Positions 1-64,000 are shown, numbered from the stretch's first letter. The stretch: 64,000 nucleotides of DNA from Leucoraja ocellata (GCA_036785375.1 JAWMAR010000471.1:434001-498000); one strand, 5' to 3'. Numbers and translations are program-made. Notes: a model not told the origin generated them from the sequence alone.

Positions 1-520
1 CCCTCCACCCTCCCTCCCCTCCCTGCTCCCCACCTATCTCCCTCCCCTCATCTCACCCCCTCTCAGCACACCCTCTGTCTCCCCCTCCCCCTCCCCCCAT
101 CCACCCTCTCTCCACCCCTCCCTCCTCCCCCATCCCTACCCCCTCACCCCTCTCTCCCCCCGTCTCCCTCCCTCTCTCTCTCCCTCCTCCCCTCAATACC
201 GTCCACCACCCCCTCCCTCCCCTAAACCCCCTCCCCTCGACACCCCTACCCTCGTCCCTCCATCCTCCCCCCTCCCTCCCCCTCCCTGCTCACCACCTCT
301 CCCCCTCACCCCCTCTCGGCACCCCCTCTCTCTCCCCCTCACTCTCACCCTCTCTCTCTCCTCCCCTCCTCCCCCACCTTTCCCCCTCACCCACCCTCCT
401 TCGTATCCTCCTCCCCACCCCCCCTATCCCTCTTGCCCCTCTCTCTGTGTCTCTGACTCTCCCCCTGTCTCTGCCCCTTCTCTTTCTGCACTCACTCTCT
501 ATCCCCGCCCTCCCCTCTCT
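1..520. repeat. Pyrimidine-rich (C/T) low-complexity tract, G-rich on minus strand
   Basis: Almost only C and T for ~520 bp; the overlapping ORFs are G/R/E low-complexity artefacts. Confidence 0.9.
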
Positions 521-848
521 AGATGTGACTGGCAAGTTGGGGGCTATGCGTCAGTAGATAGGGTGGTTATGGGGTAAAGGAGCAAATAAATAATATTAAT
601 ATAATATCAATGGGGGTAATTAGCGTGAGTGCGGGCGGGGGGGGGGGCGGGGGATAGTTAGTGTGTGACGCTGTATGCCGCCTCCCAACGGGTTTGCACT
701 TGGTCTAGTACCATTATATAAATATATATGTACAGACGTTCTTGAGTCCGTGGGCCTTTCCACGCATGCGGTTGCCGGCCACAAATGCAATAGGTTGCTT
801 GGGGGGGGAAGTATCCAGTTGCATTCGCGTACTACGAGGTGAAGAACC

Positions 849-888
849 ATGGTGATAATAATTCACTTGCTGTTACTGTCGATGCACT
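849..888 (+). CDS. Leader exon of TCR V segment V1 (MVIIIHLLLLSMH)
   Basis: ATG, hydrophobic 13 codons +1 nt, donor GTGAGT; phase 1 matches the V1 exon giving ...SMH-C-VLAAEVLQSP. Confidence 0.75.
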
Positions 889-1124
889 GTGAGTATTGCT
901 ATCTATACTCCAATACCCGTGCCTCATAACTAACATTCCGACGCGGTGAACGAAGGAATGGCATTACGTTTCGAAATAGGGATGGCGTGTGACTTGGAGG
1001 GCAACGCCCAGCAGATGGTATTCGCAATACTTTTGCTGCCATTGTCCTGTGAGCTCTGGTGGTGGATTTTTAAGATGCTGTTTGAGTAGTCAAACCGAGG
1101 ATAGAGAGCAGGCCGCCTTTGCCT

Positions 1125-1300
1125 AAGCACTCAATTGCCATACATTCAACCTCCCTTCCCATTCACTTACTGATCTTTCTGTCATGAGCCTCCTCTACTG
1201 TGAGAATGTGGCCTCTAATTCGAGTAACAGCAACGCCTTTATTCGCTCGGGCAGCTTACCACCCTGTGGTATGAATATCGATGTGTCTAATTTCAAGTAA
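1125..1300 (+). mobile_element. Degenerate Penelope-like GIY-YIG endonuclease 3' fragment
   Basis: Resembles the 14080-14290 copy; ends ...GGTATGAATATCGATGTGTCTAATTTCAAGTAA (GMNID..NFK*). Confidence 0.5.
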
Positions 1301-1669
1301 CCATTGCATTCCCTCTCTCTCCCTCCCTCCACCATTCTCATAGAAAATAGGTGCAGGAGTAGGCCATTCAGCCCTTCGAACCTGCACCGCCATTCAATAT
1401 GATCATGGCTGATCATCCAACTCAGTATCCTCTACCTGCCTTCTCTCCATACCCCCCTGATCCCTTTAGTCACAAGGGCCACATCTAACTATCTCTTAAA
1501 TATAGCCAATGAACTGGCTTCAACTACCTCTGGTCGTCTTGCTAGCTTCACTATTTGTATCACCTTTATTATGACCTCCGACCACAGCTAACAATGGATC
1601 ATTGTGAGGTCTACGATTCGAATACATCCTTCGGACCATTGAACACTTGTGATTTTTTTGTCACGAATT

Positions 1670-2300
1670 CAGCAGTATAGAAGTTGGGATGTAATGTTAA
1701 ATTTGTACAAGGCCATGGTGAGGTCAATTCTGGAGTATGGTGTACAATTTTGGTCGCCCAATTATAGGAAGGATGTCAACAAAATAGAGAGAGTACAAAG
1801 GAGATTTACTAGAATTTTGCCTGGGTTTCAGCAACTAAGTTACAGAGAAAGGTTGAGTAAGTTAGGTCTTTATTCTTTGGAGCACAGAAGGTTAATGGGG
1901 GTCTTGATAGAGATCTTTAAAATAATGAGAAGGATAGACAGAGCTGACGTGGATAAGCGTTTCCCATTGAGAGTAGGGAAGATTCAAACACGAGGACATG
2001 ACTTCAGAATTAAGGGACAGGAGTTTAGGGGTAACATGAGGGGGAACTTCTTTACTCAGAGTGTGGTAGCGGTGTGGAATGGTCTGCCAGTGGAAGTGGT
2101 GGAGGCAGGTTCGATTTTATCATTTAAAAATAAATTGGATAGGTATATGGACGGGGAAGGAATGGAGGGTTATGGTCTGGGTGCAGGTAGATGGGACTAG
2201 GGGAAAAATAAGTGTTCGGCACGGACTTGTAGGGCCGAGATGGCCTGTTTCCGTGCTGTAATTGTTATATGGTTATATGGTTATATGGTGATACGGTTAT
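1670..2300 (+). mobile_element. 5'-truncated CR1-clade LINE in V1 intron
   Basis: RT C-terminal LEYGVQFWSPNY..ERVQRRFTR..LGLYSLE..FFTQ; (ATATGGTT)n tail. Confidence 0.9.
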
Positions 2301-2532
2301 ATAGAAATGCAACATTTACTCGACTTACAAGACTTACTCGACTCTATCCGGAGGGAACAATAACGGTGAAGGCATGAAGTGAAATTTGTTCTAATTGTTC
2401 AATAACTTTGCGGTTTCTTCGGGACATATGTTCTATGACTGTTTGTCGACCGTTGTAGATTCGCATTTGTTTTGTGAAGGTAGGTTCACCCGTTAGCGTT
2501 CTACGTTTGTCCTAACACTGTTTCCTCAGCAG

Positions 2533-2821
2533 GTGTCCTTGCGGCCGAGGTGCTTCAGTCTCCCGCCTCGCTGACGGTCAAACCTGGAGATGCAGCGCAG
2601 ATCAATTGTGTTTTCGACGACTCAGGGATATCCGCCTTCTACTGGTTTAAAGAGAGTCGGGACGGGCGGCTGGAGCACGTCCTGACGATCAAACACAACG
2701 CTAAAAATGTAGTGGGGCGACACGAGATCATGCTGAGTGCTGCTGAAAAGCGAGGCTATTTGGCTCTCAGGAGGACGGAAGTGCGGGACACAGCGCTGCA
2801 CTACTGTGCGATCCAGGTGTT
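2533..2821 (+). CDS. TCR alpha/delta-type V exon V1 (divergent family)
   Basis: Acceptor TTTCCTCAGCAG; Ig V-set hallmarks Q-S-P, C (INC), W (FYWFK), DTALHYC; followed by a perfect 23-RSS. Confidence 0.9.
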
Positions 2822-2860
2822 CACAGTGATAGCAATGAGTGGGGTCGCTGTACAAAAACC
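2822..2860 (+). other. 23-RSS of V1
   Basis: CACAGTG + 23 nt + ACAAAAACC, exact consensus. Confidence 0.97.
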
Positions 2861-3030
2861 TCGTCTCTGGAACATATGATCCTGCACACCATCTTTCGTT
2901 ACCCCCACTGCAATCAGTCTATAGACGTGTCCCTTCGCCAATCCATTCCCTCTGGAGATGCGGCCCGGCCGTAAGATTGAGAAGAGGGAGAATTACCTAA
3001 ATAGTATGATTAAACTTGAGTGTAACTCTG

Positions 3031-3805
3031 AAATCAAATCAAATCAAATCAAATCAAATCAAATACGTGTATTGCCATTGCACAAGAACTGTACAACGAC
3101 ATTTCATTGCATATCATTCAGTGGTATACATACAAGACACGGGATAAAAGATTTAAAAGAACAAAACACAAACAACCTTTGACTCTCATATACCGGCAAG
3201 ATCAGTAAATTAAATAAATAAATAAATAATAGGAATATAAAAAAAGATTGCGCATTATATTGCACCACGAATTGTGTTGTGTAGCCCGCAGTGTTATCTA
3301 TATGAGTTTAGTTTCTTTATGGCACATGCGTAGAAACTGTTAATTAATCTACGTGCGGGCCTTCAGAGACATGTATCGCCTCCCAGATGCAGCAGTGTGA
3401 AAAGGTGAATGGCAGGGTGGATGAGTCCTGTATGATGTTTGTGGCCCGGCGCAAAGCATCGGGCCCTGAAAATGTCATCCGGGGAGGGTAGTGGAGCGTT
3501 TGTGATGCTCTGTGCTGTTTTAGTAACTCTCTGTAGTGCCTTCCTTTCAGACACAGGGCTGGTAGCAAACCACACCATGATGCCATAGGAGAGGATACTT
3601 TCCACGGCGCACCGGTAGAAGGACAGCAGCGGCGGCTGTGAGACGTTTGTTCTCCGCAGAGGCCTCAGGAAATATAGCCGCCTGCTGTGAGTTCTTCACG
3701 AGAGTGATGGTGTTCACTGTCCATGTGAGGTCCTGGGAGATGTATGTACCCAGGAACTTAAAGTCAATGACCCTCTCCACCATGTCTCCTTTGATGTACA
3801 GGGGA
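3031..3805 (-). mobile_element. Rex1/Babar-clade LINE 3' fragment
   Basis: VERVIDFKFLGTYISQDLTW..ESILSYGIMVWF; (ATTTG)n tail at ~3031-3063. Confidence 0.8.
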
Positions 3806-3964
3806 GCAGGTTCGAGCCTGCACCGCCATTCAACATGATTATGGATGATCATACAACTCAGTGTCACCATCTTCCTGCATCTAGCCTGTCCAATCCCTTA
3901 AGAATGTTGTAAGTTTCTGTAACCCCCCCCCCCCCCCTCAAACAGAGAAGGGGATAGACGACTG

Positions 3965-4350
3965 AATCATAGAAACATAGAAACATAGAAATTAGGTGCA
4001 GGAGTAGGCCATTCGGCCCTTCGAGCCTGCACCGCCATTCAATATGATCATGGCTGATCATCCAACTCAGTATCCCGTACCTGCCTTCTCGCCATACCCT
4101 CTGTCCCCTTGGCCACAAGGGCCACATCTAACTCCCTCTTAAATATAGCCAATGAACTGGCCTCATCTGCCCTCTGTGGCAGAGAGTTCCAGAGATTCAC
4201 CACTCTCTGTGTGAAAAAAGTTCTCCTCATCTCGGTTTTAAAGGATTCCCCCTTATCCTTAAGCTGTGACCCCTTGTCCTGGACTTTCCCAACATCGGGA
4301 ACAATCTTTCTGCATCTAGCCTGTCCAACCCCTTAAGAATTTTCAACCCC
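3965..4350 (-). mobile_element. CR1/HER1-like LINE 3' end
   Basis: FFTQRVVNLWNSLP..FKRELD; (TTTCTATG)n tail. Confidence 0.9.
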
Positions 4351-4614
4351 TTAAGAATTTTCGGTTATAATCCTCGGTTATAATTTGTACAAATCTGATT
4401 GTTTGTGTTCAGGGTTTCCAGCAAATGTTTGAAACGTCATATTCTGTGATTTCGCGGCGAATGTTGATCGCTCCAAGGTAAACCCACTGACACAACATGT
4501 GCCTTCAGCTTAACAACTGAACATTGCTGGTGGGAAATATGCGGTTTTTGGGAGAATTCTGCACTGAAACTCGGTACACGTGACAATAATCAACAAATAC
4601 CAATACTAATTGCA

Positions 4615-4830
4615 CCAGGTAGACACGAAATGCTGGAGTAACTCAGTGGGACAGGCAGCATCTATGAAGAGCAGAAATCGGTGACGTTTCGGGTCGAGAC
4701 CCTTCTTGAGAATGAAGAAGGGTCTCGACCCGAAACGTCACACATTCCTTCTCTCCTGAGATGCTGCCTGTCCCACTGTTACACCAGCATTTTGTGTCTA
4801 CCTTCGATTCAGACCAGCATCTGCAGTCAT
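4615..4830. mobile_element. Inverted pair of Penelope-derived terminal repeats with hammerhead-like cores
   Basis: Palindrome centred ~4711: GTGACGTTTCGGGTCGAGACCCTTCTT...AAGAAGGGTCTCGACCCGAAACGTCAC. Confidence 0.7.
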
Positions 4831-4964
4831 CTTCCACGCTAATAGCACCAAATCACCCCCAGTTCCATCTCTTCTCTGCGTCCCACCTGAATCGCTGTGT
4901 CCTTCTTAACCCCCCATCTGTCTGTTTCTCTCTCTCGCACTTTTCTGCACACTCTCTTCTCTTG

Positions 4965-5408
4965 TCTCATATAAGGAACGATTGAAAAGACTAGGGTTGT
5001 TTTCACTAGAGTTTACAAGGATGAGGGGCTGTTTTGAGAAACATATAATATTATAAAAGGACTGGACAAGCTAAATGCAGGATAAATGTTCCCAATGTTG
5101 GGCGAGTCCAGAACCAGGTGCCACAGTCTTAGAATAAAGGGGAGGTAATTTAAGACTGAGGTGAGAAAAAACGTTTTCACCCAGAGAGTTGTGAATTTAT
5201 GGAATTCCCTGCCACGGAGGGCAGTGGAGGCCAGGTCACTGGATGGATTTAAGGGATAGTTAGATAGAGCGCTAGGGGCTCTAGTGAAGTCAAGGGATAT
5301 GGGGAGAAGGCAGGCACGGGACGATCAGCCATGATCACAATGAATGGCGGTGCTGGCTCGAAGGGCTGAATGGCCTCCTCCTGCACCTAGTTTCTATGTT
5401 TCTATGTG
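4965..5408 (+). mobile_element. CR1/HER1-like LINE 3' end
   Basis: Same 3' RT/UTR sequence as other copies, TTTCTATG tail. Confidence 0.85.
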
Positions 5409-6249
5409 TTCCATTCGCAAACGAAAGCATTCATACAATTACGTCATCGCGGTTTTTGTGGCCGGATACGAATTTCTTACTTACTTATTGATTCGTAGAC
5501 ACCATAGACCTAGAGTCTTAGCTTGAGAACCTTGAGAAACAACAATAACTTTTGTAGAGGCAACGACACGCGAAAAGAGATGTCAAAACAGGTGCAAGAG
5601 ACATTCCGAGAGCCTTCTTGAATGTTTACCACTCGTTTATTTTTTGTAGGTCAATGACTTTCAGATGAGATGCCGCAATTTCCTTCTGTCGTAGCAGTCC
5701 TTGGGAAACCAGGGTAAATACATTTCTTATGACACGACCGGATGTCACCTCATTTACGTCGTAGGAGACAATTTCAGGATCTGAAACGGGTAAGAAGATA
5801 GTCAAAGGCTGGAGATTTCAAACGAAGGGCGTTAGATATTTTCCCGTCGAATTTAGAATTTAGAAGATTGAGGGGGGATCTTATAGAAACTGACAAAATT
5901 CTTAAGGGGTTGTGCTGGCTAGATGCAGGAAGATTGTTCCCGATGTTGAGGCCAGTTCATTGGCTATATTTAAGAGGAGTTAAATGTGGCCCTTGTAGCT
6001 AAAGTGATCAGGGGGTATGGAGAGAAGGCAGGTACAGGATACTGAGTTGAATGATCAACCAGATCATATTGAATGGCGGTGCAGGCTCGAAGGGCCCAAT
6101 GGCCTACTCCTGCACCTATTTTCTATGTTTCTATGAATTAGCGAGTGAGATGCTTGGTAGTGTGGAGCCAACGAAATATAACTGCGAGTCGGAACCGCCG
6201 ACTCAACTTCATCCTGTCCACAGCTGCAACCGCCTGTGAAATCATGTGG

Positions 6250-6288
6250 TATTTTTGTACAGGCTCAGCGTCGCGCCGAGACGCCGTG
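6250..6288 (-). other. 23-RSS of V2
   Basis: CACGGCG + 23 nt + ACAAAAATA on minus strand. Confidence 0.85.
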
Positions 6289-6595
6289 GGGCTCAGGGCG
6301 CAGTAATACGCTGCAGAGTCTTCCAGTTGTGCTTCAGACACAGTCAATAGGACGATCCGCCCCGAATCATCAAGAGAGGTTGAAAAGTGTTGATCCGGTG
6401 AATTGTCCTGGCTTGAGCTGTACTTGCTTATACAGAGCATAAATTCCATGGGTCCACCGGGATATTGACGGTACCAGTACAGATACGGAACCTGTGTGCT
6501 CGTGGCTGTGTAGTTACAGCGCAACTCAACGGCTCCACCTTCGCTTACTGCGGTTGCAGCCGATGTCTGTGAAACGGAATCCCCCCGACAATACC
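6289..6595 (-). CDS. TCR alpha/delta V exon V2
   Basis: Acceptor CCTGCAG; DSVSQ..LRCNY..LYWYRQYPG..EDSAAYYCALSP; typical TRAV/DV. Confidence 0.93.
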
Positions 6596-6837
6596 CTGCA
6601 GGAGGCCGGAACGACATTAAATCAGACAATATCGCTGTGCCGCCCGTATACTGAATACAATCCTGATTCTCAAATTCCTATGTATCTAAGGAGTATCACA
6701 GTCGAGTATGAGCCCACATCAATGAACAACAAGGCCCCATATCCGCTGAATTCTAGTTTGGATCCAGCCAACAGACACAATACCTCCTGATTATCTCGTA
6801 ATGTGAATGAAATAGTCCATGGGGACTTTAGTTTCAC

Positions 6838-7057
6838 NNNNNNNNNNNNNNNNNNNNNNNNNNNNNNNNNNNNNNNNNNNNNNNNNNNNNNNNNNNNNNN
6901 NNNNNNNNNNNNNNNNNNNNNNNNNNNNNNNNNNNNNNNNNNNNNNNNNNNNNNNNNNNNNNNNNNNNNNNNNNNNNNNNNNNNNNNNNNNNNNNNNNNN
7001 NNNNNNNNNNNNNNNNNNNNNNNNNNNNNNNNNNNNNNNNNNNNNNNNNNNNNNNNN
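6838..7057. other. Assembly gap (in V2 intron)
   Basis: Run of N. Confidence 1.
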
Positions 7058-7112
7058 AATAAAATAGCAACTGCGGATGCGAAGTGCAGACGCGTGTAAC
7101 ACACGAACTTAC

Positions 7113-7164
7113 CGATTAAGAAAGTGGCTGATAGGAAAATAGAACACGAATGAAATGTCAACAT
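7113..7164 (-). CDS. Leader exon of V2 (MLTFHSCSIFLSATFLI)
   Basis: ATG, 17 codons +1 nt, donor GTAAGT; phase 1. Confidence 0.85.
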
Positions 7165-7703
7165 GCTTGCTGAGAGTTGTTTGCGCCAGGGATTTGAACC
7201 GCCAGCGATGTCCATCGTATTTGTTTTATCACGGATGTGCGGGGAAAGAGTCACCTTCCGCCTCTGATTTGGGCAAATGCGGATATAGGTGGTACGTGAC
7301 ACCCAATCGTCTCTGCGGAGAATTGTTCTCGATTCCCCCAATCAGCTAGCAGCTGTGCGTGTTTCACACGTTGACTCGAGGCATGTTTCCGAGCTGCGAA
7401 AGGGAACGGGGAAAGATTCAGTCCCGAGGCAAGTCGCGCCGGTTTCACGAACAATTGTTTGGAACCGAGAGGGAGAGATATGAGGAGACCGCGTGGCACA
7501 CGATACAAAGACTGCCACCAGTTGTGTTCAAACACGGTTACCGAGGGAGATTAAAATCCACGTGCTCTTTGCAACATGGGTTTAGTTCAAGTCCACTCAG
7601 TGTCCCTAATTTAAGTAATCGGGTGCATCTTTGCTGCGTGGGTCTGGACTATTACCCAGTCTTAAACAATAATTGTCGATAAAGAGGCATTGAATTGAAT
7701 GTA

Positions 7704-7793
7704 CACAAAAATGCTGGAGAAACTCAGCGGGTGCAGCAGCATCTATTGAGCGAAGGCGATAGGCAACGTTTCGGGCCGAAACCCTTCTTCAGA
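7704..7793 (-). mobile_element. Short Penelope-derived insertion with minimal hammerhead core and 16-bp direct repeats
   Basis: CTGAAGA-AGGGTTTCGGCCC-GAAACGTT on minus strand; CATTGAATTGAATGTA at 7688-7703 and 7794-7809. Confidence 0.7.
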
Positions 7794-7835
7794 CATTGAA
7801 TTGAATGTAACTGCCCTGGGCAGAACATCCGTAAG

Positions 7836-7852
7836 TGACCACTAGAGGGCAG
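7836..7852 (+). promoter_or_regulatory. CTCF-binding-like motif
   Basis: TGACCACTAGAGGGCAG, close match to the CTCF core consensus; binding untested. Confidence 0.65.
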
Positions 7853-8259
7853 CAACTGCCCGCGGCCAAGCGAATCTTTGCCACGTTAGAATGGCCGCGC
7901 TGGTGGTCCAAAACTTACTTGCCAGATGAGTAGACTTGACTCGCCACCTGCGTATCTGATTGTCCAATTTTCAGAAGCTGGGCTTTTTCTGTGACGTGCT
8001 TTCGGCTCGATTCCCGGTGTGTGAATAGCCTTAGGTTTACGCCGTTTATGGAGTTAGTTAGTCTTGGACTAACCGCCTATCAGTCAGGGTACCTAACTTC
8101 ACTTTCAACATCGCCGTTACCTGGTCGGTCAGCACAGCTTTATTCAGTCAACGTTCATCATTGCACAGATCGTAACATTTACAGGCAAGCTCAGTTACAG
8201 AACTCTTTCTGCAAGTGTAGCCATGCCTATGTGTCTCGCGGTAATGCTATTCGAACAGA

Positions 8260-8331
8260 GGCGCGGTGGCCAAGTGGCAAGGCGTCGGTCTCGTAAACCG
8301 AAGATCGCGGGTTCAAATCCCGTCCGCGCCT
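8260..8331 (+). tRNA. tRNA-Thr-CGT: tRNA-Thr, anticodon CGT
   Basis: GGCGCGG/CCGCGCC acceptor stem, A box TGGCCAAGTGG, anticodon arm TCGGT-CTCGTAA-ACCGA, B box GGTTCAAATCC; very similar to the vertebrate Thr-CGT GGCGCGG isodecoder. Confidence 0.93.
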
Positions 8332-8644
8332 GCAGACGTATAGCTTCCTTTAGCACTCTGTATAGTGGCGCCCTATTCCAATTTCAAACTGCACAAAGCG
8401 GTCGCTCGGGTGCACTTGCGCTCTTTTTATCCTGCTATGAACACCACCCTTTAAAGCACGTTACTCATTTGGTGGATTCTCCAAACTGAATCACGAAAAT
8501 CGAAGGGCCGACTGGTCTACTCCTGCACCTATTATCTATTGTCCATTGTATATTGTCCAACGTCGTGCTTTCGGTGTCGGGAACGATTTCCAATGTTTTT
8601 GACAGCAACTGTATATGATGTTGCATCGAATGGAGGGAACACAC

Positions 8645-8901
8645 TCATAGAAACATAGACAATAGGTGCAGGAGTAGGCCATTCGGCCCTTCGAGCCTGC
8701 ACCGCCATTCAATATGATCATGGTTGATCAGCCAACTCAGTATCCCGTACCTGCCTTCTCTCCATACCCCCCGATCCCTTTAGCCACAAGGGCCACATCT
8801 AACTCCCTCTTAAATATAGCCAATGAACTGTGGCATCAACTACCTTCTGTGGCAGAGAATTCTCTGTGTGAAAAAATGTTTTTTCTCATCTCGGTCCTAA
8901 A
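8645..8901 (-). mobile_element. CR1/HER1-like LINE 3' end running into a gap
   Basis: Shared 3' UTR GGTGCAGGAGTAGGCCATTCGGCCCTTCGAGCC. Confidence 0.85.
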
Positions 8902-9225
8902 NNNNNNNNNNNNNNNNNNNNNNNNNNNNNNNNNNNNNNNNNNNNNNNNNNNNNNNNNNNNNNNNNNNNNNNNNNNNNNNNNNNNNNNNNNNNNNNNNNN
9001 NNNNNNNNNNNNNNNNNNNNNNNNNNNNNNNNNNNNNNNNNNNNNNNNNNNNNNNNNNNNNNNNNNNNNNNNNNNNNNNNNNNNNNNNNNNNNNNNNNNN
9101 NNNNNNNNNNNNNNNNNNNNNNNNNNNNNNNNNNNNNNNNNNNNNNNNNNNNNNNNNNNNNNNNNNNNNNNNNNNNNNNNNNNNNNNNNNNNNNNNNNNN
9201 NNNNNNNNNNNNNNNNNNNNNNNNN
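8902..9225. other. Assembly gap
   Basis: Run of N. Confidence 1.
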
Positions 9226-10026
9226 CACTAACATAAAACAGCATAAATATGTCACAGAAGGAGTTCAATCTAGCAGAATAATACACCATAGTACTTGAGA
9301 TATTCAGGACTGGGTATCGCACATCATGAACAGATATTGAGTGAAATTAGGATGATGGCATTTGAAAGTTGACTAAATCTGCTGTTTCGCAATTCACAGC
9401 GATAAAGGCGACGAGGAGTAACTTATATCTTACTGTACGTATACAAATAATCAACGTTAGTTTAAGTAGTTATGAGAAGTGACTTAAGCCACCTATATAC
9501 GGCCGTGAGTAATGTGAAGACTAACCGTTCCAGGTGTTCGTGTGGTTTATCTGATTTTTTAACAAGACCACTTGGTGTCATGCACAGGGTGAAAAATGAA
9601 TAGAAACATTGCCCCAATTACAGAGCACACCTGAGTATGAGCAGCGGTTGAGTCCACTGTGTTATAGCGCTTGGTGTGTAGCGAACTGAGGTTGGGGAAA
9701 GTTTAAAGGAATCATGAATTGTAACTGGATCTAGTGACCTTGTGCTACTTAAGATTAAAGAGTGGCCTCGTGTAATACAATGGCCGTCAGTGAAATCTAG
9801 GCAGATGGCACTGGATGTTAAATATGCCAATGTCGTGCAAATGGTGACAGGGAATAAGGGCAATGGTCAATAGACAATAGACAATAAACAATAGGTGCAG
9901 GAGTAGGCCATTCGGCCGTTCGAGCCAACAGCGGCAATCACTGTGATCATGGCTGATCATCTACATCAATACAAGCTTTCTCCCAATATGCCTTGACTCC
10001 GCTATCTTTAAGAGCTATATCGAATG

Positions 10027-10230
10027 CCCCTGTCCCACTTAGGAAACCTGAACGGAAACCTCTGGAGACTTTGCGCGCCACCCACGTTTTCCGTGCGGTT
10101 CCCGGAGGTTGCAGGTGGTTGACGGAAGTTGCAGGTAGTGGAAGCAGGTAGGGAGACTGACAAAGACCTCCGGTAACCTCCAGGAACCGCGCGGAAACCT
10201 TGGGTGGGGCGCAAAGTCTCCAGGTTTTCT
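10027..10230. mobile_element. Palindromic MITE-like element (related copies ~18235-18410, ~31790-31925)
   Basis: CCCCTGTCCCACTTAGGAAACCTGAACGGAAACC start with internal inverted repeats; three dispersed copies. Confidence 0.7.
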
Positions 10231-10844
10231 AAGATGAGACCCTCTTGAAAGCGTCCAGAAAATTGGGCTCCACTGCCTTCTGATGCAGACAATTCCACAT
10301 ATTCACAACTCCGTGCGCGAGAAAAGAGTCCTCGTCACCGTTCTAAATGACTTGCCCGTTATTCTCAAATTGTGCCACTGGTTCTGGACTCCCCCAACAT
10401 CGGGAACGCGTTCCCTGCCTCGAGCGTGTCCAATCCCTTAATAATCGTATATCTTTCAATAAGAATTCCCTCTCATCCTCGTCTCGGAAAGGGTGTCACG
10501 GCCCCATTTGTAATAAGGAGCAGCGTTTGGTCCACGAGGGAAGGGTTCATTTAATACAGTGACTGTTGCCCGTGCAGCAAATGTGATGAAAATGTGAACG
10601 GAGGCGAGGCCTGGATCAACCGGGAGACGTTTTATTGAAACAGTGACCAGGAAGCAAAGCATTACAGATACTGCAGCGCCGTAATCAGGCAGATTACGCT
10701 GGAAATATAGAACAGGACAGATGGCCTCGGGTAAACAGGGTTAAAGCTTCAGGTCAAATATCCTTCATCAGAACAATGACAACACAGCGTTAAAAGAACC
10801 AGGCCGAGTGATTGGACTGAAGGGGCTGGAGTATATGCAAAGGG

Positions 10845-12765
10845 GACTGTGGTAACAGAGTCAGCTGACAGAGCTCTGTACAGGGCTGCTCGAGCCGATC
10901 TGAAAAGTGGTATTAAAAAAGCCAAGGCGGACCATAAGAGGAGCATAGAGTCCCACTTGACCAGAAATAATACACGGGAGGTATGGCGGGGCATACAAGA
11001 CATTACCAACTACAGAGGCTGTGCCACAAAGTCAGAAGACCTGAGTGTGCCGCTGGCAGAAAAGCTAAATTGCTTCTTCTCCCGCTTTGAAACATCACAA
11101 CAGCAGCACTCACCTGCTACAGCCCTGTTCCCACCCTCACCTGGCTCCTGTACTGCTCCACTCACTGTCAGGGAGCACGATGTCAGACGGATGCTCCTGG
11201 CAGTGAACCCCAAGAAGGCTACCGGCCCAGATGGAGTACCTGGTAAGGTGGTCAAAGCGTGTGCCCACCAGCTCACTGCCATCTTCACCAGAATTTTCAA
11301 CCTCTCCCTGGACCAGGCAGTTATTCCGTCCTGCCTAAAATCAGCCACACTCGTCCCAGTGCCGAAGAAGTCTCCCATCACCAGCCTTAATGATTACCGT
11401 CCTGTGGCCGTCACTCCGGTAATCACGAAGTGCTTCGAGAGATTGGTCCTCCAGCACATCAAGGACTATCTACCACCAGACTTCGACCCCCCACCAATTC
11501 GCTTATCGCCAAAACAGATCCACGGAAGACGCCATTACCGTAGCTCTCCACTCTGTGCTGAGCCATCTGGAGCAGGGGCAGAGCTACGTCCGGATGCTCT
11601 TTGTGGATTATAGCTCAGCTTTCAATACAATCATTCCGGACATTCTCATTGATAAACTGGTCACTCCGGGCCTCCCCACTCTCACATGTGCCTGGATAAA
11701 AGATTTCCTCACCAACCGGCCCCAGACTGTGAGACTCGGCCCCCACCTCTCCTCCACTCGCAGGTTGAGTACCGGCTCCCCACAGGGCTGTGTGCTAAGC
11801 CCCCTCTTATACTGTCTCTACACCTACGACTGTAGTCCGGCCCACAACAACAACCGCATCGTCAAATTTGCTGACGACACTACTGTAGTCGGACTTATTT
11901 CAAAGGGAGACGAGGCAGCCTACAGAGAGGAAGTCCTGAAGTTGACAACCTGGTGCTCAGAAAACAATCTGGCTCTGAACACCAGGAAAACAAAATAGCT
12001 CATTGTCGACTTCAGGAGGCACAGCACCGACTTAGTCCCCCTACATATCAACGGCGAGTGTGTGGAGAGGGTCAACACCTTCCGGTTTCTCGGCGTCCAT
12101 ATCGCTGCTGATATCTCCTGGACAGCCAACACGACAGCGGTCATCAAGAAGGCTCAGCAGCGGCTGCACTTCCTGAGGGTCCTCAGGAAGCACAACCTGG
12201 ACTCTAACCTGCTGCTGACCTTCTACCGCTCGTCCATCGAGAGCCTACTGACATACTGCATTACAGCATGGTATGGCAGCTGCACCATGGCAGACAGGGA
12301 GAGGCTTCAGAAGGTAACTAGGACAGCACAGAAGATCATTGGCTGCCCTCTCCCCACCCTGATGGACATTTACACCTCCCGCTGCCTTAGCAGGGCAAAG
12401 AATATCATCAAGGACAGCTCCCATCCTGCGTTTGGACTGTTCGACCTGCTGCCCTCTGGAAGGCGCTATAGGTGCATCAAATCCAGGACAAATAGACTCA
12501 GGAATAGTTGTTTTCCGAAAATTATAACTACCCTTAATTCACACATGCACTGACTTCACAGCCGAACACCCGGACTTCCATCTGTATATATGTATGTAGC
12601 GCCGCAGAATTGTGCACCTATCCCCCCCCCCTTCTCCCTTCTGTTTTTGTTTTCTGTTTCTTGTTTTTTGTACTAAATTATATGTATGCACTGAGTACGA
12701 GCAGCTTTTAATTTCATTGTACATGTATAGTGACAATAAATGGCATATCATATCATATCATATAA
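10845..12765 (+). mobile_element. 5'-truncated Rex1/Babar LINE; RT disrupted by a frameshift (~11490) and a TAG stop (11996-11998)
   Basis: [43 protein letters not shown] motifs; (ATATC)n tail. Confidence 0.93.
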
Positions 12766-13184
12766 AACGTGATTCAAGTGGCTTATTATAACTATTAGAA
12801 GTGGATTCTAAGAAAGGAGTTTTTTTATTAAACTTACAATAAGATGTTTGATAATCACAGTAACATAAATGAAAGGGTAGAGGCGGCGGGTACCTCTGGA
12901 ATACGTAATCAGAATGGACATTATTTTATGGGAAATACTTTAATTTAACTTTAAGCTTCACATCATTAACGTCGTGTTAAAACGGAATTGCCTAACAGCT
13001 GCTGAACAGACGAAACATCGCGTTCCACCCAAAAATAAATGATCTTCAAATATACATAATTATCCACAGGTCTCCCTGATCATCCATCCATCTATTATTA
13101 TATCTCTATTTCCTGGCAGTCCAGCTGATCACAACAGCAATCACAGCCACCTAGAGGCAGAGAATACGCAACAGCACTCGTCAA

Positions 13185-13823
13185 TTAACCATATAACAAA
13201 ACATATAACAATTACAGCACGGAAACAGGCCATCTCGGCCCTACAAGACCGTGCCGAACAATTTTTTTCCCTTAGTCCCACCTGCCTGCACTCATACCAT
13301 AACCCTCCATTCCCTTCTCATCCATATGCCTATCCAATTTATTTTTTAAATGATACCAACGAACCTGCCTCCACCACTTCCACTGGAAGCTCATTCCACA
13401 GCGCTACCACTCTCTGAGTAAAGAAGTTCCCCCTCATGTTACCCCTAAACTTATCCTTCTCCTTGTTATCCCTCTCTTTGTACAATTGTAACATTACATC
13501 CCAGCTTCTATACTCAATGTTCTGATTTATAAAGGCTAGCATACCAAAAGCTTTCTTTACCACCCTATCTATATGAGATTCCACCTTCAAGGAACTATGC
13601 ACGGTTATACCCAGATCCCTCTGTTCAACTGTATTCTTCAATTCCCTACCATTTACCATGTACGTCCTTTTTAGATTTGTCCTGCCAAGGTGTAGCACCT
13701 CACATTTATCAGCGTGAAACTCCATCTGCCATCGTTCAGCCCATTCTTCCAAATGGCCTAAATCACTCTGTAGACTTTGGAAATCCTCTTCAAAGTCTAC
13801 AGAGTGATTTAGGCCATTTGGAA
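13185..13823 (-). mobile_element. CR1 LINE fragment with a fold-back at its 5' junction
   Basis: WAERWQMEF..DLGITVHSSLK; 33-bp inverted repeat 13747-13779/13791-13823. Confidence 0.85.
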
Positions 13824-13869
13824 TTCTACAAGGCACAGAAAGACCATGCAAACCAAACAAGACGTTTAA

Positions 13870-14345
13870 TATGTTTGAGAAGGGACTGCAATGCTGGAAA
13901 ATAGAAGGTAGACAAACGTGCTGGAGAAACTCAGCGGGTGCGGCAGCATCTGTGGGGCGAAGGAAATAGGCGGAAACCCTTCTACAGACTGATGTTGGCG
14001 GGGGCGGGAAAAATAAAGAAAGAGGAGGAGCCAGAGGGCTGAGGGAGAGCTAAGAATGGGAGGAGACAGTGAGGGCTACCGGAAATTGGAGAAGTCAATG
14101 TTCATGCCGCTGGGGTGTAAACTACCCAAACGAAATATGAGATGCTGTTCCTCCAATTTCCGGCCGTGCTCACTCTGGCCATGGAGGAGGCCCAGGAAGA
14201 CAGAAAGGTCAGATTCGGAATGGGAGGGGGATTGACGTGCTGAGCCACCGGGAGATCAGGTTGGTTATTGCGGACCGAGCGGAGATGTTCGGAAGGAACT
14301 TCAGATGCTGGAGAATCGAAGGTCGACAAATCAAGTGCTGGAGGA
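13870..14345 (-). mobile_element. Penelope-like element fragment (GIY-YIG endonuclease C-terminus and terminal repeat)
   Basis: EHLRSVRNNQPDLPVAQH, then after a frameshift KLEEQHLIFRLGSLHPSGMNIDFS; followed by the shared terminal repeat. Confidence 0.75.
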
Positions 14346-14509
14346 GGAACATATAATACAAAGGTTACTTGGAATTCGCCCATGGAAGTGCATGGGTTGG
14401 ACCGTGGTGATCCGTTCCTGAGCGACGCGTTATGAATAAGACGAGAGAGACGGCTCAAAGATGCAAGAATTTTATTTAGGAGCTGTCTCCGTAAATATAT
14501 TATCTATCC

Positions 14510-14548
14510 CGTTTCTGTACCGCTGGTCTCTCGTCCTCAAACACTGTG
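14510..14548 (-). other. Orphan 23-RSS with a 10-nt V-end remnant (TGC GCC GTC T)
   Basis: CACAGTG + 23 nt + ACAGAAACG, preceded by C-A-V codons as in V5; no V exon upstream. Confidence 0.65.
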
Positions 14549-14684
14549 AGACGGCGCACAGAGCGATATTGAAGATAAGAGATTGTGAATCGCACCCCTC
14601 CATCCACCCACGCCCCGACACACATTTCCATTTGAACATATATTTATTCTTTGTACTTATTATCAAGGGAATCAAATGTTGTAT

Positions 14685-15135
14685 TCCCGATCCTGGCCCC
14701 TCTCCACTGGCTCCCTGTGCGGTTCCGTATACATTTCAAGACTCCCCTCTATGTCTACAAAGCCCTCGATAGGCTTACCCCCTCCTACATTAAAAGTCTT
14801 CTCACCCACAACTCAGATCGACCGACTTGGGGCTTCTGAATATCCCTCGGTCTAGGCATAAACTTAGGGGGCGACCGCGCCTTTGCGGTTGCAGCTCCTA
14901 GACTGTGAAACAGCATCCCCCTTCCCATCAGAACTGCCTCCTCCATCGACTCCTTTAAGTCTAGACTAAAACATTATCTATACTCACAAGCCTTTCCTGA
15001 CGTCCACTGAGCGAGGGTTATATGTATATATGTATGTAGTTTGTTTGTTTATACTATTCTTATAACAAATGTAAAGCACTTTGGCCAACGAGAGATGTGT
15101 TTTAAATGTGCTATATAAATAAATGTGACTTGACT
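14685..15135 (+). mobile_element. L2-clade LINE 3' fragment
   Basis: PILAPLHWLPVRFRIHFK..YKAL; tail GTAAAGCACTTTGG...TGTGCTATATAAATAAA. Confidence 0.85.
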
Positions 15136-15160
15136 AAATGTGACTATTCTCACGTACTCA

Positions 15161-16068
15161 CTATTTGACCCATTTCCTAATTTCTTTCAAGGGGGATTGA
15201 ATCGCATTTTTCAACTGCTCTCTGAATTTGGTCTGCGTCCCTGCATAAATGCAGGAGTTGGTGCAGGAACTGAGAAGCTCCAACATGTATCCGCTCTCCT
15301 GTAGAATAAACCTTGGGTCATTGGAATTGGAGCCGCTGGCATAGTTGTTGCTGGTAAATTGCACATATAGAAAATTGACAACATATGTCAACCGGAACAG
15401 GAGAAAGCTGCCCGAGATTGCCATGAGTAAAATGATGGACTTTCGCCTGCTCTCCATCTCTGGGTCCCTCTGTTTGGGACCAGTGCTCTGGGCCCTGAGC
15501 CTCCTGCGTACTCCACTGGCTGACAGAATGTGCCTGACCGTCAGAATATTGAGCAGGAAAATCGAAACGAAGGGGAAAAAGGGATTTATAATGCGGTCAA
15601 ACCAGTCAGAAACCCTCCATGCAATCGAAGTATAATATACATCTTTTATGGTGCAGTACCAGGGCACATCGTCAATGATGTAGGCTGGCTCGTATACAAA
15701 GTAGGTTGGGACGTTTTTCAAACAACCCACCACACAGATTGCGCACACGACGATATTCGCGATTCTCTCACGGCAATACCTAAGCTTCAGTCCCTGGCAA
15801 CAAATGGCGATGAAGCGATCGAATGTGAATGCGACCGTCAGCCAAGAGGACGTGTCCTTGGACGCCCAGCTCAGGACAATAACGAGACTGCAACCCGGAG
15901 TGACGGAGAGCAAGCTGACTGGAAAATATATCGCTCGAAGTCGGCTTAATATCACAGCGTTAATAATAACCAGGAAATCCGTCACTGCCATGAACACCAG
16001 GTAGCGTGTGATGCATTTGGAGAGACCACATCCTCCGATTGACAGGATGACTATCGTTACTAAGTTCG
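15161..16068 (-). CDS. GPR139/142-like class A GPCR G1, exon 2 (protein 325 aa)
   Basis: Acceptor TCTTACAG; ANLVTIVILS, MAVTD, TFDRF, TM5 NPFFP, NSCIY; open to TAG. Confidence 0.92.
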
Positions 16069-17912
16069 CTGTAAGAGAAAGGGAGATACTGGATCAGTCT
16101 GAATCAGGCTGCCCTCTACATCATCAGCGTATTGAGGAAACGGGAAAATGTATTTTCCCAATTAATCTTTACAATACAATACAATACAATATTCATTGTT
16201 ATTTGAACCGCAGTAGGCTTAAACGAAATTCTGTTTCTACAGCCATACAAACAAAAAAACGATTCCTACTCGACGCACAACCAATTCACACAAACATCCA
16301 TCACAGTGAACCTCTTCCTCACTGTGGTGGAAGGTAAAGTCTTTTCTTTCCCCAGTTCTCCATTTTTCTCCCGATGTTGAAGCCCGTTGTAATCTTAATG
16401 CTATTGGAATGCCTAAATGGATATCAATGTGCGCTTTGAGCTGATTATGCCAGTTGAACTCGCGAATGTTAAACAAAGGTCTTAATTGCCCGCTTCAAGG
16501 ATCCAAACTGGTAAAATACCCCAAGAATGACCCACCGAGTCCACGGGGAACATCGCTCTCCCGTTCACTCGAGTTCTGTCATCACACGGTCAAGGGGCAA
16601 TTTATCGTATGAAAGAATGAATAAGAACGAATTAGTTTATTAACCAAGTATTCACATACAAGGAATTTGCCTTGGTGCTCCGACCGCAAGTGACAACATA
16701 CAGTGGCCTAGGAATGACACATAAAACATTAAACATTAATATTAAAATGTATCGATTAAACATGTGAATTAAATAAAATACCAGAACAAAAGGAGGCTAC
16801 AGATTTTTGGTTATTGAGTCGTGGAAAAAAAATCTGTTTTTTTTATTTCTGGGTGTGGCAGCGTTGACAGTCCGGAGTCGCCTTCCAGAGGTAAGTGATT
16901 CAAAGAGTCTGTGTATATCTATACACTGTAATTTGCTCGATTGCAATCATATATTGTCTTACTGCTGACTGGGTGGCATAAAAAACACAAGCTTTTCACT
17001 ATACCTCGGCACACGTGACAGTAAACAAAGTTGTAAATTGCAAACTGTAAACTGTATAATACAACTGTATAAACTGTAAACTGTATAAACTGTATAACTG
17101 TATATGGATGAGAAGGGAATGGAGGGTTATAGTACGAGTGCAGGCAGGTGGGACTAAGGGGAAAAAAAATTGTTCGGCTTGGACTTGTAGGGCCGAGATG
17201 GCCTGTTTCCGTGCTGTAATTGTTATATGGTTATATGGTTATATGGTTATATGGAAGCAAAAGCATTCTGGTTTAAAAACTGCATCATATCAACCTGAAC
17301 ATTCCGTGTTGATGTTATATTCCCACATGCCTAATTATTCATCGTGGTAAATAATTTGTTACATACCCGTGCAAAAGTAACACCAGAAAATAAACATTTA
17401 GGTAGATTAGTATGTGGGACACCGCAGCAAACGTTTGTGGATGGATAACGAGAAGTTGCATCGGTCGGACAGGATGAGCATGTGTAATTAGCTTAATATC
17501 CTCAGTCGATAAATCAATTTTAAATGATAGCAACGAGGCACGTTTCAAATTTTAAGCAGATTACTATCAGTGATGTTCTCACTTGCCCAGAGAACGTCGA
17601 TATTCCAGTCAAAAGTGCAATCAAACGTAATTTTAAACAAAAGATGAGACAAGAAATATACGCGATTTCATTGCACAGGCCAATATTATAGAACACGTTA
17701 TTTTTGAATCAATATTAACAACCTCCCCTTGCAAGTAATTTGGTCAAATTAATATTTACTTTCAATCTCACAAACAGCGGAGATCTGGGGCCGTATTTTC
17801 TTTGCACCGTAAGAAAACTGAAATAAAATGACCACCAATTAGTAATAAGCAATTGCTGCGCGGCGTGACCGACAGAGTCACTGTCCGTTGTTAACAGGTA
17901 CTGGTGCCTTAC

Positions 17913-17982
17913 CTGGGACACCGAACGATGCAAGGAGAGAATAGTAAATTGCAAAGACCGGCCCATTTCCAGGAGCGTGCAT
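17913..17982 (-). CDS. GPCR G1 exon 1 (MHAPGNGPVFAIYYSLLASFGVP)
   Basis: 70-nt exon conserved in all 4 paralogues; donor GTAAGG; phase 1 matches exon 2. Confidence 0.9.
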
Positions 17983-19273
17983 TTTTCTTCTGAACGGTAG
18001 TCTAATGAGATGCAATGTCAGATATCGGCGCTTCCGCACATCTTTATTCACACGATTGTATTCCCTGAAGTGGCAATTAACCTGGATTACGACAAAGTGT
18101 TGATTGCAGTATTCTGAACGAAGAGATCAAACAGCCATGATAATGCGTTTTGAAATTAAGCAGATGTAATGCATTTAAAGTGAAAGCACAAATCAGATAC
18201 AATAGAAGTTTGTTACTGGTATTGGTTTCGATAAGCCCCTGTCCCACTTAGGAAACCTGAACGGAAACCTCTGGAGACGTTTCGCCCCACCCAAAGTTCC
18301 CGTGCGGTTTCCGGAGGATCCCGGAGGTTTTTGTCAGTCTCCCTACCTGTTTCCACTACCTGCAACCTCCGGCAACCACCTGCAACCTCCGGAAACCGCA
18401 CGGAAACCTTGGTACACTAGTTCTGTAATCCCATTTTAGCACCAACTCCTTGCACCGTATGGCCTCGCTTGGAAGATGAAGCATGGCAAAAGGCCCCTCG
18501 AATGACCCAGGGACTGCACGCCGGGCATCGTTCAACCGTTCACACCAGTTATGTAATGCCATTTTAGCACCCACTCTCTACACATTGGGGGCAATTCACA
18601 CATAAGAATTAACGTGCATCCAACACGGCTTTGGATTCGAAGTGACCAATGTAATATGTTTGGCCGACTCATCGTGCAACGTGAAATTTGCCTGACCACG
18701 GAGTCCTGACGTTAGTTAAACATTATGGAGGCTTCCTTTAAAATAAGATGGACCGTTGTGACATACCAACAAGATGTCAGGTAAAGGTTGAAGGACATGT
18801 GTACTATGACCGATGATTGGGTAATGACTGACAGGGACCACTGGAATATGAACTCAGGCTGGGCGCTGCATAATGGGGAATTATATAGTTTGAAGAAGAA
18901 ATTACATGAAAAACGGTATCGTCCCAAAACGTTGCCTATTTCCTTCGCTCCATAGATGCTGCCCCATCCGCTGAGTTTCTCCAGCATTTTTGTCTACCTT
19001 TGGTGTAATTTAAATGCAGGTGTCACGTGGTGTTGTCGTGGAATTGAAAAAAGGAATGGTGGGTGTTTCACTGGGAGCAGACTCATAGGAAAATAATCCA
19101 GGCCTTCCTTGTGTCTTTTACCAGTGTCTGTTCCTGATCTATTGCTGAAAGAGATGACAGGTTAAACTAAGCACTTCCGCCTGCACGTGTCCAAATCCCT
19201 GCATGTTCAGGTGCCTATCTAAAAGGCTCTTCAATGCCACTATTGTATCTGCCCCAGCGCTACCCTCAATTGT

Positions 19274-19500
19274 GGGACAACAGATGGCGCAATGGGCTAA
19301 GTGTTCGGCTGGCGACCGGAAGGTAGCCGGTTCGAATCCCGCTTGGAGTGCATACTGTCGTTGTGTCCTTGGGGCAAGACACTTCACCCACCTTTGCCTG
19401 TGTGTAAATGTAATGTAATTATGTGAAGCACTTTGGGGTCAATGCAAGTTGACTAAAAATGTGCTATATAAATAAGATTATTATTATTATTATTATATTA
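19274..19500 (+). mobile_element. tRNA-derived CORE-type SINE with L2-like tail
   Basis: A/B boxes (TGGCGCAATGG, GGTTCGAATCCC), core GTGTCCTTGGGGCAAGACACTTCACCC, tail like the L2 at ~15070-15125, (ATT)n end. Confidence 0.8.
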
Positions 19501-20109
19501 TTAACTGTGATCAGCCATGATCACTATGAATGGCCGTGCTGGTCAAAGGGCCAAATAGCTTCTTTCTGCGCATATATTCTATGTTCCCCTGTTTCTATGT
19601 GCGTTCCAGGGCCCTACCACTCCGTGTAAAAAATAAAATAAAAATCCACCGATTCACTTTTAACCGGAATGTTCAGCAAGTGTAATGCAAACATTTTCTG
19701 TTTGGTATTGCAGCAGTCAGAGAGATATGAATCGTGCTTTCGGCAATCACAGCGTATCCCTCAATTAATGTGGACTTATTCTAGACATGCAATTTTAGTA
19801 ACGGCTGTGATATAGGCAGAGATCCAGCCTGGTGCTATGGCTGGTGTTGCAATATCAGAAGAGATGTACAGCGTACAGGATACAGTTTGGTTTGAAGTAG
19901 AGGTCTGAAGTAGTGCTCGTTTTAAGTGCCTTCAATATGATCAATTCATTGAAGCAAGAATGCTGGAGAAACTCACCGGGTAAGGCAGCATCTGTGGAGC
20001 GAAGCAATAGACGACGTTTCTGGTCGAGACCCTTCTTCAGAAAGGTCTTCTTCAGGAGAAGGGTTTATTCTTCAGAAGAAGGGTCTCGACCCGACCCGCT
20101 GCCTCGCCA

Positions 20110-20775
20110 GATAGAAGCAAATGGCATGTTAGCATTCATAGCAAAAGGATTTGAGTATACGAGCAGGGAGGTTCTACTGCAGTTGTCCAGGTCTTGGTGA
20201 GACCACACCTGGAGTATTGCGCACAGTTTTGTTCTCCTAATCTGAGGAAAGATATTCTTGCCATAGAGAGAGTACAGTGAAGGTTCACCCGACTGATTCC
20301 TGGGATGGCAGGACTTTCATATGAAGAAAGGCTGGATAGACTCGGCTTGTACACGCTAGAATTCAGAAGGTTGAGGAGGGATCTTATAGAAACTTATAAA
20401 ATTCTTAAGGGGTTGGACAGGTTAGATGCAGGATGATTATTCCCGATGTTGGGGAAGTCCAGAACTAGGGGCCACAGTTTAAGGATAAGAGGGACGTATT
20501 TTAGGACCGAGATGAGAATATCATTTTTTTACACAGAGAGTGGTGAATCTGTGGAATTCTCTGGCACAGAAGGTAGTTGAGGCCAGTTCATTGGCTATAT
20601 TTAAGAGATAGTTAGATGTGGCCCTTGTGTCTAAAGGGATCAGGGGGTATGGAGAGAAGGCAGGGATGGGATACTGAGTCGGATGATTAGCCACGATCAT
20701 ATCGAATGGCGTTGCAGGCTCGAAGGGCCGAATGGCCTACTCCTGCACCTATTTTCTATGTTTCTATGTTTCTAT
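20110..20775 (+). mobile_element. CR1/HER1-like LINE 3' fragment
   Basis: [14 protein letters not shown]..; TTTCTATG tail. Confidence 0.88.
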
Positions 20776-21012
20776 GAGATTCTCCAGCATTTTTGTCTGC
20801 CTTCGATTTTTCCAGCATCTGCAGTTCTTTCTTAAACAATTCGTTGAAGCATGTAAGTTTGTGAGCTAATTTGTTTTTCTCCGAGAAATGCAACTAACAA
20901 TGTTAATGGTTTGAGCTATTTTTAGATTCAATGGCGTGATCTAATATAAGGAGATGTACTGCAGTATTAATTTCACAATCGACATTTTACCAGGACGTCG
21001 TCCTAACGGATT

Positions 21013-21082
21013 ATGCACGCGCCTGGGAATGGACCTGTCTTCGCTATTTATTATTCTGCCCTTGCTGCTTTCGGCGTTCCAG
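21013..21082 (+). CDS. GPCR G2 exon 1 (MHAPGNGPVFAIYYSALAAFGVP)
   Basis: Conserved 70-nt exon, donor GTGAAG. Confidence 0.9.
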
Positions 21083-21229
21083 GTGAAGAGTGAAAATAGA
21101 CTAAACGTGGACAAAACACGTATAACCGTTCGTTGCTGAGTATTTTGATTGTTCAATATATTTTTTCATGATTTCTTTTCAGCTACCTACAGAGTGTTTC
21201 GACGACGAAGTGTATTCCTTCGATTGTTA

Positions 21230-21533
21230 GGGCCTGTTCCACACTACAAGGTAATTCAAGAGTTCTCCCGAGATTCACCTGATTCGAACTCGGAGAATTA
21301 TGGTAACAGCCACTCGTAGGTATTCGGGGCTCTCGTGGACATTTTTCAACATGTTAAAAAATCTTCACATGTCTTCACGGGTTACCGCGTTCCCCGAGTA
21401 CCTGCCGTTAGCGTTACGAGCTGCTAAGAGACGTCCCGACCTCAGACGTACCCGCTACGTACATTCTACGTACTTACAACGAGTTTGATTTTTTAAAGAG
21501 CTCTTGAATTACCTCGTTGAGTGGGACAGGCCC
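21230..21533. mobile_element. MITE with terminal inverted repeats (possibly PIF/Harbinger-type) in G2 intron
   Basis: GGGCCTGTTCCACACT ... AGTGGGACAGGCCC; subterminal GGTAATTCAAGAG/CTCTTGAATTACC. Confidence 0.65.
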
Positions 21534-21859
21534 TTTACTATTTTAGGTCCCAATGTTAACTTCATTATATATTACTTGACCAGTTTCTGAAGGCTGATTT
21601 AAAAATATTCTCTGATGCACGCAGTTTGGTGCAAGGCACGCACTTTTCGTTCAACGTCGCGTCACATTCAAACGTTTTTACGTCTAATGTTTATTTTTAA
21701 ATTACTTTTATCCTGTATATTTTCTTTGGCGACACAAGGGGCTGTAAATACTGGAATCTTGCAGCAAAACATAAAGTACCGGAGTGATTTAGCTAGGCGG
21801 CAGCATCTGTGGAGGTAATGAATGGGCAACGTATCTGAACCCTTGTATCGACCATGAGA

Positions 21860-22300
21860 CCTGGGATGTCAGCACTTTCATATGAAGAAAGACTGGATAG
21901 ACTCGGCTTGTAGTCGCTAGAACTTAGAAGGTTGAGGGAGGATCTTATAGAAACTTACAAAATTCTAACGGGGTTAGACAAGCTAGATGCAGGAAGATTG
22001 TTCCTGATGTTGGGAAGTCCAGAACAAGGGGTCACAGTTGAAGGATAAGGGGGAATCTTTTAGGACCGAGATGAGAACAACATTTTTTACACAGAGAGTG
22101 GTGAATCTGTGGAATTCTCTGTTGAAGCGAGTTAATTGGCTATATTTAAGATGAAGTTAGATGTGGCCCTTGTGGCTAAAGGTTTCAGGGGGTATGGAGA
22201 GAAGGCAGGTACAGGATACTGAGTTGGATGATCAGCCATGATCATATTGAATGGCGGTGCAGGCTCGAAGGGCCGAGTGGCCTACTCCTGCACATATTTT
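21860..22300 (+). mobile_element. CR1/HER1-like 3' fragment in G2 intron
   Basis: Similar to other copies. Confidence 0.85.
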
Positions 22301-23769
22301 ATAATTTTCTACGTTAAGAGACTTCTCTCAGTAAGCTTCGTGGGGTGGGGTTAGGGATGCGATAAGCAGAACAAGGGCACAGAGGACACATGGGTGAGTG
22401 ATCCACCCGCGACAGCATGGGGAGCTACGTTTACTGAATAAAGGACATTCTGGATAATCTGAAGTGAAATGCTTCGGCGTGGAAGCAGATGCGGCGGTAT
22501 TCGAGAGCAAGGGATGACATTCTTGCAAGTTGCAGGACAGCAGGAAGGTCTGAAGATGGGCCCCGACCCAAAATGTCGCCGATACGTTCTCCCTTACTCA
22601 CCAAAGATTATTGCCCGACCCGCTGTGTTACTCCAGCACTTTTTGTTTTCTAGTGTATTTCTTTCATTTTGTACTTTGATTAAAATATGATAACTATCAC
22701 AGATATTGTGACTGTCTAATGTAAACCATAAATGCGGCATCGTATTGATACATTTCGTATCCAGAGCAGATTGGAATTCTATTTCACCAAGCTCTCCGAC
22801 TTGTTGGTCATCACAACTTTTTTTGAATTGTAGTTCTTATTGTAATCAATAAATTTTCAGGCGCTTTATTGTCACGAGCCCAGTACCTATCTTATGCATA
22901 GCGACGTAATTACACGAACTGAACTCTGAAATCGGTGCCTTAATGCAGAAAGTCATGATCTTTATTTCGGCCATGAATCCTATCCGTATACCAAATGGTT
23001 TTGTAGTGGTTTGTTAACTCGCTTTAGTAACGATATTAACCCACCCCTCCCCCCTTGGGAACTTCTACTGGCAAAGGATGTCGTGTTTGAAATTGGAAGT
23101 TGAGAGGCTGCAATTTTCCACTCAGAAACTGTCTGGAATTGTAAAGTATGATAACATTGAACTATTGTGAACGGGTGGTTGGCGTGATTGGTGGGATGAA
23201 CGGGCTCTTTCCACGTTGTAGCTCTGATATATACTGGACGACGAAACATGAGATAGAAAATGTCTTGAAACATTTGCCAACGTTCATGTTTGCGAGACCT
23301 CTTGGGCCACCGCCACGCCCTTCATCGAAGGAGTCGTTACGATGAAGCTCTGTCAGATTTATCCGCGACACCCCATCACTGGTGGTAGTTTCTTACAAGA
23401 AAAAAAATCTATCTTCATTATGTGTTTCCATGTAAACTGGTTACATTCCATGGACTGTCTGCTGATGTATTAAATTATTCTTACACGATATGCGAAAATG
23501 GGCCTCGTATCACACGCATGAAGAGAATTGGTTGATTATACGCGCGAAATTGGAATTATTTTTATGTCGTTTGTGTGCAGCTCAAGTCAATGGGCGAATT
23601 TAAGACGGAAGTCGACACAATCCGGAATAGTAAGTGTGTCAAGGGTTATGGGGAGAAGGCAGGTGAATGAGTTTGAGCAGTAAAGATAGATCAGCCACGA
23701 TTCAATGGTCGAATAGACAGGATCTGACAGCAATATTAGAATTCGTTGCATTTTCTAGCGGCGAAGCTA

Positions 23770-24237
23770 ATTATTAATTAGCTTACAGAGAAAGATTGAA
23801 CAAGTTAGGTCCTTATTCTCTGGAGCGCAGGAGGCTAAGGGGGACTTGATAGAGGTATTTAACATGATGAGAAGGATAGACAGAGTTGACGTGGATAAGC
23901 TTTTCCCATTGAGAGTAGGGGAGATTCAAACAAGAGGACATGTTTGAGAAATAAGGGATAGAAGTTTAGGGGTAACATGAGGGGGAACTTCTTTACTCGG
24001 AGCGTGGTAGCTGTGAGGAATGAGCTTCCAGTGGAAGTGGTGGAGGCAGTTTCGATTTTATCATTTACAAATAAATTGGATAGGTATATGGACGGGAAAG
24101 GAATGGAGGGTTATGGTCTGAGTGCAGGTAGATGGGACTAGGGCAAAATAAGTGTTCTGCACGGACTAGAAGGGCCGAGATGGCCTGTTTCCGTGCTGTA
24201 ATTGTTATATGTTATACGTTATATGTTATATGTTATA
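23770..24237 (+). mobile_element. CR1 3' fragment ending just before the G2 acceptor
   Basis: Same subfamily as 1670-2300; (TTATATG)n tail. Confidence 0.85.
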
Positions 24238-24269
24238 TTAATATCCCGGTCTCTCCCTCTGTTCTGCAG

Positions 24270-25177
24270 CGAATTTGGTGACGATTGTGATTCTATCCAA
24301 AGGAAGATGCGGCCTCTCCAAATGTATCACTCGCTACCTGGTATCCATGGCGGTGATGGACTTCCTGGTCATCATCACCGCGGTGATCTTAAGCCGGCTT
24401 CGGGCTATTTATTTCCCGAACACAGTCCTGTCTACCATTCCGACCTGCAAGGTCCTTATTGTCCTCAGCTGGATTTCAAAAGACGCTTCCGTCTGGTTGA
24501 CGGTCGCTTTCACGTTCGATCGGTTCATCGCCATTTGCTGTCAGAAACTGAAACTAATATATTGCACCGAGAAAATCGCGGCGGGTGTTATTGCAACGGT
24601 CTGCGCGTTAGGCTGTTTGAAGAACGCCCCATTTTATTTTATATATGAGCCAGTCTACATAATTGATAATATACCCTGGTTCTGCACCATAAAAGAATCA
24701 TACTACACTTCAATCGCATGGATAGTGTACGATTGTCTACACCGCGTTTTGAACCCATGTCTCCCGTTCCTACTAATTCTGTTGCTCAATGTTGCGACGG
24801 TCAGACACATTCTAGCTGCCAGTGCAGCCCGCAAGAGGCTCCGGGCCCAGACCAACGGTGGAAAACAAAGTGACCCGGAAATGGAGAGTCGGCGGAAGTC
24901 GATCATTCTACTCATGGCGATCTCGGGCAGTTTTATGCTGTTGCGATTGACCTACGTCGCAAACTTCCTCTTTGTGCAAATTACAAGCAGCGGTTATGCA
25001 ACCCGTTCCAATTCCAACGACCCCAGGTTTATTCTCCAAGAAGGTGGATACATGCTGGAGATACTAAGTTCTTGCACCAACTCGTGCATTTACGGGGGGA
25101 CACAGACTAAGTTTAGAGAGCAGCTGCAGGAAGTGGTTAAGTATCCGTTCTATCTAATTCGCAAGCGGTTCAAATAG
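24270..25177 (+). CDS. GPR139/142-like GPCR G2, exon 2 (protein 325 aa)
   Basis: Acceptor TTCTGCAG; 7TM, TFDRF, open to TAG. Confidence 0.92.
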
Positions 25178-25464
25178 ACTGAACACATTTTTCTCTACAA
25201 CAACAATGCGGATTGTCAGTGAAACGGAGCTTGAGAGCTGTATTCTATTTTCCGTCCTTACTGTTAATGTGAGCTGCTGATGTATGCTATGTAACTCGCC
25301 CTCGCGGGCACACCAATGCAAGTTTACATCTCCGGGTCTAAACATCTGAAATAAAAGTATATACAATTCGAAGTTTCTTTCCTGTTCATGCTGTTACGAG
25401 GGTATTCAGATGCCAAGTTAAAGTCATATCATCTCTCTCCGTGTGATTCATATCCCTACTTTCC

Positions 25465-26000
25465 TAGAAACATAGAAACATAGAAAATAGGTGCAGGAGT
25501 ATGCTATTCGGTAGTTCGAGCCTACACCACCATTCAATATGATCATGGCTGATCATCCGACTCAGTATCCCGTACCTGCCTTCTCCCCACATCCCCTGAT
25601 CCCTCTAGCCACAAGGGCCACATCTAACTCCTTCTTAAATATAGCCGATAAACTACCTTCTGTGGCAGAGAGTTCCAGAGATTCACCACTCTCTGTGTGA
25701 AAAATGTTTTTCTCATCTCGGTTCTAAAGGATTTCCCCTCTATCCTTAAGCTGTGACCCCTTGTCCTGGACTTCCCCAACATCGGGAACAATCTTTCTGC
25801 ATATAGCCTGTCCAATCCCTTAAGAATTTTGTAACTTTCTGTAAGATCCCCCCTCAATCTCCTAAATTCTAGCGAGTACAAGCCGAGTCTATCCAGTCTT
25901 TCTTCATAAGAAAGTCCTGTTATCCCAGGAATCAGTCTGGCGAACCTTCTCTGCACTCCCTCTATGGCAATAATGTCCTTCCTCAGATTTGGAGACCATA
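25465..26000 (-). mobile_element. CR1/HER1-like 3' fragment
   Basis: QRRFARLIPG..FFTQRVVNLWNSLP. Confidence 0.88.
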
Positions 26001-27169
26001 TCCATTTCCTTGCATATCCACGTGTCTATTTGCAACCATCTTGTACGTCACTATCCGATTTGCCCTGAACAGCCCCTTAGCAACGCGTTCCAGGCACCCA
26101 CCGTCCTCTGTGTTAAAACCCCCCATCTCTGATAAATATTGTCCCTCCCATCCTCAAGCTGTGCTGTATAGCCGTTAACATTTACACCCGGGGAAAAAGG
26201 TTCTGACTGTCAGCTCTTTCTACTCCTATCAGGTCTCTCCCGAGCCACCGACGTTCAAGAGATGCCAATCCAAATTGGTCCAATCTACTCTTGTAACTAA
26301 AACCCTCTAGTCCATTCTGGCAAACATCACCTGCACCCACTCTTAAGCCTCCCTCTCTTTCCTGAAATGGGGCGGCCTGCACTGCACGCAATACCCCAAC
26401 ATAGACACAACAAGCGGCACAAGCAGCAACTCTGGAGAGAAGGAATGGGTGACGTTTCGAGACCCTTCTTCAGACGTGACTTGCAATGTTTTATACTCAA
26501 TGCCCAGACCGTTGAAGGAATTCATGCTCTGCTTGTAACAGTCATACATTGACCTGCTGGTTATATCTGATTTTCTGTTTGATTTTGTTATTTTCTGAAT
26601 CTGTGGTTATTCGCTTTATAACGCGAAAAATGATTGTGTAGAGTGCGTGAGCAATATGTATTGTGTGAGACATTACCCAGTGTAATATGCACTCTGATCA
26701 CGTCTACTACTGCAGAAAGTGAGATCGACCCGTCCGCATTTACCTCAGCATTCAAACCTGATAAATTTCCTCCAAGTCATAATTTAATGTGCAACTTACA
26801 CTGGAAGTGTACAACATAACATACGTCGAGACGTAGCCCACAGGGCTGGGCCTGGGACTGGAGACATGTAACCACACGTTTGACATAACATTGTAAGTGA
26901 TGAAATCGTTCATTATAATAATAATCTGACCTGCTCCGCCTGGGTCGGCAGAACACGCGGCCGATCCCTGGGTCGACGGAACCCGCGGCTGGGGCCTGGG
27001 TCGGCGCCACGGAGGCGTCAGGAGGAGACCCGGTGGCAACAGTCGAGAGGTCGGTGCGACGTTCGACGAGGGCGCCGGCCTGTGCACGAGGATGGACCAC
27101 GTGGGAATGTGGACGATGTTGCTTGGGGGATGACGAAGGAGGACCCGGCGAGGCAGGACCGCCGTGAAG

Positions 27170-27209
27170 CGGGGGGGGGGGGGGGGGGGGGGGGACATTG
27201 AAGGACCCG

Positions 27210-27256
<47 letters not shown>

Positions 27257-27260
27257 GGGG
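27170..27260. repeat. Poly-G / (TG)n / poly-G compound microsatellite
   Basis: Seen directly. Confidence 0.9.
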
Positions 27261-30200
27261 TTGTAGGAGAACAAAGGAGGACCTGGCGTAGATGTAACTT
27301 TGTCGGCGTCTCTTTACGTGGCGACTATTGCATACCTTTTCACCGTGACTTGTCACATGACAACAAAGTATTGATTGAGTGATCGATCGTCGATTGATTG
27401 ATTGATTGGTCGATTGATCGATTCAATCATTCAAATAAAAGAAACGGAAATGTAAATAGCATGATCTACGATCCCAGGAGAAACGTCAGAGAGCTTTGTT
27501 GAATATCTATCCGCGCAGCGTTTGGAGAACATTGCACACATCCGTAAAATTCAGGCTGCATTTAAAATGATTTGATGTGTAGGAAGGAACTGCAGATGCT
27601 GGTTTAAATCGAAGGTAGAAACAAAATGCCGGAGTACCTCACCAGGACATGCAGCATCTCTGCAGAGAAAAATTTATATTTTTGATTTGAGAATATTACC
27701 AGTGTAGTACAGGGGAAAGAGCAGCTTGAATATGTCCCAATGGAAAGAGAGTGGAATAGATTTACGAGGATGTTGCAAGGACTCGAGGGCATGAGCTACA
27801 GGGAGAGATTGGGGAGACTGCGACTTTACACGATGCAGTGCAGGCGGCTGAGTGTTGATCCAAAAGTGATGTACAAAATCACGAGTGGAAGGGACAGGGC
27901 GAATCGACAAAGCTTTACGGGGTAGGGGAATCAAAACAAGGAGGGATAGTTTTAGGGTGAGATTTAATAGGAAGTTGAGCGGCATTTTTGCTCCCAGATT
28001 GTGGTAGGCTTATGGACCGACCTGCCAGGGGAGGAGGTCGTGGAGGCAACGACTACAACATTTCAAACGGATTTGGACAATGGGGTGCACAGGAAAGGAT
28101 ATGGGGGGAAACAGGCAAATGCGACTATCTTACAAGGGGTATCTTTGTCGACTTGGGCTAACTGGGCCGAAGGGATTATACCGGGTGGTGTGGCTCTGAT
28201 GCATTTGCGCATACAAAATGTTTTAACCATGCTACTCGCGGGATATTATTGTGCAAGAGTAAACACATGAGATCGACAATAATGCATATAATGGCAGTTT
28301 TACGACATTCTCACACTTCGATAGCCATTACTCCTCGGCAATGGTTGGGTGTCATGAGTGTGTGGTAAAAACACTGTATTCTCACCATCCTTCCGAGACC
28401 CAACTGACACCTAATCAATGAGTCTGCTCTAGTGTCTTCTAGAAATAGACACACTCCTACAACGTATCAAATCCCACCTACAAAAGTACAGCCAAATAAA
28501 AACTAAAATATTAAAATTGTTAGACATCGCTATAATATCCTGACTTAGGCGTAATTACACCTACAATGTAGTTATGTGCAGAGGGGAAACAAAGAGAAAC
28601 AAAGAGGAGGATTACGACTATTTTACTGAGTGATGGCGAATGACTATTTGTAGGATGTTACAACATTTTCAGTTCTCAAACACCAAGCCTATAATTTATC
28701 CCATCAGATAAAGCTTAAAAATAACTTTAATTTGATAACCAATCCACTTTCATATCTCCAGTATAAAAAAAGTCGAGGTCACTTTCATACTAGGAAATTA
28801 GCATCTTGTTCCCTATTGCTTTTCCATTGACTTAACACAGAATCTGTGATCGAGGACAGTCAATTGACATAAAAGCCAATGACTTTCTTAAAAATTAAGA
28901 GAACTGATTGAAATTTTCAGTTATTATAGACTGAAGCTTTCGAAAACAAATATGATACATCTTACTTGGATGGCCTGAAATTAAAGTATATAATTAGTTA
29001 TTTACCTAATTTCGCAGCTAAATACAAAATTAACCGTTGTGCCGGGAATTAATTGTCTTATTACCCATTTCGCCTCGAGGTTGTTTAGGTATTTAAAATC
29101 CCGCGGACCAAATCAGTTTCCTGTCCTGTTTGCCATGCCTACGGGGATTGAGGGGCAGGGGAGGTTAGGACACCTGTATTGATACCGCTACCTGCCCAGG
29201 ATTCGAGTCTCGGTCGCGTTTATCATTGAGTTTCAGTCTGAGTTCATTTTATTTTTGGATATACGATTCTATCAACGTCCTGACAGTGTACCGTATTTAC
29301 AAATATTTTCGGTATTAACACCATACAGTTGTCAACAGGGCGACGTGATGAAAATTAGTTACTTTGATGTTCATTATTTCACAACACCGTTGGACATTAT
29401 TTTATAAAGAGGCTGTTAAACATTTTAGTGTCGCCGAGCATAAATCTGCATAACCCAGTCACGCTGGTGAAGAGGATATGGAATGCATCCAGCCCGTTCT
29501 ACAAACCAAATTGTCAATGCCTTATATTTAATGCTGGGTTTCTGCCTGAAGCGAGCCTTTGCGGTGGCGCGGATGTCAATGTTCAGCGCTGGCTCTATGC
29601 TGTTCATCGGATCCATGCCAGCATAGCCTGGACGAATAAAGTTCCCAACGGGGAAACCTACTGGCTTGCTATGTTTATCTTAATACGCAACTCAAGCGCG
29701 AGCAATTCGGCGGAACTTTAGTTTCCCCCTGAGTCAGTGAACCTGTCAATTCAGGGAACGTATCAATGGACAACAGGTGGTTTCTTACGAATAATACTCA
29801 AATAACACACAGACAAATCTGAAATCGAGGACTACTCTATTTTGGGATTGTGTACTGTCAGCGTCTAACGCTTATTTCGCACCCGGCATTATTGCCACAC
29901 GGCTATATCATCATTAGGCTTACTGCAGATAGCACACATTAACCTAAAGCGGACAATCACATATGAAGTCCCGAACAAGGGGTTACAGTTTAAGGATAAG
30001 GGGAAATCTTTTAGGACCGGATGAGAAACATATTTTTCACACAGAAAGTGTTGAATCTCTGGAATTCTCTGTCACAGTAGGTAGTTGAGGTTCATTGGCT
30101 ATATTTAAGAGGGAGTTGTGGCTAAAGGGATCAGGGGGTATGGGGAGAAGGCAGGTAGAGGATACTGAGTTGGATGATCAGCCATGATCATATTGAATGG

Positions 30201-30358
30201 TGGTGCAGACTCGAAGGGCTGAATGGCCTACTCCTGCACGTATTTTCTATGTTTCTATGAATGAACAGCCTACATACGGTTACAAGGAAGTAAACTCTTT
30301 ATTTTTTATGTTTACAATTACCATGTGATGTAGGGGCGGGCATTGATTTTCTTGCCAC

Positions 30359-31263
30359 TTACTTGATTTTCTTAATCAGGTTGAAGGGGTATGTGACCGC
30401 ATTTTTCAACTGCTCTCTGAATTTGGTCTGTGTCCCCGCATAAATGCACGAGTTGGTGCAGGAACTGAGAAGCTCTAGCATATATCCGCTTTCTTGAAGA
30501 ATAAACCTCGGGTCAGTGGAATTGGAACTGCTGGCATAGTTGTTGCTCGAAAACTGCACAAACAGGAAGTTGACAACGAACGTCAGGCGCAGCAACAGGA
30601 AACTACCCGAGATGGCGAAGAGTAAAATGATGGACTTCCTCCTGCTCTCCATCTCTGGATCTCTCTGGTTGTCTCCATTGCTCTGGGCCCGGAGCCTCTT
30701 ACGGGCTCCACTGGCCGCCAAGATGTGTCTCACTGTCAGGGCGTTAAGTAACAAAATCAGAAGGAAAGGGAAACATGGGTTTAATATACGATGCAGCCAG
30801 TCATAAACTCGCCAGGAAGTTGAAGTATAATAGACTTCTTTTATGCTGCAATACCAGGGCACCTTATCGATAATATACACGGGCTCATAAACAAAGTAGA
30901 GCGGTATGTTTTTGAAACAGACAAGGGCGCAGATTACTCCAATAACTGCAGCCGCCGTTTTCTCCGTACAATAACCGTGTTTCAGTCGCTGGCAGCAAAT
31001 GGCGATGAACCGATCGAAGGTGAACGCGACAGTTAGCCAGACGGAAGTGTCTTTGCAAGCCCAGCTGACTGCAATGACGACACTGCAGGCGGGATTTGTT
31101 GCCAAGAAACTAAGCGGGAAATAAATTGGCCGCAGCCGGGTCAATATCACGGCTGCGAGAATGACCAGGAGATCCGTCACCGCCATGAACACCAGGTAGC
31201 GAGTGATGCATTTGGAAAGGCCGCATCTTCCCTGGGAGAGAATCACGATCGTCACCATATTGG
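30359..31263 (-). CDS. GPR139/142-like GPCR G3, exon 2 (protein 324 aa)
   Basis: Acceptor TTTCACAG; 7TM, TFDRF, open to TAA. Confidence 0.92.
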
Positions 31264-33020
31264 CTGTGAAACAAACAAAACTACGATGGAATTATTCATC
31301 ATAATTCCGGCCGCGTCGCCAGTTTTTATCGGAACGTAGAAACGAAATGCGGTACTGGTGTAATTTGCTGTGGTTGAAAAATAATACTCGCGAGGCTTTT
31401 TGCCCCCCCCCCATCTCTTTTTCAGCTTCCTCTTCCGCCGACAATCAGATGAAAGAAGAGTCCTGACACGAGACTTTCGCCCCTCCACGTCCTTCATAGA
31501 CGCTGCCTGACCCGTTTATCAGTTAAAATGACCACACCGAATGGAAACGTTGCCGCATAGCTTAACTTAGTAGTATTTGGTTTTAAATGTTTATGGTTTA
31601 GAACGGAAGAAATGGAGAAAACATGTAATTAATATTAAATTAGGAAAATGCATACATTCCAAAGCAAACAGTGGAACCTGACTCAGGTGACCAATGACAA
31701 ACATGAATAACATTCTCTGGTGATAATAGACCTACCGAATTGTTGCCTAAATTTGCCATGCCCTATCGAGGCACAATATTAAAACCTATGCCCCTGTCCC
31801 ACTTAGGAAACCTGAACAGAAACATCTGGAGACTTTGCGCCCCACCCAATGTTTCCGTGCGGTTCCCGGAGGTTTCCGGAGGTTTTTGTCAGTCTACCTG
31901 CTTCCACTACCTGCAACCTCCGGAATCTTACAAACAGCGCCGAAACATTGAAGCGGCTCCATTGTCATCCTGACACTTTTATATTTGCACTTTCTCTGTC
32001 TATGCAACACTATATTCTGCACTCTGCTATTTTGTTTTCCTGAGCACTAACTATGCATTGTACACTTAAACGATATGAGTTGCCTGCATATCATTGCATC
32101 ACACATTAGTCCACTGTATCTCCATACACGGCAATAATATACATATACCTATAATATATCAATAGCAGTAAATGTTTCACTGCATATCGGTAAACGTGAC
32201 AATGCACTAAACTCAAATACTGATACCGATTAAGTTACTTTCCTTTCGATGTGGGGAGAGGTTGGCTTTGCCGGAGAGAATTATCCTGTTTGGTTTATAA
32301 TGACCTCATCGGATTCTGGACTAAATAAGCGGACCGGCTTCAGTTTAACGTCATACAGGGAAAGGAACATATGGAAGCTGCTTTGTCAAAAACAAATACA
32401 AACTGTTATTTTAAAAATGTGAAGAAGGGTCTCGACCGGAAAAGTCACACATTCCCTTTCTCCAGAGATGTTGCCTGACCGGCTTACTTACTCCAGCCTT
32501 TTGCACCAGTCTTTGGTTTAAACCAGCATCTGCAGTTCCTCCCTTCATGGACATGCGAAGTCTGATACAGAAAATTCGTTTAAAGCACGAAGACCGCATA
32601 CGATGGCGGTACACAAAAAGGCTGGAGAAACTCAGCGGGTGCAGCAGCATCTCTGAAGCGAAGGGAATATGGAACGTTTTGCCACTCAAATAAGTGCATA
32701 TTCCAATGCCTGCATTTGTTACCTGCAGAAATATTCGAACGAATGTCAATCTGAAAACGGAATAGTATAAGTGAATGCATTCTCCGTGTTGAGGCACTAG
32801 ATTGTACCCATTAAAATGTTAACGCGAGCAAAGATTGGGGAATCTGGGCGTCGATTACAAAGTAAGGCAGGTGAAAGGAAAATAAAATTTCAAATTAACA
32901 AAGCTTTTCACTGTACGTGACAATATATAAACGTATCTAACCGTTCTAACGAGGGACCTGCAACTGGATGTAACACGGTTTAACTTCGGTTTCCGCTATG
33001 CGTTTACTGGGAAGATTTAC

Positions 33021-33090
33021 CTGGCAAGCCAAACGCCGCAAGAGTAGTGTAGTAAACGGCAAAGATTGGTGCATTTCCAGGCGCGTGCAT
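33021..33090 (-). CDS. GPCR G3 exon 1 (MHAPGNAPIFAVYYTTLAAFGLP)
   Basis: Conserved 70-nt exon, donor GTAAAT. Confidence 0.9.
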
Positions 33091-33623
33091 TTTCTTTGGA
33101 AAGACCTGCTGATAACGTGCCAATAACTACTGAAACACTTATGATGTACTTCTATTTATACCCGGCACCAATCTCAACGGCTGTAGGTAACTTGCATCAT
33201 CAGAATTGTTAATTGACATTTTCTGAATAAACAAATTAAGTCTTTTCACGCACGTGTGACGTAATCCAGCAGCATGATTAAAAACGTGACACGGCTCTCA
33301 TTTGCGATGGAAATCTCGTTTCGGACAAGGTAGAAATATTGTCCCTTGTGAGATAAGAGATTAAGGTTCGTGTCTTTTAACTGATTGCGAAATAGGACAT
33401 CGTCGAAGGAGATTGACAAATATATATTTCATGAGGAGCAAAACTGAAGAAATTGAGATTTGGAATTGAGATTTGGAAACCGGGTTGTGTGACATTTTGG
33501 CAAAGGGACATAATAGTTGTTGTGTTCAAGAAGGAACTGCAGATGCTGAAAGATCGAAGGTACACACAAATTCTGGAGAAACTCAGCGGGTGCAGCAGCA
33601 TCTATGGAGCGAAGGAAATAGGT

Positions 33624-33651
33624 GACGTTTCGGGCCGAAACCCTTCTTCAG
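33624..33651 (-). ncRNA. Minimal hammerhead-ribozyme-like core in Penelope-derived repeat
   Basis: CTGAAGA-AGGGT-TTCG-GCCC-GAAACGTC. Confidence 0.55.
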
Positions 33652-34451
33652 ATTGCGGATATACGGAGATCCATGCAGAAATGACCGGTTTTGTTAGACT
33701 TAGGGGACGGAAACACAATTTATAGACTTACAGAAAACGTGGCGGATGTGTGGTTTTGCCAAGGATAGACATAGAGAAAATAAAATGATTGACAACGTGT
33801 TGGAGTGGTTAGGCAGAACGCGGCTGAAAGGGGATTCTCGGGGATTGGTTATTTTGCATTATGTTATGTGCAAAGAAAACATTGATAAATAACCCAGAGG
33901 GCTGTGCCGCTGAAAGCATCTTATCGAGGTGCATCGCAGCCTGGTTTGCGAGCAGCTCCGACCAAGCAGGCCATCATTTAAATCAGCCTCTCTTCCATTG
34001 ACCCCATGTACACTTCGGGATGCGCCGGCAAGGACCAAGGACACAATCAAGGACCAATCTCACCCCGGTCAATTACCCTTTCTCCCCAATTTGATCACGC
34101 ACGAATTACAGCAGTTTGAAAACGCATACCTCTAGATTCAGGGACAGATTCATCCCAGCTGTTATTAGGCAACTGAACAATTCTGTCAGCTCGACTACGG
34201 TTATGACCTCCCACCTGCTTAGTAGGAGACCATTGCACTTTAATCGGAATTTATCGGGGCGTGTTGAGTAGGCTGGAACTATTTCCTTGGGGTGCAGCAG
34301 GACGAGGGTGATCTTTTCGAGGTGTATCAAACCATGAGACGAATAGATCGGGTAGGTGCATAGAGTCTCTTTCCCAGATTAGGTGAATCTAGGAACAGAG
34401 TTTTGTTTAAAGACTCGCGCGCTAAGCTGACAGCGCTCTGTTTAAAACGTT

Positions 34452-34538
34452 GCACGCCAAGTCTGCAGAGCAGTGTGTATTACCTTGGCGCGCCAAGTCT
34501 GCAGAGCAGTGTGTATTACCTTGGCGCGCCAAGTCTGC
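34452..34538 (+). repeat. 36-bp tandem repeat, ~2.4 copies
   Basis: GCGCCAAGTCTGCAGAGCAGTGTGTATTACCTTGGC units. Confidence 0.85.
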
Positions 34539-37092
34539 GGCTGATAGCGATTTGTTTCCAAAGGGGGAGCTTGCTCGGATGTAGTCCCCTGTCATTGGTT
34601 GTAATTTAAATTTTGGAGCAGCGCTATCGGCCAGGACCTACCGGCGGTTAAGTCAACGTCTGGTTCGCTCTGGAATTCTCTGCCACAGAAGGTAGTTGAA
34701 GCCAGTTCATTGGCTATATTTAAGAGGGAGTTAGATGTGGCCCTTGTGGCTAAAGGGATCAGGGGGAATGCAGAGAAGGCAGGTACAGGATACTGAGTTG
34801 GATGATCAGCCATGATCATATTGAATGGCGGTGCAAGCTCGAAGGGCCGAATGGCCTACTCCTGTACCTATTTTCTATATTTCTATGTGTCTATGATCTC
34901 GGCCTGTATAAAGTCAGGCGCCGGTAAGCTATAAGGTAGTTCTTGACGAAAAGGGTTCACCGACGGGCTGGGTTGCAATCAGCGCCGCAGACGGAAGCAG
35001 ATAGAGAGAGAGGTGCGCTGCTGTTCTGTAAGACGGTTTTTGTTCTCTCTCTTGCGAATAAAACTGATTTATAACTTAACGGACGAATTTGCCTTTTTTC
35101 AGTTCTACTACACAGATCCTTGAACCTGTTCCATTGTCACAGGAGGTAGTTGAGGCTGGGACAATGCGAATGTTTAAGAAACAGTTAGACTGGTATACGG
35201 ACAGGACAGATTTGGATTGGGATATAAACCGAATGCGGGCAGTTGGTACTCGTGTAGCTGGGACATGTTGGGACATGCTGGTCTTTGTGGGCAAGAAGGC
35301 CCGAAGGGCCTCTTTCCTCGCTGCTTCATTCTGTGACTAAATAACTCTACCGCAATACATGTTTTGCTTCCGCGCTTGTTTTGTGGCCCGCTGAGTTCTT
35401 CGCACGCCCTGATTGTGAGCTATTATAGAAAGTTAGGCATTATCGTGACTTGCAGGATCGTTTAACGGACGTATTCTCACCCCGAATGTTTAAAAAAAAT
35501 GCCATTTACGCGTTATAATGGATCCGGTTTGAGTGACTGTTGAACAATATCCCTTATCTATTCACCTGATCTTAGCCCTAATCAACGCACATTTTATTGC
35601 TGATCATTACCATTTACGACAGCGCTCCGCGTACCAGTTAACAATAACTTATATATCATCAATTGATATTGCCACGTTCGCTCTTCGGCATCATTAAGCG
35701 TATGTCTATAATTTATCGAATCAGACAGAGGATTCAGTGCGATTGATTGATTGGAAGATACAGCAAGGAAACGGATACTTCGGCCCACCGAGTCCATGCC
35801 GATCCCCGAACGCACGTTCACACTGGTTCCATGCCCTTCTACTTTGGTGTCCGCTCCAGCGCACATTGAGCAATTTACAGATGCCAATGAACCTACAAAC
35901 CGGTACGTCTTTGGGATGTGGGAAGAAACCGGAGAACCCGAAGGAAACCCACGTGGTTACAGGTAGAATGTGCAAACTCCACACAGCCAGCGCCTAATAT
36001 CAGGCTGTAACGTACGATACGATACGATTGCACTTAATTGTCAGACCGATGTCTGAAATTTGTTTTTGCATACTGCCACACAGTAAAATAAAGAACACAA
36101 AGCACAATAGAGTCTAACAGAAAACATCCCCACACAGCAGAATCGAAATGTTTCCCACTGTGAGGGAAGGCATCCAAGCCAGTCATCTTCCTCTGATGGT
36201 CCTGATTTTCACCCGTGGTCGGGGCCTCCGGAGCCCTCCGCAGTCGCCGCTATGGGCAGCCCGCCGCTCAGGCCCACTCGCCGGGGTGATGGAACTCCGG
36301 CATCCGAACGGGAGACCTACCTCAGCGGCTTGGACCTCCGATTCGGCCTCTGCCCACCGAGGTCCGCGGCTCCCGACGTCCTCAGGCCGCGCCGGGTGGA
36401 GCTTCATGCTGGTGGCCCTTGGTCTCCGGTAGGAAAGGCCGCTCCGATCCAGTGGTAGGCCGCGAGGATGGGGGTGAGGGGGGGGGGGGGGGGGGTGCGT
36501 GGCTGCGAGGACGCTACACAGAGAAATAGTCGCGTCCTCGCCAGGAAGCACTGGTAAACGGTTCCCCCCTTACCCTGCCCCCCTCCCCCCTCCCCCACAT
36601 GGGAAAACTAAAGAATGCCCAAAATAAACTGTTTAGACAAACTAAAATAAATAAAAATGATGGGAAAAAACGGACAGACTGCAGGTAGACGCTGGTAGCA
36701 TATACATATACATGAGTCTCTGGTGCTGCGAGACAGCAAATCCCATTCCTTCACTCCAGAGATGCTGCCTGTCCCGCTGAGTTATTCCAGCATTTTGTGT
36801 CTACCTTCGATTTAAACCAGTGTCGGTAGTTTCACAACTCAATAGCTATGTCATTATTATGAGTCATAGGCCCGCGCAGCTCAGTAGGGTGGCCCTTCTC
36901 CAACCCGTTTCATGTTGTGACCGCCCCGCCCACTTCGCGTTTGGTTCATTCGCATTGGCAGCATTGCTTCCTTTCATCTTTGCGAGCCGGCTGCAGCCGG
37001 TCGGAGCTGGTTGAGTTAGCTGGTTCTACAGTTAGCATATTTGATCCGACAGTGTGTTTCAAAGATTGTTTACTTACAGAATCGTGCCCATT

Positions 37093-37138
37093 ATGTGTGA
37101 ACACCGCCTCCCGATCTTTGTTCTCATGTCACTTCTCA
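37093..37138 (+). CDS. Leader exon of V3 (MCEHRLPIFVLMSLL)
   Basis: ATG..CTC A|GTAAGG; homologous to V4 leader. Confidence 0.85.
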
Positions 37139-37265
37139 GTAAGGATTTTCACCCAGTAAAAATCCTGTCTTCCCACGAATGCTATCGCCTGATTTCTGCC
37201 GATGTAAAGATAATGCTGATGCCGGTTCAATCATGGTGATTCTGACAATTTCTCTTTTCTCTTAG

Positions 37266-37569
37266 ACTGGAGCCATCAAAATGCGGTGGAACAGACCGAA
37301 GCAGAAACCGCGTTTGCAGAGGGAACGGATGTAACACTCAAGTGCCTGCTGAAAACCAGCGATTCCCTCCCATTTGTTTACTGGTACAAGCAGTGCCTTG
37401 GACATTCTCCGCAGTACCTGATTCAGGTTATAGGATATAACGTATACAGGGCGAAGGGCATCACAGATCGATACTCTGCTACATTCAATACAACTACAAA
37501 GACGGGCGAGTTCGTGATACGTGACGGCGTGTTCTCCGATTCCGCCCTGTACATATGTGCTATGCGATA
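37266..37569 (+). CDS. TCR alpha/delta V exon V3
   Basis: Acceptor CTCTTAG; VEQ..TLKC..VYWYKQ..DSALYICAMR. Confidence 0.93.
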
Positions 37570-37608
37570 CACACTGGTGCAAATGTGCCGCGGGCTCGAA
37601 CAAAATCC
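37570..37608 (+). other. 23-RSS of V3
   Basis: CACACTG + 23 nt + ACAAAATCC. Confidence 0.9.
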
Positions 37609-37959
37609 CACCTTCGGTGTTTGTCATAATCGATCGCTAGAGGGCGCACTTAGTCATAAAACAGAAAGGGCTGCCTCAATAAAAGATAGCTTTAGACATT
37701 AGATTTTAGACCTTAGAGATACTACGCGGAAGTGGATCCTTACGAACACCGATTACCAGCGGATCATCCCACACAGTAGCACTATCTTGCACACCAGGGA
37801 CAATTACAACTACTAGGACTGAACAATGGCGCTGCTTGTACGACTGGTTTACACTTGGACTATATCTGAGATGGTTCTCTGATATGTATCTAAGTGCTCA
37901 TGTATATTGATACGTGTATTGAACGGCATATGAAAATGAATTTCACTTTACCTCGGCAC

Positions 37960-38270
37960 AGAACAAGGGGTCATAGTTTAAGGATAAGGGGGAAATCTTT
38001 TAGGACCGAGATGAGGAAAACATTTTTCACACAGAGAGTGGTGAATCTCTGGAATACTCTGCCGCAGAAGGTAGTTGAGGCCAGTTCATTGGCTATATTT
38101 AAGAGGGAGTTAGATGTGGCCCTTGTGGCTAAAGGGATCAGGGGGTATGGAGAGAAGGCAGGAACAAGATACTGAGTTGGATGATCAGCCATGATCATAT
38201 TGAATGGCGGTGCAGGCTCGAAGGGCCGAATGGCCTACTCCTGCACCTATTTTCTATGATTCTATGTTTC
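37960..38270 (+). mobile_element. CR1/HER1-like 3' end
   Basis: RTRGHSLRIRGK..FFTQRVVNLW. Confidence 0.88.
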
Positions 38271-39029
38271 TAACTAAATACCATACCGTACCAATTTACA
38301 ATGTTTAACGAAGCCAATTAATCTCCAACCCGGTGGTACACAAAAATGCCGGAGAAACTCAGCGGATGCAGCAGCATCTATGGAGCGAAGGAAATAGGCA
38401 ACGTTACGGGCCGAAACGTTGCCTATTTCCTACGCTCCATAGATGCTGCTGCACCCGCTAAGTTTCTCCAGCATTTTTGTGTACCTTTGCATCTGCAGTT
38501 CCTTCTTAAACAATCTACAACCCTCTACCTTGTGTGTGGGAGGTAAGCAGAGCACCCGGTGAAAACCCCAGCAATCACAGGGATATAGTACATACTCGTG
38601 GTCAGGATCGAACCTGGAGCTCCAAGGCAGCAACTCTACCGCTGCCCTATTGTGCTGCCCCCTTATTCGCCTGGAGGTAAACTGCAACAAACAATCGGGA
38701 AAGTCGGGTTGTTTTCGGATGTGAATAAGTCCGAACAGTTTAGTCTGTTGACCAACACAGCGATATTCAGATTTTTTCAAAAATCTAACCGTCTCATAAT
38801 TCCCTTCGCATCGACCTGGTTATTTATTAATATATCATATTTATTAAATTTATTTTCTGAAAAGCACGGACTCCTGTATTTAAAAAACCCGTCTGCCTGA
38901 AGCACTGAAAGGAAGTACGGCAGCGAAGAAGCAATGTATAGAAGGATATTGTACTGTGTGCTCCACGAATACATTTGGAAGATACGATCAATTGTGACCA
39001 CACAAAAACTGTGATTGACAGTCGTTGGA

Positions 39030-39800
39030 CGCGTGCATGCGCAGCGGTTGAGTTGCTGCTATACACCCGGGTTCTATCCTGGCTATGTACAAGCTGTTGC
39101 ACGACGTTTGTACGTTCTCCGTGACCTGCGTGTGTTTTCTCTGGGAGCTATAGTTTCCTCCCACACCCTAAAGATGTATAGATTTGTAGGTTAATTGCTT
39201 TGGCATGATTGTAAAATTGTCCCTAATATGTGTGGATATCTGCCCCCTGCTGGATCGAAGGGCCTGTATCTCCAAGTTAAAGTATCTCTAAACGCTGTAT
39301 CTCTAAACTAAACTACACTAAACTAAACTAAACTAAATTAAACTAAACATATAACCATATAACCATATAACAATTACAGCACGGAAACAGGCCATCTCGG
39401 CCCTACAAGTCCGTGCCGAACAACTTTTGTTTCCCTTAGTCCTACCTGCCTGCACTCATACCATAACCCTCCATTCCCTTCTCATCCATATGCCTATCCA
39501 ATTTATTTTTAAATGATACCAATGAACCTGCCTCCACCACTTCCACTGCAAGCTCATTCCACACCGCTACCACTCTCTGAGTAAAGAAGTCCCCCCTCAT
39601 ATTACCCCTAAACTTCTGTCCCTTAATTCTGAAGTCATGTCCTCTTGTTTGAATCTTCCCTATTCTCAAAGGGAAAAGCTTGTCCACATCAACTCTGTCT
39701 ATCCCTCTCATCATTTTAAAGACCTCTATCAAGTCCTCCCTTAACCTTCTGCGCTCCAGAGAATAAAGACCTATTATTCAACCTATCTCTGTAACTCTGT
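39030..39800. mobile_element. V-SINE (HE1-like, +, ~39030-39345) tail-to-tail with a CR1 3' fragment (-, ~39345-39800)
   Basis: (AAACT)n tail abutting (AACCATAT)n; CR1 ORF 39442-39732. Confidence 0.75.
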
Positions 39801-40275
39801 AACATGGTTCTCCCTCGATCATAGGAACTGACGCTGTCTGTCGGCGCATTCGAGAGTATCAGTATGAGATCATGATCACGGACAAATCAAATCGATGAAA
39901 TTACCGATTATAAATTCGGTATGGTAACGAATTTCAGATGTCTTTTCTCGGAAATCCCCATTGAAACGACTTACATCGGGTCATTTCCTTCAGCTGTGTG
40001 CGGATGAAAGGCAAGTGTGGATTATAAGGCATGCTCGCCCTCAGTTGGCCCGCCCTGGGCATTTCGCTACACCCATCTCCGCCCTGCAACCGCACGTTCC
40101 GCCTCTCACACAGTATCCAATCGATGTCATCTTATGATGGCCCCGCCCATCTCTCGCCTTTGGTTCTGTCGCTCTGTGAACATGTCGTGCCTTTGTCTTT
40201 GGGAGCCAGCTGCAGCCGGTCACTGGTTGGTCTTGGTTGATTTTACAGAGTGTTGGTTTGGACAGAGTGTTTCAA

Positions 40276-40351
40276 ATGATGAGCAGCTACAGATTTATAC
40301 CTATTATTGTCGGACACCTCCTCCCGCTGTTCATTGCCATGTCACTTCTCA
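40276..40351 (+). CDS. Leader exon of V4 (MMSSYRFIPIIVGHLLPLFIAMSLL)
   Basis: ATG..CTC A|GTAAGA; phase 1. Confidence 0.85.
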
Positions 40352-40486
40352 GTAAGATATTTCTTGCCCGTAAAAAATGCTATCTTGCAATGAATGTCGT
40401 AACCTAATTGTTGACAGTGGAAGGTTAATACCTATGCTGCTTCACGCAAAGACGCTAATTGTGCCATTGTCACTATTTTCTCTTAG

Positions 40487-40790
40487 ATTCGACACATCAA
40501 AATACAGTGGAACAATCCGAAGCAGAAATTACGTTCGAAGAGGGAAGGAATGTCACACTAAGCTGTGCTCTGAAAACCAGTGATACAACGCCTTATGTTT
40601 ACTGGTACAAACAGCGCCCAGCTCACTCTCCACACTACCTGCTTCAGGTTCTGGGAAATATTGTATTAAGGAACCAGGGCGTGACCGATCGCTTCTCTGC
40701 TACGTTCAATAAAACTGCGACGATGACCGAGTTCATGATACGCGACCCCGTGATGTCTGATTCCGCCCTGTACATCTGCGCCATGAGACG
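40487..40790 (+). CDS. TCR alpha/delta V exon V4 (paralogue of V3)
   Basis: Acceptor CTCTTAG; VEQSE..TLSC..VYWYKQ..DSALYICAMR. Confidence 0.94.
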
Positions 40791-40829
40791 CACACTGTTG
40801 CAGAAATGCTGCAGGCTCGAACAAAAACC
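40791..40829 (+). other. 23-RSS of V4
   Basis: CACACTG + 23 nt + ACAAAAACC. Confidence 0.95.
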
Positions 40830-40974
40830 CACCCTCTGTGATCCCCATGAGCGTTCGCCAGCGAGCGCTCTTAAACAAAACGGAGACATTTTGGAGAAAT
40901 AGGAAGGAAAATTGGTTATTTCCTACTAGCCAGTTACAATTCTTCTTAGTAGTTACTCCGCGTATTGTGTACTT

Positions 40975-41236
40975 TCGGTGTCAAAATTGCAACTATTTCC
41001 ATTCTACGGGTCGTCAGTTCTGTGTTGCATATGACAACGCCTGCAAATTCTGCAAGAAGTTAAACCACTTTGCTCGGTGCTGCCGTTCCCGTGTGAATCC
41101 AGCAGCTTCAAGGACGAGCCTGCACCTGCTACAACATTGTTGATAATGACTTCCAAGAACACCACATCGCACCACGCCCAGATCGAAAAAGAATTGTTCG
41201 CAGTGGTTTTCGCCTGCACGAAATTCGATGACTTTA
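40975..41236 (+). mobile_element. Internally deleted Gypsy LTR-retrotransposon remnant
   Basis: Gag zinc knuckle CKFCKKLNHFARCC followed shortly by RNase H-like AQIEKELFAVVFACTKF. Confidence 0.65.
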
Positions 41237-41665
41237 GGTGATTAGTGGGGAAAATGAGGGCACATGGTATTGGGGGTAGAGTGTTGACATAGATAGAGAT
41301 TTGGTCGGCAGACAGGTAACACAAAGTAGGGATTAACGGGTCCCTTTCAAAATGGCAGGCAGTGACTAGTGGGATAGCGCAAGGCTCGGTGCTGGGACCG
41401 CAACTATTTCCAACATACATCAATGATTTGGATGAATGGATTCAAAGTAGCATTAGCAAGTTTGCAGATGACAAGATCGCTGGGTGGCAGTGAGAACTGT
41501 GAGGAGGATGCTATGAGAATGCAGGGTGACTTGGACAGGTTGGGGGAGTGGGCAGATGCATGGCAGATGCGGATAAAGGTGAGGTTATCCACCTTGGCAC
41601 CAAAAACAGGAAGGCAGATTACTATCTAAATGGCGTCAAGTTGGGCAAAGGGGAAGTACAACCAG
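41237..41665 (+). mobile_element. CR1 RT internal fragment
   Basis: QGSVLGP, KFADD, QGDLDRLGEWADAWQM. Confidence 0.8.
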
Positions 41666-42586
41666 ATGTGTTATTAACAGTCCACCTATATTGCTTAGCC
41701 ACTGGTGTTTCTTTTGTTTCTAAAGGAAAGATGTAGATTGGTTATTTCTTACTAGCCATTTATAGTGCTTGTTAGTAGCGACTCCGCCTAGTATGTGCTT
41801 GATATTATCAAGTGCTTGCCTATGCTAGTTGGTATGAGTAATTCCTTGGAACTGTAATGTCCTACAGACCCATGCTGTAAGTAGATGTAATAAACATGTG
41901 TGATATCTTGATATGTGTTCGACTCGGCTCATTATAGACAGGGTACTTATTCGCTTGGAATAAAGTGTGCCAAAAAGCAGGAAGACTGGGATTGTTTTCA
42001 ATATGTGAATTCGTGCGAACGCTGTTGTTCCCAATGTTCAACATCTTGATATTCCGATGTGGAACTATACCTTGTACGACTCGGAAATGATTTGCATTGA
42101 CATGGACTCCGTTGCTGATCTATGTAAATATCTCTACAGTCTCCCACGGACTCTTGTATATTTCGAAACCCGCCTGCATGAAGAGTGGAAGTAAGTACGA
42201 CAGTAAGCAGGGAGATCGTGAGATGGATAATGTATTTTCATCAACACATTGTGCCAGGAATAAAGTTGAAGGACAAGACCAATCGCGATCTCAGGACGGC
42301 AGCAAACGCACTTCATTAGAGTTCTATCTCAATTACACGGCTGACGGCTTCTGCTGACGTCAGCAAGACAATCCAGAAAATAACATCATCAACGGGACCG
42401 CTGGGCACCACGGGGGGTAGAATGTATCCTCAATAAGGATGGGGAAATGGCTATTTAATATTTAGGAATATGTGTTTACTTTGTATTATAGTGGTGGGTT
42501 TATTTGTATTTTTGTATGTGTTTTTGTAAATAGATGATTAAAATTATTTTTGGTTAATAAATAAAGAGACGTCGTTCGCGGGCAAA

Positions 42587-42717
42587 NNNNNNNNNNNNNN
42601 NNNNNNNNNNNNNNNNNNNNNNNNNNNNNNNNNNNNNNNNNNNNNNNNNNNNNNNNNNNNNNNNNNNNNNNNNNNNNNNNNNNNNNNNNNNNNNNNNNNN
42701 NNNNNNNNNNNNNNNNN
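42587..42717. other. Assembly gap
   Basis: Run of N. Confidence 1.
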
Positions 42718-43033
42718 TATACTTTGAAATGTTTCAGAAACTCGTTGCGTCAAAGCCAAATAAAGGTGTTGAGTAAATGCTCCTCTGACCAACAACGCTC
42801 ATATTTGTCAAAACGTAGAAAGTCGAGTTGACGGAATTTTATTTTGCAATTTCCTTCCGCTAAGATATACACTTTTATCTGTTTCCACAAAGTTTCAACA
42901 ATTGCTTCCAATAATGTGACAATAATACTACAAACCCTGAAGCGCAATTGACCCGACCATTTTTAATTGTAATGTAGACTGAAAATATCCTTCCCTTTAT
43001 GAACCCTTCGTACAATTGTATTTGTCTTGACTA

Positions 43034-43941
43034 TTATTTGAACAGTTGTCTAATTATGTTGAAAGGGTATTGGATAGTTGTCTTCAGCTGTTGTCTGAAT
43101 TTAGTCTGAGTCCCCGCATAGATAAATGTGTTGGCGCAGGAACTGAGAAACTGCAACATATATCCGCCTTCTTGAAATATGAACTTCGGGTCATTGGAAT
43201 TAGAGGCGCTGACATAGTTATTCGCTGTGATTTGCACAAATAGAAAATTTGCAACGTCCGTGGCCCAGAGCAGAATAAAACAGCCCGAGATGGCGAAGAG
43301 CAAAATGATGGACTTTCTCCTGCTCTGCATCTCTGGGTCCCTCTGTTTCTCTCCGTTGTTCTGGGCCCGAAGTCTACCGCGAGCTCTGTTGGCGGCCAGG
43401 ATATATCTGACCGTCAGCACATTGAGCATCAAAATCAGTAAGAAAGGAACGCATGGGTTTAACATCCGGTGCGACCATTCATACACTCTCCAAGCGACGG
43501 AAGTATAAAATATTTCTTTTATGCTGCAGAACCAGGGCACTGTATCGATAATGTACATCGGTTCAAATTCAAAATAAAACGGGACGTTTCTCAAACAGGC
43601 GAGGAAGCAAACGGTTCCAATAACAACGGCCGCGGTTTTCTCGGTGCAATACCTCAGTTTCAGTTGTTGGCAGCAGATCGCCACACACCGATCGAAGGTG
43701 AAAGCCACCGTTAACCAAACGGAAGCATCTTTAGCTGCGGAGCTGAGCGCAATGATCAGACTGCAACCCGGCGTGGTGGATAAGATACTAACTGGAAAAT
43801 AAATCGCCCGAAGGCGGCTGAATATCACAGCCGTGACGATGACCAGGAAATCTGTCACCGCCATGAATACCAGGTACCGAGTGATGCATTTCGAGAGGCC
43901 GCACTTTCCCTGGGACAGAATGGCAATCGTCAGGACGTTAG
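43034..43941 (-). CDS. GPR139/142-like GPCR G4, exon 2 (protein 325 aa)
   Basis: Acceptor TTCCTTGCAG; 7TM, TFDRC, FILLW, NTFIY; the ORF-track N-terminus (43942-44038) is intron. Confidence 0.92.
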
Positions 43942-44244
43942 CTGCAAGGAAAAGAGTGGGATTATGTAAATAATATCTATCGGTGATCTCTTCATGACTG
44001 GCTTTTGGGAGCAGACGTGCAATCCCATATCGTTGCAACGAATGCAGAGCGTGAAGCGGTTATTGGTTTGATGGTTACTTGTTTCTGATATCAAATGGCC
44101 ACGCGAAACCGAGCTCTACGGCCTATCGCGTGCACTACGATGGACATAATTGCACAGTCTTATGAATTTCACTGCCTGGTATAATTTACGTGGTATGTAT
44201 ATTTGTGCGTGTTGCCTGTCATGCTGTTGCAAGCACGATTTTTA

Positions 44245-44585
44245 TGGTAACCATATAAACCATATAACAATTACAGCACGGAAACAGGCCATCTCGGCCC
44301 TACAAGTCCGTGCCGAACAACTTATTTTCCCTTAGTCCCACCTGCCTGTACACATACCATAACCCTCCATTCCCTTCTCATCCATATGCCTATCCAATTT
44401 ATTTTTAAATGATACCAATGAACCTGCCTCCACCACTTCCACTGGAAGCTCATTCCACACCGCTACCACTCTCTGAGTAAAGAAGTTCCCCCTCATATTA
44501 TCCCTAAACTTCTGTCCCTTAATGCTGAAGTCATGTCCTCTCGTTTGAATCTTCCCTATTCTCAAAGGGAAAAGCTTGTCCACAT
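44245..44585 (-). mobile_element. CR1 3' fragment in G4 intron
   Basis: VDKLFPLRIGKIQTRGH..; (AACCATAT)n tail. Confidence 0.88.
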
Positions 44586-45044
44586 ATGCTTGGTACATGT
44601 GCCTCGTCACACTTGACTTGTCTATCTTCAAACAGGACAAGGTTAATTAATAACCGAAATGACTCACAGATTAACATGGACAGGACAATTTTAAGCAAGG
44701 CAGGGTAGACATATTGGAACAGGATATGTGGAGTTTTATGGACGAATCTGAAAGCGCCAGTAAAGTATATTTGCAACAAAACTAAGACATAAGGGGAACT
44801 TCGAATCAACTATGAAAATAGGTTATGCCATAAAATAAATTATTGTAATAATGTAAAGACTGGATATAATAAGTAACGCCCTTACCAAAGCTTCCCCGTG
44901 TAAAATTCGAAGTTTTAAGAGCAACGATAAGGGACAAATTGTGGAAAATTGTGGTGTAGAACCGAAGAGTAAGGCGGCCGGAGCGGAACATATCAGCTCA
45001 TCATGGACACGGTTACGTATTTATCAACTTTGGCGAAGCTTTAC

Positions 45045-45114
45045 CTGGAACACCGACGACTGCAAGGATTGTGTAATAAGTGGCGAAGATTGGCCCATTT
45101 CCAGGCGCGTGCAT
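45045..45114 (-). CDS. GPCR G4 exon 1 (MHAPGNGPIFATYYTILAVVGVP)
   Basis: Conserved 70-nt exon, donor GTAAAG. Confidence 0.9.
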
Positions 45115-45639
45115 CTTCCCTGATTTCGATTGCGGAGCTGCATCAGCTAAAATAAACACGAGCACACGAATATTTATGTCTTATATCATCCTCTGGGGAG
45201 CAATTAGATTGCAACATCGTCATTACTTCTTTTGATATTCCGGTTGAAGACGAAACAATCGTGTTTACAGACTTCTTCTTATCGAGTCCACATCACAAGA
45301 TTAGAAAGTGTTCAGCCAGGGCTGCACACGCTTCTCGGCATTTGCACACAATGGTGTCTGTCTTGCGTTTCTTGCGCGTCTTGTACGTGGTGGTGGAAAG
45401 GTTGGTGGAAACAGGGGCGCGACGTGAACGCCCTTTCATTGACTCAATTTTTACGATAATGAATGCAATTAAATACACCTAATTCGACGAGCATTCTAGC
45501 CCCGGGTTGAATGGACGTCGCCGCTCGATGCAATGTAAATAAAATGTAAGGTATATAAGGTATAAATAGTAATTAAGGCGAGTTACACGGAAACGGGACC
45601 GCCGGCCCAACGCATCAATTCCGATCAAGTCACAGTCAG

Positions 45640-47700
45640 ACCGTCATAAAGTGATACAGCGTGGAAACAGGCCCTTCGTCACAACTTGCCCACACAGGCC
45701 ATCACATCCCCAGCTAAACTAGTCCCACTTGCCACCGCTTGGTCCGTATCCCTTCAAACCTGTCCTAGGCATGTACCTGTCCAACTATTTCTTAAACGAC
45801 GGGGTAGTCCAATCCTCAACTGTCTCCTCTGGCAGCGTGTTGCATACATCCAACACCCACTGCTTGAAAAAGTTACCGCTCGGATTCCTACTAAATCTTT
45901 TCCCGTTCACCTTGGTCCAATGTCCTCTAGTCTTCGATTCCCCCAGTCTGGACAAGGGACTCTGCACATCTACCCCATCTATTCATCTCATGATTTTGTA
46001 CACCTCAATACGATCATCCCCATCCTCCTATTCTAAATGGAATAGGGGCCTAGTCTACTCAACCTCTCTCTATAACTAGCACCCTCTCATCTTGGCAAAA
46101 TCCTCGTAAATCCTTTTTGAACCGTTTCAAGCTTGCAAATATCTTTGCTATAACATGGTGCCCAGAACTGAACACAATATTCTAAATGCGGTTTCATCAA
46201 CGTCTTATAGAACTGCAACATGACAGCCCAACTTCCATATTCATTACTCTGACTGATGTAGGCTAAAGTGCCACAATTCTTCTTGCCCACCTTATCAACC
46301 CGCCACTTGACCTTCAAGGAACCATGCACCTGTACTCCTTGATCCCACTGCTCTACCACACTACCCAGAGGCCGACCATTTACTGTGTAGGCCCTGTCCC
46401 TGTTGGACGTCCCAAAACACTTCACACTTCTCTGTATTAAATTCCATCAACCTTTCCTCCGCCCACCTTGCCAATCGATCCAGATCCTGCTACAATACTT
46501 CACAGTCATCTTCACCATCTGCAAAACCACTCACTTTTGTATCATCAGCAAACTTGCTAATATTTCCCTGTATGTTCTCATCCAAATCATTGATGTTGAT
46601 GACAAACAGTAACGGGCCCAGCACCGAACCCTGAGGCACATACTAGTCACAGGCCTCCAGTCTGAGAAGCAATCTTCCATCATCACCCTCTGCTTCTGTC
46701 CATTGAGCCAATTTATTGTCCATTCAGCTAGCTCTCCTTGGATCTAACCTTTCAGAGCAGACTACCATGCGGACCCTTGTCCAATGCTTTACTGAAATTC
46801 ATGTACATAACATCGACAACACTACCCTCGTCGACCTTTTTGGTCACGTCTTCAAAACATCACTCAGATTTGTGAGACACGATCTCCCACGTACAAACCA
46901 TGTTGACTATCCCTACTCAACCCTTGCCCATCCAAATGCTTTTATAACATATCCATCAGAATCCATCTCCCGTAACTTTCCAACAACAGATGTTCAGCTC
47001 ACTGGCCTAGAGTTCGCAGCATTTCCCCTGCAGCCCTTCTTGAAAAGAGCCACAACATTTGCCACCCTCTAGTCTTCCGGCATCTCTCTTGTATTTAAGG
47101 ATGACTCATGAATTTCAACCAGGGCTCCCGCAATTTCCTCTCTAGTTTCCTGCAATTTCCACGGATATATCTGATAAGGCCCTGGAGGGTTGGCTACCTT
47201 CATACACGACAATATATTCAATACTGCTTCCACAGTAACACTGACTGCTCGCTAGACACTCCCATTGACTGGCCCCAAGTACCTCGGCCTATTGTATTTC
47301 TCCTCGGTCAATACAGAGGAGAAATATTCATTGAGGACTTTGTCCATCTCCTGTGGCTCCACACAGAGGTGACCGCTTTGATTTCTGAGAGGTCCCACTC
47401 TCTCTCTCTAGATACCCTTTCCCCCGTATGCGTTTATAAAATATTTTGGGATTGTCCTTAATGCTTAACGTCAGAGCTATTTCCTGGCCCATTTCTGCCC
47501 TTCTGATCTGCTTTTTTCAGTTTACTCCTTAGCTCCTTATGCATCCTCCTTGTTCTTGAACAACGCCTACATTTCCCTCGTCAGCCAAGCTTCCTTACAT
47601 TTCCTGATTTTCCCTTCACACTAACGGGGACGTACAGATCCTTAGCTTTTAAATCCGCACAGATCCGCACACTTTTAAAAACATCCCACTTGGCCGATGT
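45640..47700 (-). mobile_element. Older degenerate CR1 LINE, ~2 kb
   Basis: Fragmented ORF2 pieces such as [12 protein letters not shown] and TRGH..FFKQWV. Confidence 0.8.
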
Positions 47701-48451
47701 TCCTTTCCCTCAAATAACATGCTCCAGTCAACTCCAAGTATTCTTTGTTCAAGTTTTTTTAAAGGCTGAAGTTGCTCTAGTTCGCCCAGTAACACGTGTG
47801 AGCTGGTTCCATGAACCCATAGCCCGCTGTTTGCAAAGGTTGCCCTCCGATGCATTTTACATATTTCCCTTCCCACCGTTATCTCTCACCTCTTGTCTTC
47901 GGCACCCGACTCTTGTACAAATTATATCATCATCCACCTTAACTGAGTTTGGAAATGGCCATCTATTCAAGAGGGATCAGCAATCGGGTAGCAAAGGTGA
48001 CAGCCCAAGGAGGTTGTTCGTAAATATATATAATTAGTTCTCCATAGCCCTGTTTAAATACAAACATACAAAGTTCATTATGAATGAATTAATGCATGAA
48101 TAAGTTTATTGGCCAAGTATTCACATACAAGGAATTTGTCTTGGTGCTCCGCCCGCAAGTGACAACGACATACAGTGACAGTTTGAATGACACACAATAC
48201 ATTAAACATTAATAATAACCCAGATTCAGATTCAGATTCAGATTCAAAGCGACTCCGGAGCTTTGAAAGTCCGGAGTCGCCTTCCAGAGAGAAGTGATCC
48301 GAAGAGGTTGTGGTTGTGGCCAGGGTGAGAGGGGTCAGAAATTATCTTACCCGCTCGCTTCCCTGCCCTTGCAGTGTATAGTTCATCAATGGAGGGACGG
48401 TTGCTGCCAATAGCCTTCTCAGCTGATAGGACGATTCGCTGCGGCCTCCAG

Positions 48452-49438
48452 ATGTATATTAATGATCTGGATGAGGGAATTGAAGGCAATATCTCCAAGT
48501 TTGCGGATGACACTAAGCTGGGGGGCAGTGTTAGGTGTGAGGAGGATGCTAGGAGACTGCAAGGTGACTTGGATAGGCTAGGTGAGTGGGCAAATGTTTG
48601 GCAGATGCAGTTTAATGTGGATAAATGTGAGGTTATCCAATTTGGTGGCAAAAACGGGAAAGCAGATTATTATCTAAACGGTGGCCGATTGGGAAAGGGG
48701 GAGATGCAGCGAGACCTGGGTGTCATGGTACACCAGTCATTGAAGGTAGGCATGCAGGTGCAGCAGGCAGTAAAGAAAGCGAATGGCATGTTGGCTTTCA
48801 TAGCAAGAGGATTTGAGTATAGGAGTAGGGAGGTTCTACTGCAGTTGTATAAGGTCTTGGTGAGACCACACCTGGAGTATTGCGTGCAGTTTTGGTCTCC
48901 AAATCTGAGGAATGACATTATTGCCATAGAGGGAGTGCAGAGAAGGTTCACCAGACTGATTCCTGGGATGTCAGGACTGTCTTATGAAGAAAGACTGGAT
49001 AGACTTGGTTTATACTCTCTAGAATTTAGGAGATTGAGAGGGGATCTTATAGAAACTTACAAAATTCTTAAGGGGTTGGACAGGCTAGATGCAGGAAGAT
49101 TGTTCCCGATGTTGGGGAGGTCCAGGACAAGGGGTCACAGCTTAAGGATAAGGGGGAAATCCTTTAAAACCGAGATGAGGAGAACTTTTTTCACACAGAG
49201 AGTGGTGAATCTCTGGAACTCTCTGCCACAGAGGGTAGTTGAGGCCAGTTCGTTGGCTATATTTAAGAGGGAGTTAGATGTGGCCCTTGTGGCCAAGGGG
49301 ATCAGAGGGTATGGAGAGAAGGCAGGTACGGGATACTGAGTTGGATGATCAGCCATGATCATATTAATTGGCGGTGCAGGCTCGAAGGGCCGAATGGCCT
49401 ACTCCTGCACCTAATTTCTATGTTTCTATGTTTCTATG
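48452..49438 (+). mobile_element. Young CR1/HER1-like LINE, 5'-truncated, open RT C-terminus; flanked by minus-strand Rex1-like fragments (~48060-48450, ~49440-49710)
   Basis: YINDLD..KFADDTKLGG..uninterrupted to the stop; (TTTCTATG)3 tail. Confidence 0.93.
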
Positions 49439-49975
49439 TCGCCCAATCCAGACCATGATGGTTACGGTGAGGACAGACTCTACGATGGCCGTATAGAATT
49501 GGACCATCATTACCGGTGGCAGATTGTGCTTCATCAGTGCCGCAGGAAGTACATACTGTGTTGTGCATTTTTGACCGTGGAGTCGATGGTAGCCCCCCAT
49601 TTAAAGTCCTTGGAGATGATGGTTCACAGGAACTTAAAATACTCCACATATGTGACTGTGCTGTTGTTGATGTTGAGTGGGGTGAGGGGAGAGGGACCTC
49701 TCCAAAAGTCTAAATAGGCCTGAGGTATTTCGAAAGCAGCGCCGCTCTGTTAAATCAACAACTGCGTACAACGTTGCTTTTTACTATTAAGTCGTGGAAT
49801 TTCGTGGTACACATATTAAAGTTAGCTGTTAGTGCAATATTTTGACGGAGTGGAGATATCCTGTGGAGGTAGTGGCGTTTCCGCTTACAGCAAATGGTTT
49901 CCGGCGCCACTGCCTGCGCCACAATAAGCTACATAGCTGAACATCTGCAGCAGATGTGCCTCAGAAACCTGCAGC

Positions 49976-50014
49976 AGTTATTGTACGAGTCTGCACGCCG
50001 TTCCCAACACTGTG
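49976..50014 (-). other. 23-RSS of V5
   Basis: CACAGTG + 23 nt + ACAATAACT. Confidence 0.92.
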
Positions 50015-50314
50015 CGACTGCACAGTAATACATCGCCGTGTCAGACAGCAGTAGCTCCGAAATAGTCATCTGATATGTTTTCGTTGACTGCTGAATTTCG
50101 TCAGAAAACCGCTCACGAGCGAAATCCGCCTTCTCGGCATTCTGTCCGCCAGTGTGTCTCCGGAGCAGAAACTCCGCGTGACCGTCGGGGTACTGGCGGT
50201 ACCAGAACAAGTTGTAACCATCCTTGGCAAAGGTGCATGTTAAAATGGCGTTTTCCCCCTCTGTATGTGTCAGAGAAGTCTTCTCTTGGGTCACGGAATC
50301 AGCATCACCCCGAC
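50015..50314 (-). CDS. TCR alpha/delta V exon V5
   Basis: Acceptor TTGCAG; DSVTQE..LTCT..LFWYRQYP..SDTAMYYCAV. Confidence 0.94.
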
Positions 50315-51566
50315 CTGCAACGCGTTAAGCGGAGCGTTAATTTGACTTAACTCATCAAAAACTGACCTCAAAAGACCGTGAACGAACACGTGACAACAAC
50401 AATTGTATTTACGGCAGATAGTCAGTCCTTGCATATCTCACAGACGGGCAACTGTATCCTGACGCTCACTTCCTCTTTCGGCCCAGTGCACCGCCATCGA
50501 TCACACACCACTCTCCCCTCGAGTTCTATTCTGGAATCTGTTTGATTTATTTATAATATTTAGCTCTATAATCCCGTGGTGTGGAGCCGTTACATATTTC
50601 CTTGACAAAGAACATTCTGTCCGTTCCTGCATGATTTACCGGCATCCATAGAATCAAATAGACATAAAAGAGACCATGAAAGAGGTTGCCATTAAAGAGA
50701 CCTTTCGACCCAACTCGTCCTTGACAACTATGGTGCCCCATCTACGTTGGTCCCAGTTACCGCGATAGGCGGACGTCTCTTTATATCTCCCCCCCCTCGA
50801 TGTACCTGTCCAAGTGTTTTTCAGATGCCCATTATATAACCATATAACCATATAATAATCACAGCACGGAAACAGGCCATCTCGGCGCTACATGTCCGTG
50901 CCGAACAATTATTGTCCTGCCAATTCCTGCAATTATAGAACCTGCCTCAACTACCCGGCAGCTCAAGTTCAATCTAGTGACCACCAATAAAATGCCCCTC
51001 AGATTACTCTAAAATGACTCCGCTTAGATCTATATCTAGACCTAAATCATATTGAACCTCTTGCTCTTGGTGAAGGAAAACGGTGCATTCATCCTATCTA
51101 TTTTCCTTATAATTTAATGCACCTCCATAAGTTCAGCTCTGCGCTTCAAGGAATAAAGTCTCACACTGTCCAACCGCTCCATATATCTCAAACGATCAAA
51201 TTCGGGCAATGTCGTTGTAAACCATCTATACACGCTTTCAGGGAATGGTTAAATCATCTATAGACGCAGTCCAGCAGAATGACACCCTTCCCGTAGCATT
51301 CTTCCCAAACAGAACACAATGCACGGAATGCGGCTTAGTCACCCATGATACATTTTGAACACGGAATTTCAATGCTACGGAGCTGCAACTCTTCCAATGT
51401 CGATTGCACTGCTCGTTCAACCATTAAACTCTTAAACATATTTTTCTTACTGGAGACGCAGAATACGTGTTGGATTGTAGGTCTGGTCCAACAAACGAGC
51501 CACAGCAGTTGACCGAAGCCATTTTTCTGCAAAAACGCCGCTGTTTAATACAATGGAAATTCTTAC

Positions 51567-51612
51567 TGATAATGAATGTCGCCAACATGACAGTTTGTAC
51601 CATGAGGCGCAT
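51567..51612 (-). CDS. Leader exon of V5 (MRLMVQTVMLATFII)
   Basis: ATG..ATC A|GTAAGA; phase 1; similar to V6 leader. Confidence 0.8.
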
Positions 51613-51707
51613 CTTCGATCCCCGTGGCGGCACCAACTTTGCTGTCTCTCCTGAATACCTTCAGCGCGTCCGTCAGGCAGAAATGAGAGCGCTGGTGGGA
51701 GCTAGCC

Positions 51708-51717
51708 TCACGTCACT
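51708..51717 (-). promoter_or_regulatory. CRE-like TCR-V promoter decamer
   Basis: AGTGACGTGA ~96 bp upstream of V5 ATG (consensus AGTGAYRTCA). Confidence 0.45.
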
Positions 51718-52189
51718 TTATGCAGGCCACCAATAGAACGGTGGTTATATTGTCATCCTATCTCACGCAAACGAAATGTGTGCGGAAGTGCTCTGATAGA
51801 GGAAAATCTACAAGAAGGCATCAGCAGCAGGAGAGCACCTGACACAATCAAAGCTCTCGTCAAACGTTAGATCTTTTCTCTCCTCCCTCCTCCTCTCCGA
51901 CAGAAGAGGCAAATGATTAAAACTACTAGATTCAAGGACAGTTTCTTCCCTGCAATTGTAAGACTCTTGAGTGGACCTCGCGTAAGCCAAGGATTTATTT
52001 CCGATTCCCCAGTCTACCTTGCTGCGACTCTTGCACCTTTAGTTAACCTGCACTTTCTCTGCAGGCGTCATATTTATTTAAGAGATCGTTTGTGCCCATA
52101 ATGTAGGGCCCGTGCGGACCAGGTGTTGGACTTTCCACTGCATTTGAAGGATGTTAGTGGACAGTTATTTATTCTGTGGGCAAATGTGG

Positions 52190-53460
52190 ATTCATAGCAA
52201 AAGGATTTGAGTATAGGAGCAGGGAGGTTCTACTGCAGTTGTACAGGGTCATGGTGAGACCACACCTGGAGTATTGCGTACAGTTTTGGTCTCCTAATCT
52301 AAGGAAAACATTCTTGCCATAGAGGGAGTACAGAGAAGGTTCACCAGACTGATTCCTGGGATGTCAAGACTTTCATATGAAGAAAGACTGGATAGACTCG
52401 GTTTGTACTCGCTAGAATTTAGAAGATTGTGGGGGGATCTTATAGAAACTTACAAAATTCTTAATGGGTTGGACAGGCTAGATGCAGAAAGGTTGTTCCC
52501 GATGTTGGGGAAGTCCAGAACAAGGGGTCACAGTTTAAGGATAAGATGGAAATCCTTTAGGACCGAGATGAGGAAAGCTTTTTTCACACAGGGAGTGGTG
52601 AATCTCTGGAATTCTCTGCCGCAGAAGGTAGTTGAGGCCAGTTCATTGGCTACATTTAAGAGGGAGTTAAATGTGGCCCTTGTGGCTAAAGGGATCAAGG
52701 GGTATGGAGGGAAGGCATGTACAGGATACTGAGTTGGATGATCAGCCATGATCATATTGAATGGCGGTGCAGGCTCGAAGGGCCGAATGGCCTACTCCTG
52801 CATCTACTTTCTATGTTTCTATGTGTAAGTCGCCATCGTCAGTCGGACACTATTATGCCATGATGTCGGGACATGATAGAAACATAGAGAATATGTGCAG
52901 GAGGTGGCCATTCGGCCCTTCGAGCCAGCACCGCCATTCATTGTGGTCATGGGTGATCGTCCCCTATCAATAACCCATACCTGCCTTCTCCCCATATCCC
53001 TTGACCCCACTAGCCCCTAGAGCTATATCTAACTCTCTCTTAAATTCGTCCAGTGACTTGGACACCATCTGTGGCAGGGAATTCCATAAATTCACAACTC
53101 TCTGGATGAAAAGTTTATTCCCACCTCAGTCTTAAATGGCCGCCCTTTGATTCTAAAACCGTGGCCCCTGGTTCTGGACTTGCCCCACATTGGGAACATT
53201 TTTCCTGCATCTAGCTTGTCCAGTCCTTTTATAATTCTATATGTTTCTATAAGAATCCCCCTCATCCTTCTAAACTCCAGTGAATATAAGCCTAGTCTTT
53301 TCAATCGTTCCTCATATGACCGTCCCGCCATCCCAGGGATCAATCTCGTGAACCTAGGCTGCACTGCCTGAATCAGAAGGATGTCCTTCCTCAAATTAGG
53401 AGACCAAAACTGTACACAATACTCCATTTGTGGTCTCGCCAGATCCCTATACAACTGCAG
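52190..53460. mobile_element. Two CR1 3' fragments tail-to-tail (+ ~52190-52822; - ~52875-53460)
   Basis: ORFs 52361-52732 and 53092-53508. Confidence 0.85.
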
Positions 53461-54667
53461 TTTCTCTACCAAAACACTGCGTTGCTGGCCGAGCAGTAAC
53501 ACAGGCAACGTCTGCCTGCGTTGTGTGTAATCGTGTGGATATACATTTCATGTAGAGAGGAGCGACACCGGGCGCTATTCCTGCTATTGTGCCGAATGGC
53601 CTACTCCTGCATCTATTTTCTATGTTTTCTATGTTTATTAGCTGAGGATAGTTTTTAGTTTACAGATACACCGCGGAAAAGGGGTATTTTGTCCCATCGT
53701 GTCCGCGGCGACCTTGAACCCCTGACCACTAACACTATCCTACACAGACTAGGGACACATTTAAATTTATACCAAGCCTATTAACATACAAACCAATACG
53801 TCCTATATATGGAGTGTGGAAGGAAGCCGACGATCTTGGAGAAGACCCACGCTGTCACGGGGACGACGTACAAACTCCCCAAAGACAACACCCGTAGTCG
53901 GGATCGAACCCGGGTCTCTGGAGGTTTGAGCGCTCGCGGGCAGAAACTCGACCGCCGCCCCAATGTGTTCCAGGTTATTTAACTTTCCCCTCCCCCGTCT
54001 GCTATTTGTCAGTCGCCCGGTGGCAACAATTGGGTCACAACCACTCTTGCAAATCAACAACTTCCGTCTCCAACCTCCCGCGCACAATCACCAGCTGCAG
54101 CTAACAGTTTCCGACAGTTGGCACCAGCGCCAATCCGCCCCGCCCTCACTTCCTTCCTCTGCTCTGGCTGTGAACCGCCTTACCTACTGCAGCAGTTTGC
54201 TGCCACGGATACGTGTTGGAACTGTAGGCAAGGGGTTTTGTGAAATTTGTGTTTCTAACCGGCCAGCAGTTGTTTTGGACTGCAGAGTGACCGATGCAGC
54301 AAACGGTAAAGTGACTCTCTGATCCAACCGTTAAACATGTCTTGAATTAAAGATCTGCGGGTTCAATTTGAGGCGAGTCTGAGAGCGCCTGAATAACGGT
54401 CGATCGCTTAACATGTCCCCATCAACGTCTGTAATTACTCAATAACTGTGTGCACGTGTACACAATCATTTGTCCATGCACGGATGATAGCAGAAAGCCA
54501 CTTGGCATCCGCAAGCCGTTGCCATCCGTGGAATGAATCATAATTTAATCTTACTTTAATGAACTTATGTTTTCCCATCTCTACGTCACTGAGCGGTACC
54601 CTATTGACGAATGGCAATGGCTTGCGGAGGCAATGTGGCTTTCTGCTATCACCCGTGCATGGACACG

Positions 54668-55000
54668 CCAGATGCAGGAAGATTATTCCCGATGTTGGGG
54701 AAGTCCCAACTAGGGGTCACAGTTTAAGGATAAGGGGGAAGACTTTTAGGACCGGGATGAGAAAATCATTCTTCACACAGAGAGTGGTGAATCTGTGGAA
54801 TTCTCTGCCACAGAAGGTAGTTGAGGCCAGTTCATTGGCTATATTTAAGAGGGATTTGGATGTGGCCCTGGTGGCTAAAGGGATCAGGGGATATGGAGAG
54901 AAGGCAGGGATGGGATGCTGAGTTGGATGATCATCCATTGTCATATTGAATGGCGGTACAGGCTCGAATGGCTAACTCCTGCACCTAATTTCTATGTTTC
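54668..55000 (+). mobile_element. CR1/HER1-like 3' end
   Basis: TRGHSLRIRGK..FFTQRVVNLW. Confidence 0.85.
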
Positions 55001-56616
55001 ATAATAAAACAGAAAACGATGGAAATACTTAGCAGGTCAGGCCGCATCCGTGTGCTGATAGACACATTTAAACTTTTACATCAAACCGGAAAGGAGAGAA
55101 GGCACGCGCCTTGAGCTGCGTACTCCGCTGGGAGGTGGCTGATTTGGAGGCCGGGGCCGCTGAGGATGTTCTTCGTCGGGGTTCGACGTCGGGGTGCTAT
55201 CATTCCCGGCGGGATGGCCTGAGCATCGGGCCGCCCGAGGCGGCGACTACGGGGCGCGCGGGAGGCCCCGACCACGGGTGAACATCTGAGAAGATCAGCG
55301 AGGAGGCTGACTGGAGTTTTGTTCCTTCCCTAACTTTGGCGCCGCTGTGGGAATGTTGTGTCGTTAACCTCTGTGTTTGTGCTTTAAAAAAAAAAAATTA
55401 TGACTGTAAAATCCATTTCGTTGTCTCTAATGAGACAATGACAATAAATTGAATCCAATCCAAAGGTGGCCAGAAGAGTAAATACACAAGAAACTGCAGA
55501 TCCTGGAATCTTGTGCAAAACTGAATGTGCTGGAGCAACTCAGCAGACTAAACATCATCTGGGGAGCGAAACGATAGGGTCTGAAGAACGGTCCTGGCCA
55601 AGAAAGTAGTCTGTCCATGCCTTCCACAGATGCTGCCTAACCAACGAAGTCCCTCTTTGTGATTTAGTTCAAAGAAAGATGTACGGGCGGTGATGACGGC
55701 AGCCTTCGCCAATAATCACACCGACACTTGCAGTAGAGTGAAATTACGTGATATGTTTTACTTACATAAGTATCAACCGCATGGGGGCACTGTCCCTCGC
55801 CATCAAGGCGCATGTGCGACGACGCTGGGATTGGTTCAAGTGATTCAAATGATTCAAGTGCTCAACGAATATCAACTAATTGGACCCAGCTGTGACCAAT
55901 CTCAGATCGATCAGTCAGTGACAGGGATCAGAGCAGCAGACAAGGCAGGGGGCGCCGTTACAAATGGCGTGTCACTTATTGGGTAAACACCAAGGAACAG
56001 CCACCATCCCTCTCCTCCAAAGTTTCCTCCAACCGCCCCCCCTCCACCCCCACGCCCCAATCCACGCAACACCCCCCGCCACCCACATAAAACAGGCTAA
56101 AGAACACTAAAAACGTACATGTAACACATACTGTCAAACACAAAGGAAAGAAAGGACAAACAGACTGTCGGCGAGGCAGCCATTGCTGGCGCCACCCGGT
56201 TGAGCAATAAAGCAATCCATCGAACCAACAAGGTGCATGTATGATTATTTTCCAATAGTTTACAGCGGAAGTTGTATTCCCACCTTTCCTTCCCCACCAT
56301 ATCTATTTTTCGACACAATCGTTTTTAGCTGTTTGCAATCTACCGATGTACTGATTCCGCTGTCCTGTGCAGAAATAACACAGCCAGTCATTTCATTTTC
56401 AGCAGCCGCTTTCCTTATCCGGCATGTGGCCGCCATTAAATGCGGATAATACAAATCCCCATGTCCATGCTGGGAGCCTTCTTAATAGCGCCAAATACGC
56501 TATTTGGCCGTTTCCGTTATTCCACTTATCAATTACAATATTGTAATGTTCCTGCGTGAGTGTCTCGGCCTCTGTTGTAAGCAGCGCACATGCTGCATGT
56601 ATTGGAAATCTCCGGC

Positions 56617-56655
56617 AGTTATTGTACGAGGCCCCAGCCCACTCCCATCATTGTG
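56617..56655 (-). other. 23-RSS of V6
   Basis: CACAATG + 23 nt + ACAATAACT. Confidence 0.9.
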
Positions 56656-56959
56656 AGCCTCAGTGCACAAAGATATACCGCCGTGTCAGACAGCTGCAAA
56701 CCCGAGATTGCCAAATGATACGTTTTGCTTGAACGCTGAACGGAATCAGAAAAGCGGGTCCGAGCGAATTCTGCCTTGAAATCTAAATTGCCTTCGATGA
56801 AACGCCCGACCGCAACTTCCGGTCGCTTGCTTGGGTGCTGGCGGTACCAGAATAAGGAAGAAATATCGCTGGTGTATGTGCAGACTAAAGTTGCAGTTTC
56901 TCCTTCTTCCCTTGTCAGCGTGGGATCCCTCTGAGACACAACGTTTCCATTGCTCTGAC
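56656..56959 (-). CDS. TCR alpha/delta V exon V6 (same family as V5)
   Basis: Acceptor TTCCAG; VSQ..LVCTY..LFWYRQHP..SDTAVYLCALR. Confidence 0.94.
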
Positions 56960-57211
56960 CTGGAACACAGTTGAAAAACGCGTGACATGGATCATTAGAT
57001 TGGACTTAAATAATGTTTGCAGGATTTGGGTGTGGCAGATTGCAACCTTCACGTGGTCCGCCCTGTTTCAACGAGTGCAATGAACCTGGCGTGCCACAAT
57101 CAAATAAGATCAAATAGAACACGTTGGCCTACAACTTGAGACTGTGCACGCCATACGCAAGAATAAGAAGTAGCAGGATTCGGAGCGGGCAATAGCTGTG
57201 GAATAAATATA

Positions 57212-57527
57212 GGGCGGCACAGTGGTGCAGCGGTAGAGTTGCTGCCTTACAGCACTTACCTGGGTTCGATCCTGGCTACGGGTGCTTGTCTGTACGGAGT
57301 TGGTACGATTTTTTCCCGTGACCTGGGTGGGGTCTCTCCGAGCACTTCCGTTTCCACCCACAGTCTAAGACGTACAGGTTTGTAGGTTAATTGGCTTGGT
57401 ATAAACAAAAATTAAATGGCCCTCGTGCAGGGTGGTATTAATGTGCGGGGATGGTTAGTCTGTGAGACCTCGGTGGGCCGAATGGCCTGTATCCGCGCTG
57501 TGTCTATAAACTAAATTAAACTAAACT
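57212..57527 (+). mobile_element. tRNA-derived V-SINE (HE1-like) in V6 intron; other copies ~35780-36000, 38500-38650, 53650-53960 (all minus)
   Basis: GGGCGGCACAGTGGTGCAGCGG, GGTTCGATCC, CR1-like 3' end, (AAACT)n tail. Confidence 0.8.
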
Positions 57528-58563
57528 TACGGAGGAGAATTGTGATTCATGGGTAAATAGGAATGCGCGAGCATCAATCCCAGGACATACCTCCACACCT
57601 CCCTTTGACATACTCAACTTACATTCCCACATTTCACTCGCAGTGACCACCTATTTATACTGTGCCTGATACACTATTTGCATGAGTTTGTAACACTACA
57701 AAAAGCCACCCAAGCATTCCACATAATATTGTTCTCCTCTATATCCCGCTGGGTTTATCAGTTATGAGATATATAAGACCATAAGTTGAAATTACAACAC
57801 AGAACAGAGAATAGTGTAGCACATGAATAGATCCTTCAGCGCACAATATCCGTTTCGAGGATGACGTAGATAAACGAATCTAATTTGCCGCTTGTACCGT
57901 TCCCTGCCTAGCCACGTGCCGTTCCGTAAATCCTTAAATGCCACTATCTTACACGGCTCGACCACCGTACCTGTTTCATGTACACAACACACTCTGTGTA
58001 AAAACAATACCTACACTACACCACTGCTTGAAATTTCGTCCCTCTCACCTTAACGCAACCCCCTCTTATTCTCGGGATTTCCACCCTGGGAAAAAAATGT
58101 TCCCACAGGCTATGCGCCTCGTAATTTGATGTACTCCTATAAGGTCTCCAGCATTCGACCTTCCCGAGAAAACATTGCAAGTGTTTTTCAACTTCTCCTT
58201 ATTGCTAATCCATGCAGCATGTTGGTAAATTGTTACTGAGCTGGACCCTTTTCCTCTATGCAACACCTTGATTAGCTGTTTGCTTACTGGAGAATAATAC
58301 CCCATTCATTCTGGTGGTAATAATCTAATGGCGATTATAGAGACATAGAGTGATACAGTGTAGAGCCAACCCTTCGGCCCAATTTGCCCACATCGGCCTA
58401 CAAGTCCCAGCTACATTCGTTCCACTTTTAAGTTGCAGAAATGGCGGTGGAAGGCGGTGGAAGGACGGACAGTTCTATAAATCTTTAACGGGGCATCTGA
58501 TTTTTTTAAATGCCTTCTTTCTGACGATAAACCAAACTTCATAAAAAGATTTAATTTTCTTAC

Positions 58564-58606
58564 CGATAATCAGTGCAACCAATGTAACGGGTGCAAATAG
58601 TTGCAT
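58564..58606 (-). CDS. Leader exon of V6 (MQLFAPVTLVALII)
   Basis: ATG..ATC G|GTAAGA; phase 1. Confidence 0.8.
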
Positions 58607-58720
58607 TTTAACTGCTCGCGGATACTGTGATCGTTTGAGCGTCAAATTCGTATAGACATTCTCGCAACTGTTATAGCAATAAGAAGAACAAATAGCTGAG
58701 CACATTGGCTGAAGCTGGAC

Positions 58721-58730
58721 TGATGTCATT
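58721..58730 (-). promoter_or_regulatory. CRE-like TCR-V promoter decamer
   Basis: AATGACATCA ~115 bp upstream of V6 ATG. Confidence 0.45.
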
Positions 58731-59224
58731 TCCGTGCAGAACACCAATCAAAAGGATTCCACTGCGGTGAACAATTAATCCAATACATTTATATTTATTT
58801 AGAACAACTCCCACAGTTATTAATGACAGAGAATAGTTAAACCTGCGTCATTAAACACATGGCTTCCACTGTGTTATTTTCCACCAGATACAGTTAGGTA
58901 AAAACGTGAGACATAATTCGCAAGTTGACAAAGCCAACTGGACGCAAGTAGTTTGCGGGGCGAAGAACGCTGCAGTATAGGAGAGTCAGAGGGGACATTC
59001 GGTATGTGAGGGCGCTCTCCAAATAACAACTCATGAGAGGATATCTCGTTGATTGTTTCAGTTGTATATCATGGTAGAATGGTAGGAATGCTTCAAAAAA
59101 AAAGACTGAGTAAACTCGAAACAAGGTTGGAATGAGATGACGGTTGTATTAATGTAGTGAGAGAGAATGGGGGAGTGAACCATTATTTATGAAAAAGGTG
59201 TGGCTTGTTTTAAAGATTCTGGCT

Positions 59225-59240
59225 AGCGCCATCTGCTGGC
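59225..59240 (-). promoter_or_regulatory. CTCF-binding-like motif upstream of V6
   Basis: GCCAGCAGATGGCGCT, close match to consensus; binding untested. Confidence 0.65.
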
Positions 59241-59769
59241 GACTTAGTATCAATTATACTGCGCTGCATCGCGGAGTTCGTGGCACGGCAGTGCACGGCG
59301 GAGTCGGATGTTGGTCTTTTACCAGTTGTTCACTTGGTTGGCTTGTTAGTTTCGGGCAGCGAACGGGCGAATCGTTTAAATCATTTGACTACAGATAATA
59401 CAGCTACCAAAGAAGCTCACGTCGCCTGTTCCCGTCGCCCTTTCCTCACCTGCTTCCTAAAATACACCTCCCTCAAGAAAACAAATATACAGCTATTTCT
59501 GGAATTGAGTTTTCGATAGTAAACTACTTGGACATCATTTACTCCCTGCCCTCGATTCGATCACTCTTTATATTTGTGATTTCTCGGACACTGGTTTTTA
59601 AGTCAGTGGTGATTAGTAGTAAATAATCCCATCAGAATCTATGATCCTAGGTGATGTTTGCCGCAGTGACGGCAAAAATACTTCGTGGGCTATTCGCATC
59701 CGTGAAACGCTTCATAATTCCTACCGTTCACGGTATGTCGTTCGACACATAGGCGGGAGTCTGCGACAT

Positions 59770-60525
59770 TTTAAATAATTGACTTAGGGGAAGTACAACG
59801 GGGATCAGGGTGGTCCTTGTACATCGGTCTATAAAAGTAAGCATGCCGGTACAGCAGGCAGTGAAGAAAGCGAATGGCATGTTGGCCTTTATAACAAGAG
59901 GAATCGAATGTAGGAGCAAATAGGCCATTCTGTACTTTTACGGAGCCCTAGTGAGACCATACCTAGAGTATTGTGTGCAGTTTTGGTCCCCTAATTTGAG
60001 GAAGGACCTTCTTGGTATTGAGGGAGCCCAGCGTAGGTTTACAAGGTTAATTCCCGGGATGGCGGGACTGTCATATGCTGAGAGAATGGAGCAGCTGGGT
60101 TTGTACACTCTGGAGATTGGAAGGATGAGAGGGTTCCTCTTTGAAACATATAAGATTGTTAAGGGTTTAGACACGCTGGAGGCAGGAAACATGGGGGAGT
60201 CCAGAACCAGGTGCCACAGTTTAAGAATGAGGAATAAACCATTTAGAACGGAGACGACAAAACACTTTTTTGCAATGAGAGTAGTGAGTCTGTGGAACGT
60301 TCTGCCTCAGAGGGTGGTGGAGACCGGTGCTCTGGATGCTTTTAAGAGAGAACTAGATAGGGCTCTTAAAAATAACGGAGTCAGGGGATATGGGGAGAAA
60401 GCAGGAACGGGGTAGTGATTGGGGGTGATCAGCCATGATCACATTGAAAGGCGGTGCTGGCACGAAGGGCCGAATGGACTACTCCTGCACCTAGTGTCTA
60501 TTGTCTATTGTCTATTGTCTATTGA
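59770..60525 (+). mobile_element. CR1 3' fragment, (CTATTGT)n-tail subfamily
   Basis: [18 protein letters not shown].. Confidence 0.88.
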
Positions 60526-61420
60526 CTTTGTTTGCGTTCCATGAAAATACCGTCGACGATATCCAACCGGGAAGATATGTATGAGAAGCGCTACTATCTT
60601 GCTCAAGATTTGCACGTGGATTATCAAGTGAAATTGGCTTTTGAGTCGATTTCGTGGAAAACAAAACTGACGCTCCGCTTCTGAAATAGAAACTACGCTC
60701 TCGCGGTGACCAAAATTGCAATGCCACTTACAGGTAAGTATAGGCATCGACATAAATCTATTCATTTTGGGAAAAACGAGTGTTGGCAAAGTAGTAGCTA
60801 AAACTAATCCTTGATAGACACAAAAAGCTGGGACAAATCAGCGGGACAGGCAGCATCTCTGGAGAGAAGAATGCGTGACGTTTCGGGCCGAAATCTTTCT
60901 TCAGACGTCTCGACACTAAACCTCATCCATTCCTTCTCTTCAGGGATGCTGCTTGTCCCATTGTGTTTCTCCAGCTTTTTCTGTCTACCTTCGGTTTGAA
61001 CCAGCATCTACAGTTCCTTTCGACACAAATGTAATCCTCGTCGTGTGAGATCATGATGGGGCGGCCCCCTTTGGACTGTAAGTGGAAAAATGCAACGGAC
61101 AGACCCAGGGACACATTTTTCTGCAATATCGATTCCTTTTGCACTCGCGTAGCTGCAGGAGTTTCAGCTATATGCAATAGTTGCATCTACTTTGTCGGGA
61201 TAGGTTCGATTATGTGCTAGTTTCGAACCCCTTAGAGCAAATGTATTTGAAAATTCCTTTGAAAACCGTTGAAACAATTAGCGATCGATAAGGATCATGT
61301 AGCGGACTGCACAGTGTACCCAGGGGAACAAAGAATGCCGTCCTTTTCTCTATATCGTGTCTTCTTGTTCCTTTGGGCCACCTCGCCCCCTGGCGAGTGC
61401 TCACGAGATTGGAAATGGTA

Positions 61421-61459
61421 AGTTTTTGTTCGGGTCCGTTATACGTCGGTGGCAGTGTG
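61421..61459 (-). other. 23-RSS of V7
   Basis: CACACTG + 23 nt + ACAAAAACT. Confidence 0.92.
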
Positions 61460-61763
61460 GGGTTCATGACACAGAAGTACACGGCAGATTCGGAGATCAC
61501 GGACTTGCGGATCGTCAGCTCGGTATTCTTGGCAGTTTTATTGAACGTAGAAGAGATTCGGTCTGTGAGGTATCTCGTTCCAGTTTGTGTCCCCCTTGTA
61601 ATCTGAAGCAGGTAATACGGAGGCTGGCCAGGGCACTGGATGTACCAGTAGACATATGGGTATGGATCGGTTGTTTTCAAGGTGCAGGTTAGGATGATGT
61701 TACATCCCTCTTCGGACATAATTTCTCCCACCAGTTGTTCCACTGAGTCTTGCAGGCTCCAAT
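61460..61763 (-). CDS. TCR alpha/delta V exon V7 (V3/V4 family); canonical acceptor mutated AG>CG, possibly ORF/pseudogene
   Basis: DSVEQ..LTCT..VYWYIQ..ESAVYFCVMN in an open frame; TTATTCG|ATTGGAGC versus V3 CTCTTAG|ACTGGAGC. Confidence 0.88.
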
Positions 61764-61893
61764 CGAATAAACGCAATACAACTGTCATCAAGATTACCTT
61801 TCTCAAACAAGCTATTTTTATTCCAGCGAGATAAACATCAGTATTAATGAGGTCAAATGAACCCTGCAATTTTAATGGGAAGTAAATCCTCAC

Positions 61894-61939
61894 TAAGAAG
61901 TAACGCAATGATAAGGAGCGGCGCTAATTGTGTCTTCAT
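61894..61939 (-). CDS. Leader exon of V7 (MKTQLAPLLIIALLL)
   Basis: ATG..CTT A|GTGAGG; ~130-bp intron like V3/V4. Confidence 0.85.
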
Positions 61940-62323
61940 GATGCTCGCTGTGTTTGTAAATTTGTGGTCATCCGTGACGGTCTGTTTCAGCTAAAAGACT
62001 ACATGCCCCACCCGCGTTGATCAGCTGCGCAAACCGATCGCAAGCAGCTACACACAGAAACGCCTCTTCAGTAACACTGGCAAGGAAATGCACGGAACCC
62101 GAGCAGCATTCTTAAGATGTAGGCGGGTCCGCGACAAGAGTGGGGGACTGGATAAAGCCTGTAGGGGGCAGAAGGTCACAAGAATCCCTCAGTGGCAACA
62201 GGAGCTGCTGGAGCTGGAGGTAGTTGAAGGGAAGATTGTGACGCAAGTGGCTTGCCGAGCCATCGACTGCGAATGGAGGTAGTGAAGCGAAACGGTATGA
62301 ATGGACATTATTTCCTTCGCAGT

Positions 62324-62351
62324 CTGAGGAAGGGTTTCGGCCCGAAACGTT
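62324..62351 (+). ncRNA. Minimal hammerhead-ribozyme-like core in Penelope-derived repeat
   Basis: CTGAGGA-AGGGT-TTCG-GCCC-GAAACGTT. Confidence 0.5.
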
Positions 62352-63169
62352 GCCTATTTCCTTCGCTCAATTGATGCTGCTGCACCCGCTGAGTTTCTCC
62401 AGCATTTTTGTGTACATTAGCAGAGATATTGTGACCTGGGTATGTGACAAACACGAGATATCTTTATGTCTTCTGTCCAGATTTCCCGTTTACGGGGCTC
62501 GTAAGATAAAGCATATTCTACTCTGTCATCGAACATTTTAGTCAGAATATATAGCGGTGAACAGTAACCTCCAGATTTTGAATCATTGAGAGCTTCCAGG
62601 AATGATCTAGATCTGATTAACAAACATAGATGGCTAATTATTCCTATAGGGTGGGCTGGGCGTATGACAGAGAAACACACAGACAAATAAATATTAAGAG
62701 AAGATAATAGGTGAGGAAATGTTAAATTGCACAGCACGTGACCGGAGACGTTGAACAGAGTAACGTTAAGTGCGGTGTTTGCATTCACAATTATGATCAT
62801 TTATTGGCATACTTTCTTCAGGTTGACATGTAATAGATCAGCCAGTTTGGAAGCTCGTGGCAACAGTGCGACAAAGACATGAACAAAGCAACACAATGAC
62901 TATCTTCTAACTGTGGAAAGTATGCGCCACCTTCATTGGTAATTGTAATTTATCTGGAGAGGAATACACTTAAATACACTGAAATTGATCATTCCAATGG
63001 AATTGTGATATTTTCTTTCTTATTCCAGCGAAGAACAAGAAACTCAGTAAATGAAATGGGCAATAACCTCGATATTTACTTTTACCTGTAGAATCTGCGA
63101 ATGCTGACCAGATGTAATTTGCTTCCCTGTCGACTTATGCTTGAAGGTATCTAGCACTCATGGTATGAC

Positions 63170-64000
63170 ATATAGACAATCGACAATAGACCATAGCCAA
63201 TAGGTGCATGTTTCCTGCCTCTAGCATGTCCAAGCCCTTAAAAATCTTACATGTTTCAATGATATCTCCTCTCGTCCTTCTAAGCTCCAGAGTGTACAAG
63301 CCCAGCTGCTCCATTCTCTCAGCATTCGGCTCTTCGAGCCATCACCACCGTTCAATATGATCCTGGCTGATCATCCAGAATCAGTACCCTGTCCCTGCTT
63401 TCTCCTCATGTCCCTTGATTCTGTTGTCCGAAGAGCAAAGTCTAACTCTCGCTTGAATACATCGAGTGAATTGGCCTCCACTACCTTCTCTGCCGGATAA
63501 TTCCATAGATTCAAAGCTCTCTTGTTGAAAACGATTTTCCTCATCCCAGTCCCAAATGGCCTACCCCTTATTCTTAAATTGTGACCCCTGGTTCTCGACT
63601 CCCAACATCGGAAACATTTGTCCTGTATAATTCCTTAAGAATCTTATATGTTTCTATAAGATCCCCTTTCACCCTTCTAAATTCCAGTGGATATAAACCC
63701 AGTCGATCCATCCTTTCACCATATTTCAGTCCCGCAAGAATGCCCTTCCTCAAATAAGGAGACAAAAACTGCGGTCTCGCCAGGATCGCTTTGCTCCTTT
63801 ACACACATCCTCTCGCTATGAAAGCCAAAATGCCATTAGCTTTCTTCATTGCCTGTTATACCTGCATGCTTACTTTCAGTGTTTAATGTACAAGGACACC
63901 AGTGTCCCGTTGACACTCCCCTTTTCCAAATCTGACACAATTTAGATAATAATCTGCCTTCTTGTTCTTGCCACCAATGTGCATAAACTCACACGTATCC
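63170..64000 (-). mobile_element. Degenerate, rearranged CR1 fragments
   Basis: SPYLRK..LGLYPLEFRR..; CR1 3' UTR. Confidence 0.8.

What the first reader, a model, noticed from the sequence alone, without database searches (positions are those of the whole stretch)
15161..45114. Cluster of four intact GPR139-like orphan GPCRs interleaved with rearranging TCR V segments
Seen: the order is V1+ V2- tRNA G1- G2+ G3- V3+ V4+ G4- V5- V6- V7-. All four GPCRs have a 70-nt exon 1 (MHAPGN..YY..LA..G.P), canonical splice sites and an open exon 2, despite dense repeat insertion around them, which suggests purifying selection. Known: the TM1 signature YYxLLxxGxP-AN matches GPR139/GPR142 (aromatic amino-acid receptors, single-copy in mammals); olfactory receptor genes are interspersed with the distal TRAV genes in mammals. 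Inference: this is an expanded, diversifying receptor family (chemosensory or immune-sensing) co-duplicating with TCR V genes, occupying a position like that of ORs in the mammalian locus.
Basis: partly seen in the sequence, partly recalled or inferred. Interest (0 to 1): 0.88.

Follow-up and report, generated by a model that had tools for sequence, protein, structure and literature searches.

The report
Orphan receptor genes among TCR segments
Four intact genes of a large shark-and-ray family of orphan cell-surface receptors lie between T-cell-receptor gene segments in a skate genome; whether that neighbourhood means anything is untested.

Summary
The gap at 42587-42717 lies 317 bp 3' of the G4 stop and touches no exon.

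The genes belong to a family that databases auto-name 'probable GPR139'. Human GPR139 is its nearest solved relative, but distant (23% identity). The family is a separate lineage, greatly expanded in elasmobranchs: 51 of the best 120 hits come from one shark and lie on four chromosomes. Its sister is a salamander gene, and the next relative is a conserved single-copy vertebrate gene.

G1-G4 are old duplicates that arose within rays and skates (dS 1.1-1.3) and are under purifying selection (dN/dS 0.11-0.16). I found no shared V+GPCR duplication block in this window.

Expression was not shown: four RNA runs, probably from a related species, gave no reads on the exons.

First-stage notes of this scan report the same interleaving in many other windows of this genome; those notes are unchecked. 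I found no paper describing it.

The parts
17913..17982 (-). G1 exon 1 (70 nt, MHAPGNGPVFAIYYSLLASFGVP + 1 nt), donor GTAAGG
15161..16068 (-). G1 exon 2 (908 nt including stop), acceptor ..CTTACAG; 7tm_1
21013..21082 (+). G2 exon 1 (70 nt), donor GTGAAG
24270..25177 (+). G2 exon 2 (908 nt including stop); 7tm_1
33021..33090 (-). G3 exon 1 (70 nt), donor GTAAAT
30359..31263 (-). G3 exon 2 (905 nt including stop); 98% identical to Amblyraja radiata P0001
45045..45114 (-). G4 exon 1 (70 nt), donor GTAAAG
43034..43941 (-). G4 exon 2 (908 nt including stop); keeps Trp at the TM6 toggle position
2520..2860 (+). V1: V-set exon (second Cys ends at 2807) and RSS 2822-2860 (CACAGTG-23-ACAAAAACC)
6250..6590 (-). 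V2: V-set exon (Cys ends at 6300) and RSS 6288-6250 (weak heptamer CACGGCG-23-ACAAAAATA)
37286..37608 (+). V3: V-set exon (Cys ends at 37558) and RSS 37570-37608 (CACACTG-23-ACAAAATCC)
40489..40829 (+). V4: V-set exon (Cys ends at 40779) and RSS 40791-40829 (CACACTG-23-ACAAAAACC); 65% identical to V3
49976..50324 (-). V5: V-set exon and RSS 50014-49976 (CACAGTG-23-ACAATAACT)
56617..56972 (-). V6: V-set exon and RSS 56655-56617 (CACAATG-23-ACAATAACT); 48% identical to V5
61421..61779 (-). V7: V-set exon and RSS 61459-61421 (CACACTG-23-ACAAAAACT); 52% identical to V4
42587..42717 (.). Assembly gap (131 N) between V4 and G4, 317 bp 3' of the G4 stop codon; no exon affected; continuity across it unknown
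   Evidence: ARAGORN; Rfam RF00005, 71.3 bits

Best explanation
G1-G4 are functional genes of a GPR139-related but separate lineage of class A orphan GPCRs. This lineage was amplified to many dozens of copies per genome in sharks and rays. Each gene has a short first exon that encodes the N-terminus and the outer half of TM1, a phase-1 intron, and one large exon for the rest.

The four copies belong to one subclade that duplicated within the ray/skate lineage long ago, and they have been kept by purifying selection. The intracellular face is conserved and the outer, ligand-facing half varies. That is the pattern of a receptor family that shares one signalling output and differs in ligands (inferred).

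They lie inside a translocon-type array of TCR alpha/delta-like V segments. My reading of that position is genomic neighbourhood: both families grow by local duplication in the same duplication-prone region, as OR genes do among the distal TRAV genes of mammals. I do not read it as a functional coupling. This last step is inference, not shown.
For: Gene structure and intactness:
- Structure and open frames.
- NCBI models of the orthologues in two other skates use the same exon 1 / exon 2 junction: P0001; P0006 and P0010.
- Purifying selection and age: dN/dS 0.11-0.16 and dS 1.14-1.32 in 6 of 6 pairs. Homology is confined to exon 2.

Family size:
- 2183 hits at E <= 1e-3. The best 120 are all elasmobranch or unnamed.
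- 108 representatives at 50% identity score E <= 1e-30.

Tree:
- G1-G4 fall in a clade of 8 rows that holds only the four window genes and proteins of two skates (100/95).
- Two shark genes are its sister (100/93).
- The whole expansion plus the salamander genes forms one clade (98/91), sister to a single-copy vertebrate clade (100/100).

Relation to GPR139.

Structure and variability:
- The 7TM model of orthologue P0001 has pLDDT 88.2 and pTM 0.85.
- Mean column entropy is 1.18 in the outer half (163 positions) and 0.70 in the inner half (138 positions), Mann-Whitney p 1e-8.

V segments:
- 7 of 7 are V-set with a 23-spacer RSS.
- Among the chains with a single V domain listed among the best hits, TCR alpha chains predominate; TCR delta appears only in fusion constructs.

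No cassette in this window: G1-G3 are adjacent without a V between them, and the V families (V3/V4/V7; V5/V6; V1; V2) do not mirror the G tree.
Against: - No expression was shown. Four RNA runs gave depth 0-0.36 over G1 exon 2 and 0 over G1 exon 1. The runs are from 'organism A', which holds only about 6% of the sampled words. Only 5-6% of each run was read, and the tissue is unknown.
- First-stage notes of this scan (unchecked) report the same interleaving in at least 8 further windows of the same contig, out to about 0.8 Mb, and on other pieces. Some describe 1:1 cassettes with NAR-TCR units. If true, that is more regular than passive neighbourhood predicts.
- All members of the G1-G4 subclade from chromosome-level assemblies lie on one chromosome per species. 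That fits a locus-bound cluster.
- The order V4 / G4 rests on scaffolding across a gap.
Confidence: 0.6

Rival explanations
1. The family is the main, so far overlooked, chemosensory (olfactory or solitary-chemosensory-cell) repertoire of elasmobranchs, which have very few OR genes. The TCR neighbourhood is incidental. This sharpens the function left open in the best explanation.
For: - Large, tandemly arrayed family.
- Conserved intracellular face and variable outer half.
- Compact gene structure with a TATA-like motif just upstream of exon 1.
Against: - The same paper reports that the 50 most abundant and most specific genes of the 'brain & olfactory epithelium' library include no GPCR. This is weak evidence, because single chemoreceptors are lowly expressed.
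- No expression data were obtained here.
- The paralogues have low dN/dS.
Confidence: 0.2
2. The subclade is functionally tied to the TCR locus. Either the receptors are immune-sensing receptors expressed in T-lineage cells through the chromatin and enhancers of the V array, or V-GPCR cassettes are selected as units.
For: - Unchecked scan notes report repeated interleaving, and 1:1 cassettes with NAR-TCR units, over about 0.8 Mb and on other pieces. One note reports an MHC class I-like gene inside a GPCR cluster.
- The subclade lies on one chromosome per species.
Against: - This window shows no cassette.
- The family lies on many chromosomes: at least 6 contigs in Heterodontus and at least 5 in Stegostoma.
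- 0 of 10 fused long models, and 0 of the 120 best hits, carry a V-set domain on record.
- The orientation of the G genes relative to the V segments is mixed.
- There are no expression data.
Confidence: 0.1
3. The interleaving is an assembly artefact: collapsed or mis-joined haplotigs, or repeats, in a region that is hard to assemble.
For: - There are three N gaps in the window.
- The little skate orthologues of G1 and G4 lie on different unplaced scaffolds.
- The region is dense in repeats.
Against: - G1-G3 together with V3 and V4 (15161-40829) lie in gap-free sequence. G4 to V7 (43034-61779) is gap-free too. So GPCR and V genes are joined without a gap on both sides of the one gap in the interval.
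- The same pattern is noted in many windows (unchecked).
Confidence: 0.05
4. The four genes are decaying relics that happen still to be open.
For: - No RNA support was obtained.
- G1-G3 lack the TM6 toggle Trp, and the family mostly lacks the TM6 and TM7 prolines.
Against: - dN/dS is 0.11-0.16 with dS above 1.
- 4 of 4 genes keep the ATG, the 70-nt exon, both splice sites and the frame.
- The orthologues in other skates are 98-99% identical.
- D-R of the DRY motif and the Y of NxxxY are invariant in 108 of 108 family sequences.
- The Arg that replaces the Trp comes with a compensating acidic residue.
Confidence: 0.03

Closest known systems
Human GPR139 (PDB 7VUG, 9M42); GPR142 by name only
   Same: - It is the nearest solved receptor for G3, for the family profile (E 1.3e-22 against 4.7e-16 for the next hit) and by Foldseek (rank 1).
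- It shares the TM1 signature YY..L...G.PAN..T..IL, the motif D-R-Y/F followed by IA.C, and a TM7 N-x-x-x-Y without proline (alignment).
   Different: - Identity is only 23%, and G3 alone scores 31 bits.
- The skate genes belong to a separate lineage with dozens of copies per genome.
- Most members lack the TM6 proline that GPR139 keeps (LWAP; P in 14 of 108 family rows).
- The ligand is unknown.
- No true GPR139 or GPR142 sequence could be put in the tree, because none was returned by a tool as a usable id.
Conserved single-copy 'probable GPR139' gene of non-mammalian vertebrates (Latimeria P0240 and relatives). It may correspond to one of the 'GPR210' orphans proposed next to GPR139/GPR142 in PMC6504862; that mapping is not verified.
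   Same: It is the sister clade of the skate family plus the salamander genes (100/99 for the union). It is also closest to GPR139 among solved structures (70 bits).
   Different: - It is single-copy in coelacanth, sharks, ray-finned fishes, amphibians and reptiles.
- It is about 34% identical to G3.
- Sharks have it in addition to the expanded family (P0315, P0318, P0322).
Olfactory receptor genes interspersed among the distal TRAV genes of mammals
   Same: Class A GPCR genes sit between rearranging TRAV segments. Examples are OR10G2 and OR4E2 in human, three Olfr genes in mouse, and the conserved arrangement in sheep (passages of PMC4574546).
   Different: - Mammals have two or three genes at the 5' edge of the locus. 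Here there are four genes in 30 kb, and, by unchecked notes, many more over about 0.8 Mb.
- The GPCR family is different.
- Homology of the arrangement was not tested.
Trypsinogen (PRSS) genes next to or within the TRB locus
   Same: An unrelated multigene family shares a TCR locus. PRSS is named as a flank of the axolotl TRB locus in PMC12529555. That trypsinogen genes are embedded within the mammalian TRB locus is recalled, not checked.
   Different: The locus and the gene family are different. This is an analogy for passive co-residence only.
Lineage-specific chemoreceptor expansions (TAAR in teleosts, V2R in sharks)
   Same: A large, tandemly arrayed GPCR family confined to one vertebrate lineage (passages of PMC11979771, for the known families).
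   Different: Expression of this family in sensory cells has not been shown. It is not listed among the four olfactory receptor families treated in that paper.

Membership tests
Class A (rhodopsin-like) GPCR | Match to Pfam 7tm_1 above the curated cut-off | tested here: met
   4 of 4 exon-2 products score 44.8-62.1 bits against a cut-off of 30.5.
Class A (rhodopsin-like) GPCR | Seven transmembrane helices plus helix 8 | tested here: met
   The AlphaFold2 model of orthologue P0001 (98% identical to G3) has pLDDT 88.2 and pTM 0.85. Its helices are 23-49, 57-87, 96-129, 140-164, 188-233, 242-277, 291-317 and 319-339.
Class A (rhodopsin-like) GPCR | Conserved micro-switches (D/E-R-Y, CWxP, NPxxY) | tested here: inconclusive
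   Counts are over 108 family rows.
- D-R is invariant (108 of 108), and the third residue is F in 85.
- The TM6 Trp is present in 79, and the TM6 Pro in only 14.
- In TM7, N is present in 107 and Y in 108, but Pro in only 21.
GPR139/GPR142 group | GPR139 is the closest characterised receptor | tested here: met
   GPR139 is the top hit and rank 1. The margin is about six orders of magnitude with the profile, but small by structure.
GPR139/GPR142 group | Shared sequence signatures (TM1 YY..L...G.PAN; TM7 N-x-x-x-Y without Pro) | tested here: met
   Residue-by-residue alignment of the family profile to human GPR139.
GPR139/GPR142 group | Orthology: falls inside the GPR139 or GPR142 clade in a tree | tested here: inconclusive
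   The family forms its own clade with the salamander genes, sister to another non-mammalian clade. No true GPR139 or GPR142 sequence was available as an id for the tree. The low scores (31 bits) argue against orthology.
GPR139/GPR142 group | Activation by aromatic amino acids or peptides | not testable with these tools
   This needs a cell-based assay.
TCR alpha/delta V gene segment | V-set Ig domain with the two canonical Cys and the WY.Q motif | tested here: met
   7 of 7 match Pfam V-set at 32-55 bits against a cut-off of 26.
TCR alpha/delta V gene segment | Recombination signal sequence with a 23-bp spacer just 3' of the V exon | tested here: met
   7 of 7 have a heptamer beginning CAC, an exact 23-nt spacer and an A-rich nonamer. 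The V2 heptamer is weak (CACGGCG).
TCR alpha/delta V gene segment | Closest to TCR alpha/delta rather than Ig or TCR beta/gamma V domains | tested here: inconclusive
   - Among the chains with a single V domain listed among the best PDB hits, TCR alpha chains predominate; TCR delta appears only in fusion constructs. Antibody scFv constructs with two V domains score as high or higher.
- One named database hit is 'T-cell receptor alpha/delta variable' of a cyprinid, at E 2.5e-4.
- A translocon layout with seven V exons and no J or C in 64 kb fits a TCR locus in a cartilaginous fish. That point rests on general knowledge.
TCR alpha/delta V gene segment | Leader exon, and J and C segments in the same locus | tested here: inconclusive
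   A heuristic leader search gave ambiguous candidates, some of them inside repeats. No J or C segment was looked for or seen in the window.
Chemosensory receptor repertoire | Expression in sensory neurons, ideally one receptor per cell | not tested
   The only RNA test was blank and of low power.

The most novel reading that the evidence does not exclude
In rays and skates the TCR alpha/delta V array and this GPCR subclade form one co-amplified unit. The receptors use the regulated chromatin of the V array for cell-type-specific, or even one-gene-per-cell, expression. That would make a second diversified receptor repertoire, immune or chemosensory, housed inside an antigen-receptor locus. The Arg-Glu pair that replaces the Trp toggle in G1-G3 would mark a change of activation mechanism in this locus-bound subclade.
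Probability: 0.08. Interest if true: 0.9.

Novelty: new variant of a known kind. Interest (0 to 1): 0.6.

Why it matters
Sharks and rays have very few classical odorant receptor genes. Here is a class A GPCR family of many dozens of genes per genome that exists only as automatic 'probable GPR139' annotations. I found no paper on it in the library searched.

If these receptors are expressed, they are a candidate for a missing sensory or signalling repertoire. The family also gives the orphan GPR139 branch a natural series of diversified relatives for ligand work.

Their position among rearranging TCR V segments extends, in an early-branching vertebrate and on a much larger scale, the old observation of OR genes among mammalian TRAV genes. 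It allows a direct test of whether genes embedded in V arrays are bystanders or are co-regulated with them.

Tried and rejected
As a substitute I scanned 10 over-long gene models for fused neighbour domains. I also used the contig lengths listed.

Expression. The one run search returned no RNA holder of the stretch. The one read-laying run, with four RNA runs of 'organism A' at 90% likeness on 15101-21100, covered only interspersed repeats.

V naming by database. Only 12 candidates were found, and only one is named as TCR alpha/delta variable. P0304 is a germline read-through ORF, not a transcript.

Logan proteins P0020 and P0045 as possible spliced transcripts. Both start inside or upstream of exon 2 in genomic fashion, so they say nothing about splicing.

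Leader exons of the V segments. The heuristic search was ambiguous, so I make no claim.

Site-wise dN/dS. This was not possible, because only protein sequences of the homologues were available and dS among the four window copies is saturated.

Distance between residues 265 and 303 in the model.

Salamander linkage. The TCR locus papers of Pleurodeles and Ambystoma do not mention GPR139 (passages found). The chromosome of the salamander gene could not be matched to the TRA locus.

Literature. Searches found no description of a GPR139-like expansion in cartilaginous fishes or of GPCR genes inside an elasmobranch TCR locus. The same was true of term searches inside PMC10322711, PMC11979771 and PMC10115646. 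Subscription journals are not covered. Supplements were closed; supplementary dataset S8 of PMC11979771 (tissue expression in catshark) may bear on expression.

Rejected readings. Pseudogenes are rejected on selection and intact structure. True GPR139/GPR142 orthologues are rejected on the tree and the scores.

Full report
OBSERVATION

The ORF listing gave four GPCR-like frames at 15161-15997(-), 24275-25177(+), 30359-31258(-) and 43034-44038(-). All four match Pfam 7tm_1.

Reading the junctions gives, in 4 of 4 genes:
- an exon 1 of 70 nt beginning with ATG and ending before GT;
- an intron of 1103-3187 nt ending in a pyrimidine tract and AG;
- an exon 2 of 905-908 nt;
- a summed length of 324-325 codons.

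Exon 1 is conserved where its surroundings are not. 44 of its 70 positions are invariant among the four copies, against 36 of the 300 nt upstream. tblastn finds no further copies or fragments of either gene kind.

Searches and trees used exon 2 alone. For full-length work I used the public orthologue P0001.

THE GAP

The window has three N runs: 6838-7057, 8902-9225 and 42587-42717. The last one lies inside the finding.
- It sits between the V4 RSS (ends 40829) and the G4 stop codon (43034-43036), 317 bp 3' of that stop. No exon or frame crosses it.
- What rests on it is only the order V4 / G4.
- GPCR and V genes are joined in gap-free sequence on both sides: G1-G3 with V3 and V4 (15161-40829), and G4 with V5-V7 (43034-61779).

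V SEGMENTS

There are seven V-set exons, and 7 of 7 match Pfam V-set. Each is followed, 7-14 nt after the second Cys codon, by a CAC-heptamer, exactly 23 nt and an A-rich nonamer. The V2 heptamer is weak.

Against solved structures, TCR alpha chains predominate among the single-V chains listed among the best hits; TCR delta appears only in fusion constructs. Two-domain antibody constructs score as high or higher.

One named database relative is a cyprinid 'T-cell receptor alpha/delta variable'.

The V exons fall into old families: V3/V4/V7 (65% and 52% identity), V5/V6 (48%), and V1 and V2 alone. Leader exons could not be assigned with confidence. 'TCR alpha/delta-type V segments' is therefore well supported but not proven by a J or C segment.

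WHAT THE GPCR GENES ARE

Family size. G3 exon 2 finds 2183 proteins at E <= 1e-3. The best 120 are all from sharks, rays and skates, or are unnamed. Nearly all are auto-named 'probable G-protein coupled receptor 139'. Fifty-one of the 120 are from the horn shark, on four chromosomes (32, 9, 9 and 1). Later look-ups add two more horn-shark contigs and several chromosomes in other species. In the library clustered at 50% identity, 108 representatives score E <= 1e-30. After that there is a sharp drop to proteins of 24-30% identity.

Orthologues. G3 is 98% identical to a thorny-skate protein. G1 and G4 are 98-99% identical to little-skate proteins. The NCBI models of these proteins use the same exon junction. 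The source is thus a rajid skate near both species.

The careful tree:
- G1-G4 fall in a clade of 8 rows holding only the window genes and proteins of two skates (100/95). In the wider quick tree, sawfish, devil-ray and stingray proteins join the matching batoid-only clade (18 rows, SH-aLRT 96).
- Two shark genes are its sister (100/93).
- The core family has 100/99 support.
- The whole expansion plus a salamander gene (Pleurodeles, Ambystoma, Lissotriton) forms one clade (98/91).
- Its sister is a single-copy gene present in coelacanth, sharks, ray-finned fishes, amphibians and reptiles (100/100).

The lineage is therefore old, and it expanded in elasmobranchs. G1-G4 arose within rays and skates after the split from sharks.

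RELATION TO GPR139

Human GPR139 is the best solved match for:
- G3, at 31 bits;
- the salamander gene, at 53 bits;
- the coelacanth gene, at 70 bits;
- the family profile, at 83 bits and E 1.3e-22, against 4.7e-16 for neurotensin receptor 1.

It is also rank 1 by Foldseek at 23% identity, although many peptide receptors follow closely.

'GPR139-like' is therefore fair as a description. Orthology to GPR139 or GPR142 is not supported.

A 2019 survey proposed extra orphans ('GPR210A/B') next to GPR139/GPR142 in coelacanth, gar and fishes, and did not include cartilaginous fishes (passages of PMC6504862). I could not map its identifiers to my clades.

SELECTION, STRUCTURE, VARIATION

The six pairwise comparisons of exon 2 give 68-76% amino-acid identity, dN 0.15-0.20, dS 1.14-1.32 and dN/dS 0.11-0.16. 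Nucleotide similarity among the copies stops within about 20 nt of the exon-2 borders. These are old duplicates under purifying selection.

The model of P0001 is a confident 7TM fold with a beta-hairpin in ECL2.

Across 97 core family members, mean column entropy is 1.18 in the outer halves and extracellular loops and 0.70 in the inner halves and intracellular loops (p 1e-8). The most variable parts are ECL3, the top of TM3, the N-terminus and helix 8. The least variable are ICL1, the inner part of TM3 and inner TM2. This fits one signalling output with varied ligands, but it is the common pattern of GPCR families and is not evidence of positive selection.

Most of the family lacks the TM6 and TM7 prolines.

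G1-G3 and their closest relatives carry Arg at the TM6 toggle position, where 79 of 108 rows have Trp.
- In 8 of 9 rows with Arg or Lys there, TM7 position 303 is Glu or Asp.
- All 8 acidic rows have Arg or Lys.
- 89 rows pair Trp or Tyr with Gln.
- This agrees with another first-stage note on this window. Because the rows are one clade, it may be a single event.

THE LINK WITH TCR GENES

What is shown: in this window four family members and seven V segments alternate in blocks (V V | G G G | V V | G | V V V), in mixed orientation.

What argues against a cassette here:
- There is no homology outside the coding exons.
- G1-G3 are adjacent with no V between them.
- The G tree ((G1, G2, G3), G4) does not mirror the V families.

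What argues against a family-wide tie to antigen-receptor loci:
- Members lie on many chromosomes.
- Of 10 over-long database models, four carry domains of unrelated neighbours: hemopexin, a voltage-gated sodium channel, integrin alpha and uromodulin-like D8C. None carries a V-set domain.
- None of the 120 best hits has a V-set domain on record. This is a weak test, since V segments are rarely fused into gene models.

What argues for a locus-bound subclade:
- In the quick tree, every member of the 23-row clade around G1-G4 that comes from a chromosome-level assembly lies on one chromosome per species: 59.5 Mb in horn shark, 59.9 Mb in thorny skate and 57.8 Mb in sawfish.
- First-stage notes of this scan, which I could not check, report the same interleaving at about +125, +184, +199, +308, +435, +561, +619 and +812 kb on this contig and on other pieces. 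Some describe 1:1 cassettes with NAR-TCR units. Other arrays are noted without any TCR mention.

EXPRESSION

No RNA run holds the stretch 15161-25160.

Four raw-read RNA runs of 'organism A' were laid on 15101-21100 at 90% likeness.
- Depth was 0-0.36 over the body of G1 exon 2 (15301-16100). It was 0 over the bin with G1 exon 1, and at most 0.16 over the bin with G2 exon 1.
- The first bin (15101-15300), which holds the 3' end of G1 exon 2 and its flank, had depth 7-42, about equal in both directions.
- Thousands of reads of 90-95% likeness piled on interspersed repeats, in both directions and with loose ends.
- Organism A holds only about 6% of the sampled words. The best DNA holders are another organism.
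- Only 5-6% of each run was read, and the tissues are unknown.

This blank has little weight either way.

LITERATURE

Six searches found nothing on this family or on GPCR genes inside an elasmobranch TCR locus. Neither did term searches in the catshark sensory-genome paper, the little skate genome paper and a TCR alpha evolution paper (passages only).

OR genes among the distal TRAV genes of human, mouse and sheep are documented (passages of PMC4574546).

Supplements were closed. The catshark tissue-expression tables may hold relevant data.

READING

Shown:
- The genes are intact, selected, two-exon and GPR139-related, and they belong to an elasmobranch-expanded lineage.
- They are interleaved with RSS-bearing V segments of TCR alpha/delta type.

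Inferred:
- They are working receptors with varied ligands.
- Their position reflects shared residence in a duplication-prone array rather than shared function.

Open:
- The tissue of expression and the ligands.
- Whether the linkage holds across the locus and across species.

I rate the finding as a new variant of a known kind. The known kind is GPCR genes interspersed in a TCR V array, and a lineage-specific GPCR expansion. The interest is real but, on present evidence, moderate.

Noticed in passing
G1-G3 exon 2 (15161-16068, 24270-25177, 30359-31263) versus G4 (43034-43941): G1-G3 have Arg at the TM6 toggle-Trp position together with Glu in TM7; G4 keeps Trp with Gln. In 108 family proteins a basic residue at the first site goes with an acidic residue at the second in 8 of 9 rows, and all 8 acidic rows are basic at the first site. 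All but one of the basic rows are members of one ray/skate subclade, so this may be a single event.
   Followed up: partly
about 55-60 nt upstream of each exon-1 ATG (near 18040, 20955, 33148, 45172): All four genes have a TATA-like ATAAA(T/G)A motif there, with TAATTG / CAATTAAC-like motifs further upstream (alignment A2). There are only four sequences, and the motifs were not tested against chance.
   Followed up: no
window 19277-19351: The ARAGORN 'tRNA-Ala(GGC)' is not confirmed by Rfam at the gathering score. It lies in sequence covered by many RNA reads of 90-95% likeness, so it is probably a tRNA-derived repeat. The tRNA-Thr at 8260-8331 is confirmed.
   Followed up: partly
window 6838-7057 and 8902-9225: There are two further assembly gaps outside the finding. 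The first is 248 bp upstream of the V2 exon, so a V2 leader exon cannot be placed.
   Followed up: no
window 20115-20776, 25462-25998, 48777-49438, 52190-52834 and at least six more places: An interspersed repeat of about 650 bp is present in many copies at 70-97% identity. RNA runs of a related species cover it heavily in both directions. One copy lies just upstream of G2 exon 1.
   Followed up: no
database proteins P0006 and P0010 (little skate): The orthologues of G1 and G4 lie on different unplaced scaffolds of 208,695 and 169,644 bp in the little skate assembly, although G1 and G4 are 27 kb apart here. The region seems hard to assemble in that species too.
   Followed up: no
database proteins P0318 and P0416: Two models of the conserved single-copy relative are named 'transmembrane protein 183A isoform' in a shark and a frog. 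This suggests the gene sits next to TMEM183A across vertebrates.
   Followed up: no
database protein P0183: This family representative (47% identical to G3) is known only from UniRef, with no organism shown. If it is from a chimaera, the family predates the elasmobranch-holocephalan split. No named chimaera member was seen among the 30 representatives looked up.
   Followed up: no
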